Origin: Candidatus Levyibacteriota bacterium
Lineage (GTDB): Bacteria > Patescibacteriota > Microgenomatia > Levybacterales > UBA12049
Direction: 5' to 3'
Assembly (NCBI GenBank): GCA_016182235.1
Contig: JACOXT010000003.1
Coordinates: 386,209-450,208 of the forward strand
Length of the DNA: 64,000 bases
The first letter of the stretch is position 1. Every line of letters starts with the position of its first letter. The translations under genes and the position numbers were made by a program. A model generated the notes under the pieces. That model saw only the letters and a list, made by a program, of their open reading frames with translations. It did not search any database and was not told the DNA's origin. Below, piece after piece: positions 1 through 64,000 of the stretch.

Positions 1-2
1 CG

Positions 3-221
3 GCAATCTACTTAGTAGAGCCAGATATTTTAGGAATTCTTCCCAAAAAAACTCCTTTTGACTTTGCTCAGGATTTTTTGCCGCAGATTCTAAAGGAAGG
101 TTTTCCTATTTTTTGCTATAATACAGAAGAATTTATCAAGGACATTGGGACAAAAGAGCGTTACGAAGCTGTATTGAAGAAAATAAAACATGATAATTTC
201 AAGAACTCCTCTTCGAATTAG
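3..221 (+). CDS. 3' end of a sugar-1-phosphate nucleotidyltransferase (HddC-like), 5'-truncated by the window edge
   Basis: Frame 3 is open from the window edge (...AIYLVEPDILGILPKKTPFDFAQDFLPQILKEGFPIFCYNTEEFIKDIGTKERYEAVLKK...) and ends at TAG 219-221. The F-x-DIGT-x-E-x-Y tail resembles the C-terminus of the complete nucleotidyltransferase at 28976-29692 (NNFIDIGTPESYARA). It is absent from the ORF track because it has no start codon. Confidence 0.55.
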   Translation, partial: AIYLVEPDILGILPKKTPFDFAQDFLPQILKEGFPIFCYNTEEFIKDIGTKERYEAVLKKIKHDNFKNSSSN

Positions 222-1167
222 TTTTGTTGGCGGTGGAAGTGATATTCAAACATACTATAACTATAAATCTGGAGCTGTAGTATCAACAGCAATTGACAAA
301 TATATTTATATAACTGTGAATAAAAAATTTGATGATAAAATACGTGCAAGCTACTCAAAAACAGAGATTGTTGACAAGATCTCAGAACTTAACCATGAGT
401 TGATTAGGGAATGTCTTAAGATCGTGGGAATTAAAGGGGGAATAGAAATAACTTCAATTTCTGATATTCCTTCAGAGGGGACAGGATTAGGGTCATCAAG
501 TAGTTATGTTGTGGGGCTCCTAAACGCATTATACGCTTATATCGGTAAATATGTAAATGCAGAAAGACTTGCAAGAGAGGCATGTGGGATAGAAATTGAC
601 ATTCTAAAGAAACCAATTGGCAAGCAGGATCAATATATCGCAGCATATGGAGGGCTACAGTATATTCAGTTTAACTCCTATGGAGTATATGTAGATCCTA
701 TTATTTGTAAAAATGAGACAAAACTGGAATTAGAAAAAAGACTATTGATGTTTTATACTGGGCTTACTCGTTCGGCTAATAATATTCTTGCAGTTCAAAC
801 TAAGAACCTTGAATCCTCAGAGGGGAAAAGGAAGTTAATGGAAAAAATGGTAGATTTAGCAAAAAAGACAAGAAAGACGCTTTCTAGAAACTCAATCGAT
901 AGCTTTGGAGAGTTATTGCATCAAAACTGGATTCTCAAAAAAGAAATGGCGCAAGGGGTATCTTCTCACGAAATTGATAATTGGTATAAAAAAGCAATCA
1001 ATGCGGGAGCAACGGGAGGTAAAATACTTGGCGCTGGTGGAGGAGGATTTTTGCTTTTTTATGCGCCAACAGAGAAGCATAAAAACATCATAAAAGCCTT
1101 ATCGAATTTGAAACCATATACATGTAGATTTGAACCTCAAGGAAGTAAAATAATATTCGTAAACTAA
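190..1167 (+). CDS. GHMP-family sugar kinase, D-glycero-D-manno-heptose 7-phosphate kinase (HddA)-like
   Basis: Motifs: SRTPLRISFVGGGSD at the N-terminus, GHMP motif PSEGTGLGSSSS, and C-terminal GGKILGAGGGGFLLFY. A divergent paralogue lies at 26880-27893. Confidence 0.85.
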   Translation: MIISRTPLRISFVGGGSDIQTYYNYKSGAVVSTAIDKYIYITVNKKFDDKIRASYSKTEIVDKISELNHELIRECLKIVGIKGGIEITSISDIPSEGTGLGSSSSYVVGLLNALYAYIGKYVNAERLAREACGIEIDILKKPIGKQDQYIAAYGGLQYIQFNSYGVYVDPIICKNETKLELEKRLLMFYTGLTRSANNILAVQTKNLESSEGKRKLMEKMVDLAKKTRKTLSRNSIDSFGELLHQNWILKKEMAQGVSSHEIDNWYKKAINAGATGGKILGAGGGGFLLFYAPTEKHKNIIKALSNLKPYTCRFEPQGSKIIFVN

Positions 1168-1854
1168 ATGAAGAAAATAATTGAAACTAAATCGACAAAA
1201 AATAAAAGTAATTTAGATTCACACAATTTTATTGATACCTACTTTATGGAAGTAAGACATTGTCTAGATGCTTTAGATAAAGAAACTTTAGAAATAGCAT
1301 CAGACATGATTATGGAGGCGTATAGAAATGGAAGAAAGATATTTATCTTCGGTAACGGTGGAAGCGCTAGCCTCTCTTCGCATTTGGCTTGTGATCTTGG
1401 TAAGGGAACACTGCGCCGTGTTTATGATAATTCCGAGCGGAGGTTAAGGACAATTTCTCTAACAGACAATGTTGCAATAATGACAGCTTTTGCAAATGAT
1501 CTTTCATACGAGCATATATTTATTCAGCAACTTAGAAACTTAGTCGAAACTGGAGATCTGATTATTGCAATATCAGGAAGCGGTAATAGTAAAAATATTA
1601 TTAAGGCGGTACACTACGCCAAGGAATGTGGTGCACGCTCTATTGGATTTTTAGGTTTTAAAACTGGCGGAAAATTAAAAGAAATGGTAGATTGCGCAAT
1701 AATTGTAGATAGTAACCATTATGGTCCAATTGAGGATATTCATCAAATCCTTGGACATTTATTTTCGGCATGGATAGCAAGAGCAAAGACAGAATATGAT
1801 GGAGTTAAGAACGGTAAACTGGAAAATAAAGCAATTCCTTTCTACATAGAATAA
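1168..1854 (+). CDS. SIS-domain sugar-phosphate isomerase (phosphoheptose isomerase GmhA-like)
   Basis: Motifs FGNGGSASLSSHLACDL and AISGSGNSKNI. The gene starts immediately after the kinase stop codon. Confidence 0.75.
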   Translation: MKKIIETKSTKNKSNLDSHNFIDTYFMEVRHCLDALDKETLEIASDMIMEAYRNGRKIFIFGNGGSASLSSHLACDLGKGTLRRVYDNSERRLRTISLTDNVAIMTAFANDLSYEHIFIQQLRNLVETGDLIIAISGSGNSKNIIKAVHYAKECGARSIGFLGFKTGGKLKEMVDCAIIVDSNHYGPIEDIHQILGHLFSAWIARAKTEYDGVKNGKLENKAIPFYIE

Positions 1855-3362
1855 TGCTCATTTTCTTAATATCCCTTATTGCCTTACTTAAGATTTCTGT
1901 CTGGACGTTACCCTTTGTAAGGGATGGTTTTGGGTATGCGTACGTTGGAGGGAGAATTGCTCAGGGCGCGATTCTTTTTAAAGATGTGTGGGATCACAAG
2001 CCTCCGGGAGTATATTTTCTCGATGCATTGACTTATCTAATTTTTCCGGATTATATTTTTGGTGTTCGAATACTTAGTCTTGTTGCATCAGTTACTTCTG
2101 CGATATTCTTTTATTGTCTAATTAAGTCGCTTTTCAATTCTAGGACTGCTTTCCTAACAACAGTTTTATTTTCTATATTTACCAACGTTTACATGGTCAC
2201 TCAAGGAGATAATTTAGTCGAAAGCTACATGATTCCTTTTGTAAGCCTTTCTTATATTTTATTTATAAAAGCATATCAAAGTAAAAAAATATTATTTTTT
2301 ATGCTTACAGGAGTAGTCGTTGGTATTCTCTTTATTTTTAAACAGGTTGGTATTTTGGCATTTTTCGCGTTTGCTTTATTTATTTTCTGGAAAGACAAGA
2401 AACGGTTTAGAAATACGTTTTATTTAGGCATTGGAGTTATTGTACCTCTGGTGCCTTTTGTTTTATATTTTTATCTTAACAACGCGTTTGCGGAAGCTTT
2501 AGATGCAATATTTCTATATAACTTTATATATTCGAGACAGGGTTACAGCGTGTCATCTATAAGTCAATCAATTTATTATCTTATTCAGGTACTTTTTGCA
2601 ACGCTTTTGATGTGGGTTTTAGGCATCATCGGCTTAATTGGAAGGAAACTTAGAGAAAAAGATTTCATGTTTTTAATTCTTTTTTTATTTGCTTTTTTAG
2701 GAACAATGCTTGGGGGAAAGTTTGCGTTTTCCAGAAACTATTTTCTACTTTTATTTCCGGCGCTTGGATATTTTGCTGCTGTTGCAATTGATCAAATCCT
2801 GAGTAAAATACCTAAAGATGATTTTTTGAAAAAAACAGCTTTTACAGTTTTTACATTCTTGCTGTTTCCGTCAATTATTCTTCATGTGCAGTCGATTTTA
2901 TCAGGATTGCACTTTGCTGGTTTGTTTGACCCTGGAGAAAGACAGACTCTTTATGCTTTGGGACTTCCTAATTATAGTTTTATCTCAGATGAAAAGATTT
3001 ACTATTCTATAGCAAACTATCTGCGAAAACATGTTCAAAAAGGAGACTCTATTTTGGATTTTGGCGCAGAACCAGAATTTTATTTACTTACTAAGACTTA
3101 CTCCCCGACAAGATTTTTTTATAATTTTCCACTAAATGGAGTATTTATCTCTGATGAAAGGCAAGAAAAGCGAAGAGAAATAATGATGAGTGATATTTTA
3201 ATAAAAAAACCATTATATATAGTTACCAACAGAGAAGAAGAACGTTATAAGCCATCATTTAAAAATCTTAAGTTTCCAGAATTTAAGGAATTTGTTGAGA
3301 AGTATTATTTTCTAGAAAAAGAAATTGGTAACTATATGATTTTTAGATTAAAAAATTCGTGA
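1854..3362 (+). CDS. Polytopic membrane glycosyltransferase, GT-C fold (PMT_2/ArnT, GT39/GT83-like)
   Basis: Many hydrophobic segments, an acidic residue just after TM1 (PFVRDGFGYAY), and a WDHKPPGVYF loop. TAATG overlap with the upstream gene. Confidence 0.65.
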   Translation: MLIFLISLIALLKISVWTLPFVRDGFGYAYVGGRIAQGAILFKDVWDHKPPGVYFLDALTYLIFPDYIFGVRILSLVASVTSAIFFYCLIKSLFNSRTAFLTTVLFSIFTNVYMVTQGDNLVESYMIPFVSLSYILFIKAYQSKKILFFMLTGVVVGILFIFKQVGILAFFAFALFIFWKDKKRFRNTFYLGIGVIVPLVPFVLYFYLNNAFAEALDAIFLYNFIYSRQGYSVSSISQSIYYLIQVLFATLLMWVLGIIGLIGRKLREKDFMFLILFLFAFLGTMLGGKFAFSRNYFLLLFPALGYFAAVAIDQILSKIPKDDFLKKTAFTVFTFLLFPSIILHVQSILSGLHFAGLFDPGERQTLYALGLPNYSFISDEKIYYSIANYLRKHVQKGDSILDFGAEPEFYLLTKTYSPTRFFYNFPLNGVFISDERQEKRREIMMSDILIKKPLYIVTNREEERYKPSFKNLKFPEFKEFVEKYYFLEKEIGNYMIFRLKNS

Positions 3363-5008
3363 GATACAAAAAAATACTTTTAATTATCTTTCCGCTGACT
3401 TTTTTTGCAGTTGGATTTTTAACACTGAATAATTATGGAATTAATTGGGACGAGCCAGTTCATTACATTCGCGGACAAGCGTTCCTTAGGTTTTTTATGA
3501 CAGGAAAAAAAGATTATTCCGGACTTCCTGGCATTGAATATAGCGATAATTTAAATTCCAGAAGAAGTATTTATCAGTTTGATAGTAAAGGTACAAATTA
3601 TCTTTCATTTAACGAATTTGTTACGAACCCAGGTTCTCATCCTCCATTAAACGGAATAATTGCATCTTTTTTTAATTATATTTTTTACCAGCAGCTTGGA
3701 ATTTTGGGAGACATTGATAGTTATCACCTTTTTGTTTTAGCGGTAAGTTCCTTATTAGTTTTTTTGGTTTTCTTTTTTACAAGGGAAGAATATGGTTTAT
3801 TCGCAGGAATAATTTCTTTTCTGTCTTTATCTTTGTACCCACTTTTTTTTGGAGAGTCCCATTTCAATATAAAAGATCCTGTTGAAGCATCATTTTACGG
3901 ATGGACAATATACAGTTTTTATAAAGGAATAGTTGGGAAAAGTTCTAGGTGGATAATTACATCTTCAATATTTGCTGGGTTGGCACTTGGTACTAAATTC
4001 AATATATTTTTTGCTTTTGTAACGATTTTATTTTGGATGATTATATTAAAATGGAAAGAGTTAAGATCATTTAAATGGCCATTTTCAAAAAGACTTACTA
4101 CTAGTTTAGCGGCTTATCCTTTTATTGTTTTTATAATATTTTTTATCTCATACCCTAATCTTTGGCAAGATCCTATAAGAGAATTATCTTATGTATTTTC
4201 TTATTACAAAGAGATAGGATATGGAATTGTCTATCAACCATCTTCATACATTACATTTTTTGGACTTAATACATACCCTATTCAGGCAGTTTTTTATACT
4301 ACTCCACTTATAACATTGCTTCTTAGTTCGATTGGGGTATTATGGGCGCTTACGAAGGGTTTCCATGAAAAGAATAAAACTGCATTGATTATTTTTTTAT
4401 GGTTTATTATTCCTATCGTAAGGGTTTCATTTCCCAATATGGGAATATATGGGGGAGTACGACAGATTATGGAATATATTCCGGCAATGGCGATGCTTTC
4501 GGGAATTGGAGGATATTACATTGTAAGGCAATTTAGCAATTTAACAATAAAACAATTTATAAAAATTGTTATTCTGATTTTGTTTATTCCAATAACATTA
4601 AAAATAATTTCAGTTCATCCAAATGAAAACGTATATCTCAATCCTCTTATAGGAGGATTAAAAGGCGCTAGGGAAAAGGGTTTTCCGGATTGGGGAGTAA
4701 CACTTGGAAGTCCTTACAAACAAGGAGTTGATTGGATGAACGCGCATGCCGAGAAGAATGCAAGACTTACGTTGGTAAAGGGTTTGTTGCAGAATATCCC
4801 TCCCAATGCGTTGCGTCGTGATATATTGTTTGGGGATATATATTATTCGGGAGCTTCCAAAAAAGGAGAGTATCTTATGGAGGTAAACGATTATCGTTTT
4901 GAGTCTGATGTCCTTTCGGAAAAACGTGAATATATCAAAACACTTCATCCCGCGTACGAGATTAAAGTAGACGACGTCCCGATTTTAATTATTTGGAAGA
5001 ACGAATAA
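3359..5008 (+). CDS. Polytopic membrane glycosyltransferase, GT-C fold (GT39-like)
   Basis: GTGA start-stop overlap. DE motif after TM1 (INWDEPVHYIRG, compare PMT FDEVHF), GSHPPLNG, and at least 10 hydrophobic segments. Confidence 0.65.
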   Translation: MRYKKILLIIFPLTFFAVGFLTLNNYGINWDEPVHYIRGQAFLRFFMTGKKDYSGLPGIEYSDNLNSRRSIYQFDSKGTNYLSFNEFVTNPGSHPPLNGIIASFFNYIFYQQLGILGDIDSYHLFVLAVSSLLVFLVFFFTREEYGLFAGIISFLSLSLYPLFFGESHFNIKDPVEASFYGWTIYSFYKGIVGKSSRWIITSSIFAGLALGTKFNIFFAFVTILFWMIILKWKELRSFKWPFSKRLTTSLAAYPFIVFIIFFISYPNLWQDPIRELSYVFSYYKEIGYGIVYQPSSYITFFGLNTYPIQAVFYTTPLITLLLSSIGVLWALTKGFHEKNKTALIIFLWFIIPIVRVSFPNMGIYGGVRQIMEYIPAMAMLSGIGGYYIVRQFSNLTIKQFIKIVILILFIPITLKIISVHPNENVYLNPLIGGLKGAREKGFPDWGVTLGSPYKQGVDWMNAHAEKNARLTLVKGLLQNIPPNALRRDILFGDIYYSGASKKGEYLMEVNDYRFESDVLSEKREYIKTLHPAYEIKVDDVPILIIWKNE

Positions 5009-5599
5009 TTTCGCTTTTTGATATTTTTCAATTGTTTCCCAATTTCGTTTTGAGAAATCAATTACTTGCAAAAATGTTTTTTGATCATCTTTCGATACTC
5101 GCTTCGCAAATGAATCAAGGACTTCTTGATGCTTTAGTGATGCAGTCTTGAGTTTCTTGAAAAAATCGGCATCAGGCTTTTTCCTCTGACTATATAAAAT
5201 TTGGGCTAAAAGAGTATAGTTATGTTCCGCCTTAAGCGCAGTTTGTTTAGCAAGGTCAATTTTATTTTTATCTATAAGCATTGCCGAAGCAAGTATTCCC
5301 TTATCAGCTTGTAGGAGATAGAAGTCAATTTTTTTCATAGGGTCACTAATAAGAGCAAGACTTATACGATCTCTAAGCACTTTTAATTTATATAAAGGAT
5401 GATCTGGAAGAACTCCTGGATAAGCAAGGTCATAATTTATAATTGCTGCTGGAGTTGATTGTTGTTCCTCTGTTTGTGGAGTAGAGTTAAGATTGTCTTC
5501 TGAGTATTCCTTTGCGTATGTTATATTCCCGTTAACGTTTAGGAAAAATACTAAAATAAGAGTCGCAAATAGAAAATTTTTTGTAAAGTTAACTTGCAC
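4985..5599 (-). CDS. Secreted or membrane-anchored DUF5667-like protein
   Basis: The YPGVLPDHPLYKLKVLRDRISLAL motif is typical of DUF5667. There is an N-terminal hydrophobic signal (FLFATLILVFFL...TYA). The start is revised to GTG 5599: the track's TTG at 5635 is the first three bases of a TTGACA -35 box whose predicted +1 falls exactly on 5599. Confidence 0.6.
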   Translation of the reverse strand: MQVNFTKNFLFATLILVFFLNVNGNITYAKEYSEDNLNSTPQTEEQQSTPAAIINYDLAYPGVLPDHPLYKLKVLRDRISLALISDPMKKIDFYLLQADKGILASAMLIDKNKIDLAKQTALKAEHNYTLLAQILYSQRKKPDADFFKKLKTASLKHQEVLDSFAKRVSKDDQKTFLQVIDFSKRNWETIEKYQKAKLFVLPNN

Positions 5600-5605
5600 A
5601 TCGAA

Positions 5606-5635
5606 AGTATAATAGAGCGTCCTATTTCTTGTCAA
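5606..5635 (-). promoter_or_regulatory. Sigma70-type promoter TTGACA-18-TATACT; predicted +1 coincides with GTG 5599 (leaderless)
   Basis: On the minus strand TTGACA lies at 5635-5630 and TATACT at 5611-5606. Seven nucleotides beyond the -10 hexamer is 5599. Confidence 0.4.
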
Positions 5636-5657
5636 TATAGCAAAAAAAGTAGCACTT

Positions 5658-5666
5658 TGTTAAAAT
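5658..5666 (+). promoter_or_regulatory. Extended -10 element TGTTAAAAT upstream of the GT2 gene
   Basis: TGnTAAAAT at 5658-5666. Predicted +1 is near 5673, about 15 nt before ATG 5688. Confidence 0.3.
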
Positions 5667-5687
5667 GATAGGAACTAAGAATAAGAT

Positions 5688-6521
5688 ATGATAAGAAATC
5701 CCCTCGTTTCAGTTCTCATTCATACTCGTAGTTCGCAAAGGACTATTAAAAACTTACTTGAAAGTATTAAAAACCAATCTTATAAAAAAATAGAAATTAT
5801 AATGGTTGATAATAACTCAAAAGACAATACTCTTAAAATTGCTAAGTTTTACACAACAAAAATATTCAACTTTGGTCCTGAAAGAAGTGCTCAGCGGAAT
5901 TATGCTGCAAAAAAAGCAAAAGGAGAATACTTACTTGTTCCAGATTCAGATATGATTTTGGGAAAAAATGTAGTAAAAGAATGCGTTGATCTTATTTTAG
6001 AAAAACCCAGAATTAAGGCAATTATCGTTCCAGAGAAATCTATCGGTTCGTCTTTTTGGGCAAAATGCAAACAACTGGAGAGAAGCTATTATCCAGGGAT
6101 TGACTGGATTGAAGGAGCTCGTTTTTTTCAAAAAAAAGCATTTGATGAAATAGGGGGATATGATGAGCGAAATACAGGAACGGAAGACTTTGATCTCCCC
6201 CAAAGATTTAGAAGAAAATATAAAGACGAAAGCATTGGGAGAATAAAAGAATTAATTTATCACGATGAGGGAGATCTTTCTCTTTTTTATCTTTTGAAAA
6301 AGAAATTTTATTATGCTCATAGTATTAGTGTTTATAAGAAATCAAATTTAGCCGATTATTATAAGCAAGTAGATGTTTTTAAAAGACTTATTCTCTTTTT
6401 TTCAAAACCGGACAAATTATTTGCGGATCCAATTGTTGGCACTGGGATGATTTTCATGAAGACTCTTGAGTTCGCCGTTGGAGGAATTGGGTTTGCAGTT
6501 AGTAGAAATAATAAGACATGA
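5688..6521 (+). CDS. Glycosyltransferase family 2
   Basis: VSVLIHTRSS...IIMVDNNSKDNT and the DxD-like motif VPDSDMIL. Confidence 0.8.
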   Translation: MIRNPLVSVLIHTRSSQRTIKNLLESIKNQSYKKIEIIMVDNNSKDNTLKIAKFYTTKIFNFGPERSAQRNYAAKKAKGEYLLVPDSDMILGKNVVKECVDLILEKPRIKAIIVPEKSIGSSFWAKCKQLERSYYPGIDWIEGARFFQKKAFDEIGGYDERNTGTEDFDLPQRFRRKYKDESIGRIKELIYHDEGDLSLFYLLKKKFYYAHSISVYKKSNLADYYKQVDVFKRLILFFSKPDKLFADPIVGTGMIFMKTLEFAVGGIGFAVSRNNKT

Positions 6522-7138
6522 CATTTGAGGAAAGATGTAAAAACTTTTATAAAGACAGCGTTTGGGTTAGTTTATTTACAGCAATTCGATTTTGGACAGG
6601 ATCATTTGTTGAGCTTGAAAAACTAATTCCAAAACAAGGAGTCATCCTTGATCTTGGATGCGGATACGGAATACTTACTAATTATCTTGCCCTTTATTCA
6701 AAGCGGAGGCAAATGATTGGAATAGATATAGATACAAATAAAATTAATCATGCAGGTAAAGGGATTGAGAATGTAAGATTTTCTGTTGGAGATGCCACAA
6801 AAATGAAATTAAAAAAACTTGATGCGATATTAATCCATGATGTCTTGCATCATCTAAACTCATACGAGGATCAAGAAAAACTTATTAAAGAATGTGCATC
6901 AATGCTTAAAAAAAAAGGCAAACTTTTTATAGTTGAAGTTGACAATAAACCATTATGGAAATTGATATTTGGAAGATTAACTGATTTTTTGATGTATAAA
7001 GGAAATAGAGTTTTTTATAGATATAAAAAAGAGATGCTTAATCTTTTAGAAAGATATTTCTCCAAAGAACTCATACACACAGAAACCTTCACTAACAATC
7101 CTTTTCCGCAAGTACTATATGTATGTCAAAAAAAATAA
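6518..7138 (+). CDS. Class I SAM-dependent methyltransferase
   Basis: SAM motif I ILDLGCGYGILT, followed by DAILIHDVLHHL. ATGA overlap with the upstream gene. Confidence 0.8.
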   Translation: MTFEERCKNFYKDSVWVSLFTAIRFWTGSFVELEKLIPKQGVILDLGCGYGILTNYLALYSKRRQMIGIDIDTNKINHAGKGIENVRFSVGDATKMKLKKLDAILIHDVLHHLNSYEDQEKLIKECASMLKKKGKLFIVEVDNKPLWKLIFGRLTDFLMYKGNRVFYRYKKEMLNLLERYFSKELIHTETFTNNPFPQVLYVCQKK

Positions 7139-7836
7139 AACAAAAATTACCGAGTTTGACCCTTTCGATTCCTGCGTATAATGAGGAAGATAATTTAGGA
7201 CTCGTAATTAAAAATACAGTAACAAACGCGCCAAAATTTCTGTCAGATTTTGAAATAATAATTATTAATGATGGAAGTAAAGATAAGACAGGTGAAATTG
7301 CCGATTTATTCGCCAAGAAATATAGATTTATTCGTGTAATTCATCAGGAAAATAAAGGTTATGGCGAGGCGATGCTTCGCGGAATTAAAGAGGCAAGAAA
7401 AGAATTCGTGGCATACATGCCTGCTGATGGGCAATTTCTGATAGAAGATATGAAATATTGCTTGCCCCTTATGAGAGATGCAGATTTAATTTTGGGAGCA
7501 AGAGGGTCGAGGGCTGACTATACAGTCTATCGACTTTTTTTATCATATACGTATCTAATAATTCTAAAAATTCTTTTTGGAATAAGTTTTCAGGATGTTA
7601 ATTGGCTTAATATCTGGCGAACAAAAGAAGTTCAAAAACTCAAAATATCTTCTCTTGGAATATTTTTGCTCGCGGAGATTGTAATTCGATTTCAAAAAAA
7701 GAGACTAATAGTAGTCGAGGCGCCATCAAATTATAGACCAAGAATTGGAGGGAAAGCGAAAAACGCGAAACCATCAATTGCCCTAAGAACTTTATTTGAT
7801 GCTTTGAGGCTTTGGCTTCGGTTAAAATTTCAATGA
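7123..7836 (+). CDS. GT2 polyprenyl-phosphate sugar synthase (DPM1/GtrB/ArnC-like)
   Basis: LSIPAYNEEDNL, IIINDGSKDKTGEIA, NKGYGEAMLRG and PADGQFLIED. It sits directly upstream of a GT-C gene, and is translationally coupled to it, like GtrB-GtrC or ArnC-ArnT pairs. Confidence 0.7.
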   Translation: MSKKIKQKLPSLTLSIPAYNEEDNLGLVIKNTVTNAPKFLSDFEIIIINDGSKDKTGEIADLFAKKYRFIRVIHQENKGYGEAMLRGIKEARKEFVAYMPADGQFLIEDMKYCLPLMRDADLILGARGSRADYTVYRLFLSYTYLIILKILFGISFQDVNWLNIWRTKEVQKLKISSLGIFLLAEIVIRFQKKRLIVVEAPSNYRPRIGGKAKNAKPSIALRTLFDALRLWLRLKFQ

Positions 7837-9161
7837 GGAAACTTGGACGTTTCGACATTTTTGTTTTTATTCCTCTTATAATTTTTACTTTTTTGTTTGT
7901 TCCCCTTATTGATACACCCGTCTGTTGGGATGCTGCAGCGGAATGGGGATTGGTAAATGTATTCTATAATCAAGGGATTCATGATTATTCCATAATTAAC
8001 ATAACCCATCCTCCATTTAAGCCATTTTTGGCAAGCATATCTTTTAGTTTGTTTGGATCTAGTACGATAAGTTATAATTTGGTAGGGTTTTTGGTTGGAC
8101 ATATAGGAATTTTAGGAATTTATTTTTTGTCAAAATCATTATTCAATAAAAATGTTGCAGTAGTTTCCTCACTTCTTCTTTCAACATCTCCTTTATTTCT
8201 TGCAAACGGCGTCAACAATCTGAACGATTATATGTTAACGTCTTTGATAATTCTGGCCCTGTATTTCTATTCTCAAAGAAAACTCTCGTTGTACACTGTT
8301 ATAATTTCCGCAGCGGTTCTTACAAAAGAGACTGCGGCGCTTGTACCCTTAAGCGTTCTTTTTATTGAATTTGTCTTTAACCTTTTTACAAAACAAATTT
8401 TCAAAAAAAATACTATTGCTAAATTTCTTATGTTAACGATTCCTCTTATCTCTTTATTTGTATGGCATCAATATGCGCGCATAAATGGAAGAGTTAATAC
8501 TTGGGGATGGAATTCAGATAGAGGAGCTTTTTCAATGGTTATAAATAATCTACTTACGCTTAATATCTTTACGTCATACACAAAAGAGCATATTGCAAGA
8601 TTACTATTTTTGAATTTCAATTGGGTTTATTGGATTATTGTTGGAATAGGAGCAGTTTTCGGGCTGAAGAAAATTCGTTTGATGAAAATCGAAAAATATA
8701 TATTGAATGCTCAACAAAAGGAAAAAACAATATTTATAATTTTTCTTTTTGTTATAACTTATGTATTAACGGTTATGACATTTCAGGTTCCTCCGACTGC
8801 CCGTTACCATCTTCCATTAATTCCATTTCTTTTGGTAGGCGTTGCTGTTGTTATTAATAAATATATTACAAAAATGCCCATATCTGGAATTTTACTTTTT
8901 GGTGCTATTAATTTTGTCGGATTATTTTTTTCTATAGATCCGATTAGCAGTTATATTTGGGGCGTACAAGTAATGGAGGGGCAAAGAACTTATACAAAAA
9001 GCACTGGAGATGATGCTCTTGTTTACAACTTGCAGTATTTATTAATTTTGCGACAAAGAAGAAACGAAATAATCTCTCAATACAAAGAAGGAATATATAA
9101 GAAACTAGATTGGAATGGTGATCCATATACTTACACAAAGCACTGTAATTTTAGAAGTTGA
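7833..9161 (+). CDS. Polytopic membrane glycosyltransferase, GT-C fold (GT39/GT83-like)
   Basis: ATG 7833 lies in an ATGA overlap with the upstream stop (the track start at 7812 is non-ATG). Motifs VCWDAAAEWG after TM1 and ITHPPFKPF; multiple TM segments. Confidence 0.6.
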   Translation: MRKLGRFDIFVFIPLIIFTFLFVPLIDTPVCWDAAAEWGLVNVFYNQGIHDYSIINITHPPFKPFLASISFSLFGSSTISYNLVGFLVGHIGILGIYFLSKSLFNKNVAVVSSLLLSTSPLFLANGVNNLNDYMLTSLIILALYFYSQRKLSLYTVIISAAVLTKETAALVPLSVLFIEFVFNLFTKQIFKKNTIAKFLMLTIPLISLFVWHQYARINGRVNTWGWNSDRGAFSMVINNLLTLNIFTSYTKEHIARLLFLNFNWVYWIIVGIGAVFGLKKIRLMKIEKYILNAQQKEKTIFIIFLFVITYVLTVMTFQVPPTARYHLPLIPFLLVGVAVVINKYITKMPISGILLFGAINFVGLFFSIDPISSYIWGVQVMEGQRTYTKSTGDDALVYNLQYLLILRQRRNEIISQYKEGIYKKLDWNGDPYTYTKHCNFRS

Positions 9162-9173
9162 GGTTTAAATGAG

Positions 9174-9683
9174 TTAATCTACAGTCAGTAAAATTTCATT
9201 TGTGTTTGTTCTATATCGTTCGTTCGTCTCAATATCTGCTTTAATAATGAATTTTTTTCTATATGGAGAATAAACCCATATTGACTTTTCAATTGTTTTT
9301 TTTGACATAATGTCGCCAAGATTAAAAACTGCATCATTTCCTTGCTGTGGAAGGCCCGTAAGTCTGCTAGCATTGGATGATTCAATGGTTCCAATATCAA
9401 TACCTGCTGGAATTACTAAATAAACGTCAGATAAAACTTCCTTCGTATTGTTGGTTATTTTTACTGTAAGAGTTGCTTTTTGCATTTCATCTATATGAGA
9501 AACATCTTTCGTAATTTCAATTTTCGAAGGATTTACTTCTAAGGTCGCAACAATAGCTGGTCCTATAGGAACATTCCCTTTTTTTCCTAAGTTTATTGCA
9601 TAGAGATAACTTCCTCCGATTATAGTTACAAGAAAAACACTGATTGAAAATATCTTCACTTTATCTTTCATGTTCGGTTTCAC
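9174..9683 (-). CDS. N-terminally membrane-anchored extracytoplasmic protein, probably beta-sandwich; function unknown
   Basis: TM anchor IFSISVFLVTIIGGSYLY followed by a beta-rich region (TLTVKITNNTKEVLSDVYLVIPAG). GTG 9683 forms a GTGA overlap with the stop of the sORF at 9680-9775. Confidence 0.5.
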   Translation of the reverse strand: MKPNMKDKVKIFSISVFLVTIIGGSYLYAINLGKKGNVPIGPAIVATLEVNPSKIEITKDVSHIDEMQKATLTVKITNNTKEVLSDVYLVIPAGIDIGTIESSNASRLTGLPQQGNDAVFNLGDIMSKKTIEKSIWVYSPYRKKFIIKADIETNERYRTNTNEILLTVD

Positions 9684-9775
9684 TCACTGCGATCTCTTCG
9701 AGCCTGAGCCACAGAGCCGATGGCCTGAGCGCTAGTCGAATGGATCATAACTTCTTGGTAATTGTTGAGACTCAT
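9680..9775 (-). CDS. Unannotated 31-codon small ORF (MSLNNYQEVMIHSTSAQAIGSVAQARRDRSE)
   Basis: Hand translation of the minus strand gives ATG 9775-9773 and TGA 9682-9680. An extended -10 box (TGCTATAAT, 9793-9785) predicts +1 at 9778, 3 nt before the ATG. The stop overlaps the GTG of the downstream gene. The core 9691-9740 is 30/50 = 60% GC in a roughly 30% GC context. Below the track's length cutoff. Confidence 0.4.
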   Translation of the reverse strand: MSLNNYQEVMIHSTSAQAIGSVAQARRDRSE

Positions 9776-9784
9776 TAAGCATAA

Positions 9785-9793
9785 ATTATAGCA
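9785..9793 (-). promoter_or_regulatory. Extended -10 promoter TGCTATAAT driving the sORF and the 9174-9683 gene
   Basis: The minus strand reads TGCTATAAT. Predicted +1 at 9778. Confidence 0.4.
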
Positions 9794-9811
9794 TTAGATG
9801 TCTTTTATTGA

Positions 9812-9840
9812 TTGACGATAGTAAGGTATTTTGGTATTCT
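9812..9840 (+). promoter_or_regulatory. Sigma70-type promoter TTGACG-17-TATTCT; +1 coincides with ATG 9847 (leaderless)
   Basis: TTGACG at 9812-9817, a 17-nt spacer, and TATTCT at 9835-9840. Seven nucleotides downstream is 9847. Confidence 0.4.
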
Positions 9841-9846
9841 TGTGAC

Positions 9847-10239
9847 ATGAGCTTACGGGTAGCATGGAAAGTAAAACCTTTTTTTAAAGATGAGCGGGGA
9901 GAAATGTCTCATCTGCTAAAAGACAAACAAAAGATAAATGGAGCGTTACTTATTACCTGTAAAAAAGGCTCCATCCGCGCAAACCATTATCATAAAAAAG
10001 ACACACATTATTCCTACGTGCTAAAAGGAAGCATGGAATATGTATACAAAGATCTCAGCAATAAAGATTCAAAGAAAAAAAGTGTAATTGTTAAAGAAGG
10101 CGAAATTGTAGAAACTCCCCCAATGGTTATGCATGCAATGAAATTTTTGGAAGATTCAATTTTTATTGCATTGACAACAGAGGAAAGAGATCGAGGTAGA
10201 TATGAAAAAGATACAGTTAGAATCCAACTTATTTCATGA
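9847..10239 (+). CDS. Cupin-fold NDP-sugar isomerase/epimerase (FdtA/WxcM- or RmlC-like)
   Basis: FKDERGEMSHLL, GSIRANHYHKKDTHYSYVLKG and ETPPMVMHAM form a small cupin barrel. ATG 9847 is preferred over the track's TTG 9808 because of the promoter geometry. Confidence 0.6.
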   Translation: MSLRVAWKVKPFFKDERGEMSHLLKDKQKINGALLITCKKGSIRANHYHKKDTHYSYVLKGSMEYVYKDLSNKDSKKKSVIVKEGEIVETPPMVMHAMKFLEDSIFIALTTEERDRGRYEKDTVRIQLIS

Positions 10240-11483
10240 AGCAAGAACTTATAGAAAAAATTTCTAAATGTAGGGTTTGTAAAAAAAATGATTTTTCAAA
10301 AGTACTTTCCTTTGGGCCAACTCCGCTTGCAAATGCATTTATAACAAGAGAGAAAGTTAATAGGGAGGAATATTTTTACCCACTAGACGTGTATTTTTGT
10401 AATAACTGTAAATTTCTAACTCTTGGTCATGTTGTCTCGCCAGTTGTTCTTTTTAAAGATTACGTCTATGTCTCCTCAACTTCCCCTATCTTTGTAAATC
10501 ATTTTAAAGTGTTTGCTGACGATATACACAGAAGGTTTATTCTTAATAAAGAATCTTTAATTATAGATATCGGAAGTAACGACGGTATTCTTTTGAAACC
10601 CTTTAAGGTATTGGGGTCAAAAGTACTTGGAATTGAACCCGCTCAAAAGATTGCAAAAGTTGCTCAAAAAGATGGAATAGAGACGTTAGCAGAATTTTTT
10701 AATGTTGCCCTCTCAAAAAAAATCGTAGGAAAATTTGGAAAAGCGAAAGTAATAACTGCAACTAATGTATTTGCTCATATAGACGATTTAGATGAAGTAA
10801 TTAATGGCCTTGATATTCTTCTTGAGGGTGATGGTGTATTTATTATGGAAGCACCATATTTGGTGGATTTTTTGGAAAAGAGATACTTTGACCTTGTATA
10901 TCATGAGCACTTATCTTATTGGTCAATTAATTCCCTGAAGGTGTTATTCAGACGCTTTAATATGCAAGTCTTTGATGTTAAGAAAGTTCCCGTGCATGGG
11001 GGGACAATTCGTGTGTTTGTCAAGAAAAAATTCGGCAAATATAGACTTGAAAAAAATGTCGAACAATTTTTAAAACTTGAGGAAAAATGGGGACTGGACA
11101 AGAAACAGACATACCTAGATTTCGCCGATAAAGTTTTAGAAAATAAAGTAAAGCTACTTGAACTTCTTAGAGAACTTAAATCAAAAGGCAAAAGCATTGC
11201 GGGATATGGGGCGCCTGCAAAAGGCAATACTCTTTTAAATTATTTTAGTATTGGTCTTGATTTTTTAGAGTATATTGTTGATGATAGTCCATGGAAACAA
11301 GGCTTATATAGTCCAGGAAAACGAATTCCGGTAGTTGAATCTTCAGAGATTTATAAAAACAGGGTAGACTTTTTACTTATTCTTGCATGGAATTTTGCAG
11401 ATCCCATCATAAAGAAGCATGATAAATTTAAAGAATCCGGAGGAAAATTTATAGTTCCAGTACCTACCCCAAAAGTTATCTAA
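10236..11483 (+). CDS. NDP-sugar C-methyltransferase family protein (TylC3-type: Zn-ribbon + class I MT + C-methyltransferase C-terminal domain)
   Basis: N-terminal CRVCKKN...YFCNNCKF zinc ribbon, IIDIGSNDGILL SAM motif, and C-terminal GYGAPAKGNTLLNY Rossmann-like domain. ATGA overlap with the upstream gene. Confidence 0.7.
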   Translation: MKQELIEKISKCRVCKKNDFSKVLSFGPTPLANAFITREKVNREEYFYPLDVYFCNNCKFLTLGHVVSPVVLFKDYVYVSSTSPIFVNHFKVFADDIHRRFILNKESLIIDIGSNDGILLKPFKVLGSKVLGIEPAQKIAKVAQKDGIETLAEFFNVALSKKIVGKFGKAKVITATNVFAHIDDLDEVINGLDILLEGDGVFIMEAPYLVDFLEKRYFDLVYHEHLSYWSINSLKVLFRRFNMQVFDVKKVPVHGGTIRVFVKKKFGKYRLEKNVEQFLKLEEKWGLDKKQTYLDFADKVLENKVKLLELLRELKSKGKSIAGYGAPAKGNTLLNYFSIGLDFLEYIVDDSPWKQGLYSPGKRIPVVESSEIYKNRVDFLLILAWNFADPIIKKHDKFKESGGKFIVPVPTPKVI

Positions 11484-11485
11484 AT

Positions 11486-12544
11486 ATGTCGCAATCAGTA
11501 ATTAAGCAAGATATTAAAAGAATTATTCAAGGACTAGGCAATGAATCTTTGGGACTTTCCGGCAAAACTCTTCTAATTTCGGGAGGAGCAGGATTTTTAG
11601 GGAGCTATATTTTATCAACTATTCACGAGCTTAATAAAAAATATTCAAAACCATGCAGAGTGATTTCTATAGACAATTTCATTACCGGGAAAAAAAGAAG
11701 AATAGTTGCTGAAATAGTTGATCGAAATTTTATTTTTATCGAAGCAGACGTTACTAAGCCTATCAATGTAAAAGAAAAAATTGATTACATTATCCACGCA
11801 GCAGGTCTTGCTTCGCCTGTTTATTATCAGAAATATCCGTTGGAAACTATTGAAAGTGCAATATTTGGGGCAAAGAATCTTTTGGAAATTGCCCGAAAAA
11901 AGAGTGTCAAAAGTTTTCTGTATTTTTCTTCAAGTGAAATTTATGGCGATCCAGATCCAAATTTTATTCCAACCCCAGAAACATATAGGGGAAATGTTTC
12001 AAGTATTGGGCCAAGATCATGCTATGATGAGTCTAAGCGATTGGGAGAAACGTTGTGCATGGTTTATCATTCTTTATATGGAATATCTGTAAAAATTGTT
12101 AGGCCCTTTAATATTTATGGTCCAGGTATGCTTCAAGACGATTACCGAGTAATTCCTACTTTTATTAGTCAAGCATTGGTAAAAAAACCTCTGACAGTTC
12201 ACGATTTGGGGAATCAGACCCGTACTTTTTGTTACATTAGTGATGCAATAGTAGGTTTTTTGAAAGTTTTACTATCAAGAGAAAATGGGCAAGTTTATAA
12301 CGTGGGGAATGACGATAATGAGATCAGCATGCTCGGTCTTGCCACGATTGTCAAAAAGATCTTTAACGGAAAAGTTGTAATTCAAACTATTAAATATCCA
12401 AAAAATTATCCTCAAGAAGAACCAAAACGACGATGTCCAGACTTGACGAAAATAAAGACAAGATTAAAATATAGACCAAAAGTAGATTTGGAAAAAGGTT
12501 TAAGACGAGTAGTGAAATGGTACAGAGATGAGCATATTATATGA
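11486..12544 (+). CDS. Extended SDR, UDP-glucuronate decarboxylase (UXS)-like dehydratase/decarboxylase
   Basis: ISGGAGFLGSYI, FSSSEIYGDP (Ser-x-Glu signature), CYDESKRLGE (YxxxK) and VRPFNIYGPGM. Confidence 0.7.
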   Translation: MSQSVIKQDIKRIIQGLGNESLGLSGKTLLISGGAGFLGSYILSTIHELNKKYSKPCRVISIDNFITGKKRRIVAEIVDRNFIFIEADVTKPINVKEKIDYIIHAAGLASPVYYQKYPLETIESAIFGAKNLLEIARKKSVKSFLYFSSSEIYGDPDPNFIPTPETYRGNVSSIGPRSCYDESKRLGETLCMVYHSLYGISVKIVRPFNIYGPGMLQDDYRVIPTFISQALVKKPLTVHDLGNQTRTFCYISDAIVGFLKVLLSRENGQVYNVGNDDNEISMLGLATIVKKIFNGKVVIQTIKYPKNYPQEEPKRRCPDLTKIKTRLKYRPKVDLEKGLRRVVKWYRDEHII

Positions 12545-13449
12545 TAACCCTTGCATTGGTAGGAAGAGGAAGATGGGGGAGAAATTATATAAATACAATC
12601 AAAACTCTTTCCTCATGTAAGTTGCCAGACAAATTTATAAAAACTACCGATTATAAACACCTACTTATTGAGAAAAATATTGATGGAGTAATTATCGCAA
12701 CACCGGCTTCCACTCATTTTCAAATATCAAAAGAATTTTTGGAGAAAGGATTTAATATTTTGATAGAAAAACCTATGACAACAAACTATAAAGATGCTCT
12801 AGAGTTATTTAAGCTAGCCAGAAGTAAAAAGAATATTGTGATGGTAGGACATATTTATCTTTATAACCCAGCTTTTTTAGAAGTAAAAAGGATATTCAAC
12901 TATCTTGGCAAAATAAAATATATAACTTTTGAGGGTATGGACTATGGACCCATAAGGGCAGATATTTCCGCTTTATGGGATTGGGCTCCTCATGATATTT
13001 CTATGGCAATTGATCTTCTTGGGAGTTTACCTGTTGAGGTATGTGGATATGGTTTAAGCGCGCTCCGCCCAAATACAAAATATTATGATATGTGTTCTTT
13101 GAAGCTTAAATTTCCAAAAGATATTTTTGTTTTTATAAACGTTAGCTGGCTATCTAGAGTTAAGAAAAGGAACATGGTTATAGTTGGGGAAAAGGCAACG
13201 TTAGTTTTTGATGACACGAAAAAAAAGAAAATAATCCTTATCAACAATTTAGGCAACAAAAAAACATATTATCCTTCTTTCTCTAATAAATCACCATTAA
13301 CTATGGAAATAGTAAGCTTTGTAGATCTAATCAAAAATAAAGGAAGAACAAAAAGCTTCAGCTTAAAGATGGGCCTTGATGTAGTAAGAGTACTTGAGGC
13401 GTGTGATAAATCAATTCAAGCTCATGGAAAGACAATAAAAATTGACTGA
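12541..13449 (+). CDS. Gfo/Idh/MocA-family NAD(P)-dependent oxidoreductase
   Basis: LALVGRGRWGRNYI Rossmann motif and GVIIATPASTHFQISKEFLEKGFNILIEKPM (EKP motif). ATGA overlap. Confidence 0.8.
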   Translation: MITLALVGRGRWGRNYINTIKTLSSCKLPDKFIKTTDYKHLLIEKNIDGVIIATPASTHFQISKEFLEKGFNILIEKPMTTNYKDALELFKLARSKKNIVMVGHIYLYNPAFLEVKRIFNYLGKIKYITFEGMDYGPIRADISALWDWAPHDISMAIDLLGSLPVEVCGYGLSALRPNTKYYDMCSLKLKFPKDIFVFINVSWLSRVKKRNMVIVGEKATLVFDDTKKKKIILINNLGNKKTYYPSFSNKSPLTMEIVSFVDLIKNKGRTKSFSLKMGLDVVRVLEACDKSIQAHGKTIKID

Positions 13450-13462
13450 CAACCTTGAAGAT

Positions 13463-14602
13463 ATGGATACAAATCAAAAAATTGTAATTGTAACGCATGA
13501 AACATTTTACGGAGTCCCTCATGCGTTGCGAGACTATCTCTTAAGCAAAAAAGTAGATAAACTAATTTTTATCGGCCTTCCTTTTATTGAGCAAAGAAAA
13601 TCTTCTTTCACTCTCTATAAAAACGGTGATGTTGTTTTGAAAAAACAGATTAATCAAATTGCTTTTGGACTAACAAGTTATATCTTAGACTTTTTTTTAG
13701 TCGTTTATTGGATGATAAAACAAAAAGAGAAATATAACTTATTTATTGGCATAGATGTTCTTAACGGATTGACAGGTTTATTTCTTAAAAAATTAGGCAG
13801 GGTTGATAAGTTTATTTTTTATGCTATGGATTTTGCTCCGATACGCTTTTCAAATAATTTGCTTAATTTTATATACCACAAAATAGAGGAGGTCTGTGTG
13901 AAGAATGCCGATGAGGTTTGGAACGTATCTCCAAGAATTGCGGAGGGAAGAGATAGATTTCTCCATATAGATACATTTAAATACCCTCAAAAAGTTGTAA
14001 ATTCCGGGATATGGATAAAAAAAATTAAGAGATTTCCTTTTGGTAAGGTGAAAAAGCATCAATTGCTTTTTCTAGGCCACGTTCTGGAAAAACAAGGGTT
14101 GCAAATGGTTCTTCAAGCAATACCAATAGTTGTAGAAAAAATTCCTGATTTCAAATTCTTGATACTTGGAGGGGGAGAGTATGAAGATAGTTTAAGAAAA
14201 TTGGCAGAAAGATTGAAAATAAAAAAGCATATTGAATTTAAGGGATGGATAAAAGACAGGAAAATAATAGACGCGACTCTTGGGGAAAGCGCTGCTGCAA
14301 TAGTCGCATATATTCCAGAAAAAGAAAGAATATATAACTTTTCTTATTATGGTGATCCAATAAAGATTAAAGAATATCTGGCATCTGGATTACCTGTTAT
14401 TTTAACAGATGTTCCTCACAACGCTAAAGAAATCGAAAGAAAAAACTGCGGGATTGTAATTGATTATAATAAAGAGGAAATATCAAGGGCGATTATAGCT
14501 CTTATGTCTTCAGAATTAACACTAAGAAAATATCGAGAAAATGCTTTCAAATATGCTAAGGAATTTGACTGGAATGTTATATTTTCCAAAGCATTATCTT
14601 AG
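13463..14602 (+). CDS. Glycosyltransferase family 4 (GT-B)
   Basis: C-terminal GT-B region LLFLGHVLEKQGLQ...KEYLASGLPVILTDV. Paralogues lie at 45715-46881 and 56021-57229. The first ATG is at 13463; the track uses TTG 13442. Confidence 0.75.
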   Translation: MDTNQKIVIVTHETFYGVPHALRDYLLSKKVDKLIFIGLPFIEQRKSSFTLYKNGDVVLKKQINQIAFGLTSYILDFFLVVYWMIKQKEKYNLFIGIDVLNGLTGLFLKKLGRVDKFIFYAMDFAPIRFSNNLLNFIYHKIEEVCVKNADEVWNVSPRIAEGRDRFLHIDTFKYPQKVVNSGIWIKKIKRFPFGKVKKHQLLFLGHVLEKQGLQMVLQAIPIVVEKIPDFKFLILGGGEYEDSLRKLAERLKIKKHIEFKGWIKDRKIIDATLGESAAAIVAYIPEKERIYNFSYYGDPIKIKEYLASGLPVILTDVPHNAKEIERKNCGIVIDYNKEEISRAIIALMSSELTLRKYRENAFKYAKEFDWNVIFSKALS

Positions 14603-14616
14603 GAAGAATTAATTGA

Positions 14617-16836
14617 ATGTTGTCCTACATTAAAAAAAATAAAATACTATTTCTTGTATTATTATTTGCTTTTGTAATTCGTATTGTAGGTATTTTTCCA
14701 GGACACCCTCCAAATCATCCAGATGAGCCAATGAGTTTTGGATCTGCAATTGAGATGTTAATGAATAATGATTTGAATCCTCGAAGATTTGATTACCCGG
14801 CTGGAGTTCCCCTTCTACATTTTTTGTTTTTTAAATCAATCATTCTTCCGCATTTGCTTTTTATTAAATCTATCCAAAATCCAGATATTTTCATATCGTC
14901 GTTAAATCCTGCAATTAATATTTATAGAGAATATTCAGAGCTAATTTTTGGAAGAAACGGAATTATCTTACTTTTTTGGTCAAGATTTCTAACCGCCTTT
15001 TTAGGAACGGCTTCGGTTTTTTTAGTTTATAAAATAGGACAAAAATTATTTAATTCGCACGTCGGGCTTATATCAGCTTTTTTTCTTACATTTAATTATA
15101 GACACGATCTTTCAAGTCACTTAGCTCTTTCAGATATTCCTAATAGTTTTTTCGTTCTTCTTGCTTTTTATGCATGCGTTTTGCTTTTGGAAAAAAATAC
15201 AATGAGAAGGTATTTATTTACCGGTGTTTGTGTTGGATTATCGGTTTCAATGAAATATCAGATATTTGCATTATTTCCGTTCTTGTTTGTTCAATTAATT
15301 TGGATATTTAAGAAGAAAAATATTGGCGAATTTTTTAACAAAAATTTTATACTTTCCTTGACTATAGTTCCGGTTATATTTTGTCTTTTAAACATATATC
15401 TTTTGTTAAATCTTGAAACCGCGTTGCCAGTAATTGAGTACGTTGGTAAAAGATATGGGGTAGGTCAATATAATCATCTCAATTACTATGCGATTTTCAA
15501 TCTCTACAAATGGGGAATAGGTCCTCTTCCATTTCTCTCTATAATCTTAGGGATCCTAGTTTTGAGTCTGAGACAATTTAAAAAATCACTATTTTTGTTA
15601 TCTTATGTCTTGGTTTTTATGTATGTGTTTCTTTATTATTCTTCTGGTGGTGCATATGTTCGCAATTTTACTACAGTTATCCCTCTTTTGATGATATTTG
15701 CAGGATATGGATTCTACCAACTTACTTTATCAATAAAGTTTTTTAATAAAAAAAAACTCAATGTATTTTTAATAGTTTTACTTATTTTTATTAATTTGGA
15801 GCCAATAAAAAATTCTATTATACTTGCGAAAGACTATTCAAGACCATGGAGTAGGGATGTTTTGGATGCATGGGTGGAAGAAAATATGCCAGAAGGATCT
15901 AATGTGAGGAATGATAATTTAGGGATATCTTCAACTATTTCTAAAGCATTGAATGTATATCATTGGGAGCATGCGCAAGAGAACTCTATCGAAGAGTTGA
16001 TTGACGCTCGAGATGATTTTGCTGTACTGAATATTGCTTGGCATCAAATATTTTTCTTATGGAGTGATACAAGAATTGAATATTCGGAAATTTTAAAATA
16101 TATGGATATTCCATACAGGAAATTAAAGGATACTTATTATAATTTGGCGCTTGAGGAATTTAAGAATTATACAATATTTGAGACATACAAATCTTGGCAA
16201 GCACCTGAAGATAGCTATTTTATTATCAAAGTTCCACTTTTTCCAAAAGATCGAGGAAAAAGGATAAAAGAATTTAATTTCACAGAAAACATAGGGGGAT
16301 GGAAATTTTACGATTTTAGCGGATCTAACACGATTGAAAAGATTGTCTGGAACGATGGTGAGGGTAGTGAGGAGGTTGGAAGCTTGGAGATGACGGCTGA
16401 TATTTATAATGCTGAATTCTCCCGACTTATCTCCCCGTTTATAAAAATTATCCCGGGGAGAAAATATTTGATCGAGGCATATGTTAAAAACGGTATAGAA
16501 TTGAAAGAAAATCAGAGGGACGGATTTTTTAGAATAGATGTATTTAACGGTTCAAATTTTAATTCCCTTTCTCAAGGCGGATTAACAACAGCGGTATCAG
16601 GAAGAATATACGGCCCAATTTCCTGGAAGAAAAAAAGAATTTTATTAAAAGTGCCAGAAAATGGAAACTACTTAACAATAAGCTTTCAAAGGTCCTCATT
16701 GGGGGCACAAATACCCTATTTTTTAGATGATATTGTTGTTTATGAAATTAAAAATATTCCCAATCGTTTTCCGAAAATACCATATGTAAAAGTAACTATG
16801 CCTGATTCGACAATTTTCCCTATCGGAATCTACTAA
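14617..16836 (+). CDS. GT-C-like polytopic membrane glycosyltransferase fused to a C-terminal CBM/galactose-binding-like beta-sandwich domain
   Basis: GHPPNHPDEPMSFGSA (DE motif after TM1) and at least 10 TM segments. The soluble C-terminal ~190 aa (GGWKFYDFSG...GSLEMTADIYNAEFSRLISPFIKIIPGRKYLIEAYVKNG...FLDDIVVYEI) resembles CBM4_9-type modules. Confidence 0.6.
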   Translation: MLSYIKKNKILFLVLLFAFVIRIVGIFPGHPPNHPDEPMSFGSAIEMLMNNDLNPRRFDYPAGVPLLHFLFFKSIILPHLLFIKSIQNPDIFISSLNPAINIYREYSELIFGRNGIILLFWSRFLTAFLGTASVFLVYKIGQKLFNSHVGLISAFFLTFNYRHDLSSHLALSDIPNSFFVLLAFYACVLLLEKNTMRRYLFTGVCVGLSVSMKYQIFALFPFLFVQLIWIFKKKNIGEFFNKNFILSLTIVPVIFCLLNIYLLLNLETALPVIEYVGKRYGVGQYNHLNYYAIFNLYKWGIGPLPFLSIILGILVLSLRQFKKSLFLLSYVLVFMYVFLYYSSGGAYVRNFTTVIPLLMIFAGYGFYQLTLSIKFFNKKKLNVFLIVLLIFINLEPIKNSIILAKDYSRPWSRDVLDAWVEENMPEGSNVRNDNLGISSTISKALNVYHWEHAQENSIEELIDARDDFAVLNIAWHQIFFLWSDTRIEYSEILKYMDIPYRKLKDTYYNLALEEFKNYTIFETYKSWQAPEDSYFIIKVPLFPKDRGKRIKEFNFTENIGGWKFYDFSGSNTIEKIVWNDGEGSEEVGSLEMTADIYNAEFSRLISPFIKIIPGRKYLIEAYVKNGIELKENQRDGFFRIDVFNGSNFNSLSQGGLTTAVSGRIYGPISWKKKRILLKVPENGNYLTISFQRSSLGAQIPYFLDDIVVYEIKNIPNRFPKIPYVKVTMPDSTIFPIGIY

Positions 16837-17585
16837 TTATTTTTCTTAAGTTCAATTGTATAGAACATGCCAATGTAAGGATTAAATTTTTTTAGTAATT
16901 TTTCTATATTATTGAAAAGCTCGTATGTGAATGAAGGAACAAGTTGAGGGAATCTTAATCCGCCACTCAATAGATACATAAAGGGCGTATGAGGCTTAAT
17001 ATTTAATATTTTAAGATATGGGAACAATCTCTCAAATATTTGTCTATCTCTTACGAATACAATCCAGGGAAGCGATAAATTAGAGCTAGACATAGGTCCT
17101 TTAGGTTTAAATTTCCAAATTGCTTTGGGATTAAATAGTTCATGGTGAAAATATTTATATATAAAACCTCCCCATAAGGTATTTGCCGGCTCTATCATAA
17201 TAATTTTGCCTCCTTTTTTTAAACAACGATTTAATTCATTGAACATTCTTCTTACATCTGAAACATGATGCATAACGTCAATCATTAAAAATGCATCTAC
17301 ACTATTTTTCTCAAAGGGAATATCAAGCGCAGAGAATTGCATATCTATATTTTTAAGTTTCATAATATCGGAAGTTATTGCTTGAGGTACAATTTCTTTT
17401 ATAAATCCGCCCCCACTGCCGAGCTCAACAATTACCTTATTCCCTAAAGGAGAAATGTATAACCGTAGTTGTTTATAAAAGTCAATATAAATATTTCTTA
17501 GATAAGGCTTTTTTTGGATAAGGTCAGCATGATAATTTTCTATTGTTTTTGGATCGTCTATATTGCGACTTTTTAGGAAAAACAT
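16833..17585 (-). CDS. Class I SAM-dependent methyltransferase (Methyltransf_11-like)
   Basis: VELGSGGGFIKE motif I, DAFLMIDVMHHV and LKKGGKIIMIEP. Confidence 0.8.
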   Translation of the reverse strand: MFFLKSRNIDDPKTIENYHADLIQKKPYLRNIYIDFYKQLRLYISPLGNKVIVELGSGGGFIKEIVPQAITSDIMKLKNIDMQFSALDIPFEKNSVDAFLMIDVMHHVSDVRRMFNELNRCLKKGGKIIMIEPANTLWGGFIYKYFHHELFNPKAIWKFKPKGPMSSSNLSLPWIVFVRDRQIFERLFPYLKILNIKPHTPFMYLLSGGLRFPQLVPSFTYELFNNIEKLLKKFNPYIGMFYTIELKKNN

Positions 17586-17587
17586 AA

Positions 17588-19003
17588 TTACACAAACTTT
17601 AATTTCTTAGCAGCTATAAGTGTCATGCGAAGCAAAAGCCAGCCATGCGTAAAACGACTAATATTTGTAGTCCCATAACTTCTAGCCTTATACCTTATCG
17701 GAATTTCTATGATTTTCAAATTTAATTTTGAAGCTCCAAAGATAAGGTCATAATCTCCGAAGGGATCAAAATCACCAAAATAGGATCTATTTTTCTTAAT
17801 TTTTTCATAGTCTTTTCTGAATAACGCTTTTGTTCCACACAAAGTATCCTTGATTGGCTGATCTAAAAGAAACGAAAATGCAATGCTGAATAACTTATTG
17901 CCAATAATATTTAAAAATTTCATTGCTTGATGTTCCATTGGATAAACAAGACGGCTTCCCTGCACAAGTTCTCCTTTTCTTGTCCGCAGTGACTGATAAA
18001 ATTTGGGAAGATCAGCGGGGGATACCGTAAGGTCAGCATCAAACACAACGCAGATCTCGTGTTTTGCAACGTCAAAACCAAGGCGGACAGCGTCTGCCTT
18101 ACCAATTCCTTTTTTTTGGTCAATTAAAATTATATCTTTTTTTTCTTTATATTTTTTTATTATTCTTTCAATTTCATTTTTTGTGTTATCTTTTGAGTGT
18201 CCCTCAATAAAAATATATTCCATTTTTGTTCCAAGGTTTGGAACTTCTTTAAGTATGCGTTCGATATTTCCTGCTTCGTTTCGCGCTGGGATAATAAGAG
18301 AAACAGAGTAGTCGGAATTTGAATGTAAATACGGCATTTGTCTTGCGATAAAGTACTGAACAAGACACAAGTGTTTTATAAGAGGTAGTCTTGCAATAAA
18401 TTTATTTATAAAATTAGAAATGAATGGAATTTTGAGAGGAATAAGAATAAGTGTTCCTTTTTTTATGACCTCGAAATTAGCAAGCTTTAGAAGGTTTTCA
18501 ATGTCCTCCTGAGAAAGCCAATTTTGGGGTGGCTGGGGCATTTTTAATCCAACACGTTCTATTAAATTTAAAATAGGTTCCCAAAGAGTATTGTAATAAG
18601 TAATTACAATTCTAGTATTTGAGTTTGCCACTTTATGTAGCTCATCAAATGATTTTTGTATATCTTCAAGATTCCCAATAACGTCAGATAAGATTACGTA
18701 ATCAAATTTCTCCTGTATAGTAAGTGCCTGTGCATCCATTTGAACGAAGCGTAATCGTTGGTATTTCTTTCGTGCAATTTCAATCATTCTTTCTGCTATA
18801 TCGATTCCCATGCCGTATGATGGGGAAGTAGCGTTTAGAAGATCTCCAGTTCCGCAGCCTATCTCCAAAACTCGACTGAGTTTGGGGATAAGAAATGAAT
18901 ATAACTTTTCTAAAGAGTCATGGTAGTATTTTGCCTTCTTTTTCCATTTAGCTCTTGAAACAGCAACGACATTAAAGTGTTGACGGACTTTTTCGGTTAG
19001 CAT
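17588..19003 (-). CDS. Bifunctional class I methyltransferase / GT2 (polyprenyl-phosphate sugar synthase-like) fusion
   Basis: The N-terminal half has VLEIGCGTGDLLN. The C-terminal half has SLIIPARNEAGNI, FIEGHSKDNT, GKADAVRLGF and the DxD motif VVFDADLTV. Confidence 0.8.
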   Translation of the reverse strand: MLTEKVRQHFNVVAVSRAKWKKKAKYYHDSLEKLYSFLIPKLSRVLEIGCGTGDLLNATSPSYGMGIDIAERMIEIARKKYQRLRFVQMDAQALTIQEKFDYVILSDVIGNLEDIQKSFDELHKVANSNTRIVITYYNTLWEPILNLIERVGLKMPQPPQNWLSQEDIENLLKLANFEVIKKGTLILIPLKIPFISNFINKFIARLPLIKHLCLVQYFIARQMPYLHSNSDYSVSLIIPARNEAGNIERILKEVPNLGTKMEYIFIEGHSKDNTKNEIERIIKKYKEKKDIILIDQKKGIGKADAVRLGFDVAKHEICVVFDADLTVSPADLPKFYQSLRTRKGELVQGSRLVYPMEHQAMKFLNIIGNKLFSIAFSFLLDQPIKDTLCGTKALFRKDYEKIKKNRSYFGDFDPFGDYDLIFGASKLNLKIIEIPIRYKARSYGTTNISRFTHGWLLLRMTLIAAKKLKFV

Positions 19004-19006
19004 ATT

Positions 19007-19948
19007 CTATAAACGCTTTTTATTATGTAGGTACCACTTAATAGTTTTCTCAAGTCCAATAGAAAAAGGAATTTTTGCACGAAACTGAAACTCATTGTAT
19101 GCTTTTGAAACGTCAAGAAGACGTCTTGGTTGTCCATTGGGTTTAGTTGTGTCAAATACTATTTCACCTGCATATTTCATCAGTCGGGCAATAAGACGTA
19201 CCAAGTCTTTGATTGATATTTCCTTCCCACTGCCAATATTTACCGGATCTGTTTTCTCATATTTTTTGGTAGCCATAACAAAAGCTCTTGCAGCATCTTC
19301 AACGTATAAAAATTCACGAGTCGGCGTTCCATCTCCCCATACTTCTATATATTTTTTATTTTGACGGATAGCCTCGGCAATCTTGTGAATAAGTGCCGGG
19401 ATAACATGGGAGATTTCAGGATCAAAGCTATCGCCTGGGCCATATATATTAACAGGCAACAGGTAAATTCCTTTTAATCCGTGTTCTTGCTGGTAAGACT
19501 GCAAGGCAACTAACAGCATCTTTTTTGCCAATCCATATGGGGCGTTTGTTTTTTCGGGAAATCCAGACCACAAGTCCTCCTCTTTAAATGGTACGGGTAC
19601 ATATTTTGGATACGCACAAATTGTGCCAATAATTACAATTTTTTCTACTTTTGATTTTGTTGCTGCGTCAATTAGATGTATTCCCATAAGCAAATTATCA
19701 TATAGAAGTGTCGCGGGTAGTCTTTGATTCTTGCTAATTCCTCCAACATTACCAGCAAGATGGATTATAATGTCTTGATTTTTGACTACTTTTCTACAGT
19801 TCACGTCCTTTCTTAAGTCATATTCTTTTGAGCGGGGTGCGGAAATGTTTTTGGGATTTACATGATTTTTAATCAATTCTTTTATTACATATGATCCTAC
19901 AAAACCGGATCCTCCGGTAACAAGTATTTTCTTGTTTGCAATGTCCAT
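19007..19948 (-). CDS. fcl: GDP-L-fucose synthase (GDP-4-keto-6-deoxymannose 3,5-epimerase/4-reductase) family
   Basis: VTGGSGFVGSYV, GTICAYPKYVPVPFKEEDLW, NAPYGLAKKML and VWGDGTPTREFLYVEDAA. ATG 19948 is preferred over the track's TTG 19957 because TGTTATAAT (19969-19961) predicts +1 at 19954. Confidence 0.8.
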   Translation of the reverse strand: MDIANKKILVTGGSGFVGSYVIKELIKNHVNPKNISAPRSKEYDLRKDVNCRKVVKNQDIIIHLAGNVGGISKNQRLPATLLYDNLLMGIHLIDAATKSKVEKIVIIGTICAYPKYVPVPFKEEDLWSGFPEKTNAPYGLAKKMLLVALQSYQQEHGLKGIYLLPVNIYGPGDSFDPEISHVIPALIHKIAEAIRQNKKYIEVWGDGTPTREFLYVEDAARAFVMATKKYEKTDPVNIGSGKEISIKDLVRLIARLMKYAGEIVFDTTKPNGQPRRLLDVSKAYNEFQFRAKIPFSIGLEKTIKWYLHNKKRL

Positions 19949-19960
19949 AAGCAACAATTT

Positions 19961-19969
19961 ATTATAACA
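19961..19969 (-). promoter_or_regulatory. Extended -10 promoter TGTTATAAT for the fcl operon
   Basis: The minus strand reads TGTTATAAT. Predicted +1 at 19954, 6 nt before ATG 19948. Confidence 0.4.
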
Positions 19970-19989
19970 TACGCTCTAGCTCTCAAGAT

Positions 19990-20018
19990 TTGTTTTCCAT
20001 ACGTTGCATACGTATAAT
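19990..20018 (+). promoter_or_regulatory. Sigma70-type promoter TTGTTT-17-TATAAT; +1 coincides with ATG 20025 (leaderless)
   Basis: TTGTTT at 19990-19995 and TATAAT at 20013-20018. The 6-5-6 inverted repeat ATACGT-TGCAT-ACGTAT (19999-20015) overlaps the -10 box. Confidence 0.4.
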
Positions 20019-20024
20019 AAAACC

Positions 20025-21521
20025 ATGTTATTTAGGAGTCATATTCTCATTCCATTGCTTATTTGCGTACTGATATTCACTGCATGGTATAGGATTCTGT
20101 CGCAAACCTTCCAGGGCGAAGGCTATTATTACTTTTTTCAGGGCTACAAAGATAACGGGAATATATTTAGGTACGATATTGGAGCGGGTTTGCTTTTTGA
20201 TCTTCTTGCGCCTATCTTTAAAGATAATTTTTTTTTATATCAAGGTTTTGCACTTTTGTCCTTCGTGCTTATTGGTATTTTGTTCTACTTTTTTGTAAAT
20301 GTATTTACAAAAAATAAAAAGGTCTCCTTGATTGCTGCGATTTTATTTGGATTCAATTTCTCTACATCATTTGAAATGCTTGCAGGAGGATCTTATCAAA
20401 ATTTTCTCCAAAGAATTTTTTTCTTTATTCCTGTGCTGATTTCTTTCATTCTGTTTTTTAAATTTCTGGAAGTTAAGAAATGGTATTACTATATCTTCTC
20501 TTTAATATTATCTTCCGCAGCGGTATTTTTTGCTTATTTCAGTATATTTTACATAGCGTTTCTTTCCGCATTTTTATTGGGTTTTGTTATTTTAAAAAGA
20601 TTTAATTTAAAAAAAATCATAAAAGAAGTTTTTTTTATTCTCACTTTTATTATTCTAAATATAGTAATTGTTTATCTTCCGGTTCTTGTGGAGGTATCTT
20701 CAAATTTTGGTTTAGGTGAAAAAAACCTCTTTGAATATATTTTTCACAATGTATCAGACATAGTTTTTCATAATTTAAGACAGCTAACTATTCTTACAAT
20801 TCCGGATGTGGTTATTAAGGTAATTTTTGAAGTTTCTAATATTTCTTACGGGAGAGGATTGAGTTACCTCTTTCTACCTGTAGTATTGTTGTATGTTTTC
20901 GTTGTAAGGCATATTTACAAAAATGAAAAAAAATTAAGACTGCCTATTATTTCAGCCTTATTGTTTTTGCCTATTTCTTTTACATTGAATATGTTTATAA
21001 GAGCAGATAATGTACATCATCTTGAGGCAGGAAGCAGATATTTATTTGCTTCCTCAATTGGATTTTCTATTTTCTGGGCCATTTTTACTGTCCATATCTT
21101 AAGGAGGAAACCAAAAGTTTTAATATACTCACTTATCATTTTTTGGTTTGTTTTACAAAGTTATTCAATAAATAGAGAAATCAACAAAGAGGATTATAAA
21201 CATATTGCTACAAAAAATATCGTATCCTATATTAAAAAACAAGTATCTCCTAAACTATATGAAGATTCCATCGTAATCGTGCCAAATCTTATGAGTGTTT
21301 GGGGGGCTTCTTTTTGTGAACTATTTTACGGGAAGAGCAAAACTTTATTTTTGTTGCTTTACGATCAGATAAAATGGAAAGAAGATTACGGAAGACCTTT
21401 CGATCCAAAAAGAGACTTTATCCTTAACTATGATTATGAGAAGAGTATGGTAGTAGATATTACTAAAGACTACAAAGAGATATTAATTAATTATGACATC
21501 CCAATACTCTCTCAACAGTAG
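20025..21521 (+). CDS. Polytopic membrane protein, paralogue family A (putative GT-C-like); no named family recognised
   Basis: About 12 hydrophobic segments, a FQGEGYYYF motif after TM1, and a soluble C-terminal domain of about 110 aa. It aligns along its full length with 24681-26201. Confidence 0.5.
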   Translation: MLFRSHILIPLLICVLIFTAWYRILSQTFQGEGYYYFFQGYKDNGNIFRYDIGAGLLFDLLAPIFKDNFFLYQGFALLSFVLIGILFYFFVNVFTKNKKVSLIAAILFGFNFSTSFEMLAGGSYQNFLQRIFFFIPVLISFILFFKFLEVKKWYYYIFSLILSSAAVFFAYFSIFYIAFLSAFLLGFVILKRFNLKKIIKEVFFILTFIILNIVIVYLPVLVEVSSNFGLGEKNLFEYIFHNVSDIVFHNLRQLTILTIPDVVIKVIFEVSNISYGRGLSYLFLPVVLLYVFVVRHIYKNEKKLRLPIISALLFLPISFTLNMFIRADNVHHLEAGSRYLFASSIGFSIFWAIFTVHILRRKPKVLIYSLIIFWFVLQSYSINREINKEDYKHIATKNIVSYIKKQVSPKLYEDSIVIVPNLMSVWGASFCELFYGKSKTLFLLLYDQIKWKEDYGRPFDPKRDFILNYDYEKSMVVDITKDYKEILINYDIPILSQQ

Positions 21522-21527
21522 TTCAAT

Positions 21528-22784
21528 ATGTTTGAATACTATCGGAAAAGAAACATTAGGTTTTTAGAATTTATTATTCCCCAAAAAAAGAAAATTTTAT
21601 TTGTAGATTTGCATAAGGCAGACTTAAATATTATCAACAAGTTAAGAAAGAAATACCCAACACTTAAGGTTATTAATACAAAGGATGTATACGGGTTGCG
21701 TGGAAAATTTGACTATGTCATTTTATATACTTCATCTTCCTATGTAAATAATAAAAAGTTGTTTTTCAGGCAGTTACAAAAGCGTTGTCATCCTTCAACC
21801 CGAATTGTAATGTATCAGAGAAGTCATATCTGGCAATGGATAGGATGCTTTATTGAAAGACTAAGATCGAGAGAAAAAAAAGAGCTGCACAATATGTCAC
21901 CTACCAACAACATTTCAGCAGATCTTATCAGCAATGGATTTGAGCCTACTCGAATATTCCGCAGTACTCTTCTTCCTTTTTTCGCATTTGGATTAGGACC
22001 AATTATAAACGCTGTTGCAACAGCAATCCCGTTTTTTGATATTTTTAAAATTGACAGGTATATTGTGGCAAGGCCAATGCCAGAGTTATTTAGGAAAACT
22101 GAATTGCCTCAAAGTCTTACGATTTGTATTACCGTTCGTAATGAAAGGGATAATATTGAACCAATTGTAAAATCATTGCCAATTATTTGCAAGAGTCAGG
22201 AAATCTTATTTGTTGAAGGACATTCAAGTGATGGTACAAGAGAAGAAATAGAACGAATTGCTCGAAAATACACCAGAAAGCATGTTCGTGTTATAGGCCA
22301 GACTGGCCGCGGACAAGGAGATGCAATTCATGTTGGATTTAAAGAATCTGATCCCCGAGACGTCCACTACTTTTATGAAGCAATAGAAAAGGGAAGATTC
22401 GAGTTTGTAGAAGGTAGCCGTTTTCTGTATCCAATTATATCAATTCCAATGCCTTTCATCAATAAATTAGGAAATATTTTTTTTGCAAAAATTTTTTCAT
22501 TATTTTTTAATACCCACATATCAGATGTGCTAGGCGGAATTAAGGCAATTCGTAAGCGTGATTATGATACACTCTATGCCCAATGGGGCTTTTTGAACTT
22601 ATACGATCCTTTTGGAGATTTTGAACTTTTGTACGGATCAATACGCCAAGGATTAAAAATTGGTGAGATTCCCATGAGATACTATGCGAGAATTTATGGT
22701 AAATCAAAAACGAGAAGAATACAGCACGGTTTCTATTTATTAAGAATGTTAATAAAGGGATTCTATATTTTTAGAATTATTTAA
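21528..22784 (+). CDS. Degenerate paralogue of the MT-GT2 fusion; both the SAM motif I and the GT2 DxD region are lost
   Basis: Collinear with the 17588-19003 product (KFDYVIL, TRIV, ARxMP, NExxNIE, FxEGHSxDxT, GSRxxYP, DPFGD, HGxxLLRM). However LEIGCGTG is replaced by LFVDLHKAD, and about 14 residues spanning HEICVVFDADL are missing (GFKESDPRDV). Confidence 0.65.
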   Translation: MFEYYRKRNIRFLEFIIPQKKKILFVDLHKADLNIINKLRKKYPTLKVINTKDVYGLRGKFDYVILYTSSSYVNNKKLFFRQLQKRCHPSTRIVMYQRSHIWQWIGCFIERLRSREKKELHNMSPTNNISADLISNGFEPTRIFRSTLLPFFAFGLGPIINAVATAIPFFDIFKIDRYIVARPMPELFRKTELPQSLTICITVRNERDNIEPIVKSLPIICKSQEILFVEGHSSDGTREEIERIARKYTRKHVRVIGQTGRGQGDAIHVGFKESDPRDVHYFYEAIEKGRFEFVEGSRFLYPIISIPMPFINKLGNIFFAKIFSLFFNTHISDVLGGIKAIRKRDYDTLYAQWGFLNLYDPFGDFELLYGSIRQGLKIGEIPMRYYARIYGKSKTRRIQHGFYLLRMLIKGFYIFRII

Positions 22785-22797
22785 ATAGTGTATAATA

Positions 22798-23931
22798 ATG
22801 CATGTTATGAAGATACCTCAGTTAACCCCCTGGATCGGCAACAAAGAATATAAGGCCATAAAATCTTGTTTTGATAATAATTGGGTTACGGAGGGACCAA
22901 AGACGCGAGAATTTAACGAAGCTTTATTAAGGCTTATCGGCGCAAAATATGGTGTTTTTGCCCCAAACGGAACTCTAGCACTCTATCTTGGACTAAGAGC
23001 GCTTGGAATTGGAGTCGGTGATGAAGTGATTGTTCCATCTTTTACTTTTATTGCATCTGCAACATCTGTTGAGATGACAGGAGCAAAACCTGTTTTTGTA
23101 GATGTCAATAGACGTAACTTTCAGATTGATGTAACAAAAGCCAGCCGATTAATAAATAGTAAGACAAAAGCTATTATGCCTGTTCATGTCTATGGTACTG
23201 TATGTGACATGGATAGCGTTATGAAATTTTCAAAAAAATTCAAGTTATTGGTTATTGAAGATGCTGCAGAGGCTATTGGCGTACATCTAAAAAATAAACA
23301 TGCAGGTACATTTGGCGATATTGGTTGTTTTTCTTTTTTTGCAGACAAAACAATTACCACAGGGGAGGGAGGATTTGTTGTGACTGATGACGAGAAATTG
23401 TATGAAAAGTTGACGTATCTTCGCAATCAGGGACGAAAGGACAGGGGGTCATTTATTCACCCATTCATTGGCTACAACTTTCGCATAACAGATATTCAGG
23501 CTGCAGTAGGATTAGCACAGTTAAAAAAATTGGAAGAAATTAAAGTGCGTAAAAGGAAAATACTCGACAGATACAAGAGGCTTTTGGGAGGTATGGACGG
23601 CATTACCTTTTTTGAACCGGATCAAGATGCAGAAATAGTGCCCTTTCGAACATGCATTCTCCTCGAAAAGGCACATAAGTTAATGAATTATTTGAGAGAA
23701 AAAGGAGTTGAATCACGGACTTTTTTTTATCCACTTCACAAACAACCGTGCTTTATACATTTACAAAAAGAGAGAAGTGATCAACATGACGAATATTTCC
23801 CAAACACGATTTTTGGCTTTGAACATGGGGTTTGTCTTCCTGTTTTTCCGACTCTTACAGATAGACAAATTGCATATATATGTAATGCAATAATTGATTT
23901 TCAGAAAAAACATGAGAGAAAAAAAAGATAA
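22798..23931 (+). CDS. DegT/DnrJ/EryC1/StrS-family PLP-dependent NDP-sugar aminotransferase
   Basis: GPKTREFNEALL, VIVPSFTFIASA, EDAAEAIG, FSFFADKTITTGEGG (PLP lysine) and NFRITDIQAAVGLAQL. Confidence 0.85.
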   Translation: MHVMKIPQLTPWIGNKEYKAIKSCFDNNWVTEGPKTREFNEALLRLIGAKYGVFAPNGTLALYLGLRALGIGVGDEVIVPSFTFIASATSVEMTGAKPVFVDVNRRNFQIDVTKASRLINSKTKAIMPVHVYGTVCDMDSVMKFSKKFKLLVIEDAAEAIGVHLKNKHAGTFGDIGCFSFFADKTITTGEGGFVVTDDEKLYEKLTYLRNQGRKDRGSFIHPFIGYNFRITDIQAAVGLAQLKKLEEIKVRKRKILDRYKRLLGGMDGITFFEPDQDAEIVPFRTCILLEKAHKLMNYLREKGVESRTFFYPLHKQPCFIHLQKERSDQHDEYFPNTIFGFEHGVCLPVFPTLTDRQIAYICNAIIDFQKKHERKKR

Positions 23932-24670
23932 GCTTTTTTATAGATATTATGATATTATATTTGCCAAAAAAAAATATGCAGCCGAGACAAATACTGCATT
24001 ACGTTTTTCAAAACAGTTTGGAATTTTCCCTCCTCAAAACACTTTGGAGATAGGTTGCGGAACAGGCAATCACACTCTTTATCTTGCAAAAAAAATAAAA
24101 AAGGTTACAGCAATTGATACAGATGCCATAATGGTACGAAAAGCAAAAGAGAAAATAGCGCTTGCAAGAGTAAAAAACATTACAATTCTTCATACAGGCA
24201 TTGAAAAAATGAAAGTGGGAGCGTTCGATCTTATAGTTGCTTTATTTAACGTAGTTACCTATATTCCCGATACCATGTCGCTACATTCATTTATGCAGGC
24301 AGTGGCAGATCATCTTAGGCCAGGAGGAATCTTTATCTTTGATTGTTGGAACGGAGTCGCAGCGCTTAGAAATCCGCCGGGTTCAAAAAAAACAGTTATA
24401 AAATATGGAGGAGAAAAAATTACAACTATTCTAACAAGTAAGACTGATCTTTTTAATCAAAAAACAGTACTAAATTATCATATTGTCGTTAAAAACGGTA
24501 GTAGACAGAAGGATGATTTTTCTTTTTCTCAGACGCTTTGGACTCCAGTACAGATTAGAGTTGCGATAGAGAATGTCGGTTTGAAAAAATTATTATGCTG
24601 TCCTCTTATGTCTTTCAGAAAAGTTGCCACAGAAAACGACTGGAAAATAATGTTTGTGTGCAAGAAATAA
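23912..24670 (+). CDS. Class I SAM-dependent methyltransferase
   Basis: TLEIGCGTGNHTLYLA, FDLIVALFNVVTY and LRPGGIFIFD. The first ATG is at 23912; the track uses TTG 23894. Confidence 0.8.
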   Translation: MREKKDKLFYRYYDIIFAKKKYAAETNTALRFSKQFGIFPPQNTLEIGCGTGNHTLYLAKKIKKVTAIDTDAIMVRKAKEKIALARVKNITILHTGIEKMKVGAFDLIVALFNVVTYIPDTMSLHSFMQAVADHLRPGGIFIFDCWNGVAALRNPPGSKKTVIKYGGEKITTILTSKTDLFNQKTVLNYHIVVKNGSRQKDDFSFSQTLWTPVQIRVAIENVGLKKLLCCPLMSFRKVATENDWKIMFVCKK

Positions 24671-24680
24671 TGCTTTTGAT

Positions 24681-26201
24681 ATGTTAAAATTGATTTTTGC
24701 TACTACGCAATCCACTGTGGGAAAGATACAAAAAGACCATGCTATCAATATTTCAATATTGTTTTTTTCTGTAATTGTTGCATGGCATAAGATTTTATCC
24801 CATACGTTTCTTGGAGAAGGGTATTGGTATATTCTTAATGGGCTGGGTGAAGGAAAAATTACTCGTATATTTACGCACGATTTGGGAGCAATTTTACTTT
24901 TTAATCTCATTAAGCCGGTTTTTGCAGATAATTTTTTCTTTTATCAGTTATTTGCACTTATAAGTTTTGTTCTCATCGGAGCTCTTTTCTACTTTTTTGT
25001 ATACGAACTTACCGGTAGAAAAGAGATTGGACTTATTGCCGCAGTATTATTCGCAGTAAATTTTACTACATCGCTTGAAATGCTTGGGTTGGGATCCTAC
25101 CAGAACTTTGCCCAGAGAGTTTTTTTCCTAATTCTTCTACTGCCATCGTTTATTTTGTTTTTAAAGTTTAAAAAGAACAAAAATATACTTTACTACTTTT
25201 TCTCACTTTTATTAAGCGGGCTCTCTTCTTTTTTTGCACAATTTAGTCTCTTTTACCTTGTTTTCTTTGGAGTTTTGGCTTTTACAACGCTTATTTCAGT
25301 AAGGTCAAAGCTCAAAAAGGCGTTCGTTGATTCGTTTTTGATATTTTTGGTTTTTGCGGTAGGCGTTTTTGTCATTTATTTTCCAGTTTTCTTAGGACTT
25401 TCCTCATTTATACCAAAGCAAAGTCTCTTTGTATATATTTTTTCTAACTTCGATTCTGTTATTTTCCATAGCTTAAGACAACTTGTTATTATCACAGTTC
25501 CTGAAGGAATCCTAAAAATAATTTTTTCTACTTCCGGTCCTTTGCATAAAGAAGGAATGCAGCTCCTTTTCATCCCGAGTGTTTTAATCTATCTTTTTGC
25601 CGGAATATTCCTATATAAAAAAGAAAGAGCGCTTAGAATAGCACTTCTTACATCCCTTTTCTTTTTACCTCTTATTTTTATATTCAATATGTATCTTAGA
25701 GGCGATAATGTTGATCATCTTGGTCCAGGAAGTAGATATTTATTTGCTCCATCTATGGGATTTGCAATTTTCTGGGCAATTTCGTTTTCATATATTATAG
25801 GAAAGAAGAAAAGATGGTTGATCTATCCGCTAATTGCCGGATGGATTGTTATTCAAATAATATCGATTAATAGAGAATTGGAAAAAGAGAATTATAAATT
25901 TGTTGCTACGAAAAAAATAGTATCTTACATTAAGGAAAAAATCTCTCCTAAATTACATGAAGATTCTATAGTAATCGTACCAAACATGATGGGTACTTGG
26001 GGGGCTAGGTTTTGCAAACTATTTTATGGAATGAGTAATACATTATTTTTACCCCTTTATGATCAAATAGAGTGGATAGGTGAATATGGAAGACCGTTCG
26101 ATCCGACTAAAGATATAGTATTAGATTATGATTTTAAAAACGATGAAGTAGTGGACGTAACAAAAGATTATAAAAAAATAATTATAGATAAAAATGACTA
26201 A
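24681..26201 (+). CDS. Polytopic membrane protein, paralogue family A (second copy)
   Basis: FLGEGYWYIL after TM1. Long collinear blocks match 20025-21521, for example SIVIVPNMMGTWGARFCKLFYG against SIVIVPNLMSVWGASFCELFYG. Confidence 0.5.
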   Translation: MLKLIFATTQSTVGKIQKDHAINISILFFSVIVAWHKILSHTFLGEGYWYILNGLGEGKITRIFTHDLGAILLFNLIKPVFADNFFFYQLFALISFVLIGALFYFFVYELTGRKEIGLIAAVLFAVNFTTSLEMLGLGSYQNFAQRVFFLILLLPSFILFLKFKKNKNILYYFFSLLLSGLSSFFAQFSLFYLVFFGVLAFTTLISVRSKLKKAFVDSFLIFLVFAVGVFVIYFPVFLGLSSFIPKQSLFVYIFSNFDSVIFHSLRQLVIITVPEGILKIIFSTSGPLHKEGMQLLFIPSVLIYLFAGIFLYKKERALRIALLTSLFFLPLIFIFNMYLRGDNVDHLGPGSRYLFAPSMGFAIFWAISFSYIIGKKKRWLIYPLIAGWIVIQIISINRELEKENYKFVATKKIVSYIKEKISPKLHEDSIVIVPNMMGTWGARFCKLFYGMSNTLFLPLYDQIEWIGEYGRPFDPTKDIVLDYDFKNDEVVDVTKDYKKIIIDKND

Positions 26202-26226
26202 CGATTAAGTTTATATAATGTTAGGT

Positions 26227-26255
26227 TTGACATTATTCACTACTTAGGATAAAGT
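26227..26255 (+). promoter_or_regulatory. Sigma70-type promoter TTGACA-17-TAAAGT for the gmhA operon
   Basis: TTGACA at 26227-26232 and TAAAGT at 26250-26255. Predicted +1 at 26262, 7 nt before ATG 26269, with no Shine-Dalgarno sequence. Confidence 0.4.
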
Positions 26256-26268
26256 ATTACAGTGATTT

Positions 26269-26889
26269 ATGGCTAAACCGAATAGTCTTTATCGTAAAAA
26301 AGCAGAGACTCATTTAGTGGAGAGCATCAAGGTTAAACAGCTGACGTTAGAAAAATGCATGAGTTCAATCCTTGCGGGAGCTCAATTAATCGTAGACACT
26401 TTTTTATCCGGCGGTAAAGTTTTACTTTGTGGTAACGGTGGAAGTGCTGCAGATTGTCAGCACATGGCGACAGAATTTGTTAATGCGCTAGATAAGAATT
26501 TTTTTCGTCCCACTATGCCTGCCTTTGCCCTCACTACCGATTCGTCAGTGATGACATCTTTTTCCAATGACTTTGGTTTTGATGGAGTATTTGAGCGTCA
26601 AGTTCAAGGCTTGGGCAAACCTAACGATTTATTAATAGGTATCTCAACCAGCGGAAATTCTAAAAACGTCATTAGAGCGATCAACGCAGCTAACTCTATC
26701 AAGATGCATACCCTTGCTTTAACTGGCAATAACGGACAATTGCAAAAAATAGCCGATGTGGTAATTTCCATTCCCAGCAATAATACTCAATACATCCAGG
26801 AAGCGCACCTGACTATTGAACATATCCTTTGCGAGCTGGTTGAGCACTATCTTTTTGTGGGGATCAAGAAAAAAGACCTATGGTCATAA
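26269..26889 (+). CDS. gmhA: D-sedoheptulose 7-phosphate isomerase (phosphoheptose isomerase)
   Basis: LLCGNGGSAADCQHMATEF, FSNDFGFDGVFERQV, IGISTSGNSKNV, and QEAHLTIEHIL at the C-terminus. Confidence 0.85.
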   Translation: MAKPNSLYRKKAETHLVESIKVKQLTLEKCMSSILAGAQLIVDTFLSGGKVLLCGNGGSAADCQHMATEFVNALDKNFFRPTMPAFALTTDSSVMTSFSNDFGFDGVFERQVQGLGKPNDLLIGISTSGNSKNVIRAINAANSIKMHTLALTGNNGQLQKIADVVISIPSNNTQYIQEAHLTIEHILCELVEHYLFVGIKKKDLWS

Positions 26890-27893
26890 GCAGAACTCCT
26901 TTTCGAATTTCTTTTTTTGGTGGAGGAACAGATTATCCTGCTTGGTATCGTAAGCATGGCGGCACAGTTTTAGCAACAACAATTAACAAATACTGCTATA
27001 TTAGCGCAAGATTCCTGCCACCATTTTTTGGTTTCAAATACAGAATTGCATATTCTATAATTGAAAATTGTAAAACTCTTGATCAAATTGTTCATCCTTC
27101 TGTTCGCACTTGTATACGTTTTTTGAAGATGCCCCAAGGGTTAGAAATTCACCACGATGGTGATTTACCAGCCCGAAGCGGATTGGGATCCAGTTCTGCT
27201 TTTACGGTCGGAATGTTACATGCTCTGTATGCTTTAAGAGGTCATATGCCAAACAAACATAAACTGGCCAAAGAAAGTATTTATATTGAGCAAAAGGTTC
27301 TAAAAGAAACAGTTGGGTCGCAAGATCAGGTTTTAGCGGCATATGGAGGATTTAATCTGGTTGCTTTTCATAAGGATGGGGAAATAACGCTAAAACCAGT
27401 AACCATTTCTAAAAAACGCATAGAAGAATTGCAAGATCATTTGATGCTTTTTTATACAGGCATTGTTCGGACTGCTTCAGATGTAGCCAAGACGTTCGTT
27501 CCAAATATCCAAGAGAAAGAAAAACAACTCTTTTCCATGAATAACATGGTTGATCAAGCTTTGGATATCTTGAACAGCAGAAAGGATATTGACGATTTTG
27601 GTAAGCTTCTGCATGAAAACTGGAATCTTAAGCGTTCCTTAAGTTCTTCTGTTTCTAACTCCTTTATAGATAATATTTATCTTAGTGCTCTATCAAAAGG
27701 GGCGATCGGAGGTAAGATTATTGGTGCAGGGGGTGGAGGATTTTTGCTTCTTTTTGTCCCGCCTTCACATCAAGCCAAAGTCAAAAAGCAGTTTAATAAA
27801 CTTATTTATGTTCCTATCAAGTTTGAAAATCAAGGATCTCAAATAATTTACTATGATCAACAGGAGGATTATTCTTCGGTTAGAAAAATATGA
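26880..27893 (+). CDS. GHMP-family sugar kinase, heptose 7-phosphate kinase (HddA)-like, second copy
   Basis: SRTPFRISFFGGGTDYP, PARSGLGSSSAFTVG and GGKIIGAGGGGFLLLF. Confidence 0.85.
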   Translation: MVISRTPFRISFFGGGTDYPAWYRKHGGTVLATTINKYCYISARFLPPFFGFKYRIAYSIIENCKTLDQIVHPSVRTCIRFLKMPQGLEIHHDGDLPARSGLGSSSAFTVGMLHALYALRGHMPNKHKLAKESIYIEQKVLKETVGSQDQVLAAYGGFNLVAFHKDGEITLKPVTISKKRIEELQDHLMLFYTGIVRTASDVAKTFVPNIQEKEKQLFSMNNMVDQALDILNSRKDIDDFGKLLHENWNLKRSLSSSVSNSFIDNIYLSALSKGAIGGKIIGAGGGGFLLLFVPPSHQAKVKKQFNKLIYVPIKFENQGSQIIYYDQQEDYSSVRKI

Positions 27894-28897
27894 GTTTTTA
27901 TAAAAATAAAAAGGTATTAGTTACTGGCGGGACAGGATTAATTGGTAGACCATTAGTTGAGATGCTTGCCAAAAAAGGCGCGAAGGTAACAGCAGCTTCT
28001 TTAGATGATCCGAAAGGAATGTCTAAGGAAGTTAAATTTACTAAAGCAGATTTACGAGAATTTGGTAATTGCATGGATGTTTGTAAGAATAAAGAAATAG
28101 TTTTTCATCTGGCAGGGATTAAAGGGTCTCCGGCGTTGAATCAAAAACAACCAGCAAGTTTTTTTGTTCCAACAATTACTTTTAATTCTAATATGATGGA
28201 AGCAGCCCGCCGCCAGGGAGTTTCTAGATTCTTATACACTTCTACAGTTGGAGTGTACGCTCCGGCAGAAGTTTTCTACGAAGATGATGTTTGGAAAACT
28301 TTCCCATCTGCTAACGATCGATTTGCGGGATGGGCAAAAAGAATGGGCGAACTACAGGCAGAGGCTTATAAAATTGAGTACGGATGGGATATGATCTCAA
28401 TAGTTAGACCAGCAAATACTTATGGTCCATATGACAACTTTGATCCAAAAACTGCTATGGTTATTCCGTCACTTATAAATAGAGCGTTGTCAGGAGAAAA
28501 CCCTCTAACTGTTTGGGGAGATGGTTCGCCAATTAGGGACTTTATTTACTCCAGAGATGTGGCAGAAGGTATGATGTTGGCAGTAGAAAAGGGAATAAAT
28601 ACCCCCATCAATTTGGGAAGTGGAGTTGGAGTAACAATTAAAAAACTGGTTGAGACAATTGTTAAAAATGTTCCTAGTGGATCAATTAAAATTCGTTGGG
28701 ATAAAACGAAACCAAAAGGAGACGCGAAACGCATCATGGATATAAGAAGAGCCAAAAAATTATTAGGCTTTAAACAAAAATACTCACTAGAAGAGGGAAT
28801 TAAAGAGACAATCGAGTGGTACATAAACAATAAAGATAATTTAGATAAAAGATATAATGTGTTTTATGAAAATAAAAATAGAAGATCAAAAAATTAA
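27890..28897 (+). CDS. Extended SDR, Fcl-like NDP-sugar epimerase/reductase
   Basis: VTGGTGLIGRPL, TSTVGVYAP, FAGWAKRMGE, VRPANTYGPYDNFDP and VWGDGSPIRDFIYSRD. Paralogue of 33507-34493. ATGA overlap. Confidence 0.75.
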   Translation: MSFYKNKKVLVTGGTGLIGRPLVEMLAKKGAKVTAASLDDPKGMSKEVKFTKADLREFGNCMDVCKNKEIVFHLAGIKGSPALNQKQPASFFVPTITFNSNMMEAARRQGVSRFLYTSTVGVYAPAEVFYEDDVWKTFPSANDRFAGWAKRMGELQAEAYKIEYGWDMISIVRPANTYGPYDNFDPKTAMVIPSLINRALSGENPLTVWGDGSPIRDFIYSRDVAEGMMLAVEKGINTPINLGSGVGVTIKKLVETIVKNVPSGSIKIRWDKTKPKGDAKRIMDIRRAKKLLGFKQKYSLEEGIKETIEWYINNKDNLDKRYNVFYENKNRRSKN

Positions 28898-28927
28898 AGA
28901 ATCAATTGAAAAAGCTACTTAAAGATA

Positions 28928-28950
28928 GGTAATATAGGTTCTAGATTACC
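28928..28950. terminator. Weak hairpin between convergent operons (possible bidirectional terminator)
   Basis: GGTAAT-a-TAG-gtt-CTA-g-ATTACC: 9 bp with one mismatch and a 3-nt loop. The flanks are A/T-rich but there is no clean U-tract. Confidence 0.25.
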
Positions 28951-28975
28951 AACCACATAATAAAGACTTATCTTT

Positions 28976-29692
28976 TCATAATTTGAATTTTGCAAAAAAT
29001 TGTTGAGCGCGAGCATAGCTCTCAGGTGTTCCTATATCTATGAAATTATTATTACTTCTGAATCCATAAAATCCTTTACCTATCCAATTGGGAAATACGT
29101 CTTTCTCTAACGAGATTTCCTTGCCCACAGGAATTTCTGAAATGAAAGTTTTATTAATAAAATAAATTCCAGCATTTACGAATCCTCCTCCACTTCCAGC
29201 TTTTTTTTCTTGAAATCCAATAATACTATCATCAATTCCTAGCTTTACTTTCCCGAAACGGCTGGTATCAGAAACCGGTGAAAGAACTAAACTAACTTTG
29301 GAGTTTTTACTTAAATGGAACTGCCAAAATTTTTTAAAATCCGCCTCACAAAAAGAATCCCCATTCATAACTAACACAGTTTCTGAATTTAAGAGCGGTA
29401 AAGCATTCTTAAGGCTCCCCGCTGTGCCTAAAGGTATTTGTTCTGGTGAATATATAAGATGGAGATTTTTATATTTTCCTCCAAATGCTTTCTCAACTTG
29501 ATTGCTTAAGTATCCTGTACAGAGAATAACTTTTTTAAAATTAGCATTATTTAATTGGCTCAATAAATATTCTAAAAAGGGATGTCCTCTGACTTCTGCT
29601 AAGACTTTCGGTTTTCCTCTTACTCTTGGCTGAAGCCTAGTTCCAAAGCCCCCTGCTAAAATTACTACATCAATTTTTGAAAGATTAGACAT
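28976..29692 (-). CDS. Sugar-1-phosphate nucleotidyltransferase (HddC-like heptose-1-phosphate guanylyltransferase)
   Basis: VILAGGFGTRLQPRVRGKPKVLAEV, LVMNGDSF, NAGIYFI and FIDIGTPESY. Confidence 0.8.
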   Translation of the reverse strand: MSNLSKIDVVILAGGFGTRLQPRVRGKPKVLAEVRGHPFLEYLLSQLNNANFKKVILCTGYLSNQVEKAFGGKYKNLHLIYSPEQIPLGTAGSLKNALPLLNSETVLVMNGDSFCEADFKKFWQFHLSKNSKVSLVLSPVSDTSRFGKVKLGIDDSIIGFQEKKAGSGGGFVNAGIYFINKTFISEIPVGKEISLEKDVFPNWIGKGFYGFRSNNNFIDIGTPESYARAQQFFAKFKL

Positions 29693-30668
29693 TTCTTGAT
29701 GATTTATACCAATCTACTGTTTTTTTGATACCCATTTCTAGAGAAACTTTAGGCGTAAAGTTCAAAACCTTTTTCGCTTTGTTAATGTTAATTAGTCTGA
29801 TGGGGATCATGGTAGGCTTTGAGCTATTAAAAACAATCTTTGGAGCCTTAAAATTGTCAGCTTTTAACATAGCTTTCAGAGCCTGTCTTATTGATACCGG
29901 TTTTCCTCCGCCAATGTTGATTGGATCAAAGGTATTTATTTTTTCCATTGCCAATAATAATCCATCAACTAAATCTTCTACATAAATAAAGTCTTTAATA
30001 TCACGACCACCCCCCCAAACCTCTAAAGGATTTTGTCGCTCTACAACTTTTCTAATTAGCGCAGGAAGGACGTGTGAAGCCTCCCATTCAAAGTCATCAT
30101 AAGGACCATAAATATTTCCTGGCCTTACCACAACACAAGACATAGGATTTTTAATCGAAGTCACATACATCTCGCATAATTTTTCTGTAAATAACTTCAT
30201 CCATCCCACAGGAAAATATTTTTCATAAAAATCGTAATTAACATCGCTTTCCTTAACAGCATAATCTGTTAAAGGATAAACGGTATTACTGGAGATAAAT
30301 AGAAATTTTTTAACTTCTGCTTTATGAGATGCCTCAAGCATTAGAGTATTCATTATTACATTTGGTGTTACGTGGGAGAGGGGAGTTTTTTCAATTACAC
30401 CAGCGCCAGATGTGTTGGCAGCACACATAAATACATAGTCAATCCCTTGAACAACTTTTTTGCAATCAGATGGTTTTGTTAAATCAGATTTTATAAATTC
30501 AACTTTTGCATTTTTAATTTGAGGGGTTTTTTTGTGGATTGTCGCTCGAACGCTCGCTCTTTTCTCAAGCAGTTTTAAAATTAAATTTGTACCTACAAAA
30601 CCGGCACCTCCTGTTACCAGTACTTTTTTATTTTTAAAAAATTGATTACTTTTTTCTTCCCGTTTCAT
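29685..30668 (-). CDS. Extended SDR, NDP-sugar epimerase/reductase (Fcl-like)
   Basis: VTGGAGFVGTNL, ISSNTVYP, VRPGNIYGPYDDFE and VWGGGRDIKDFIYVED. Confidence 0.75.
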   Translation of the reverse strand: MKREEKSNQFFKNKKVLVTGGAGFVGTNLILKLLEKRASVRATIHKKTPQIKNAKVEFIKSDLTKPSDCKKVVQGIDYVFMCAANTSGAGVIEKTPLSHVTPNVIMNTLMLEASHKAEVKKFLFISSNTVYPLTDYAVKESDVNYDFYEKYFPVGWMKLFTEKLCEMYVTSIKNPMSCVVVRPGNIYGPYDDFEWEASHVLPALIRKVVERQNPLEVWGGGRDIKDFIYVEDLVDGLLLAMEKINTFDPINIGGGKPVSIRQALKAMLKADNFKAPKIVFNSSKPTMIPIRLININKAKKVLNFTPKVSLEMGIKKTVDWYKSSRNV

Positions 30669-31200
30669 CTCTTAAAGATATTATTGGATTTTTTATCGGC
30701 CACCAAATATTAAACTTTGGATCATTCCATTTTATTGTAAATTGACTTTTTGGATCGTAGTATGTAGATTGTTTGTAATGGTATATGTCATATTCAGATA
30801 ACACTAGATGTCCATTGCCATAGAGCGGTGGAATCAAAATTTGAAGTCTACTTTTGTCAGATAGTGTAAATGCTTCCCACTTACCATAATCTTTAGATTT
30901 AAGATTGTAGTTTAATATGACGATATAAAATCTTCCCAATAAGCATTGAACCAGTTTCCATGTTTTGGTATCTCCATGTATTCCCTTTAATATCCCACGA
31001 CTCCCTGTTGAAATATCGTCCTCAACAAAATGCAATCTTAAAGCTTCCTTTTGATAAATAGTCCCTTTTAGATTCTTGGCAATTTCGTGAGAGTAATTTT
31101 TTTCATTAAATGTTTCAACATATTCTCCGCGAAAATCTTCAAAAGGTTCGGGTTTAATAAGTAAAACTCCTTCTAGTTTTGTTTTAGATATTTTAAGCAT
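30646..31200 (-). CDS. RmlC-like cupin, NDP-4-keto-6-deoxy-sugar 3,5-epimerase family
   Basis: LEGVLLIKPEPFEDFRGEYVETFN, SRGILKGIHG and KQSTYYDP. Confidence 0.8.
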   Translation of the reverse strand: MLKISKTKLEGVLLIKPEPFEDFRGEYVETFNEKNYSHEIAKNLKGTIYQKEALRLHFVEDDISTGSRGILKGIHGDTKTWKLVQCLLGRFYIVILNYNLKSKDYGKWEAFTLSDKSRLQILIPPLYGNGHLVLSEYDIYHYKQSTYYDPKSQFTIKWNDPKFNIWWPIKNPIISLRDETGRKK

Positions 31201-31211
31201 TTTTTAAAGAC

Positions 31212-31985
31212 TTATTCAACTACAAAATAGGATGTACGAGAAGTAAATTTATGTCTCTTGAGTCTTATATTATTTAATCCGAAGACTTCATCCAAAGCTA
31301 TAGTCTCTCCCGGAGAATCAGGATCATTTAGTTCATCAAAACTCAAAATACTCCCCTTTACTAAGTATGGCTTAATTGCCTGCAGACATTTTTTCGTAGG
31401 TTTATAAAGATCAAAATCAAAAAAAGCCAAAGCCACAATTGTTTCAGGATGTTTTTTGAAATATTTAATAATTTCTGAATTAGCATCACCTTTTATTAGT
31501 TCAAATTTTTTGATATGGGAGAGGGGATTTTCTTGCTCATGGTATTCCATAATTTTTGTTAAGTATTCGAGGTAATCCTTGGTTAAAGTTAAATTGCCCT
31601 TTAGCATTATCTCTGAATCTCCATCTTTTGGACTAATTTCCGGAAAGCCAGTAAATGTATCAAATCCCACAATTTTTCTGTGTCTATTAAACGGATCGTA
31701 AATCCCTCGAAGGGATGAGAAAAGCGCAATGTTTTGTCCCCACCTAGTACCAAACTCAAGGACAATTCCTGGGATGTCCACAATCTGTTTAAAAATGTGG
31801 TCCATAAAAAGTATACGTGATAAGTTTTTAGAATTTAAAAAAAGACCTAAATTAGACATTATTTGATCATCGGGAATAGGGCAATTTTTAAAAAGCTCAA
31901 CAAGCGTTTGTCTGATTTTTGCTTCATGACCACTGCTATATGCTTTAATCTTAATTAAATCTTTTTTTGCCATTTTATTCCTCAA
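31212..31985 (-). CDS. TylF/MycF-like class I SAM-dependent (O-)methyltransferase
   Basis: The pattern LEFGTRWGQN...VGFDTFTGFPE...ALAFFDFDLYKPTKKCLQAIKPYLVKGSILSFDE matches the TylF layout (ETGVWRG...DSF.GLP...LDGDLYEST...L..GG..i.DD). Confidence 0.55.
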   Translation of the reverse strand: MRNKMAKKDLIKIKAYSSGHEAKIRQTLVELFKNCPIPDDQIMSNLGLFLNSKNLSRILFMDHIFKQIVDIPGIVLEFGTRWGQNIALFSSLRGIYDPFNRHRKIVGFDTFTGFPEISPKDGDSEIMLKGNLTLTKDYLEYLTKIMEYHEQENPLSHIKKFELIKGDANSEIIKYFKKHPETIVALAFFDFDLYKPTKKCLQAIKPYLVKGSILSFDELNDPDSPGETIALDEVFGLNNIRLKRHKFTSRTSYFVVE

Positions 31986-33096
31986 TTATCGAAGGAACAG
32001 GTTTTTTGCCATTGAAAGCTATAACCCATGCCCAATACCGTATTCTACCACCTAATAATTCATATTCAAAGTTATTCTCTTTTTTTTGTATTGCTCTTAC
32101 CCTAACCGGTTTTAAAAAATCTCCTTTATGTATATCCTCCGAAAGCATTTTTGGACTCGGAAAGAAATCTAACTTATTTTCTAAAGCTTCCTCAACTGTT
32201 TTATATGCAGCATGGTTATCAATAGTTGTAACCTTAATTTTTGCGGTATCTATATAAATTAGTTTTGTAGCAAATGTTTTTACAAGAAGGTGAACGTCTT
32301 TTTTTTCCATGACAAACTCAGTAGATTTTGCATTTTCCTCTAGGTGGGTTATGTTTGTTGTTGCAGGAATTGCTACAACTGAGGGATGAAATATTAAAAA
32401 GTTTAAAATTATTTGGGAAACAGTCTTATTATATTTTTTAGACAGATTTGAAAATATCTTTGAATTCTTTTGTGCTTTTAAAATATTACCTGAATTTAGG
32501 GGGGTATAAGCAATATTTGTAATTTTATTTCTTTCGCAATATGGAAGTAGATCGGTCTCTGCCGATCGCTCGAGTAAATTATATTCTGTTTGCAAAGAGA
32601 CAATAGGTAGCTTAGATACTTTTTGGATATTTTTTAGAAGGCTCAGAGAAAAATTGCACACGCCAATATATTTGACCTTTCCTGATTTTACTAATGTTTC
32701 TAACGCCTTAAGCGTTTCCTCAAAAGGAATAACCGGATTTGGCCAGTGGATCTGATAGAGATCAATATAATCTGTTTGCAATCTTTTTAAACTGCCTTCG
32801 CAAGCTTTTAAAACTTCTTTGTAGCTTGAATGTTCTGGTAAAAACTTAGTGGCGATAAAAACATTATTTCTATTGTTTTTAAACGCTTTTCCAACTAGTT
32901 CTTCCGCATGTCCTTGAAAATATACTTCTGCAGTGTCAATAAAATTGACTCCTAAGCCTAATGCTTTTTGTAATACATAAATTAGCTGACTATCTCTTTT
33001 TCTGTCTATTTCTTTAAAACCAGTTCCAGTCCCAAGTCCTATTGAAGAAATTATTGTTTTGGTATTTCCAAGATTTTTAAATTTTAGATCATTCAA
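31975..33096 (-). CDS. Aldo/keto reductase fused to a C-terminal ParB/sulfiredoxin-like domain
   Basis: AKR region: GLGTG...NFIDTAEVY, YIDLYQIHWP, YIGVCNFS and LQTEYNLLER. The last ~95 aa (LIYIDTAKIKV...FLKPVRVRAI...EYELLGGRIRYWAWVIAFNGKKPVPSII) follow the ParB-N pattern (I.V...l.PI.V...Y.ii.G.RR..A....G...vP.iv). Confidence 0.6.
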   Translation of the reverse strand: MNDLKFKNLGNTKTIISSIGLGTGTGFKEIDRKRDSQLIYVLQKALGLGVNFIDTAEVYFQGHAEELVGKAFKNNRNNVFIATKFLPEHSSYKEVLKACEGSLKRLQTDYIDLYQIHWPNPVIPFEETLKALETLVKSGKVKYIGVCNFSLSLLKNIQKVSKLPIVSLQTEYNLLERSAETDLLPYCERNKITNIAYTPLNSGNILKAQKNSKIFSNLSKKYNKTVSQIILNFLIFHPSVVAIPATTNITHLEENAKSTEFVMEKKDVHLLVKTFATKLIYIDTAKIKVTTIDNHAAYKTVEEALENKLDFFPSPKMLSEDIHKGDFLKPVRVRAIQKKENNFEYELLGGRIRYWAWVIAFNGKKPVPSIIEE

Positions 33097-33526
33097 CGCT
33101 TATATCCCATCCTTCCAAGCCATCTGTTTCAACATTTGTTCTCTTTTTGCTTGGATCTTTATCTCCAATCTCTTCTAAAATCTTATTTTTCATGGAATTG
33201 CGTATTCCATTAAGTTGGTGGGCGTGTTTTAAAAGTTTTAAATAATTTTCCCCATCCTCTTTTTGCATTCTGTCTTTATTCTCCCAGATGTAAATGTTAA
33301 GTTGAGCTATAATTATAATTATCCTGATAAGCTTAGAATTTATTTTAACTTTCTTTTCATCAATAATAAGATCAATATCGTGACATATCTTTTTTAACTC
33401 TTTGGCATACGATATTTTTTTGTCATGAAATTTTATTTCCTTGATCTGGTTAATTGTTAGACTATCAATTAAATCAGCAAGTGTAGGCAGATATTCACGT
33501 TGTTTATTAGTTTCTGTTTTTTTCAT
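33089..33526 (-). CDS. Small helical hypothetical protein (possibly DUF4254-like)
   Basis: 145 aa, soluble and helix-rich (LADLIDSLTINQIK...AQLNIYIWENKDRMQ). It overlaps both neighbours inside the sugar operon. Confidence 0.3.
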   Translation of the reverse strand: MKKTETNKQREYLPTLADLIDSLTINQIKEIKFHDKKISYAKELKKICHDIDLIIDEKKVKINSKLIRIIIIIAQLNIYIWENKDRMQKEDGENYLKLLKHAHQLNGIRNSMKNKILEEIGDKDPSKKRTNVETDGLEGWDISVE

Positions 33527-34493
33527 ACCAGTCTGATTTTAGATACCATTCTACGGTTTTGTTAATGCCATCCGAAAGAGAGGTCTTTGCCTTAAAGCCA
33601 AGTAAGTTTTCTGCTCTTTTCATAGATAGTATTCTAACAGGATCACCAGATGGTTTGTTTATGTCCCACTCAAGTTTTGGTTTAGTAGGTACAGTATTAG
33701 CAATAATTTGGGCAGTCTTTTTTATTGTTACTCCAATGCCTGCTCCTAGATTGATAGGTACACATGGTGGAGCCAACTCCTGGGCCAGAAGCATTCCCGA
33801 GACAACATCCGTAACAAAGATGAAATCCCTTATAGCACTACCATCCCCCCAAATCCTTATAGGATTTTCACCACTTACCATCCGAGCAATTAGAGCTGGA
33901 ATCACTTGGGCAGTCTTGGGATTAAAATTATCATACGGTCCATACACGTTTGAGGGGCGGACTATTTTGGGAGCTTGCCAATTATACTCAAGTAGATAAC
34001 TTTCTGCCTGTACCTCGCCAATCCTTTTTGCAAGTCCCGGAATTCTGTCATTTTGTTTTGGTTGCCCATCCCAAACACTGTTTTCAGTTTTAGGTTTATT
34101 AGACTCCGGATATGCACAGATGCTACTGACAAAAAGAAAACCCTTTATATTATTTTTAAATGCGGAATCCATTAAATTAGTCTGAAAGCGAAGCATTGGT
34201 ACTAAAAAACTGGCAGTTTTTGTCAGGCCAATACCAACCGATCCTTTAATCCCAACAAGATTAAAAACTAACTCTTGATCTTTGGTTACCTTCAAACAAT
34301 TATCAAAATCTGTCAGATCTGTTTGGATAAATTTAACTTTTTTACTAAATAGCTTATTTGCATATTTCCTTGACTCCAAAGACGCAATGGTGACATTGGA
34401 ACCTAATTCCAAAAGTTTATTTACCAAACAAACTCCTATCATTCCAGTACCTCCTGCAACCAAAACTTTTTTTCTTTTATAAAATTTTTTCAT
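33507..34493 (-). CDS. Extended SDR, Fcl-like NDP-sugar epimerase/reductase
   Basis: VAGGTGMIGVCL, VSSICAYP, IPGLAKRIGE, VRPSNVYGPYDNFNP and IWGDGSAIRDFIFVTD. Confidence 0.75.
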   Translation of the reverse strand: MKKFYKRKKVLVAGGTGMIGVCLVNKLLELGSNVTIASLESRKYANKLFSKKVKFIQTDLTDFDNCLKVTKDQELVFNLVGIKGSVGIGLTKTASFLVPMLRFQTNLMDSAFKNNIKGFLFVSSICAYPESNKPKTENSVWDGQPKQNDRIPGLAKRIGEVQAESYLLEYNWQAPKIVRPSNVYGPYDNFNPKTAQVIPALIARMVSGENPIRIWGDGSAIRDFIFVTDVVSGMLLAQELAPPCVPINLGAGIGVTIKKTAQIIANTVPTKPKLEWDINKPSGDPVRILSMKRAENLLGFKAKTSLSDGINKTVEWYLKSDWYEKNRN

Positions 34494-35432
34494 TTAAAGA
34501 GGTTTCCAAACTAAATAAGTATAACCATCGTGATAGAAAGAACCAAAAGTTCTTCTTATATCGATAATTTTAATTTTCTTTTTCGCCTCAAGTTTTTTTA
34601 AATATGACAAGAATCCTCTTAGGTAATTTCTTTGTTCCGAATATTTCATGGCCAAATAATCTAATAAATTTTCCTGGTCATAAATTTCATAAAGTGTTTC
34701 TACATTTATACAAATCATGGGTTTATTTTTTAGAAGGTAGTTTATAAAGGGCTCAAAATTTTTTCCTAATTGTTCAAGAGTGCCGATGGTTAGAACTCCT
34801 GAGTCTTTATCAAGGTGGTATTCTTCATCTGGCTTAAAAAGGTTAAATCTTTTTGCAGAAATATTGATATTAAGCTTTTCCCTTAATACATTAATGATAT
34901 CCGCAGTTGATTCTGCCCAATCCAATCCAATCAGTTTCATTTTAGGAAAAATTTCTGACGCCGCCACCAAATTTAACCCAGTTCCTGCGCCAAACTCATA
35001 AAGCGTATTTGCTTTCTTGTAGTATTTAGTAAAAAGATAATATCTCATTACAGTTACAAAATCATTTTCAAAAGAGTCATTTTCAGGCTTGATAAAATCA
35101 CTTTGAAATCTAATATATTCACCTTTCTTTACAAACTTGGGGATAAGCTGACTTAAATTATACCTACTTCGTCTAAATTCCGCTAAATTTTCTTTCCAAC
35201 CATTTTCCCAGTCAGCAAGTCTATGAGGACCTGCAATTTTTAAGTTCTTTGAATCTAGGGTTTTAATTATCTTTAAAATTGCCTCATTATATTCTTTGCC
35301 TTCGACGATTTGATATTTAAAATTTGCTTTTTTTATTGCCTGTTTTGCAAGCAAAGGCAAATTATCTTCTTTTGCATTAAAAATTTTAGCAAATAATTTA
35401 GAGCTTAAATTATGTATATTATTTTTCTTCAT
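34494..35432 (-). CDS. Class I SAM-dependent methyltransferase
   Basis: YEFGAGTGLNLVAA motif I, LIGLDWAES and VLTIGTLEQL. Confidence 0.7.
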   Translation of the reverse strand: MKKNNIHNLSSKLFAKIFNAKEDNLPLLAKQAIKKANFKYQIVEGKEYNEAILKIIKTLDSKNLKIAGPHRLADWENGWKENLAEFRRSRYNLSQLIPKFVKKGEYIRFQSDFIKPENDSFENDFVTVMRYYLFTKYYKKANTLYEFGAGTGLNLVAASEIFPKMKLIGLDWAESTADIINVLREKLNINISAKRFNLFKPDEEYHLDKDSGVLTIGTLEQLGKNFEPFINYLLKNKPMICINVETLYEIYDQENLLDYLAMKYSEQRNYLRGFLSYLKKLEAKKKIKIIDIRRTFGSFYHDGYTYLVWKPL

Positions 35433-36394
35433 CTGCTTCTTAAAAATTTGTCAATTTTTCTAATTACTTGATCTGACGCTATGCCAATTTGTTTATGCAT
35501 ATAATCTCTATCTCCGTAAATAAAGCAGTGTCCGTCTGGCAGTCCGATCCTTAGGAAATCAGTCTTAATAGAGTGATCTGCTAAAAAGTCTGACACTATT
35601 GTTCCTAGGCCTCCATACGAAAGATGTTCTTCGAGCGTAAATACAACCTCAAATGGTTCTATAAGTTTTTTTAAAATTTTTTCGTTTAGGGGTTTAAGTT
35701 GATAAATATCGATTACCGCAATATCTAAATCACTTTTTTCTTTTAAATTTTTTGCGATGTCAATAGCTTTATGAGTTATTGTACCTGTTGTGATAAAACA
35801 GAACTTTTTACCAGGCTTGAGCATTGCTAGACCATCAGGAATACTATCTATTCTTGATGAGTAGAGGTCTGGAAAATTACCTTTTTCAAAACGAATATAA
35901 GTCAACTGAGGTTTAGAATAAGTAAGGTGAGGAAATACTGCAAGATTGAAAAAATCTGTAGCATTTAAGATTCTCATATGGGGTATTGCCCTCATAATCG
36001 CAATATCTTGATTGCTATGATGAGTTGGTCCATCTGCTCCATAAGTAAAACCTGGCCCAACTCCTGCTATGGTTACAGGAAGATTCATAACGCTTAAGTC
36101 GACTTTAATTTGTTCATAGCAACGGAGTGTTATAAAGGTAGAGATTGCATGCACAAAAACTTTTTTTCCTGAAAGTGCCAATCCTCCCGCGACACTTATC
36201 ATGTTTTGCTCTGCAACGCCGGCATTAAATATCTGTTTGGGTAAACTTGAGTAAAATTTTTGAAAAGTTTGGGCTCCTTGATCAGCATGAAGAAGAATTA
36301 CATCGTGATCATGTAAGGCTATTTGGAAAAGCTCTTCAAAAAAGGCATCTCTCATGTCTGTATAGGCAGTTGTGGATTTTAAAAATTTTTTCAT
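35429..36394 (-). CDS. Transketolase, C-terminal (pyrimidine-binding + C-terminal domain) subunit
   Basis: MRDAFFEEL, GVAEQNMISVAGGLALSGKKVF and GADGPTHHSNQDIAIMRAIP. ATG 36394 lies in a TGATG overlap with the N-terminal subunit's stop; the track start at 36460 adds a 22-aa extension overlapping the upstream gene. Confidence 0.85.
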   Translation of the reverse strand: MKKFLKSTTAYTDMRDAFFEELFQIALHDHDVILLHADQGAQTFQKFYSSLPKQIFNAGVAEQNMISVAGGLALSGKKVFVHAISTFITLRCYEQIKVDLSVMNLPVTIAGVGPGFTYGADGPTHHSNQDIAIMRAIPHMRILNATDFFNLAVFPHLTYSKPQLTYIRFEKGNFPDLYSSRIDSIPDGLAMLKPGKKFCFITTGTITHKAIDIAKNLKEKSDLDIAVIDIYQLKPLNEKILKKLIEPFEVVFTLEEHLSYGGLGTIVSDFLADHSIKTDFLRIGLPDGHCFIYGDRDYMHKQIGIASDQVIRKIDKFLRSR

Positions 36395-37212
36395 CAAGTT
36401 AACCCTAAGTCCTTTTTGGCTAATTGTATTTGTTCTCCTTTGGGGACTCCATGGTGCCAATGATAATCATTTTCCATAAAAGAAATCCCTTTGCCTTTTA
36501 CAGTATTAGCAACAATAATAGAGGGTCTGGAATTTTTCATTTGTTTAAGTTTCTTAAATGCACTTATTATTTGTTTGAAATTATGTCCATCTATTTGAAT
36601 TGTGTTCCAGCCAAATGATTTCCATTTCATATGCATGGAGGAATTACCTGTAAAATCCTTTGTAAAGGAAGTCGCGGCGACTTTATTATTGTCAACAATA
36701 GCTATTAAATTAGATAGTTTTTGTTGTGCAGCAAAGGATGCTGCCTCCCAAACAGATCCCTCACTGCATTCGCCGTCTCCCAATATTACTAAAGTCAAGA
36801 AGTTTTTTTCATCTAACTTTGCAGACAAAGCAAGTCCACAACCAAGTCCAAGTCCATGTCCTAAAGAACCAGAAGAGACCTCAACACCTGGGATAAAATG
36901 ATCAGGATGACCACCTAAAATAGTTCCATTTTGTCCATATTTATCTAACTCTGTCTTAGGAAAGTAACCTTTGTCGGCCAGTACGCAATAAAGTGCCAGG
37001 CATGCATGGCCTTTACTGAAGATAATTCTGTCTCTTTCTGGATCTTTCTTTTTTTTATGAGACAGATTAAATATTCCGGAGTAATAGATAGCAACCAGTA
37101 TATCTGTTATCGAGAGCGCACCGCCTAAGTGACCTTTCTTAGCCTTAATTTGCATTTGAAAGGATTTTTTCCTTACCCATTTAGCTTTTTGCTTTAATGA
37201 ATTAATATCCAT
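36394..37212 (-). CDS. Transketolase, N-terminal (ThDP/PP-binding) subunit
   Basis: GHLGGALSITDIL, GHPD, GSLGHGLGLGCGLA, and the ThDP motif ILGDGECSEGSVWEAASFAAQQKLSNLIAIVDNN. Confidence 0.85.
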   Translation of the reverse strand: MDINSLKQKAKWVRKKSFQMQIKAKKGHLGGALSITDILVAIYYSGIFNLSHKKKKDPERDRIIFSKGHACLALYCVLADKGYFPKTELDKYGQNGTILGGHPDHFIPGVEVSSGSLGHGLGLGCGLALSAKLDEKNFLTLVILGDGECSEGSVWEAASFAAQQKLSNLIAIVDNNKVAATSFTKDFTGNSSMHMKWKSFGWNTIQIDGHNFKQIISAFKKLKQMKNSRPSIIVANTVKGKGISFMENDYHWHHGVPKGEQIQLAKKDLGLT

Positions 37213-38276
37213 CAGAAAGGTCCTCGAAATTTATTTTCATAACTATAAAAAGTTTCTTTTGACAAATCTGTTCTTGTTAATTTAAGTTTTTTTTCAACAG
37301 ATCTTATTAATTTGATTGCGTCAGTATAAAATTCATCTTCAAGCGGCCTTGTGCAGGGGCAGTGGGTGGGCGCAAAACCCAATCGCAGAACCTTAGATTT
37401 CAACTTGTTAGATAACTTTTCGTAAATTCTACTTTCTACTTCAGCTGAAAATCCGCAAAAAGTCCAATCATAATCTACAATAATACAATGTTTGGTTTTC
37501 TCAACAGATTTTATGATAATATCTTCATCTAGAGGAAAAATAGAACGGGGATCAATCACCTCAACACTTATACCTCTTTTTCCCAAAATTTGTGCAGCTT
37601 TTACCGCCTCAACTGTAGAATAAGAAGTAGCAACAATAGTAATATCTTTTCCTCTTTTGAGGATTTGTCCGATGCCAAGTGGCGTAGGTATGGGTTCAAT
37701 AGGTACTTCATCTTCAACGTCATAAAGCATCCGATGTTCTAAAACAACAACTGGATTATTATTTCTGATGGCCGCTATCAGTAACCCTTTAGCGTCAGCT
37801 GGAGTTGTTGGCATAACTACTTTTAGACCTGGAATATGAGCGAAAAATGATTGTAAGCTTTTACTATGCTGATATGATTGGCCCCAACCCTTTCCGATAA
37901 TAGCCCTTATGACCAGAGGAACTTGTATTTTTCCGTCGGTTCCGTAGTGATAACTTGCAACCATATTTACGAGTTGGTTAATTGCTAAAAGCAGAAAATC
38001 AACTCTCATGTGGACGTTTATAGGTCGTAAACCAGAAATTGCTGCTCCTAGACCGAAACCTAACAATGCTTCTTCAGAAAGAGGCGTTGAGAAAACACGT
38101 TTTGGACCAAATTTTTCAAGAAGGCCCTTTGTTGAACCAAATATTCTTTTGTGGTCCGCAACATCAATCCCATAGATAAAAATCGAATTATCCCGTTCCA
38201 TTTCTTGATGGAGAGCCTGATTAATTGCAGTTCGGTAAGAAATTTTTTTTTTAGCCTGTTTAATTTGTTTTTTCAT
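37212..38276 (-). CDS. 2-oxoacid dehydrogenase E1 component beta subunit-like (PDH/acetoin-DH E1-beta family)
   Basis: ISYRTAINQALHQEMERDNSIFIYGIDV, STPLSEEALLGFGLGAAISGLRP and PVVVLEH. Confidence 0.8.
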   Translation of the reverse strand: MKKQIKQAKKKISYRTAINQALHQEMERDNSIFIYGIDVADHKRIFGSTKGLLEKFGPKRVFSTPLSEEALLGFGLGAAISGLRPINVHMRVDFLLLAINQLVNMVASYHYGTDGKIQVPLVIRAIIGKGWGQSYQHSKSLQSFFAHIPGLKVVMPTTPADAKGLLIAAIRNNNPVVVLEHRMLYDVEDEVPIEPIPTPLGIGQILKRGKDITIVATSYSTVEAVKAAQILGKRGISVEVIDPRSIFPLDEDIIIKSVEKTKHCIIVDYDWTFCGFSAEVESRIYEKLSNKLKSKVLRLGFAPTHCPCTRPLEDEFYTDAIKLIRSVEKKLKLTRTDLSKETFYSYENKFRGPF

Positions 38277-39234
38277 AAAATGTGTTTTTCAGAAGCTCTG
38301 AAGAATCAGGAAATGATGCAGACTTTGCATTCTGAAAACTCTCAGTTACCTGTTTGCTAATACCCTCCTCAAGTTTTATAATTTCCATATCGCTCACCTT
38401 TAACTCTTTTAATTTGTTTCGGAGTAGCTTAATCGGATCTTTTTTTTGCCAATTCATAAACTCCAATTTGTCCCGATAGCCTGTATTAAAATCCTCGTGA
38501 ATGCCAACATGTTCTAAATAGCGATAATATTTTAGATGTAGAAAAGCTGGTTGATGTTTTTTTTGGATTGAAGATACAGCCCGTGAAGTTAGTTTATAAA
38601 TTTGCTCTGCGTCAGTAGTGTCAGTTTCAAAAACAGAACAATTATACTGTTTAATTATATTGACTAAGTTTTTGTAGCCACGTCGGACTTGCCAAGGCGT
38701 ATGTACTGCATACCTATTATCTTCACAAACAAAAAGTACAGGGAGCCCTTTTAGACAAGCAATATTTAGACTTTCCCAAAAAACACCTTCATCAACTGCT
38801 CCATCGCCAAAGAATACAGCCGTTATGTCTTTTTTTTTAAGGTATACGTTGGCAAACGCGTTACCAACTGCCAAGGGTATTGTGCTCCCAACGACCGCAG
38901 AGATCCCAAGGAGTCCATGAGCTGGTGATAAAAGATGCATTGAACCTCCTTTTCCTTTTAAAACACCTGTAACTTTTCCGTACATTTCGGCAAAAAATTT
39001 ATCCGACTCTTGTGTAATCGCAAGATACAAACCATGACTTCTATAAGTCCCAAAGGTTCTTGAATTCTTAGGAAGCGCAGTGCAAACACCGGAGACTATT
39101 CCTTCCTCTCCCATAGACATGTGCATTGGTGTTTTCATTTCGTTATTGTCATAGTGTTTAATAATTAACTTCTCAGTAGCTCTTATCAAGTAAGCTTTTT
39201 TAAAAAGGTTTAAAATCAATTTTTTTCTATTCAT
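38260..39234 (-). CDS. 2-oxoacid dehydrogenase E1 component alpha subunit-like (ThDP-binding)
   Basis: MHMSMGEEGIVSG, YRSHG, GKGGSMH, and the ThDP motif FFGDGAVDEGVFWESLNIACLKGLPVLFVCEDN. Confidence 0.8.
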   Translation of the reverse strand: MNRKKLILNLFKKAYLIRATEKLIIKHYDNNEMKTPMHMSMGEEGIVSGVCTALPKNSRTFGTYRSHGLYLAITQESDKFFAEMYGKVTGVLKGKGGSMHLLSPAHGLLGISAVVGSTIPLAVGNAFANVYLKKKDITAVFFGDGAVDEGVFWESLNIACLKGLPVLFVCEDNRYAVHTPWQVRRGYKNLVNIIKQYNCSVFETDTTDAEQIYKLTSRAVSSIQKKHQPAFLHLKYYRYLEHVGIHEDFNTGYRDKLEFMNWQKKDPIKLLRNKLKELKVSDMEIIKLEEGISKQVTESFQNAKSASFPDSSELLKNTFYEKTN

Positions 39235-40216
39235 AACTTTTCTTATAATAATCTCTCCAGTAATTCAGCATATCTTTTAAAGTTTGGTCAAATTTTATTT
39301 TTGGCTTCCAGCCGGTTTGTTGAACAAATTTCTCAACTGAGGGTATCTGTAGTGTAACATCAGATGGGCGTAAGCGTTTGGGATCTACCATTACTTTTAT
39401 ATCGTTTTTTTTGGAAAAGCTGATAAGTTTATTGAGCATTTCGCCAATAGTCATCGTTTCTACGCCTCCTATATTGTAAACTTCTCCCGGCGTGCATTTA
39501 CTAACAAGCAGCCAATAAGCTCTTACGGCATCCCTCACATCCATAAAAGTTCGGACACTTTTTAAATTTCCTACCATTACAATAGGTTTTTGGTGACCAG
39601 CTTCTATTGCAGCAATCTGTTTCGCAAAATTAGAAGGAGCGAAAACTTCTCCGCGTCTTGGGCCTTCATGAGTAAACATCCTTGTTCTAATTGTTTTTAT
39701 TTCCCAAGATAAAAAGTATTGAAGAGCTAACATATCTTCTCCAACTTTAGAGACAGCGTAAGGCGAGGCTGGTCTGAAAGAATTTGTTTCTTTAATCGGG
39801 ATTTCATTCTTTTTGACCTGTCCATAAACTTCAGAGGAACTACAAATATGAATAATAGGATTATATTTTGTTTTTAATTTAAGAGTTTTAATGCACTCAA
39901 GTAAATTGGCAGTTCCGATTACATTTGTCTGAAGAGTAGATATTGGGGATACAAAACTAAAATCAACATAAGATTGCGCGGCAAGGTGAAAAATCACATC
40001 AGGTTTTACTTCTTTGAGAATTTTTTCTAAAGAGCCATAATCTTCTAAATCTCCATAACAAAAATTAATATGACCTTGAATTTTAGAAATATTATTTTTA
40101 GGTGATCTCCACCTAACAAGTCCATAAATTTTTATACTTTTATTAACTTTAAGAATATATTCCGCAAGATGGCTTCCAACAAAGCCAGTAATACCAGTAA
40201 TTAGAGCTTTCTCCAT
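39227..40216 (-). CDS. GDP-mannose (or GDP-heptose) 4,6-dehydratase-family SDR
   Basis: ITGITGFVGSHL, CSSSEVYG (Ser-x-Glu dehydratase signature), SPYAVSKVGED (YxxxK), FTHEGPRRGEVF and GNLKSVRTFMDVRD. Confidence 0.75.
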   Translation of the reverse strand: MEKALITGITGFVGSHLAEYILKVNKSIKIYGLVRWRSPKNNISKIQGHINFCYGDLEDYGSLEKILKEVKPDVIFHLAAQSYVDFSFVSPISTLQTNVIGTANLLECIKTLKLKTKYNPIIHICSSSEVYGQVKKNEIPIKETNSFRPASPYAVSKVGEDMLALQYFLSWEIKTIRTRMFTHEGPRRGEVFAPSNFAKQIAAIEAGHQKPIVMVGNLKSVRTFMDVRDAVRAYWLLVSKCTPGEVYNIGGVETMTIGEMLNKLISFSKKNDIKVMVDPKRLRPSDVTLQIPSVEKFVQQTGWKPKIKFDQTLKDMLNYWRDYYKKSYE

Positions 40217-40225
40217 TATTCAGAG

Positions 40226-40234
40226 ATTATATCA
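40226..40234 (-). promoter_or_regulatory. Extended -10 promoter TGATATAAT for the 13-gene dehydratase-to-nucleotidyltransferase operon
   Basis: The minus strand reads TGATATAAT. Predicted +1 at 40219, 3 nt before ATG 40216. Confidence 0.4.
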
Positions 40235-40291
40235 AACAAAGACTCCTATAGTCTAGGACCTAAGATATATAGTTGAGTATGCAGATTTTAA

Positions 40292-40903
40292 CTATTCAAC
40301 TTCATTGTTTAAAATTTTTTTTACTACTTTTGCAGGATTGCCAGCCACAATAGCATTTGGAGGCACATTGTGGGTAACTACAGCTCTAGCACCAACAATA
40401 GCACCGTCTCCAATTATTACTCCTTTTAAGATTAAGGAGTCTCTTCCGATCCATACATTGTTTCCAATTTTTATGGGTTTACTAATATTATTTATTCCTG
40501 TGGAATAGAAATTATTATGGAAGATGTTATTATCGAAAAAATTGACTAAATCTTTTCTTCTGTCTTTTGCTTTTATAGAATGAGTATTGTTGTCTGTAAT
40601 CCTGACATTGGAAGAAATCATCACATAGTCGCCTATTTCGATGCTATCAATGATATCAATTACAGTTCCTAGGCCTATAAAAACATATGATCCAATTTTT
40701 ATTTTGCCAGCTTTATGAATAATAATTTTTCCGCTAAGTAAAACTTTTTTGCCAAAAAAAACTTGTGTTTTATTGAAGTTTCCCCGAATTCCTGCATACG
40801 GACTAATAAGCACCTTATGTTTTGATGAAAATTTACCTTTATAATAAAGCCAATTTATTTCGCGGAAAAACTTTATCAAAAATCTGCGTACTAAAAAAAA
40901 CAT
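40292..40903 (-). CDS. Left-handed beta-helix (hexapeptide-repeat) O-acetyltransferase
   Basis: NVWIGRDSLILKGVIIGDGAIVGARAVVTHNVPPNAIVAGNPAKVV. Confidence 0.8.
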   Translation of the reverse strand: MFFLVRRFLIKFFREINWLYYKGKFSSKHKVLISPYAGIRGNFNKTQVFFGKKVLLSGKIIIHKAGKIKIGSYVFIGLGTVIDIIDSIEIGDYVMISSNVRITDNNTHSIKAKDRRKDLVNFFDNNIFHNNFYSTGINNISKPIKIGNNVWIGRDSLILKGVIIGDGAIVGARAVVTHNVPPNAIVAGNPAKVVKKILNNEVE

Positions 40904-40930
40904 TTTATTATTTAATTATTAGATTTTGAT

Positions 40931-41974
40931 TTACTTTTTAAATTCCAAAATCTTTTCTAAGAAAAAATTAGAAAATCCGTCTTCAAACCATGGTTCAATG
41001 AGTTTTTTATCCATCATAAATTTTTCAATATTTTTAATGTAATTATCATATTTTTTTTCATTTACAGAATCAAGAAAAAGGAGCAATTTTTTGAAATCCC
41101 TAAAATCTCTAAAATCTATAAAACAGTTTTTAGGTATATATTTTTCTATATCTGTTGCGCCCCAATATACAGGTATGCATCGAGCCTTAAAACAATCAAA
41201 AATTTTTTCTGTTATGAATCCTTTTACATTTGTAAGATTCTCAAAACACAAGCAATATTTAAAGCCAGACAGTAATTTAATCTTGTTATCGATCTCTCCC
41301 TTATACGTACTATATTTTTTAGAGCTGAAAAGAAACTCTTTTAGATTATGCTTTTTTGTTTTATTCCAGCCTCTCCCATATAAAAAAAATTTGTCAGGAA
41401 TTGTTTTTTGAAAAAAATCAACCGCTCTAATTCTTTCTGAATACAATTCACGGCCAAATGGACTAAATAATTTAAATGGATAAAAAAAAGATTTATTTGA
41501 GTTAACCATAATTAAAAATTTCTTATTTTGGAATTTCAAAGCTTTGGTCTTAATTCCTGTGCTTGCCTTAGGCAATCTAAATTTGACGTATTTATTGTTT
41601 TTTACCAATTGGTCATTCCATGTATATATCTTTGTAAAAAAACCATGAAATATTTTCATATAATTGAAAGGATTTACTGTTGGCGGTTCAGTAGCTATAA
41701 GTATATTTTTTTTCCTATCGAAAAAAATCCTTTTCCAAATATGAAAATTTGAAGGAGTAGGATAAGGCATGTCCCAGTGAATATTTATATATGAAGGCTT
41801 TGGACAGACAATATCATATGTATTTAAGTTTATATTGTTTTGTTTTAAAAGTAATTTCAATTTTACAAAAATAGGCACTTCAGTCATTTTATTGTTTTGA
41901 ATATCAAACATAGAATTCTTAAGAGATGATTTAACATTGTTGTGAAAAATACTTACAAATAATTCCTGATTCAT
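40931..41974 (-). CDS. Glycosyltransferase family 10 (alpha-1,3/4-fucosyltransferase-like)
   Basis: YCLCFENLTNVKGFITEKIFDCFKARCIPVYWGATDIEKYIPKNCFIDFRDF matches the GT10 motifs (FENS..GYVTEK...IPIYWG...F....F). Confidence 0.8.
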   Translation of the reverse strand: MNQELFVSIFHNNVKSSLKNSMFDIQNNKMTEVPIFVKLKLLLKQNNINLNTYDIVCPKPSYINIHWDMPYPTPSNFHIWKRIFFDRKKNILIATEPPTVNPFNYMKIFHGFFTKIYTWNDQLVKNNKYVKFRLPKASTGIKTKALKFQNKKFLIMVNSNKSFFYPFKLFSPFGRELYSERIRAVDFFQKTIPDKFFLYGRGWNKTKKHNLKEFLFSSKKYSTYKGEIDNKIKLLSGFKYCLCFENLTNVKGFITEKIFDCFKARCIPVYWGATDIEKYIPKNCFIDFRDFRDFKKLLLFLDSVNEKKYDNYIKNIEKFMMDKKLIEPWFEDGFSNFFLEKILEFKK

Positions 41975-41998
41975 AGTAATTTGGTAGATTGTTATAGA

Positions 41999-42007
41999 AT
42001 TATATCA
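41999..42007 (-). promoter_or_regulatory. Extended -10 promoter TGATATAAT for the GT10/acetyltransferase operon
   Basis: The minus strand reads TGATATAAT. Predicted +1 is near 41992, giving an 18-nt leader before ATG 41974 with no Shine-Dalgarno sequence. Confidence 0.35.
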
Positions 42008-42030
42008 CGAGGTATAGCTACAAAATTACT

Positions 42031-42059
42031 TTGACAGCAGAATTGAATTCGGGTATCAT
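42031..42059 (+). promoter_or_regulatory. Sigma70-type promoter TTGACA-17-TATCAT; +1 coincides with GTG 42066 (leaderless)
   Basis: TTGACA at 42031-42036, a 17-nt spacer, and TATCAT at 42054-42059. Confidence 0.45.
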
Positions 42060-42065
42060 GTTGAG

Positions 42066-43034
42066 GTGAAAAACATATTAATAACAGGCGGCGCAGGATT
42101 TATTGGAAGCAGTCTTATTGGTTCATTAATAGAAAATCCAGATATCAACATTACATGCCTGGATAATTTTGATAATTTTTATGACCCAAGAATTAAAAAG
42201 AATAATATTAAGACTTATCTGAAAAAAAACAACTTCATATTAATTAAAGGCGATATTTGTAATTTAAGACCAGTTAAAAGAAAGTTCTCCAAACGTTATG
42301 ATGCAATCATTCATCTGGCTGCAAAAGTAGGAGTAATTCCAAGCATTAAAGATCCTGTAGGGTATACGGAAGTAAATATAGGCGGAACTCAAAACTTATT
42401 GGAATTTGCAAAAGAGATAAGATGTAAAAAATTTATCTTTGCTTCTTCAAGCAGTATTTATGGAGTAAATTCTAACTTTCCATGGAGAGAATATGATCGA
42501 AATATTTTACCAATTAGTCCATATGCTGCAACTAAAATTTCAGGCGAGTTGCTTGGTCATGTTTATTCCCATTTATATAATTTTCAATTTGTTGCTTTGC
42601 GATTTTTTACCGCTTATGGTCCTAGACAAAGACCTGATCTTGCCATACATAAATTTACAAAATTAATTTTGGAAGGCAAACCAGTTACGCTGTATGGAGA
42701 CGGAAAGACAAAAAGAGATTATACATATATTGATGACATTATTTCAGGAATTAGCTCTGCTCTAAAATACGATAATTCTAAGTTTGAAATTATTAATATT
42801 GGTAATAATCAACCTGTTGAACTTAACGAAATTATTTTCTTACTTGAGAAAGCTTTAAGAAAGAAAGCTGCTATAAGAGGATTGCCAGAGCAGCCAGGTG
42901 ATGTCCCATTGACATTTGCAGATATAAGAAAAGCCAAAAAATTATTAGGTTACGAGCCTAACACTAATTTGTCAACCGGTTTGCAAAAGTTTGTAAGTTG
43001 GTTTAGACAACAGAATGAAGAAAACAAACAATAG
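42066..43034 (+). CDS. Extended SDR, UDP-glucuronate/UDP-glucose 4-epimerase (GalE/Cap1J-like)
   Basis: ITGGAGFIGSSL, DNFDNFYDP, ASSSSIYG, SPYAATKISGE, RFFTAYGPRQRPDLAIHKF and YGDGKTKRDYTYIDD. Confidence 0.75.
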   Translation: MKNILITGGAGFIGSSLIGSLIENPDINITCLDNFDNFYDPRIKKNNIKTYLKKNNFILIKGDICNLRPVKRKFSKRYDAIIHLAAKVGVIPSIKDPVGYTEVNIGGTQNLLEFAKEIRCKKFIFASSSSIYGVNSNFPWREYDRNILPISPYAATKISGELLGHVYSHLYNFQFVALRFFTAYGPRQRPDLAIHKFTKLILEGKPVTLYGDGKTKRDYTYIDDIISGISSALKYDNSKFEIINIGNNQPVELNEIIFLLEKALRKKAAIRGLPEQPGDVPLTFADIRKAKKLLGYEPNTNLSTGLQKFVSWFRQQNEENKQ

Positions 43035-43848
43035 TCCTTTAGTTTCCGTAATAATGCCGGTATATAATGCTGAAAAATATGTTAGGGAAGCAATAGAAAG
43101 CATTCTAAGCCAAACATATAAAAAATTTGAATTTATCATTATAGATGATGCAAGCACTGACTCAACTCTTAATATTCTTAAATCTATAAGAGCGAAAGAC
43201 AAAAGAATTATTCTGATGCGAAACATTAAGAACTTGGGGGTTACTAAAAGCTTAAATAAAGCTCTTAAGGAAGCTCACGGGAAATATATCATACGTATGG
43301 ATGCAGACGATTGGTCCTACCCAGAACGTTTTGCGCTACAAGTGGAGTTTATGAAAAATCATGCAGATGTTGTAGTTAGCGGTTCATACGTAGAAGTTTG
43401 TGATTCAAAGTTAAAACCGAAATACATAAGGAAATATCATCATGAGGATGCAAACATCAGAAGGCATATATTTCGTTATAGTCCCTTCGCTCACCCTGCA
43501 ACAATTTGGGTAGGAGAAATTTTAAAAAGAGAGCAGTATGATGAGAGAATTAGAATTTGTCAAGACTATGAACTTTATTTTCGAGTCGGGAAGATTGGGA
43601 AATTTATGAATCTTCCTAAATCACTTTTGAAATTACGCATGCATGATACATCAATCACTTCTACTATGAGTGATTTTCAGTTAAAAAATACAGTTTTGAT
43701 TCGGCTTAGTGCGGTGTTGCTTCTTGGATATAGTATGACAAGGGTTGATAAGTTTTATAATTTCATCCAAGAGATATTTATTAGCTTGATTCCAGTAAAG
43801 TTTAGGTTATATTTATTTAATTTACTGAGAAGATTCGACTTCTATTAA
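43015..43848 (+). CDS. Glycosyltransferase family 2
   Basis: VSVIMPVYNAEKYVREAIESILSQTY, IIIDDASTDST and RMDADD. Confidence 0.8.
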   Translation: MKKTNNSPLVSVIMPVYNAEKYVREAIESILSQTYKKFEFIIIDDASTDSTLNILKSIRAKDKRIILMRNIKNLGVTKSLNKALKEAHGKYIIRMDADDWSYPERFALQVEFMKNHADVVVSGSYVEVCDSKLKPKYIRKYHHEDANIRRHIFRYSPFAHPATIWVGEILKREQYDERIRICQDYELYFRVGKIGKFMNLPKSLLKLRMHDTSITSTMSDFQLKNTVLIRLSAVLLLGYSMTRVDKFYNFIQEIFISLIPVKFRLYLFNLLRRFDFY

Positions 43849-43849
43849 T

Positions 43850-45718
43850 ATGTGTGGGATAGTAGGCTATGGGGGTTTTAGTAAAAAAGCTCTTCTTGAT
43901 AAAGCAATTAGAAAAATTCATCATCGTGGGCCAGACGATAATGGAGTTATCTACTTCAATGGAATAGCATTAGGAAATACGCGTCTTGCTATACTTGATA
44001 TTTCAGAAAAAGGCCGACAGCCAATGTTTAATAAGGATAGATCTCTTTGTATCACCTTTAATGGAGAAATTTATAATTTCAAGGAAGTTAAAAAAAATCT
44101 TTCGAAAAAATATGAGTTTAGGTCAAATTCAGATACGGAAGTTATATTATATGCATATCAAGAATGGGGGGTAAGATGTTTAGAAAAATTAAGCGGCATG
44201 TTTGCCTTTGTTATTTATGACATTAAGAAGAACCTTTTGTTTGGAGCAAGAGATAGATTAGGACAAAAGCCTTTAAAATATTACTTTAATAATGGAAAAT
44301 TTATTTTTGCATCAGAAATTAAGGCAATCCTTCCTCTTTTAGATGAAACACCAGTGCTTGACGAAGTAGCAATCGATGATTTTTTGACGTTACAATATGT
44401 TCCAACGCCTAAGACCGGTTTTAGCAAAATCTATAAATTGCCCGCTGCTTGTTATTTTATTTATAAAGATAAAAAACTTTCTATAAAAAAATACTGGTCG
44501 TTGAATTTTTCCAAAAAACTTATATTATCGGAGAATGAGTGGCATGAGCTAGTTTATTCTGATATTGAAAGATCAGTTAAATCTCATTTAGTTTCTGATG
44601 TTCCGGTCGGAGCATTACTTAGCGGTGGTCTTGACTCAAGCATTATTGTTGCGTTGATGTCTTTGAGTTCCTCAAGGAGAATAAATACCTTTAATATAGG
44701 TTTTGACGATGAGCAGTTTGATGAAACACGATTTGCCACGATGGTATCGGAAATGTATGGAACGAATCATACGCGATTCAATGTTACGTCTCGCCAGCTT
44801 TTAGAAAATATTGAAAATCTTACCCAAGTTTATGATGAGCCAATTGGCGATAATTCAATTTTGCCAACACTATTGCTTTCAAAATTGACAAGTAAAAAAG
44901 TAAAAGTTGCATTAACAGGGGATGGTGGAGATGAAAATTTTGCTGGATATGATAGGTATACATTCGTAATCTTATCCAGCTTTCTATCCTACTTTCCATC
45001 TATTGCCAAAAGAATTCTTAACTTAACTTCTAAATCTATTTATTGTTTATATAAAACAAAATTAACAGAAAGAATGAATAAATTTTTATCAACTTTAGAT
45101 CAGGAGTTTTATAAAAAGTACGTTAATTACAATTGTTTTTTTACCACTGAAACAAAACAGAATCTTTATTCAGAAAATTATAAAAATTTAATTGGAGATC
45201 ATGATTCTTACCAACAATATTACCCTTTTTATGATAAAAACTTGAGCGATTTAGATAATGCATTGAAAATAGACGTCAATACTTATTTAGCAAATGATTT
45301 ATTGTATAAAAGTGATTCTGCGTCAATGGCATATGGCTTGGAGCTTCGTTCGCCATTTCTAGATTATAAATTAATGGAGAAAATATCTGAAATGCCTTCA
45401 GATCTAAAAATGAAATTTTTGAAAACAAAGAATATCTTAAAAAAAATAGCAGAGAAAAATAATCTTCTACCCAAAGAAATAATCTATAGAAATAAAAGAG
45501 GATTTAACATCCCGCAGAATAAATGGTTTAAAGGACCTCTAAAAAATTATTTAAAAAATACAATTCTATCTTCAGGCATGATAGATGTGATCTTTGACAA
45601 AGTAAAAATTGAGTCTTATATAAAAAAATACCATGAATCTAATTTGAATTACGATAACAATATTTTTGCTCTACTTATGTTGAGTTTATGGTATGACGAA
45701 TACATAATTAATCATTAA
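43850..45718 (+). CDS. Asparagine synthase (glutamine-hydrolysing)-family amidotransferase (AsnB/WbpS-like)
   Basis: N-terminal MCGIVGY (Ntn Cys2), NGEIYNF, and the PP-loop LLSGGLDSSIIVA. Confidence 0.85.
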   Translation: MCGIVGYGGFSKKALLDKAIRKIHHRGPDDNGVIYFNGIALGNTRLAILDISEKGRQPMFNKDRSLCITFNGEIYNFKEVKKNLSKKYEFRSNSDTEVILYAYQEWGVRCLEKLSGMFAFVIYDIKKNLLFGARDRLGQKPLKYYFNNGKFIFASEIKAILPLLDETPVLDEVAIDDFLTLQYVPTPKTGFSKIYKLPAACYFIYKDKKLSIKKYWSLNFSKKLILSENEWHELVYSDIERSVKSHLVSDVPVGALLSGGLDSSIIVALMSLSSSRRINTFNIGFDDEQFDETRFATMVSEMYGTNHTRFNVTSRQLLENIENLTQVYDEPIGDNSILPTLLLSKLTSKKVKVALTGDGGDENFAGYDRYTFVILSSFLSYFPSIAKRILNLTSKSIYCLYKTKLTERMNKFLSTLDQEFYKKYVNYNCFFTTETKQNLYSENYKNLIGDHDSYQQYYPFYDKNLSDLDNALKIDVNTYLANDLLYKSDSASMAYGLELRSPFLDYKLMEKISEMPSDLKMKFLKTKNILKKIAEKNNLLPKEIIYRNKRGFNIPQNKWFKGPLKNYLKNTILSSGMIDVIFDKVKIESYIKKYHESNLNYDNNIFALLMLSLWYDEYIINH

Positions 45719-46881
45719 AAAGTTTTCGAAAGCGCGTTTTGCAGAATTACTTCAGTATCACATTGTTTTGACAGATTTAAAGCAGCTTCTCTAAACGTAG
45801 CATACGTTTTGGAACTTTTAAGAATAATTTTTATAGCCTTAATAAGACTTTCGCGAGAATAATTTATGATAATTCCTGCTTTATGCTTATCTATCTCTTG
45901 TGCAAAACTTGGTACATTGGTTATTATAACGGGGAGTCCGCATCCTAGGTAGATTTTTGGTTTTATCGGACTTGCGAAGTAAGTATAACTTGAAGGATCA
46001 GGTTTGTATGGCGCAAGCCCTATTCCGCACTTTGTAAGTATATCTTCAATTTTTCTATGATTAGCAATATATCCTGTAAAGTTAACAAATCGGTTAACGT
46101 TGTATTTTTTCGTGATTCTTTTCAACTCGTCTTCATAGTCTCCCGATCCAATAATAGTTAGGAGGAGTTTGGGAAAATATGATAAGAGTTTCGGCAATGC
46201 CTCAATCACAAGCTGCAGTCCTTGTTTTTCTAGCAAAACGCCTGCAAATACGAGATGGTAACGATCTATCTTTCCGATTGGGAGAACGGTAATATCTCTT
46301 TTCGGAAAACCCGTGGGAACTTCATGAAATACTGCTTGGTTGCCTATGAAGAATTTCTTAGTTTTTTTTATATTCAACATAGGTTGTGATTGAACCCAAT
46401 TAATATCAGCAGTAGCGCAAGCAATTTTGTCAGCCGCATGGTACAAAAAATTCAAAATTTTACTCTGAAACCTATAAGCAGTATAATCTATAGAGAAATA
46501 AACCAACTTTTTAGTTATCTTTATAAGCCGAAGCGGCAATACGGAAAGTGTTGATAGATTATCCAACGCAAAGCATACTGTGAAAGGAGAAGTGAATAAA
46601 GAAAAATATAAGATAATAAGTGGATGAAGTAAATACTGAAGTAAATCAGGACCTCTCAATCTGAAAGTTTTTTTTGCCTTGATAAGTTTTCCATTCTCGT
46701 AAATATCTATGTAGCATCTGTTGTCAACTGCGTATGGAAAGGGTAAGAGGATATATGTAATTCTTTTTACTCTTTTTAATAAAAATCTCCTTAGATCTTG
46801 TGGTGGACCTATGCTGTTGACTCTGTCTTCTAGTTGCGTGTAATGGCAAATTATTAAAACTGTATCATTTTTATTTAGCAT
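45715..46881 (-). CDS. Glycosyltransferase family 4 (GT-B)
   Basis: LVFAGVLLEKQGLQLVIEALP, and GCGLPVIITNVPSFAQEI. Paralogue of 13463-14602 and 56021-57229. Confidence 0.75.
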   Translation of the reverse strand: MLNKNDTVLIICHYTQLEDRVNSIGPPQDLRRFLLKRVKRITYILLPFPYAVDNRCYIDIYENGKLIKAKKTFRLRGPDLLQYLLHPLIILYFSLFTSPFTVCFALDNLSTLSVLPLRLIKITKKLVYFSIDYTAYRFQSKILNFLYHAADKIACATADINWVQSQPMLNIKKTKKFFIGNQAVFHEVPTGFPKRDITVLPIGKIDRYHLVFAGVLLEKQGLQLVIEALPKLLSYFPKLLLTIIGSGDYEDELKRITKKYNVNRFVNFTGYIANHRKIEDILTKCGIGLAPYKPDPSSYTYFASPIKPKIYLGCGLPVIITNVPSFAQEIDKHKAGIIINYSRESLIKAIKIILKSSKTYATFREAALNLSKQCDTEVILQNALSKTF

Positions 46882-46921
46882 ATTATGATCTTGCTTTGTT
46901 TCAACTATATTTTAAATTAGT

Positions 46922-46950
46922 TTGCAGGCTTTTTTCAAGTTTGATATGAT
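46922..46950 (+). promoter_or_regulatory. Sigma70-type promoter TTGCAG-17-TATGAT; +1 lies 4 nt before ATG 46961
   Basis: TTGCAG at 46922-46927 and TATGAT at 46945-46950. The track's TTG start at 46922 is the -35 box itself. Confidence 0.4.
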
Positions 46951-46960
46951 TGGAGTCCAA

Positions 46961-48010
46961 ATGATTGATAAGAAAACTATCTATTTTTATGGAAATTGGA
47001 AAACTCAAAGTGGATATATAGGAGAGCCACAAAGAACGCTTCAGGCTCTTATTGATAATTATAAAAAGAAAGGTATTGCAGCAGAAGTTTTAGACAGAAT
47101 TGATAAAATAGAAAAGACAGAAAAACATAGCATTAAAATATTGATTTTTGGCGATTTTACTACAATCTTAATAAGGGCTATTCTTTGTTTTTTATCAGGC
47201 ATAATTTTTTCCAATATACGTATTATTGTGTTTAAAAATAAAGCAACATTCAGGGATATATTCTTTTTTTTAAAAAATATAAATTCATTTAATAAAATTA
47301 AATATATAATAGGGTTTTCTCTTATTGAAATATTTTTACCTCAAAATTTATATAATTATTTACTCAAGATTTTTAAGAAAAAAATTTTTATTGTATTTTT
47401 TCCTACACATATAGTTGAAAGATCAAAAATATTTTTATGTAGATGCTTGGAGAAAAAATATGCTCAAAATATCTTATTTCAAAAAGATAAAAAATTTTAT
47501 AAAAATAAAATAACTTTAGTATACTTTGGTCAGGATTCTTATTTGAGAGGAGTGGACACAATTAATGAATTAAATGGGCATTATAAAGGTTATAATATTT
47601 TTTCTACTGGATTTTTTCCGTTTAAGGGGTATTTAGGGAAAAAAGGCTTCGGGTTACAAAATCTAATGTTTTATAATGACAAAAATGTTCTCGAAAAAGT
47701 CAAAAAAGCTACCTTTAGTATTTTTCCATTTAGAACAAAACATGGCGGTCCGGATGTCCCAGCTGCTCTAATAGAATCATTTTTTCTTGGAGTTCCGCCA
47801 ATCATCTCAAAAGTTCTTTTATTTGATGTTTTGCGGAATCATAATTATCCTCTTGTAATTGATACTATTTCCTCTGAATCTATAAAAAAATGCATAGAGG
47901 AAAATATAAGAAACGGAAAAGATTATGAAAAAATAATGAGTATTTGTTTCTCAATACGCCAAGAGATTATTGATAAATATAGCTATAATTTTCCCAAGTC
48001 ATATGCTTAA
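46961..48010 (+). CDS. Hypothetical protein, possibly a divergent GT-B-type glycosyltransferase
   Basis: Very AT-rich gene. The only suggestive motif is C-terminal: FPFRTKHGGPDVPAALIESFFLGVPPIISKV (compare GT-B G.p..llEA...G.PvI). The start is chosen from the promoter geometry. Confidence 0.3.
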   Translation: MIDKKTIYFYGNWKTQSGYIGEPQRTLQALIDNYKKKGIAAEVLDRIDKIEKTEKHSIKILIFGDFTTILIRAILCFLSGIIFSNIRIIVFKNKATFRDIFFFLKNINSFNKIKYIIGFSLIEIFLPQNLYNYLLKIFKKKIFIVFFPTHIVERSKIFLCRCLEKKYAQNILFQKDKKFYKNKITLVYFGQDSYLRGVDTINELNGHYKGYNIFSTGFFPFKGYLGKKGFGLQNLMFYNDKNVLEKVKKATFSIFPFRTKHGGPDVPAALIESFFLGVPPIISKVLLFDVLRNHNYPLVIDTISSESIKKCIEENIRNGKDYEKIMSICFSIRQEIIDKYSYNFPKSYA

Positions 48011-48623
48011 AAAGGAAATTATAACACTAATTGGAAATGACGGTTCTGGAAAAACATATCAAGCAAAGAAAATATTTGAGGAAATGAAAAAAAATAAAAT
48101 TCCAGCCAAAGTAATTCATTTTGACCATTTTTTTTTAAAGATTCCGAAATTTGCGGCGTCTAACAAATACCTAACCTCACAAGGAGAAGAAGATCAATCA
48201 ATTAGACTTTTTAAAACTTTAAAAGGAAATAAAATATTTCAACTCGTATTTCCGATAATTGCCTATATTGATTTTCTCTTTTTTTATATATTTAAGATAA
48301 TCTTTGTTTCAGAGAAAATAGTAATTTTAGATCGTTACTTTTATGACAAACTTATAAAATTTTATGATTTAAATATTTGTAATCAGAAAATCTTTAATCT
48401 ACTTTTAAGCATTGCTCCAGTTCCGAATCTAACTTTATATCTTAACTTATCACCCAAAGTGGGATTTAAAAGAAAAGAAGAAATGACAGTTTCAATTCTA
48501 AGCAGGAGAAAAAAACTTTACGATAAGCTCGTTAAAGATTTTGGATTTATTGTTATTAATGCGGACAAAAAAAAAGATAAAGTATTTTTGGAAATTATAG
48601 AAAAATTAAAATATGTTAAATAA
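48003..48623 (+). CDS. P-loop NTPase, thymidylate-kinase-like small kinase; substrate unknown
   Basis: Walker A LIGNDGSGKTYQAKKI (dTMP-kinase-like GxDGxGKT) and a LDRYFYD lid-like motif. ATG 48003 overlaps the upstream gene by 8 nt. Confidence 0.5.
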   Translation: MLKKEIITLIGNDGSGKTYQAKKIFEEMKKNKIPAKVIHFDHFFLKIPKFAASNKYLTSQGEEDQSIRLFKTLKGNKIFQLVFPIIAYIDFLFFYIFKIIFVSEKIVILDRYFYDKLIKFYDLNICNQKIFNLLLSIAPVPNLTLYLNLSPKVGFKRKEEMTVSILSRRKKLYDKLVKDFGFIVINADKKKDKVFLEIIEKLKYVK

Positions 48624-49596
48624 ATATTCGCAGATACTATTAAAAATTATTTATAAAAAGGAACTAACCCAAAAGGAGAATTCGTTATTTTTTAGGCAAT
48701 TTAATTCAATTTTGAAGAAAGCATCGGAAAATAGAATAGAATTTCTTTTTCTTAAAACTATTAAAAAGAATTACAAAGAGATGTTCAATAAGCTTTCTTT
48801 AAATGAAATGTATGGAGAAGGAGAAAATAAAATTTCTGATTTCCAAAGAACTATTTCATTTTTTCAAGATAAATTAAATGAATTAGAATATGCAATTATT
48901 AAAACATATTATTCTTTTCCCGCAATTGTAAGTGATATAGATATCCTATTCTTTGATAAAAAAGGATATGATGATTTTGTAGGAAGATTAGCTCAAGAAG
49001 GATTCAGTTATAAAGAGGACGACGAATTAAAAGGATCGTTGCAAAAATCAGGATTTATGAAGTGCGAGCCCCATAATGATATTTCTTGGCACGGAATGAG
49101 TTTCGTATCGAAAGACTTTATTAAAAATAATCTCACAAAAAAAAGAGTCGGCCAATCTGTCCTGACGATTCCCAACAACAAAGCAACATTCGTTATTTCC
49201 TTGGCCCACATCTTATTTGATTGCGAATATTTATCTATAAGAGACTATCTCGTTCTTAAAAAATCTGTGAAAGATAAAACTATTGTAGAAGCATGTATGG
49301 ACGAAGCAGATAAATTCGGTTGGAAAGATGCTGCAGAATATCTCATCAGCTTGTTGCAAGAGGTAAAAAAAGCATCAGAAGGAAAAACGGCAGTAGGACA
49401 AATGTCTTTTCCTTTCTGGATTCCCATAATGGATATGTATGCGTTTTTCAGAAATAAACTTATTTTTGATTTTCGTGAAAAAAAAGAAAACCACTTATCA
49501 TTTGAAAGCATTTTTTTTCCATTTATTTATTATTTTTGGAAAAGGTTGCGGTCAAAATTTTCAAAAAGAATTTATAGAAATTCATGGCTTTACTAA
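48613..49596 (+). CDS. Putative nucleotidyltransferase-fold protein (NTP_transf_5-like); function unknown
   Basis: IVSDIDILFFDKKGYDDFVGRLAQEGFSY resembles the catalytic D-x-D strand and following helix of minimal nucleotidyltransferases. Confidence 0.35.
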   Translation: MLNKYSQILLKIIYKKELTQKENSLFFRQFNSILKKASENRIEFLFLKTIKKNYKEMFNKLSLNEMYGEGENKISDFQRTISFFQDKLNELEYAIIKTYYSFPAIVSDIDILFFDKKGYDDFVGRLAQEGFSYKEDDELKGSLQKSGFMKCEPHNDISWHGMSFVSKDFIKNNLTKKRVGQSVLTIPNNKATFVISLAHILFDCEYLSIRDYLVLKKSVKDKTIVEACMDEADKFGWKDAAEYLISLLQEVKKASEGKTAVGQMSFPFWIPIMDMYAFFRNKLIFDFREKKENHLSFESIFFPFIYYFWKRLRSKFSKRIYRNSWLY

Positions 49597-50918
49597 GGGG
49601 TGAAGTCCGATAATGCCTTACTGTAGTAATATCTTTTTGTTATTTTGCTAAGTTTTATTAATGTAAAAAAAATTAAACAGGATGTCAGTCCAATATTTAT
49701 AAAAAGAGAAATCATTACAATATTATTTAGGCTATCGTGAAGATAAAAAATTCCTATAATTTGCAAAACTGCCGCAAAAAACGCTAGGTATCCGGGAATA
49801 AATTCATCAAGCGCAATAAAACCGTTAACTATAATATTTGAAACAGTGTAAAAAAGAATGGACAAACTATAATGAGGCAAGAGGGGAATTATTGTATAGT
49901 ATGTTGGAGAGAGTGCAAATGATACTAATTGTTTGGGAATTAATAAATACAGCAGGAAAACAGACGATCCCAGGACAAAAACTCCTAAAATAGCAATCTT
50001 GAATAATTTTTTACCGACAACATTGCTCTTTGCATTTATAATCGTAGGGAAAAGCACAATGCTTAATGGGGCTGTGGTTAGTAAGATTGCTTTTCCAGAA
50101 AGAGTAAGTGCCGCGTAATATCCTGCAAGGTCAGTGAGATAATGCTGAACCAGTATTAAGTCTACAGATATTAAAGATATTAGTCCCGTAATGCCAACTA
50201 TCGCATAGACAGACTCTTTAGTAAATGTCTTTACGCTAAAATTAATTTTCTCAAACGGGTTAATAAATAACCTGTCGCGTAATTGCCAAATCGAATACAA
50301 AAAAGTTAATATGCCGGATATAAAAAGAGACCAGATTGCACCATTTAAATTAAATCCTAAAAATAAAAGCGGAAAAAAAATAATTAATTTAGATACAGCT
50401 TGAAAAATAGAGTTTAATGCTAACGCAGAAAAAAGAAGATTGGCTCTCATTAACGATTTGTTGATAGACAAAAGGTATCCAAGTGTAGTTAGTAATATTA
50501 CAATAAATAAATTTCCAGATGTTACCGATCCGATGGAAATATCGCCGATGTTACTTATAATCATAAATGAAGAGAGCGACACTACCCCTACAATGATCAC
50601 GAAAAGATTGCTTTTGTTAACAAGCGCTGATGCCGAAGAGTAATTTTTTCTTGAAGTATATTTTGATAGTTGTTTTGTGAGCTGAATTGACACTAGAGCA
50701 GTTAGCGTTGTTAGCATATAGAACAGGCTAAGCATTGTTTGTAAAATTCCATAATTTTCAACGCTTAAATTTCTTGCAGTCGCTAAGTTAAATAGGAAAC
50801 TAAAACCGTTAACTAGCACGGAAGATGTAAAAATAATCAAAGAACCTGATAATAAATTTTTGTATATATGATTCGATGTAATAAAGCCGGCAATATAGGA
50901 TTTTATTTTCTGTAACAT
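49593..50918 (-). CDS. MOP/Wzx-type polysaccharide flippase
   Basis: 441 aa with about 12-14 hydrophobic segments throughout and no soluble domain. Its location in a glycan locus supports the call. Confidence 0.55.
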   Translation of the reverse strand: MLQKIKSYIAGFITSNHIYKNLLSGSLIIFTSSVLVNGFSFLFNLATARNLSVENYGILQTMLSLFYMLTTLTALVSIQLTKQLSKYTSRKNYSSASALVNKSNLFVIIVGVVSLSSFMIISNIGDISIGSVTSGNLFIVILLTTLGYLLSINKSLMRANLLFSALALNSIFQAVSKLIIFFPLLFLGFNLNGAIWSLFISGILTFLYSIWQLRDRLFINPFEKINFSVKTFTKESVYAIVGITGLISLISVDLILVQHYLTDLAGYYAALTLSGKAILLTTAPLSIVLFPTIINAKSNVVGKKLFKIAILGVFVLGSSVFLLYLLIPKQLVSFALSPTYYTIIPLLPHYSLSILFYTVSNIIVNGFIALDEFIPGYLAFFAAVLQIIGIFYLHDSLNNIVMISLFINIGLTSCLIFFTLIKLSKITKRYYYSKALSDFTP

Positions 50919-50953
50919 TTAGGTTTCTAGATTAGATTTTAGCATAATTGCAA

Positions 50954-50962
50954 TGTTATAAT
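50954..50962 (+). promoter_or_regulatory. Extended -10 promoter TGTTATAAT; +1 coincides with ATG 50969 (leaderless)
   Basis: TGTTATAAT at 50954-50962. Seven nucleotides downstream is 50969. On the opposite strand TGCTAAAAT (50944-50936) serves the flippase gene, with a leader of about 11 nt. Confidence 0.4.
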
Positions 50963-50968
50963 AACATT

Positions 50969-52672
50969 ATGTTTTTATCGCAAAAATTTTTCTTTCCCTT
51001 TATTCTGTCCATACTAATTCTTTTCACGTACTGGGATTTGCCTAAAACTTTTTTTCAGCAAGATGAATGGTGGACTTTTGGACAATATGTTCAGAATGAA
51101 CAAGCATACGGGGGTATTGAAGAGCTGATAAAAAGTTCAAAGCTAATAGGTAAAGGACATTTTACGCCACTTTTTAACATAATTTTTTTTCTTCAATACA
51201 AAATATTTGGAATGAATTTTTCTCTTTATGCACTTGTTAGTATTTTTACACATATCCTTAATATATTTTTGGCATATATTTTTGCCAATAGTATTTTGAA
51301 AAATAAATACCTTGCTATTTTAGCTTCTATTTTTTTTGCAACAAACAGCATTTCCCATCAAGCTATAAGTTGGGTTTCTGCTAGTCTAAATACACAGGGC
51401 TCTACACTTTTCTCAACTTTATCTTATTTGACATTTTTTCTTTATCTTAAAAAGGAAAATTCAAGAATGCTTTTTATCTCTTTCCTAAGTCTAATTGCTG
51501 CCCTTCTTTTTAAGGAAATACTTGCACCTTTTTTCATACTGCCTATTATGATTTTTCTTTATGCGAAAAAAGATATAAAAATTACACTTGTTAAAGTATT
51601 AAAGCCATTTAGTCTTATTTTTTTTTCTTATGTATTGTTTCGCATAGTTATATTTTTTTTGGCAAGTCCGTCTGTTGTGAATGCAGTCCAAGCACAACAT
51701 ACGGGAATATATGAATTTGCATTTAGAATAATTATTTTGCCATTTAGGGCAATTGCCCAGTCGCTTATCCCCTCAGAAATTTTACTATTTCTTTCGGAGA
51801 ATCTCATAAGACTTTCTTATCCTCAATTTATATATTCGGACAATGCAGTCGATCCATTCATAAGAGAAACCATTGCTTATGATTTGGTTTGTTTTTTTAT
51901 TTCAGTTATTATTTTATTTCTTTCTTATGTATCTTGCATTTTCTTCAAGAAAAAAAATGAAATTTTTTTAAGGGGAATAATCTTATTTTTATCAGTTATT
52001 ATTTTTAGCCTGATTGTAATTATTCTTATCTCAGGCCGTGCGGGATTTGTTTCCCTTATTGAGCCAAGACATTTTTATGTTGGAAGTCTTGGATCGTCTA
52101 CTTTTTTAATTTTGGTGTTGTTTGGATTATTTTCTTTGCTTTTCAAGCAAAAGGCAAAATTTATTTTGACCGCAATACTAATTCCAATTTTGCTTATCAA
52201 CATAGCGATTATTAAGAACGATATAAGCGGATTAGAATCTATTGGGTCTATAAGAAAAAAAATCCTGATGGATATTAAAGAAGATTATCCTCGTATTCCT
52301 AAGAATATCGTGCTTTATACGCAAAGTGATACCGCATATTACGGTATGCCTGATGACGAAAAAATTTTACCTGTGCAAGTAGGATTTGGATGGATGATTT
52401 TATCCTGGTACAATGAAAAAGGCAGTTTTCCTCCATGCATGTATGATCAAAAGCTATTCCTTCACTTACTTTCACAAGGATATAAAGAATGCAGCGGCCG
52501 TAGTTTCGGATATTTTAGAAATTACGAAAAGCTTATGGAATCAGTTGAAAAATACAATATTCCCTATGAAAATATTATTGCTTACTTATGGAAAAATGAT
52601 GTGAAAAAACTTACCAATGCAAGCGTTCTTATTCGTCATAAGCTTAAAAAAGATTTAGAAATTAAACTATGA
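50969..52672 (+). CDS. Polytopic membrane protein, paralogue family B (putative GT-C-like glycosyltransferase)
   Basis: LPKTFFQQDEWWTF (DE motif after TM1) and FGMNFSLYALVSIFTHILNIFLAYIF...NK..AILASIFFATN (PMT_2-like pattern). Soluble C-terminal domain with YKECSGRSFGYFRNYE. Confidence 0.5.
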   Translation: MFLSQKFFFPFILSILILFTYWDLPKTFFQQDEWWTFGQYVQNEQAYGGIEELIKSSKLIGKGHFTPLFNIIFFLQYKIFGMNFSLYALVSIFTHILNIFLAYIFANSILKNKYLAILASIFFATNSISHQAISWVSASLNTQGSTLFSTLSYLTFFLYLKKENSRMLFISFLSLIAALLFKEILAPFFILPIMIFLYAKKDIKITLVKVLKPFSLIFFSYVLFRIVIFFLASPSVVNAVQAQHTGIYEFAFRIIILPFRAIAQSLIPSEILLFLSENLIRLSYPQFIYSDNAVDPFIRETIAYDLVCFFISVIILFLSYVSCIFFKKKNEIFLRGIILFLSVIIFSLIVIILISGRAGFVSLIEPRHFYVGSLGSSTFLILVLFGLFSLLFKQKAKFILTAILIPILLINIAIIKNDISGLESIGSIRKKILMDIKEDYPRIPKNIVLYTQSDTAYYGMPDDEKILPVQVGFGWMILSWYNEKGSFPPCMYDQKLFLHLLSQGYKECSGRSFGYFRNYEKLMESVEKYNIPYENIIAYLWKNDVKKLTNASVLIRHKLKKDLEIKL

Positions 52673-54327
52673 GTCAATTAGTAGTTATTTTTATATATTT
52701 TTTTATCGCAGGAATTACTTTTGGTAAGCTACCGCTGACATTTTTCCAACAAGATGAGTGGGCGCTATTTAGCTACTTTATCTACTGGGATCGAGGGAAT
52801 CTAAGCTGGATTGATAGGCTATTTTTCTATGAGCAATATACTCACTTAATTCCATTAAGTAATTTACTTTCTTATGTTGAGTTTAAGCTATTTGGAATAG
52901 ATTTTACTTACTATGCGATTGTCAGCATATTCATTCATCTAGTAAGTACAATGTTGGTTTTTTATTTGAGCAGATCACTTTTTAAAAATCAAGCTCTAGG
53001 TTTTTTGGCTGGTTTACTCTTTTTAACAAATTCTATTTCTCACCAATCGATAACTTGGATTGTAACCACGATGGGTACAGGAGGATCAACTTTTTTCGTT
53101 TTGCTAACTTTGATTTTTTTCGTTAAGTATTTACAGAAAAAAAACAAAATTTATCTTGCTGTCTCTTTGTTGTTTATTTTTGTTTCTCTCCAATTCAAAG
53201 AAACGGCAATTTTTATTCTCTTAGTTCCTCCTATTTATTGGCTCCTTTTTAAAGAGGATAGAAAAATTACTTTTAGACATATCTTGATTCCGATTGCGAG
53301 TTTAGGAATGTTGTATGGAATATATAGATCCCTTTTCTTTATCGCATCTAAGCTTCCCGAAAGTATAGGCGCAGATTTATCACAGCCATCTGTAATGGTA
53401 TATGTCTTTCGGCTTTTTTCTCTTCCAATAAAAACAATTACACAAAGTCTAATTCCAGTCCCTTATATTATTCAGATTTCAGACAAGTTGATTCATCTTG
53501 GTTATCCTCAATTTGTTAGAGATGGAATTGCAAACGGTTATATTGTTGAGAGTGTTGGCGCGGATATAGTTTCGTTGTTTTTAGCACTGGGAATAATAAT
53601 AGTAAGTGCTTTTTGTATAGATATTTTTAAAAAGAGAGGAAATTTATTATATGCAAAAATTGTTGTTTTCTCTTTAATTTTCATCTCACTAAGTTCCGTT
53701 CCTTTATTGGTTATTCCAGGATCTGCCGGATATTTTTCTCTTTTTGACGGAAGACATCTATACATCACATCTATTTTTACGTCAATTTTGTTAACTTTAT
53801 TTTTTTACATGGTTTATTTAATTTTCAAAAAAATAAAGTTTATTAATTGGATGATAGGATTTTTGATTTTATTTTTTATAGTTTTTCATATTCAAAAAAT
53901 TAGAGGAGACATAAATCAGCAAGTTGGCACTGCCATTATTCGAAAATCTATACTTTCACAGATTATCTCCAAATATCCTGATCTTCCAAAAAAGACAGTA
54001 TTTTATATCGAAAGCGACAAACCTTATTATGGTTTACCTGAGAGAGAAAAAATTGTCCCATTTCAGTCGGGATTTGGACAGACGCTTCTTGTCTGGTACG
54101 ATTTTTACGGCCAAAAATATCCGGGATGTTTCTTTAAAGGAGAGTATCTATATGAAATCACTAGTGAAGGATACAGGGAGTGTGAGGGAAGAGGTTTCGG
54201 ATATTTCAGGAGGAAAGAGAGTTTACTCAAAGCAATTGAAGAATATAATATTCCTTTAGAAAATATTATTGGACTCAGTTATAACTCTTCTGCGCATAAG
54301 ATTTCGCTTATTGAATTGGATATTTGA
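52669..54327 (+). CDS. Polytopic membrane protein, paralogue family B (tandem second copy)
   Basis: ATGA overlap with the upstream gene. LPLTFFQQDEWALF, FGIDFTYYAIVSIFIHLVSTMLVFYL, and YRECEGRGFGYFRRKE at the C-terminus. Confidence 0.5.
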   Translation: MSQLVVIFIYFFIAGITFGKLPLTFFQQDEWALFSYFIYWDRGNLSWIDRLFFYEQYTHLIPLSNLLSYVEFKLFGIDFTYYAIVSIFIHLVSTMLVFYLSRSLFKNQALGFLAGLLFLTNSISHQSITWIVTTMGTGGSTFFVLLTLIFFVKYLQKKNKIYLAVSLLFIFVSLQFKETAIFILLVPPIYWLLFKEDRKITFRHILIPIASLGMLYGIYRSLFFIASKLPESIGADLSQPSVMVYVFRLFSLPIKTITQSLIPVPYIIQISDKLIHLGYPQFVRDGIANGYIVESVGADIVSLFLALGIIIVSAFCIDIFKKRGNLLYAKIVVFSLIFISLSSVPLLVIPGSAGYFSLFDGRHLYITSIFTSILLTLFFYMVYLIFKKIKFINWMIGFLILFFIVFHIQKIRGDINQQVGTAIIRKSILSQIISKYPDLPKKTVFYIESDKPYYGLPEREKIVPFQSGFGQTLLVWYDFYGQKYPGCFFKGEYLYEITSEGYRECEGRGFGYFRRKESLLKAIEEYNIPLENIIGLSYNSSAHKISLIELDI

Positions 54328-54333
54328 ATAATT

Positions 54334-55188
54334 CTATAAATTTACCTTCTTAAATAATTTTCTAATGCCTGCTGTTAAATAGCCGACTTCAAAGGGTATT
54401 CCTTTAAGAATGAGAAGTAGTATCGATCCTAAGCTTTCTACAATAAGCCCTTTTGTAAACAGTCCTGTTCTGAATCTTTCTTTTTGAGTCATAAGGAATT
54501 TGTATTTGCCTGAATGAGCATCCGAGCTTGTATAACCCCACCTGTAGAATTTTCTTATAAGGGTAAATATCGAATTAGGTTCGATGTGTTTTACGGCATT
54601 TGGAAGATTTTCAATTTTTTTGCTTAGTAACCATGCTTCATAGTAAACGACTGCATGGTCAGGACCTCCGGTATTGGCGTATATTCCTTTTGGTATATTC
54701 GAATAAGCTTTTCTTAATATTTTAGTATTGAAAAATCTTGGCATAATTACTCCCGTTAAGGGGCTGAAATCATTTATGGCATTTATTAATTTTCTGTCGC
54801 AGTCAAACAATTTTTCCAAAAAGTTTTCTGTGCTATATGGAATTTCTTCAAAAGCTAGCATGTCCATCTTATTTTTTTCCGCTTGCTTAACAGCTCTTTC
54901 AACAGAGTTTATATTAAGTATTTGATCGCTATCTAAAATCAAAACGTATTTTCCCTTAGCCTTCTTGATCCCTTCATACCTAGCCTCAAGCAACGAGCCC
55001 TTACAAGTTTTTATATCTTTAACGTTAAACTTTCTAGCTACTTTAATAGTATTGTCTTTTGATGCTCCATCTATCACGTTTATTTCTATATTTTTATAAG
55101 TTTGTTTCCTTATTGCATCCAAGCAAAGCTTCAAAGCTTTTTCGCTATTGTATGTGGGAATAGTGATTGTTACCAGAGGAGTTGTCAT
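54334..55188 (-). CDS. Glycosyltransferase family 2
   Basis: VTITIPTYNSEKALKLCLDAIRKQTY, NVIDGASKDNT and ILDSDQIL. TGTTATAAT (55214-55206, minus strand) lies upstream. Confidence 0.8.
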   Translation of the reverse strand: MTTPLVTITIPTYNSEKALKLCLDAIRKQTYKNIEINVIDGASKDNTIKVARKFNVKDIKTCKGSLLEARYEGIKKAKGKYVLILDSDQILNINSVERAVKQAEKNKMDMLAFEEIPYSTENFLEKLFDCDRKLINAINDFSPLTGVIMPRFFNTKILRKAYSNIPKGIYANTGGPDHAVVYYEAWLLSKKIENLPNAVKHIEPNSIFTLIRKFYRWGYTSSDAHSGKYKFLMTQKERFRTGLFTKGLIVESLGSILLLILKGIPFEVGYLTAGIRKLFKKVNL

Positions 55189-55305
55189 GTGAAAATTAGA
55201 TCTTTATTATAACACAAGCAGATGATAAAATCTTTTTATTAACAAAAATTTATTTTTGTGATTTTTAATCTAACAAATTTTTTTTCCTACATTTGGGAAG
55301 AGGCA

Positions 55306-56016
55306 ATGAATAATAACATTGCCAATATCCTCTCACTCTTGGAAAAAGACATAGATGCAAAAGTATTGGATGTTGGGTGCGGAGATGGCCAATATACAAT
55401 ACAGTTTAGAAAAAAAATTTCATCTCATGAAATAACCGGTGTAGATGGTGTTTTGGAAAGGCTTTATGCTGCGAAACGAAAAGGCGTAGACAAAATTCAA
55501 AAAGTAGAGCTTGAAGAAAAATGGCCCTTCCAAGATAATCATTTTGATGTTATTATTTCAAATCAAGTAATAGAGCATATATTAAATATAGATCACTTTA
55601 TAAGTGAGATATATCGCATACTAAAACCAGGCGGGTACTGCGTGATATCTACTGAGAATCTTTCTAGTTGGCATAATATATTTGCGTTAGTCTTAGGCTT
55701 CCAAGATTTTTCTCATCACATATTAAAAAAGGTACACACTGGAAATCCAATGTCGCTTCATTTTGGAGAAAAGACAGCGACTTGGAGTAAAAAAGCGCAT
55801 AGTGGAGTGGATGATACCGCATACCCCCACATTAAAATACTTACATATATAAGTCTTATTGGAATTTTTAATGCTTATAATTTCCATTTTGAAAGAGGCC
55901 TTGGAAGCGGATATTATCCTCTGTTTTCATATTTAGGCAAGCTTGCCTCAAAAATTGACCCAAGGCATTCTCATCTCATCGCAGTAAAAATGAGAAAAGG
56001 AAATACTTCTAAATGA
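55306..56016 (+). CDS. Class I SAM-dependent methyltransferase (Methyltransf_11-like)
   Basis: VLDVGCGDGQYT, FDVIISNQVIEHI and LKPGGYCVIST. ATG 55306 is preceded by GGGAAGAGG; the track uses GTG 55258. Confidence 0.8.
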   Translation: MNNNIANILSLLEKDIDAKVLDVGCGDGQYTIQFRKKISSHEITGVDGVLERLYAAKRKGVDKIQKVELEEKWPFQDNHFDVIISNQVIEHILNIDHFISEIYRILKPGGYCVISTENLSSWHNIFALVLGFQDFSHHILKKVHTGNPMSLHFGEKTATWSKKAHSGVDDTAYPHIKILTYISLIGIFNAYNFHFERGLGSGYYPLFSYLGKLASKIDPRHSHLIAVKMRKGNTSK

Positions 56017-56020
56017 AAAT

Positions 56021-57229
56021 TCAATTGCGCATCTTTGAGAAAGCATTTTTGTAAGTATTTTCCCAGGTATTCCCCTTTGCGTATTCAATTGCTTTTTCAC
56101 GCATTGAGATATATAAATTTCTATTTGAAAAAAGTTTGTCTATAGCTGCGGCTAAATCTTTTGGGCTGTCGTTAACTATCAACGCTGAACCAATTTTTGA
56201 TAATTGTTTTCCAAGCGGAGGAACATCGGTTGTGATAACTGGAAGTCCTGCTCCCATATAAAGTCTTAATTTTGTGGCATCACCAAATGCTCGGACAGAA
56301 TCTTTTCTTTTTTTGTACGGTGCAAGACCTACCATGTATCTATTTATTGTTTTTGTTAAAAGTTCCGCATTTTGAATAAACCCATGAAAAATTATATTTT
56401 TTTTGATTTGTAATGTTTCACACATTCTTTTTAGTTTATCTTCTTTTCCTTCCTCATTGCCCCCAAAAATATGAAGAGAAACATTAGGGTATTTTCGAAT
56501 CAATCTTGTTATTGCTTCGACTGCAATATCTGGTCCATTTTCAACTCCTAAAGTTCCTGCGAAGACAAGAGAGTGTGGGTAAAGATTTTCAATCTTGGAG
56601 TAGTTAATTTGACTCGGAAAGAGCGCATTCGGAACTAAGATCACTTCCGAAGATTCATCATCTCTTTGACCTGCCTGTTTCCGCCCCAAGTTAATTTCAG
56701 GTGATACATCCCAAGTGTAGTCAGCATTTTTTGCACAAAATTTGTCAAGGTATACATATATTTTATTGAAGAGAAATTGAGGGTAACGATGTGGAGAATA
56801 ATCAGAAACGTAATATACAACGGTTTTTACAAAACCTATTTTTTTCAAAAAAATTCCTGCAATTGCATAAACTGATTCAAGACCAATAAACAAATCATAT
56901 TTTGTTTTTGAACGTAAAACCCACTCAAGAACTGCCAAAAAATCCCTTATCTTAAATATTATTTTGGTTGCACTTGTATTTTGCAGTTTTAAAATTGGTT
57001 TTAAAAAATTACTGACTATAGAGTTTTTTTCAGAAACTAGTTTGCTATTTTTATATAAGTAGATTTTAGATAAAACATCGCTACTACCCGGATGCATACC
57101 GTCGATTAGATCAACCCTTTCTGTCTTAGGGAGAAAATATGAAAGCATTGCATCAACCATTCCATTTATTGCTGTTCTTTTTCCGTTTTTCCAAACAGAA
57201 AAAGTTGCAATTAAAGTCTTTTTATACAT
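56021..57229 (-). CDS. Glycosyltransferase family 4 (GT-B)
   Basis: LVFAGTLGVENGPDIAVEAI, and GAGLPVITTDVPPLGKQL. The start is revised to ATG 57229 (third codon of the track ORF) from the promoter geometry. Confidence 0.75.
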   Translation of the reverse strand: MYKKTLIATFSVWKNGKRTAINGMVDAMLSYFLPKTERVDLIDGMHPGSSDVLSKIYLYKNSKLVSEKNSIVSNFLKPILKLQNTSATKIIFKIRDFLAVLEWVLRSKTKYDLFIGLESVYAIAGIFLKKIGFVKTVVYYVSDYSPHRYPQFLFNKIYVYLDKFCAKNADYTWDVSPEINLGRKQAGQRDDESSEVILVPNALFPSQINYSKIENLYPHSLVFAGTLGVENGPDIAVEAITRLIRKYPNVSLHIFGGNEEGKEDKLKRMCETLQIKKNIIFHGFIQNAELLTKTINRYMVGLAPYKKRKDSVRAFGDATKLRLYMGAGLPVITTDVPPLGKQLSKIGSALIVNDSPKDLAAAIDKLFSNRNLYISMREKAIEYAKGNTWENTYKNAFSKMRN

Positions 57230-57236
57230 GACCATT

Positions 57237-57267
57237 ATTGTACAACACTCTAAAAATACTATACAAT
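57237..57267. promoter_or_regulatory. Symmetric bidirectional promoter ATTGTA-N19-TACAAT serving both divergent genes
   Basis: Plus strand: TTGTAC (57238-43)-18-TACAAT (57262-67), +1 at 57274, ATG at 57275. Minus strand: TTGTAT (57266-61)-18-TACAAT (57242-37), +1 at 57230, ATG at 57229. Each -35 box overlaps the other strand's -10 box. Confidence 0.4.
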
Positions 57268-57274
57268 ATCCTAC

Positions 57275-57916
57275 ATGAACTTTAGAGAAAAACTGATAAG
57301 TCTTGGAGATGCTTTTTATTACGCGACTATCGGAAAGAATCTAGTAAATATGGAGACAGTTCTAGATGTTGGCTGTGGAGTTAATTCTCCTCTTGCAAAA
57401 ATTAAAAAAAATTTTTATTCTGTGGGATTTGATATTTTTGAGCCAAGTATTAAGAAAAGCAAAAAAGCAAAAATTCATGATAAATATGTAACAGGAGATA
57501 TATTAAAAATGAAAAATTTTTTTAAACCAAAAAGTTTTGATGCGGTAATTGCTCTTGATGTAATAGAGCATTTTGAAAAAAAAGATGGATGGAAACTTTT
57601 AAATCAAATGGAGAAAATTGCAAAGAAAAAGATAGTCATTTTTACTCCATCTGGATTTACTCAACAACATCCGTACGATGGCAATCCATATCAAATTCAT
57701 AAATCAGGTTGGGATATCGATGATTTTAAAAAACTTGGATTTTCTATTTTTGGCATGAGGGGGTTTAGATTTATTCGAGGAGAATACGCAACAATTAAAT
57801 ATAAACCCTGGTTTATCTGGGGAATTATTTCAGTTCTTTCGCAATTTTTAGTTTATTACAATCCGTTGCTTGCCTACCAATTGCTTGCTATAAAAGAATT
57901 AAATAAACAGAAATGA
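57275..57916 (+). CDS. Class I SAM-dependent methyltransferase
   Basis: [12 protein letters not shown] and [13 protein letters not shown]. Confidence 0.75.
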
Positions 57917-58965
57917 GTAAAGTGCTTATCACAGGTTCTTCCGGGCTAATCGGATCGGAGTCAGCAAAGTTTTTTGCCGAAAAAGATTTTGACGTTTTTG
58001 GAATAGATAATGACATGAGATCTTATTTTTTTGGTAGGGAAGCAAGTACGTCTTGGAATAGAAAATTTTTGGAGAAACAATATAAGAATTATAAGCATTT
58101 CGATTTTGATATAAGAAATAAAACAAGACTTGGGAAAATTTTTAAAGAACATAAATTTGATTTAATAATTCATACTGCCGCACAACCTTCTCATGATTGG
58201 GCGGCAAGGGAGCCCCTAACTGATTTTGAAATTAATGCCCTTGCTACAATTTATCTTTTGGAAAATTTCAGAAAATATTCTCCGAATGCTGTTTTTATTT
58301 TTACATCCACAAATAAAGTATATGGAGATACGCCTAACAAACTTCCTTTTATCGAGCTTAAAAAACGTTACGAATTGCCTCTTGATCATAAGTTTTACAA
58401 GGGCGTAGATGAAACAATGAGCATTGACAATTCAAAACACAGCATTTTTGGCGCTTCAAAAATTGCGGGAGATATCATGGTACAGGAGTATGGAAAATAC
58501 TTTGGCTTGAAAACAGTGTTATTTCGTGGCGGATGTCTTACCGGACCAGCTCATTCAGGCGCAAAGCTTCACGGATTTTTGGCATATCTTGTAAAGTGTA
58601 TTATGCAAAATCGAGAATATATAATTAATGGTTATAAGGGAAAACAAGTAAGAGACAATATTCATTCATTTGATTTAGTTAATGCATTTTACCATGTATA
58701 CAAAAGCCCTAAGATGGGCGAGGCATATAATATGGGGGGCTCTCGTTATTCAAACTGTTCGATACTTGAGGCTATTGAAAAAATAGAAAATATTTTGAAG
58801 AAAAAAGCAAAATATTCTTATCTTAATGAAAATCGAAGTGGAGATCATATATGGTATATCTCTAACGTGTCAAAATTTAAAAATCATTATCCCAAGTGGA
58901 AATATACTTATAACTTAGATAAAATTTTACTCGAACTTTGTAAGGAAGGTCATTTTGAAATTTAA
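57913..58965 (+). CDS. Extended SDR, NDP-sugar epimerase (CDP-paratose 2-epimerase/GalE-like)
   Basis: [29 protein letters not shown] and [12 protein letters not shown] overlap. Confidence 0.7.
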
Positions 58966-58970
58966 TTTTT

Positions 58971-60038
58971 ATGAATTATAAGAATATTCTTGTAACTGGA
59001 GGAGCAGGATTTGTTGGGTCAAATATTTGCATTAAACTGAAAAATTATTTTTCGAATATTGATGTTTTTGCTCTTGATAACCTAACTCGGAAAGGTTCTA
59101 AGCTCAATGTTCCGCGTCTTGAAAAAAACGGTGTCAAATTTATGTATGGAGATGTTCGAAATAAAAAAGATTTAGAAATTAAAGATTCGGATCTGATAAT
59201 TGAATGTTCCGCAGAACCTTCCGTAATGGCGGGAGTTAGTTCTTCTCCCAACTACTTAGTTTCGACAAACTTGGTTGGTGCATTAAATTGTTTTGAGCTG
59301 GCGAGAAAAACAAATTGCGATATTGTTTTTTTGTCAACCAGTAGAGTATATCCTGTTCACCTATTAAATAATATTAAATATAAAGACGGAAGTACTCGAT
59401 TTGAAATTCTTAATAGTCAAAATATAGATGGCGTATCGAAAGAAGGAATTTCTGAAGAATTTCCACTCACAGGCAACAGAACACTATATGGAGCTACAAA
59501 ACTTTCTGCAGAATTTGTTCTTATGGAATATATTAATAATTATGGTATGAAAGGGATTATAAATAGGTGTGGTCTTATAACGGGCCCATGGCAAATGGGA
59601 AAAGTTGATCAAGGTATTATAGCGCTTTGGATGGCAAGACACATATTTGAGAAGTCTTTAAGCTTCATTGGTTTTGGAGGAGAGGGAAAACAAGTTCGGG
59701 ATGTTTTAGATATAGACGATTTATTTGATCTTTTGGCAATTCAGCTTTCAGATGTAAAAAAATATAGTGGACATATTTTTAATGTTGGAGGCGGAAAGGA
59801 AAATAGCGTATCTCTTCTTGAGTTAACTAAGTTTTGTCAGGCTCTCTCAGGCAATAAGGTTTCAATAAGTAATGATCCCAAGACACGGCAAGGAGATATT
59901 CGTATTTACATATCAGACAATAGTAAAATAAGAAAATTATCTTCCTGGAAACCAAAAAAAACTCTGGAAAAAACCCTTGATGAAGTTTACAAATGGATCG
60001 TTGACTATAAAAAAGAGCTTAAACCGATTCTTTCCTGA
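58971..60038 (+). CDS. Extended SDR, CDP-paratose 2-epimerase (RfbE)-like NDP-sugar epimerase
   Basis: VTGGAGFVGSNI, DNLTRKGSKLNVPRLEKNGVKFMYGDVRN, LSTSRVYP, YGATKLSAE and NRCGLITGPWQ. Confidence 0.7.
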   Translation: MNYKNILVTGGAGFVGSNICIKLKNYFSNIDVFALDNLTRKGSKLNVPRLEKNGVKFMYGDVRNKKDLEIKDSDLIIECSAEPSVMAGVSSSPNYLVSTNLVGALNCFELARKTNCDIVFLSTSRVYPVHLLNNIKYKDGSTRFEILNSQNIDGVSKEGISEEFPLTGNRTLYGATKLSAEFVLMEYINNYGMKGIINRCGLITGPWQMGKVDQGIIALWMARHIFEKSLSFIGFGGEGKQVRDVLDIDDLFDLLAIQLSDVKKYSGHIFNVGGGKENSVSLLELTKFCQALSGNKVSISNDPKTRQGDIRIYISDNSKIRKLSSWKPKKTLEKTLDEVYKWIVDYKKELKPILS

Positions 60039-60044
60039 GTTTTC

Positions 60045-63000
60045 ATGAAAAATTTTTTTAAAAAAGATAATCTTATCGATATTCTTTTTATCTTTTTGAT
60101 AAGTCTTACTCCGCTTCTTTGGTTTCGTGAAAATACCATAATGGCAGGTCATGATCTAGTATTTCCTCTAAATCCTCAAGAGTTTCTGTATGGAAGATTA
60201 TTTACATGGATTGATATGGGTTTTGGCCAGGGACAATCTCTTATTATGGGAACAATCCCAACTCATCTTATTGATGCTCTTCCTTCCTTTTTAGGATTTT
60301 CAATTCAAAATTCACAAAAAATAGTTTATGTGTTTTGGTTCTTTCTTATTGGTTTATCTGTCTATACTCTTGCAAAGACAATAAATAATAAGAGTAGAAT
60401 ATTTCAGCTTACAAGTGTAGTTTTGTATCAATTTAATTTTTTTATTCTTCAAGCATGGTGGGTAGCTGAGCGAACAAAATTTTCTGCATATGTTGCCTTA
60501 CCTCTTGTTCTCACCATCTTCATAAGAGTTTTGCGAGGAGAAATGAGCGTTGGGAGAGGTGTTGCATACAATACGATTATACTTTTTTTCCTTAACGGTG
60601 GTGGACTTTTTGGGATTTCTCTTTTTGGCGGTTTTTTTATAACAATTTTTACATTTATTGTATTTTTTTCCTTACTAAGTATTTTGCGGCACGAATTAGG
60701 GAAAATTAAAAAAATTGCTCTTCTTACTCTTTTTACCATTATCTTTTCTCTAATTGTAAATTCGTATTATTTATTCCCCGCTTTCACAAGTTTGATCTCT
60801 CAATACGAACAGGGGTTTATGCAGGGAGGGGGAGCAGCGGGATTTATTAATTGGGCGTCTGAAATAAGCGCAAATGCATATTATATGAATATTTTTCGCC
60901 TTCAAGGAGTATCAGAATGGTACGATAACGTTGATCATCCGTATTCAAAATATTTTCTAAATAATCCAATTTTGATATTTATTAGTTTTGTGTGGTCATT
61001 TCTTATCTTTTCAGCGCTTTTAATAAGAAGAAAAGAAGCGAAGGAGTTAATAATTTATTTTTTTCTGACTTTTTTACTGGGTGTATTCTTTACTGCAGGC
61101 ACACATCCTCCTTTAGGTTTGATTTATGGCTTCTTACTGGAGAATATTCCAGGATTTGCCGCATTTAGAAGTCCTTATTTTAAGTTTGCTCCTTCAGTGT
61201 TTTTGGCAGCAAGTTTTTTGATAGCATTTGTGATCGATAGCCTTTCAAGTAGATTTAAGAAGGTATTCTTTATTTGTTTTATTATTTTAATTTTTGTATA
61301 TCATTTTCCATATTTTACCGGTGAATTTTTCTCTTGGAAAAAAGGATTTTCAACTAGATTGGAGATTCCAAATTACGTATTTCAATTTGGCGATTGGTTA
61401 AACCAGGAAAAGAATGATGATGGGAGGGTACTTTTTTTGCCCCCGAATAGCCCAAACTGGGAATATAGCGCATACTCTTGGGGATATTTGAGCTATCAAG
61501 CAGTTCCGACTCTTTTTAGCAACAAATCTGTAGTAATAAACAATGACAGATTAAATACTGAGGAAAAAAAAATAGTTAATTTGCTATATCAATCAATTGA
61601 AGGAAATGATAAGGTTTTGACAGAAAAGCTTCTTTCTCTTCTTAGAATCCAATATATTGTCGTGACAGAAGACATAGTATCGGATATCCAATCTCCTATT
61701 TCCCAAGACGCTAACTACTATCGAAAGATTTTGGAAGAAAGCCTTAAAGCGGCTAAAATTAGGGATTTTGAAAAGTGGGATGTTTATAAGTCAAATACAG
61801 ATCTTTCACCTCGATTTTTCTTAATTGATAATATTGATATAGTTTCAGGAGCTATAATAGATGTTGGTAAATACTATGATATTTTAAGCCGTCCTAACGT
61901 TTTTGCAATAGAGAATGATCTTCTCAAAGAGGAACAGACACCAATAAATTCAAGTAATAAATTCTATGTGCCCGACTGTCTAAATTGCACGAATAAAGAT
62001 CGACCATTTATAGTAATTCCTGAAAGAAGTGTTTTGCCTGATTCCCCATTATATCCTTTGGTGCTTTTATACGAAGACTTGAAGCTGAACAAGGTAAATA
62101 AAAAAAGTCTTTTATATGATTATTTAGGTATATCGCTTAAAAGGGCTGGAGAAGCAAGAGAAATATTTAAGTCCTACAAAAAACCAGACAGCGCTTTCGT
62201 TAATAATTATATTTTACTATTGGAAAAAATAACTAGTACTTTCAATTCACTAACTTCAGAGGAGAAAAACGATGTGGTGGACGATGTCGATTTTTATTTG
62301 ACTAGCGAACACTCTGTGCTCTCAGAATTATTTGGAGTGTATGCAACTGATGGAAATTCCTCCATTGTTCTCGACCGAATAATTCAAGGAATAAATTCTG
62401 TTCTTGAAAAAATAAATCCATACTTACTTAAACTAGATGCTATCAATAATCGTTTATACGAGACTTTAGTTGAGAATCCTGGAAACTATAATTTATATCT
62501 TAAAAAAGAGGGGTTTGCCTCAATAATTTCCGATAAGCAAAAGCTAGCTCTTACTCTTGATGATTCTCTAAGGAGAGAAATAGATTTAATGTCATCATCT
62601 AATGCGGATAAGTGGCTAATATTCCCAAATATATATCTTTCAAATGGTAAACATCGTTTTCTTATTTCATATCCGGAACCACAAAATGTGATAGATGAAT
62701 TAAAAGCTGATACAACGGAGTTTAATACAAGGGGAAGTAGTAATTGCTTTACCGCAAGAGTTAATAATTTCGATTATAAAAAAACATATAGGATGAAGCT
62801 TAATTATACAAATGATTTTACAAACGAACTATTCTTTTATGCATGGGAGCTTGAGAACAACAAGAGAGATTTGATAAATGCTTACAGATTGAGAGCGGGC
62901 GTAGTAGATGAGGAGCTCTTACGTTTCATAAAAGTAGATAGCAGAAAAACAGGACTTATAATCGCTTTGTGCTCTTCAAATTTAAATAATGAGGTAATAG

Positions 63001-63395
63001 AAAAAAAGATAAATCTTAAGGTAAATGAAGTAATACAGCCAAACATTATTATTGTTCCAGAAAATATTAAGACTAGATCTATAACCCCTATTGAATATAG
63101 AAGAGTAAATCCAACGGAATTTGATCTGGTACTTTCTAATCCTTTTGAAAAAGCAGTCTTGGTTTTTTCTGATCGTTTTGACAACGGTTGGGAGATTGAA
63201 GGCGAGAATTTTCATCATTTTAAAGCAGGACTTAAAAATGCATGGATAATTGATGGGGCGGGCAGAGTTAATCTTAAGCTTTTTTATAAACCCCAGAAGA
63301 TTTTTATGTATACGGGAGTAATAAGTGTAATTTCTTTAGGTTTGGTATTACTTTATATTTTTTTCCACAAAAATGATAAAACTTCAAATAAATAA
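60045..63395 (+). CDS. Giant (1116 aa) GT-C-like membrane glycosyltransferase, AftD/DUF3367-like architecture
   Basis: N-terminal ~430 aa with at least 10 TM segments and an acidic motif after TM1 (MAGHDLVFPLNP). A soluble middle region of about 650 aa and a single C-terminal TM (IFMYTGVISVISLGLVLLYIFF) follow. Confidence 0.5.
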   Translation: MKNFFKKDNLIDILFIFLISLTPLLWFRENTIMAGHDLVFPLNPQEFLYGRLFTWIDMGFGQGQSLIMGTIPTHLIDALPSFLGFSIQNSQKIVYVFWFFLIGLSVYTLAKTINNKSRIFQLTSVVLYQFNFFILQAWWVAERTKFSAYVALPLVLTIFIRVLRGEMSVGRGVAYNTIILFFLNGGGLFGISLFGGFFITIFTFIVFFSLLSILRHELGKIKKIALLTLFTIIFSLIVNSYYLFPAFTSLISQYEQGFMQGGGAAGFINWASEISANAYYMNIFRLQGVSEWYDNVDHPYSKYFLNNPILIFISFVWSFLIFSALLIRRKEAKELIIYFFLTFLLGVFFTAGTHPPLGLIYGFLLENIPGFAAFRSPYFKFAPSVFLAASFLIAFVIDSLSSRFKKVFFICFIILIFVYHFPYFTGEFFSWKKGFSTRLEIPNYVFQFGDWLNQEKNDDGRVLFLPPNSPNWEYSAYSWGYLSYQAVPTLFSNKSVVINNDRLNTEEKKIVNLLYQSIEGNDKVLTEKLLSLLRIQYIVVTEDIVSDIQSPISQDANYYRKILEESLKAAKIRDFEKWDVYKSNTDLSPRFFLIDNIDIVSGAIIDVGKYYDILSRPNVFAIENDLLKEEQTPINSSNKFYVPDCLNCTNKDRPFIVIPERSVLPDSPLYPLVLLYEDLKLNKVNKKSLLYDYLGISLKRAGEAREIFKSYKKPDSAFVNNYILLLEKITSTFNSLTSEEKNDVVDDVDFYLTSEHSVLSELFGVYATDGNSSIVLDRIIQGINSVLEKINPYLLKLDAINNRLYETLVENPGNYNLYLKKEGFASIISDKQKLALTLDDSLRREIDLMSSSNADKWLIFPNIYLSNGKHRFLISYPEPQNVIDELKADTTEFNTRGSSNCFTARVNNFDYKKTYRMKLNYTNDFTNELFFYAWELENNKRDLINAYRLRAGVVDEELLRFIKVDSRKTGLIIALCSSNLNNEVIEKKINLKVNEVIQPNIIIVPENIKTRSITPIEYRRVNPTEFDLVLSNPFEKAVLVFSDRFDNGWEIEGENFHHFKAGLKNAWIIDGAGRVNLKLFYKPQKIFMYTGVISVISLGLVLLYIFFHKNDKTSNK

Positions 63396-63696
63396 AAAAA
63401 CATTAATATTCGCAATACTTTTACTTGTATTGCTATTCCTAAGAGACGTCCCGTACATAAATGTTTTTTTTATAAACAAAGTATGGCTACTTTATCTTTT
63501 GCTACTTTTTTTTATATTCTTTCCAAAAAATCCGACAACTCTTCTTATAGTTATTTTTTCTTTTTTAATTTTATCGTTTTTTCTTTCTTTGATTAAATTT
63601 TTTGTGGCCGCTGAGTTTGCAGGGGTTATAATTTATTTTTTATTGTGGGTTGTTGTGGCAATAAAGATCTATGAGTTGGTTAAAGAAAAAAACTAA
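63373..63696 (+). CDS. Small hydrophobic membrane protein; function unknown
   Basis: 107 aa with three or four hydrophobic segments. It overlaps the upstream gene by 23 nt. Confidence 0.4.
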   Translation: MIKLQINKKTLIFAILLLVLLFLRDVPYINVFFINKVWLLYLLLLFFIFFPKNPTTLLIVIFSFLILSFFLSLIKFFVAAEFAGVIIYFLLWVVVAIKIYELVKEKN

Positions 63697-64000
63697 TCTG
63701 ATTTTAATCCTGGTTGTCATTCTTTTAGTATATTATCCTTGGTTTTTAATAAATCGTACCCTTGCGAGCGGCGATTGGCCATATTTATTTAAGGAAACAA
63801 TTCAAGGATTTTCATTTTTTCCTGACCCATCATTTCTGTGGCTAGGACCTTATTATCAGATTACTTCAAAATTTTTCGTCGAATATCTTAACATTTCATG
63901 GGAGATAACGGAACGTGTGTTTTGGTTTTGGATGTTTTTGGGTATTTCATTTTTTTCCTCAAGGTATTTATCAAAAATTATTTTAAGAAATTCAAAGTTT
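63671..64000 (+). CDS. 5' part of another polytopic membrane protein (3'-truncated by the window edge)
   Basis: ATG 63671 opens MSWLKKKTNLILILVVILLVYYPWFLINRTLASGDWPYLFKE...FWFWMFLGISFF, open to the window end. An acidic motif (SGDWPY) follows TM1, as in the other GT-C-like genes. Not in the track because it has no stop. Confidence 0.45.
   Translation, partial: MSWLKKKTNLILILVVILLVYYPWFLINRTLASGDWPYLFKETIQGFSFFPDPSFLWLGPYYQITSKFFVEYLNISWEITERVFWFWMFLGISFFSSRYLSKIILRNSKF

Follow-up and report, generated by a model that had tools for sequence, protein, structure and literature searches.

Two-carbon branches are placed on keto sugars by E1α/β enzymes of the αKADH2 class in the pathways to aldgamycin, kibdelomycin, paulomycin and related antibiotics, and split-gene transketolases have been proposed to move a hydroxyacetyl unit onto a keto sugar in the cases of miharamycin and amipurimycin (PMC12247030). 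In paulomycose, the C-4' acetyl branch is reduced by the aldo-keto reductase (AKR) Pau7 (PMC4753412). Here we describe a locus in which enzymes of these kinds occur beside heptose genes. It lies in a 64-kb window, the whole stretch of DNA analysed, from Candidatus Levybacteria (CPR/Microgenomates), which encodes glycan biosynthesis throughout. On sequence grounds, the block at 26227-40234 is more plausibly than otherwise the native, conserved enzymatic core of a Microgenomates surface-glycan locus, dedicated to making and tailoring a GDP-activated heptose. The product is probably a two-carbon-branched 6-deoxyheptose, an unusual carbon-branched seven-carbon sugar. A first-pass annotation had described the block as a horizontally acquired, self-contained nucleotide-sugar cassette in two convergent operons. 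Gene content and operon layout bear out the cassette itself, and domain or family matches confirm its GmhA, HddA, HddC, ThDP and tailoring enzymes (Table 1); the terms 'acquired' and 'self-contained' fare less well.

Table 1. Features of the cassette and its right flank (window coordinates). All NCBIfam matches in the cassette fall below equivalog cut-offs.
Feature	Position	Strand	Basis
Promoter of gmhA-hddA-SDR operon, TTGACA-17-TAAAGT	26227..26255	+	Sequence present as written
gmhA, sedoheptulose-7-phosphate isomerase, second copy in window	26269..26889	+	SIS_2 domain; best NCBIfam phosphoheptose isomerase/GmhA
hddA-like D-glycero-D-manno-heptose-7-phosphate kinase	26880..27893	+	GHMP kinase domains; best NCBIfam HddA
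GDP-fucose-synthase-like SDR (sugar 4-reductase or epimerase-reductase)	27890..28897	+	Pfam Epimerase; best NCBIfam GDP-L-fucose synthase
gmhB relic (heptose-1,7-bisphosphate phosphatase)	28915..28979	-	tblastn with L056 GmhB matches 28977-28918
hddC-like sugar-1-phosphate guanylyltransferase	28976..29692	-	NTP_transferase; best NCBIfam mannose-1-P guanylyltransferase and HddC
SDR resembling GDP-mannose 3,5-epimerase / GDP-fucose synthase	29685..30668	-	Pfam, NCBIfam, PDB comparison
Cupin (RmlC-type) 4-keto sugar nucleotide epimerase	30646..31200	-	PF00908
CalS11-like nucleotide-sugar O-methyltransferase	31212..31985	-	PDB 4GF5/3TOS, E=6e-65
Aldo-keto reductase with ~100-aa C-terminal extension, candidate acyl-branch reductase	31975..33096	-	PF00248, E=3e-65
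Conserved 145-aa protein	33089..33526	-	59-79% identity in relatives
GDP-fucose-synthase-like SDR	33507..34493	-	Pfam, NCBIfam, PDB comparison
Divergent class I SAM-dependent methyltransferase (312 aa)	34494..35432	-	Homologues with PF13649, one so named
Split transketolase, C-terminal part (pyrimidine-binding + C)	35429..36394	-	PF02779, PF02780
Split transketolase, N-terminal (ThDP-binding) part	36394..37212	-	PF00456; PDB 6YAK, E=3e-62
E1 β subunit, stand-alone 2-oxoacid dehydrogenase-type ThDP enzyme (αKADH2 class)	37212..38276	-	PF02779, PF02780; NCBIfam PDH E1β
E1 α subunit (αKADH2 class), predicted keto-sugar two-carbon branching	38260..39234	-	PF00676; ThDP motif GDG...EDNRY intact
GDP-D-glycero-D-manno-heptose 4,6-dehydratase	39227..40216	-	Best PDB 7US5, E=1.6e-90, 307 bits
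Extended -10 promoter TGATATAAT	40226..40234	-	Sequence present as written
Hexapeptide-repeat O-acetyltransferase	40292..40903	-	Pfam, NCBIfam
GT10 (fucosyltransferase-family) glycosyltransferase	40931..41974	-	PF00852
SDR, GT2, asparagine-synthase-like amidotransferase (AsnB), divergent operon	42066..45718	+	Pfam

Three plus-strand and 13 minus-strand genes face each other across a 78-nt gap, confirming the two convergent operons. Packing is tight: most neighbours overlap, by 1 to 23 nt, one pair abuts and one is 11 nt apart; the transketolase pair overlaps by 67 nt as called, an artefact of a start placed too early, and the likely true start of the C part is ATG 36394 rather than TTG 36460 (orthologues have 315-316 aa). 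The inward-facing promoters proposed to bound the block are both present. On the plus strand the gmhA ATG lies 13 nt downstream of the -10 element, which implies a very short leader, and aligning the window with L056, L058 and L060 shows TTGAC and TAA..T unchanged and in register (alignment A2). The minus-strand promoter ends 9 nt ahead of the dehydratase ATG, so close that the mRNA would be nearly leaderless, and L001, L005 and L002 all have TGnTATAAT without variation, 6-9 nt upstream of their orthologous start codons (alignment A1). Across this AT-rich window, promoter matches are not above chance (64 versus 72.8±8.3 in shuffles); the register kept across four lineages argues that both promoters are real.

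The hairpin annotated at 28928-50, where the operons meet, lacks terminator-like features: it has neither a G+C-rich stem nor a T-run, and a terminator scan gives no call. Folding the whole gap gives z-scores of -0.35 and +0.15, and its 39-nt core scores -1.84. Its sequence lies inside a gmhB relic, in which a start (ATGAAAAGATAA) overlapping the hddC stop runs into the final ~16 codons (YYVVGNLEPILPIFK and stop). Translation and nucleotide comparison place the deletion at ~150 codons, and an intact HAD phosphatase occupies the gmhB position in relatives.

The description of the block as a GC island came from single 60-nt lines. All eleven quoted values were reproduced within about 6 points, mostly exactly, but they are a selected sample, and the standard deviation of a single line is 7 GC points. 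Taken whole, and compared within the 64-kb window, the block has a GC content of 34.7% against 32.1% for all the remainder (left flank 33.0%, right flank 31.1%). Its 1-kb bins range from 31.1% to 37.4%, and because bins outside overlap that range (up to 36.6% at 19-20 kb, 36.2% at 1-2 kb and 35.5% at 23-24 kb), the profile is a +2.7-point bump and not a step. The best two-breakpoint segmentation of the window selects a low-GC stretch at 40001-54000 (30.0% versus 33.4%) and not the block. GC3, which the first-pass annotation proposed to check, shows no step at the edges, with per-gene values of 0.270 in the block and 0.258 outside (Mann-Whitney p=0.51), or 0.262 in the block when gmhA, the sole gene with raised GC3 (0.39), is left out. 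A difference does appear at the first two codon positions (GC1, p=0.001; GC2, p=0.008), to which the excess is confined. Since block GC equals that of soluble sugar enzymes encoded in other parts of the window (0.346 versus 0.338, p=0.5), the excess is an effect of the amino-acid composition of soluble enzymes set among AT-rich membrane and glycosyltransferase genes. In six related loci the cassette exceeds its flanks by +1.7 to +2.7 points, and its absolute GC follows the adjacent host DNA. Tetranucleotide usage is only slightly shifted; the G statistic for synonymous codon usage of block versus rest (76.5, df 41) is the highest among the 16-gene blocks tested, with block 1-16 close to it at 71.0.

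Homology and gene order also place the block among its neighbours. A Ca. Levybacteria MAG encodes proteins 100% identical to E1α, HddA and the 312-aa methyltransferase, with next-best matches of 72-85% identity in Daviesbacteria, Levybacteria and other Microgenomates (77-85% for the closest homologues of the HddA-like kinase), the same affiliation as the syntenic neighbours. The order of the 13 minus-strand genes is kept in L001/L008, L002/3/10, L005/6 and L009 at 57-88% amino-acid identity, and the convergent gmhA-hddA-SDR operon in L056 and L058. Syntenic genes outside the block lie on the same contigs of these relatives, at 50-74% identity. The shared order crosses the 40.2-kb edge and extends to 45.7 kb: L001, L002 and L005 have GT10 directly upstream of their dehydratase (60-66% identity), and the SDR-GT2-AsnB operon stays with the cassette in L001/L008 and L005 (64-74%). 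The O-acetyltransferase gene is an insertion, missing between GT10 and dehydratase in L001, L002, L003, L005 and L006. GT10 is the likely transferase for the cassette's GDP-sugar. The block is not self-contained: this gene lies beyond it, gmhB is reduced to a relic, and gene order is conserved as far as 45.7 kb. Pfam, tRNA and repeat searches of the window found no tRNA, integrase, transposase or flanking repeat around it. The Levybacteria locus L060 carries a rearranged, more divergent cassette (E1α just 40% identical) and the E1α subfamily is patchy over many phyla at 50-60% identity; exchange of such cassettes between lineages over evolutionary time is therefore likely, while a recent acquisition of this block is not supported.

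Within the window, gmhA and the hddA-like kinase are 28% and 40% identical to the copies at 1168-1854 and 190-1167, and the plus-strand SDR is a paralogue of that at 33507-34493, with orthologues in L056 and L058 at 83-84% identity. Neither methyltransferase has a Pfam match above cut-off; two homologues of the 312-aa enzyme (P0335, P0352) are fusions with a Transketolase_C domain. The 145-aa protein has no Pfam, NCBIfam or PDB match, and its single-sequence AlphaFold2 model is all-helical at pLDDT 52, too poor for use. The GDG...NN ThDP motif of the transketolase N part is intact, and on inspection by eye the C part seems to keep roughly three of the four canonical phosphate-binding positions when mapped on E. 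coli TktA (Arg, His, Lys replacing Arg). The E1α gene overlaps that of the keto-sugar-forming dehydratase by 8 nt, and Pfam detects no E2 or E3 gene in the whole 64 kb. Among 42 E1α loci from many phyla, E1β is directly downstream in 38, and 29 carry a heptose-dehydratase homologue no more than 10 kb away, in 18 of them directly upstream, the pairing recurring in Desulfobacter, Nitrospira, Pirellulales and other lineages. Further partners are RmlC-like proteins (26/42), HddA (22/42), split transketolase (19/42) and the 312-aa methyltransferase (18/42). Transketolase, AKR and both methyltransferases (312-aa and CalS11-like) each occur in just 10-19 of the 42 loci, which points to modular gain and loss.

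From these features we propose that the two operons, transcribed from conserved promoters near their start codons into nearly leaderless mRNAs, jointly direct GDP-heptose synthesis and tailoring. By homology, GmhA would isomerise sedoheptulose-7-phosphate and HddA would phosphorylate the product; the GmhB phosphatase step, deleted here, would have to come from another part of the genome, after which HddC would make GDP-D-glycero-α-D-manno-heptose, which the 4,6-dehydratase would convert to GDP-6-deoxy-4-keto-heptose. E1α/β may then decarboxylate pyruvate and transfer the two-carbon unit to the keto carbon, giving a C-acetyl branch, at C3 or C4, that the aldo-keto reductase could reduce to 1-hydroxyethyl. 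A second two-carbon (hydroxyacetyl) unit may be added or remodelled by the split transketolase, which could alternatively serve plain sedoheptulose-7-phosphate supply. The cupin epimerase, three GDP-fucose-synthase-like reductases and two methyltransferases would fix stereochemistry and O-methylation, and the adjoining GT10 would move the finished GDP-sugar to a cell-surface glycan. As three 4-reductase-like SDRs fit awkwardly with a C4 tertiary alcohol, there may be more than one sugar product.

Other readings of the block can be set against this one. That it is a recently acquired, self-contained island owing its higher GC to a foreign donor would suit the 2.7-point excess, the leading codon-usage statistic, the GC3 of gmhA, the patchy E1α subfamily and the different cassette version in L060. 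We consider it very improbable, given the absence of a GC3 step, equal GC in soluble sugar enzymes nearby, an offset repeated in six genomes with cassette GC tracking the host, Microgenomates homologues on shared contigs inside and outside the block, synteny across the right edge, no mobility genes, tRNA or repeats found, and the missing gmhB. Improbable too, if slightly less so, is a native mosaic of two or more independent adjacent sugar pathways, such as one to an unbranched 6-deoxyheptose and another to a branched sugar on a different scaffold. Three paralogous reductase-like SDRs beside an epimerase, the modular occurrence of the tailoring genes and the duplicated AKR of L001 would all fit it, but the block encodes just one nucleotidyltransferase and one 4,6-dehydratase, and the 13 minus-strand genes, each overlapping or abutting the next, make up one operon of fixed order across Microgenomates lineages.

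A stronger contender, though still unlikely, assigns the ThDP enzymes to central-metabolic precursor supply and makes the product an unbranched methylated 6-deoxyheptose as in Campylobacter jejuni capsules. Sedoheptulose-7-phosphate, the substrate of GmhA, is a transketolase product; the split transketolase would thus feed GmhA, and E1α/β would act as part of a pyruvate or acetoin dehydrogenase. The N part is near a genuine split transketolase (6YAK), several phosphate-binding positions look kept, and in a small CPR genome a single transketolase might fill both roles. However, no E2 or E3 partner accompanies E1α/β within the 64 kb, and E1α/β directly follows the dehydratase, a pairing that recurs in large-genome bacteria, which are expected to own separate central-metabolic enzymes. 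The transketolase genes sit between E1β and a methyltransferase whose homologues fuse with Transketolase_C, the L060 pair lies away from gmhA, in another sugar operon that also encodes a C-methyltransferase and an aminotransferase, and the cassette's aldo-keto reductase is of a type that reduces acetyl branches. For an unbranched 6-deoxyheptose of the C. jejuni type (PMC10680097), dehydratase, epimerase and reductases would suffice by themselves.

The branched-heptose reading, which we prefer, is consistent with the nearest characterised structures of the dehydratase and the cupin epimerase. The best match of the dehydratase, 7US5, is deposited as a GDP-D-glycero-D-manno-heptose 4,6-dehydratase, whereas GDP-mannose 4,6-dehydratases reach only ~150 bits. 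Top PDB matches of the cupin epimerase include the C. jejuni GDP-4-keto-heptose 3,5- and 3-epimerases (7M14, 8DB5, 8DCO, 8DCL). The transketolase C part is closest to chain C of the split transketolase from C. hydrogenoformans (6YAJ), with DXS entries next, and the CalS11-like protein matches a TDP-rhamnose 3'-O-methyltransferase.

The stretch at 26227-40234, which the first-pass annotation had read as a self-contained nucleotide-sugar cassette of horizontal origin, does form two convergent operons, and the functional part of that reading is right. By homology, the block would encode the GDP-heptose pathway as far as GDP-6-deoxy-4-keto-heptose, minus the GmhB step. The supposed island is a single stretch inside a far larger glycan region. 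Pfam scans of all 60 ORFs of at least 100 aa found glycan-biosynthesis DNA across the entire 64 kb, with transferases of the GT2, GT4 and GT10 families, six membrane transferases (PMT_2/GT-C), numerous methyltransferases, one flippase-like protein and some twelve SDR-type sugar-nucleotide enzymes. E1α, the HddA-like kinase and a 312-aa methyltransferase from the block are each 100% identical to an NCBI protein of a Candidatus Levybacteria MAG. Several other ORFs of the window carry no family assignment, and one of 1116 aa has no Pfam match at E≤1e-5. A first HddA/GmhA pair near the start of the window shares only 40% / 28% identity with its counterpart within the block; both sets are old paralogues and probably feed separate heptose products.

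Features of the window discussed in the text, with the basis for each assignment
Feature	Position	Strand	Basis or remark
First HddA/GmhA pair	190-1854	+	Pfam
Second branched-sugar module (cupin, C-methyltransferase, SDR)	9808-12544	+	Two-domain sugar C-methyltransferase (Methyltransf_13/14) plus SDR; weak Pfam matches for the cupin
ORFs with no family assignment	20004-21521, 24654-26201, 46922-48010, 48613-49596, 50948-52672
gmhA promoter region compared	26227-26271
GmhA	26269-26889	+	Best NCBIfam match, below equivalog cut-off
HddA	26880-27893	+	Best NCBIfam match, below equivalog cut-off
Three SDRs	27890-28897, 29685-30668, 33507-34493	+, -, -	Like GDP-fucose synthase or GDP-mannose 3,5-epimerase
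gmhB deletion relic	28915-28979	-	C-terminal match to HAD phosphatases of related loci L056 and L058
HddC/mannose-1-P guanylyltransferase	28976-29692	-	Best NCBIfam match, below equivalog cut-off
Cupin epimerase	30646-31200	-	C. jejuni GDP-4-keto-heptose 3,5-/3-epimerases match about as well as any RmlC
CalS11 homologue (TDP-rhamnose 3'-O-methyltransferase)	31212-31985	-	E=6e-65
Aldo-keto reductase	31975-33096	-	PF00248
145-aa protein	33089-33526	-	No family or PDB match
Divergent class I SAM methyltransferase (312 aa)	34494-35432	-	Homologues with PF13649; two fused to Transketolase_C
Split transketolase, N and C parts	36394-37212, 35429-36394	-	PF00456 + PF02779/PF02780; intact GDG...NN
E1α, E1β	38260-39234, 37212-38276	-	PF00676; PF02779/PF02780; intact GDG...EDNRY
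GDP-D-glycero-D-manno-heptose 4,6-dehydratase	39227-40216	-	Best solved relative 7US5, E=1.6e-90, 307 bits
Dehydratase promoter region compared	40214-40234
Acetyltransferase	40292-40903	-	Hexapeptide-repeat O-acetyltransferase
GT10, SDR, GT2, AsnB-like amidotransferase	40931-45718		Order shared with relatives
Best promoter-like match in scanned 24-43 kb	42031-42059	+	TTGACA-17-TATCAT, 11/12
1116-aa ORF	60045-63395	+	No Pfam match

The heptose assignments of the first-pass annotation hold at the level of best family match for the GmhA isomerase, the HddA kinase and the HddC guanylyltransferase. Because all three fall below their equivalog cut-offs, their orthology is probable, not certain. In PDB searches the dehydratase scores about twofold higher against 7US5 than against GDP-mannose 4,6-dehydratases (about 150 bits) or dTDP-glucose dehydratases (up to about 130 bits), and, judged by these scores, it lies closer to a characterised GDP-heptose 4,6-dehydratase than to either of the other classes. 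A fold search for the 145-aa protein was abandoned, as its single-sequence AlphaFold2 model (pLDDT 52) was too poor.

Two sets of thiamine diphosphate (ThDP) enzymes stand between the dehydratase and the finishing enzymes. E1α and E1β belong to a sugar-nucleotide operon, with the dehydratase directly upstream, and Pfam found no E2, E3 or lipoyl domain in any ORF of at least 100 aa in the 64 kb. This layout fits the αKADH2-type organisation known from sugar branching. E1α had no PDB match at a strict 1e-40 threshold. The nearest solved structure to the split transketolase is the split transketolase of Carboxydothermus hydrogenoformans (6YAK/6YAJ); when the C part was mapped onto 6YAJ by eye, the phosphate-binding Arg and His were apparently retained, with Gly in place of Ser and Lys in place of the second Arg. 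The ORF called mechanically for the C part (35429-36460, minus strand) takes as its start a TTG that lies 67 nt within the N-part gene. An ATG at 36394 is indicated as the real start, giving 321 aa, since orthologues have 315-316 aa and this ATG overlaps the N-part stop by one base. Two database homologues of the 312-aa methyltransferase, P0335 (504 aa) and P0352 (445 aa), are fused to a Transketolase_C domain. These fusions hint at a functional link between this methyltransferase and the split transketolase, or alternatively may be gene-calling run-ons.

The operons are separated by a gap of 78 nt, at which a hairpin (28928-50) had been proposed. The terminator scan made no call there and the hairpin folds no better than shuffled sequence, with z-scores of -0.35 and +0.15 for the gap and of -1.84 for a 39-nt core at -6.4 kcal/mol. 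An intrinsic terminator with a G+C-rich stem and T-run was rejected on these grounds, and the junction holds a relic of gmhB instead. The gmhB ATG overlapping the hddC stop (ATGA) is retained, with two codons and a stop after it. The last ~16 gmhB codons (YYVVGNLEPILPIFK, then stop) agree, in protein and in nucleotide sequence, with the C-terminal end of the intact L056 and L058 HAD phosphatases. Relatives carry an intact gmhB after hddC, and Pfam found no HAD-domain ORF of at least 100 aa in the window. The heptose pathway as encoded in this window thus lacks its phosphatase, a copy of which may lie elsewhere in the genome, and with gmhB reduced to a relic the cassette is not self-contained.

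From gene context and precedent, we can propose how the remaining enzymes might act. E1α/β would transfer a C2 unit from pyruvate onto the keto carbon, and the aldo-keto reductase would then reduce the branch. The transketolase would add or remodel a hydroxyacetyl unit; finishing the sugar would fall to the epimerase, reductases and methyltransferases, and its transfer to the GT10 enzyme, whose family uses GDP-sugar donors. The product may be a GDP-activated, O-methylated 6-deoxyheptose bearing one or two ThDP-installed C2 branches (acetyl or hydroxyethyl by E1α/β, hydroxyacetyl by the split transketolase), which would be a monosaccharide class not yet described from any organism; we put this forward tentatively, with somewhat more doubt than belief. 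Alternatively, the transketolase may do no more than provide sedoheptulose-7-phosphate. Phosphonate biosynthesis was also considered as a role for the ThDP enzymes and set aside, as PEP mutase is missing and they belong to the E1 and transketolase types rather than the phosphonopyruvate-decarboxylase type.

The cassette is shared with related genomes. Four lineages carry its 13 minus-strand genes in identical order at 57-88% amino-acid identity, namely a Microgenomates MAG (loci L001/L008/L056), a Daviesbacteria-type lineage (L002/L003/L010), a groundwater metagenome lineage (L005/L006/L058) and Levybacteria RIFCSPLOWO2_02_FULL_37_18 (L009). The convergent gmhA-hddA-SDR operon is kept in L056 and L058 at 59-86% identity. 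Shared gene order continues past the right edge through the GT10, SDR, GT2 and AsnB-like amidotransferase genes (60-74% identity). The acetyltransferase gene between GT10 and the dehydratase is missing from that position in all relatives examined, and is an insertion peculiar to the window genome. To the left, the second branched-sugar module has a counterpart at 2613-5311 of L056 (50-61% identity), whose cupin matches FdtA. This counterpart lies much nearer to gmhA, and the variable DNA is therefore that at 12.5-26.2 kb, not the block. A rearranged and more divergent cassette is found in L060, a complete Levybacteria genome (CP066685.1; 1-6000, 9395-21008), in the order gmhA, hddA, dehydratase, E1α, E1β, aminotransferase and SDRs, with the split transketolase in a separate sugar operon alongside a C-methyltransferase and an aminotransferase. 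L060 therefore documents cassette-level variation within the class, and modules have evidently been shuffled between sugar pathways.

These relationships bear directly on the claim that the block is a GC island acquired from elsewhere. The single-line GC values behind that claim are reproducible, but they are a selected sample of 60-nt lines whose standard deviation is 7 points. Window GC is 32.6%, with 34.7% in the block, 33.0% in the left flank, 31.1% in the right flank and 32.1% for everything outside the block; 1-kb bins span 31.1-37.4% in the block and reach 36.6% outside it. The best least-squares segmentation into an inside and an outside isolates a low-GC segment at 40001-54000 (30.0% vs 33.4%) rather than 26-40 kb. 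That segment contains the GT10 gene (26.1% GC), two ORFs at 46922-48623 (25-26%) and other transferase and membrane genes. Per gene, the first and second codon positions hold the excess of the block (p=0.001 and 0.008), whereas GC3 shows no step (0.270 inside vs 0.258 outside, p=0.51; 0.262 inside without gmhA). The synonymous codon usage of the block, measured against the remainder of the 64-kb window alone, tops the sliding 16-gene blocks (G=76.5, df 41), but genes 1-16 score a similar 71.0. Tetranucleotide usage shows little difference (correlation with the window as a whole 0.835 inside, 0.859 outside), and the windows that deviate most lie at 44-53 kb. Mean GC is 0.346 in the block and 0.338 in 12 soluble sugar-modifying enzymes elsewhere in the window (p=0.5), against 0.313 for genes of glycosyltransferases, of membrane proteins and of unknown function. 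Across six related loci, the cassette's orthologue likewise stands 1.7-2.7 GC points above its flanks, while its absolute GC tracks the host (32.5-36.3% for the cassette, 30.2-34.1% for the flanks). The recurrence of this offset makes it a property of the genes and not a sign of recent arrival; the bump in GC is an ordinary effect of protein composition. We caution against taking GC gaps of a few points, where enzyme genes are set beside genes for membrane proteins or glycosyltransferases, as evidence for foreign origin.

Nor do other signs speak for horizontal acquisition. No tRNA gene was found in the 64 kb, and Pfam detected no integrase or transposase domain in any window ORF of at least 100 aa. 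A search for direct or inverted repeats flanking the block returned nothing meaningful, only short chance matches besides the SDR paralogues at 28024-28128 and 34240-34344, so that neither a tRNA insertion site nor repeat borders could be assigned to an island. In homology searches, the nearest homologues of genes inside the block are all from Microgenomates, and Microgenomates relatives carry the cassette along with its right flank as far as 45.7 kb. The block resembles genomic islands in being a contiguous multi-gene unit of slightly shifted mean GC, but differs from them in having no codon-position-3 deviation, no mobility genes and no tRNA or repeat borders, and in sharing its flanks with sister lineages.

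Both sigma-70-type promoter motifs at the edges of the block are present as first described. As single-sequence matches they carry little weight, promoter-like sites being no more frequent than chance (64 observed in 19 kb vs 72.8±8.3 in shuffles). Comparison with L001, L002, L005, L056, L058 and L060, however, found both kept in register in four lineages amid variable surrounding bases. Upstream of gmhA, TTGAC(A/T)-17-TAA(A/G)(G/T)T is aligned in the window, L056, L058 and L060, at 13-14 nt from the ATG, the window itself having 13 nt between the -10 element and the gmhA ATG; upstream of the dehydratase gene, the window, L001, L005 and L002 share an invariant TG(A/G)TATAAT at 6-9 nt from the ATG. 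No Shine-Dalgarno sequence is evident ahead of either gene. Both operon mRNAs would, on this evidence, be leaderless or nearly so across four Microgenomates lineages. In relatives the second promoter lies within a 31-41-nt gap after the GT10 gene, which makes it internal to a longer row of genes on the same strand and not an edge. The best promoter-like match in the scanned region lies 7 nt ahead of the SDR gene starting at 42066, in the divergent gap opposite GT10.

Beyond these close relatives, a scan of species-representative genomes recovered 48 E1α loci, all from MAGs. Identity to the window protein is 77-83% in Microgenomates relatives and 47-61% in other groups, including Saccharibacteria, Yanofskybacteria, Peribacteria, Omnitrophota, Pirellulales, Desulfobacter, Desulfobacterium, Nitrospira, Solibacteraceae, Chloroflexota, Verrucomicrobiota and others. 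Among the 42 loci with at least 45% identity, E1β lies directly downstream of E1α in 38; a heptose-dehydratase homologue occurs within 10 kb in 29 and directly upstream in 18. An RmlC-like epimerase accompanies 26 of the loci, HddA 22, the split transketolase 19 and the 312-aa methyltransferase 18. The stable core of these neighbourhoods is the pairing of the dehydratase with E1α/β; the transketolase, methyltransferases and aldo-keto reductase are accessories.

The significance of the cassette lies in the combination of strong conservation across Levybacteria, Daviesbacteria and related groups (57-88% amino-acid identity), a core of heptose 4,6-dehydratase and E1α/β that recurs in many phyla, and the prediction of a carbon-branched heptose made by ThDP enzyme types hitherto tied to actinomycete antibiotics. 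To our knowledge, E1-type and transketolase-type sugar branching has so far been found in actinomycete antibiotic pathways only. If our reading is right, such branching would be widespread in the surface glycans of CPR bacteria and many other uncultivated phyla, and would add both to the bacterial sugars known and to the known ketone-accepting ThDP carboligases, enzymes in demand as biocatalysts for tertiary alcohols. We know of no surface-glycan structure that has been determined for CPR bacteria, which are uncultivated. A literature search on heptose glycans of CPR/Patescibacteria and on transketolases in heptose or capsule clusters returned nothing specific. It likewise found no description of GDP-heptose tailoring combined with ThDP branching, the 2024 ThDP survey being represented in it through a 2025 review that cites it.

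Among known systems, the capsule pathway of C. jejuni, which makes and tailors GDP-D-glycero-α-D-manno-heptose as well as GDP-6-deoxyheptose, is the closest parallel for the scaffold. It shares the GmhA/HddA/GmhB/HddC, 4,6-dehydratase, cupin epimerase and C4 reductase families with the cassette, down to 7US5 as best solved dehydratase relative, the epimerase matches and the GDP-fucose-synthase-like reductases. In mid-pathway the window adds ThDP enzymes (E1α/β and a split transketolase), along with an aldo-keto reductase and a pair of methyltransferases. It also differs in its GmhB deletion, its CPR host and a GT10 neighbour in place of a capsule export system. For the branching steps, αKADH2-type E1α/β enzymes act on keto sugars in the aldgamycin, kibdelomycin (KbDH-α/β), paulomycin, avilamycin and trioxacarcin pathways (PMC12247030), and the aldo-keto reductase Pau7 reduces the acetyl branch of paulomycose (PMC4753412). 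Likened to these characterised actinomycete enzymes by gene layout and description, the window pair is similarly a two-gene E1α/β without E2 or E3 that adjoins a keto-sugar-nucleotide enzyme, with an aldo-keto reductase as in paulomycin. The known cases belong to actinomycete secondary-metabolite clusters, whereas ours lies in a surface-glycan locus with a predicted GDP-heptose scaffold, in CPR bacteria and many other uncultivated phyla.

Split transketolases have been proposed to transfer hydroxyacetyl to a keto sugar in the miharamycin and amipurimycin clusters, and all 13 of 13 predicted split sugar-branching cases are from Streptomycetes, none characterised in vitro (PMC12247030). The window pair resembles these as N- and C-part genes within a sugar-tailoring operon, and differs in accompanying E1α/β, in its non-actinomycete host and in having its role suggested by context. 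Branched sugars of LPS (yersiniose, erwiniose and caryophyllose) are made by YerE-type, acetolactate-synthase-like ThDP enzymes (PMC9306805). The overall chemistry and setting would be the same: a ThDP enzyme adds an acyl unit to a 4-keto sugar nucleotide bound for a surface glycan, and the branch is then reduced. The enzymes, however, belong to another superfamily, with no TPP_enzyme_N/M/C protein found in the block by Pfam, and the scaffold is a GDP-heptose rather than a CDP-3,6-dideoxyhexose. Overall, the block combines two known kinds of system, GDP-heptose tailoring and ThDP-dependent sugar branching, in an unexpected setting.
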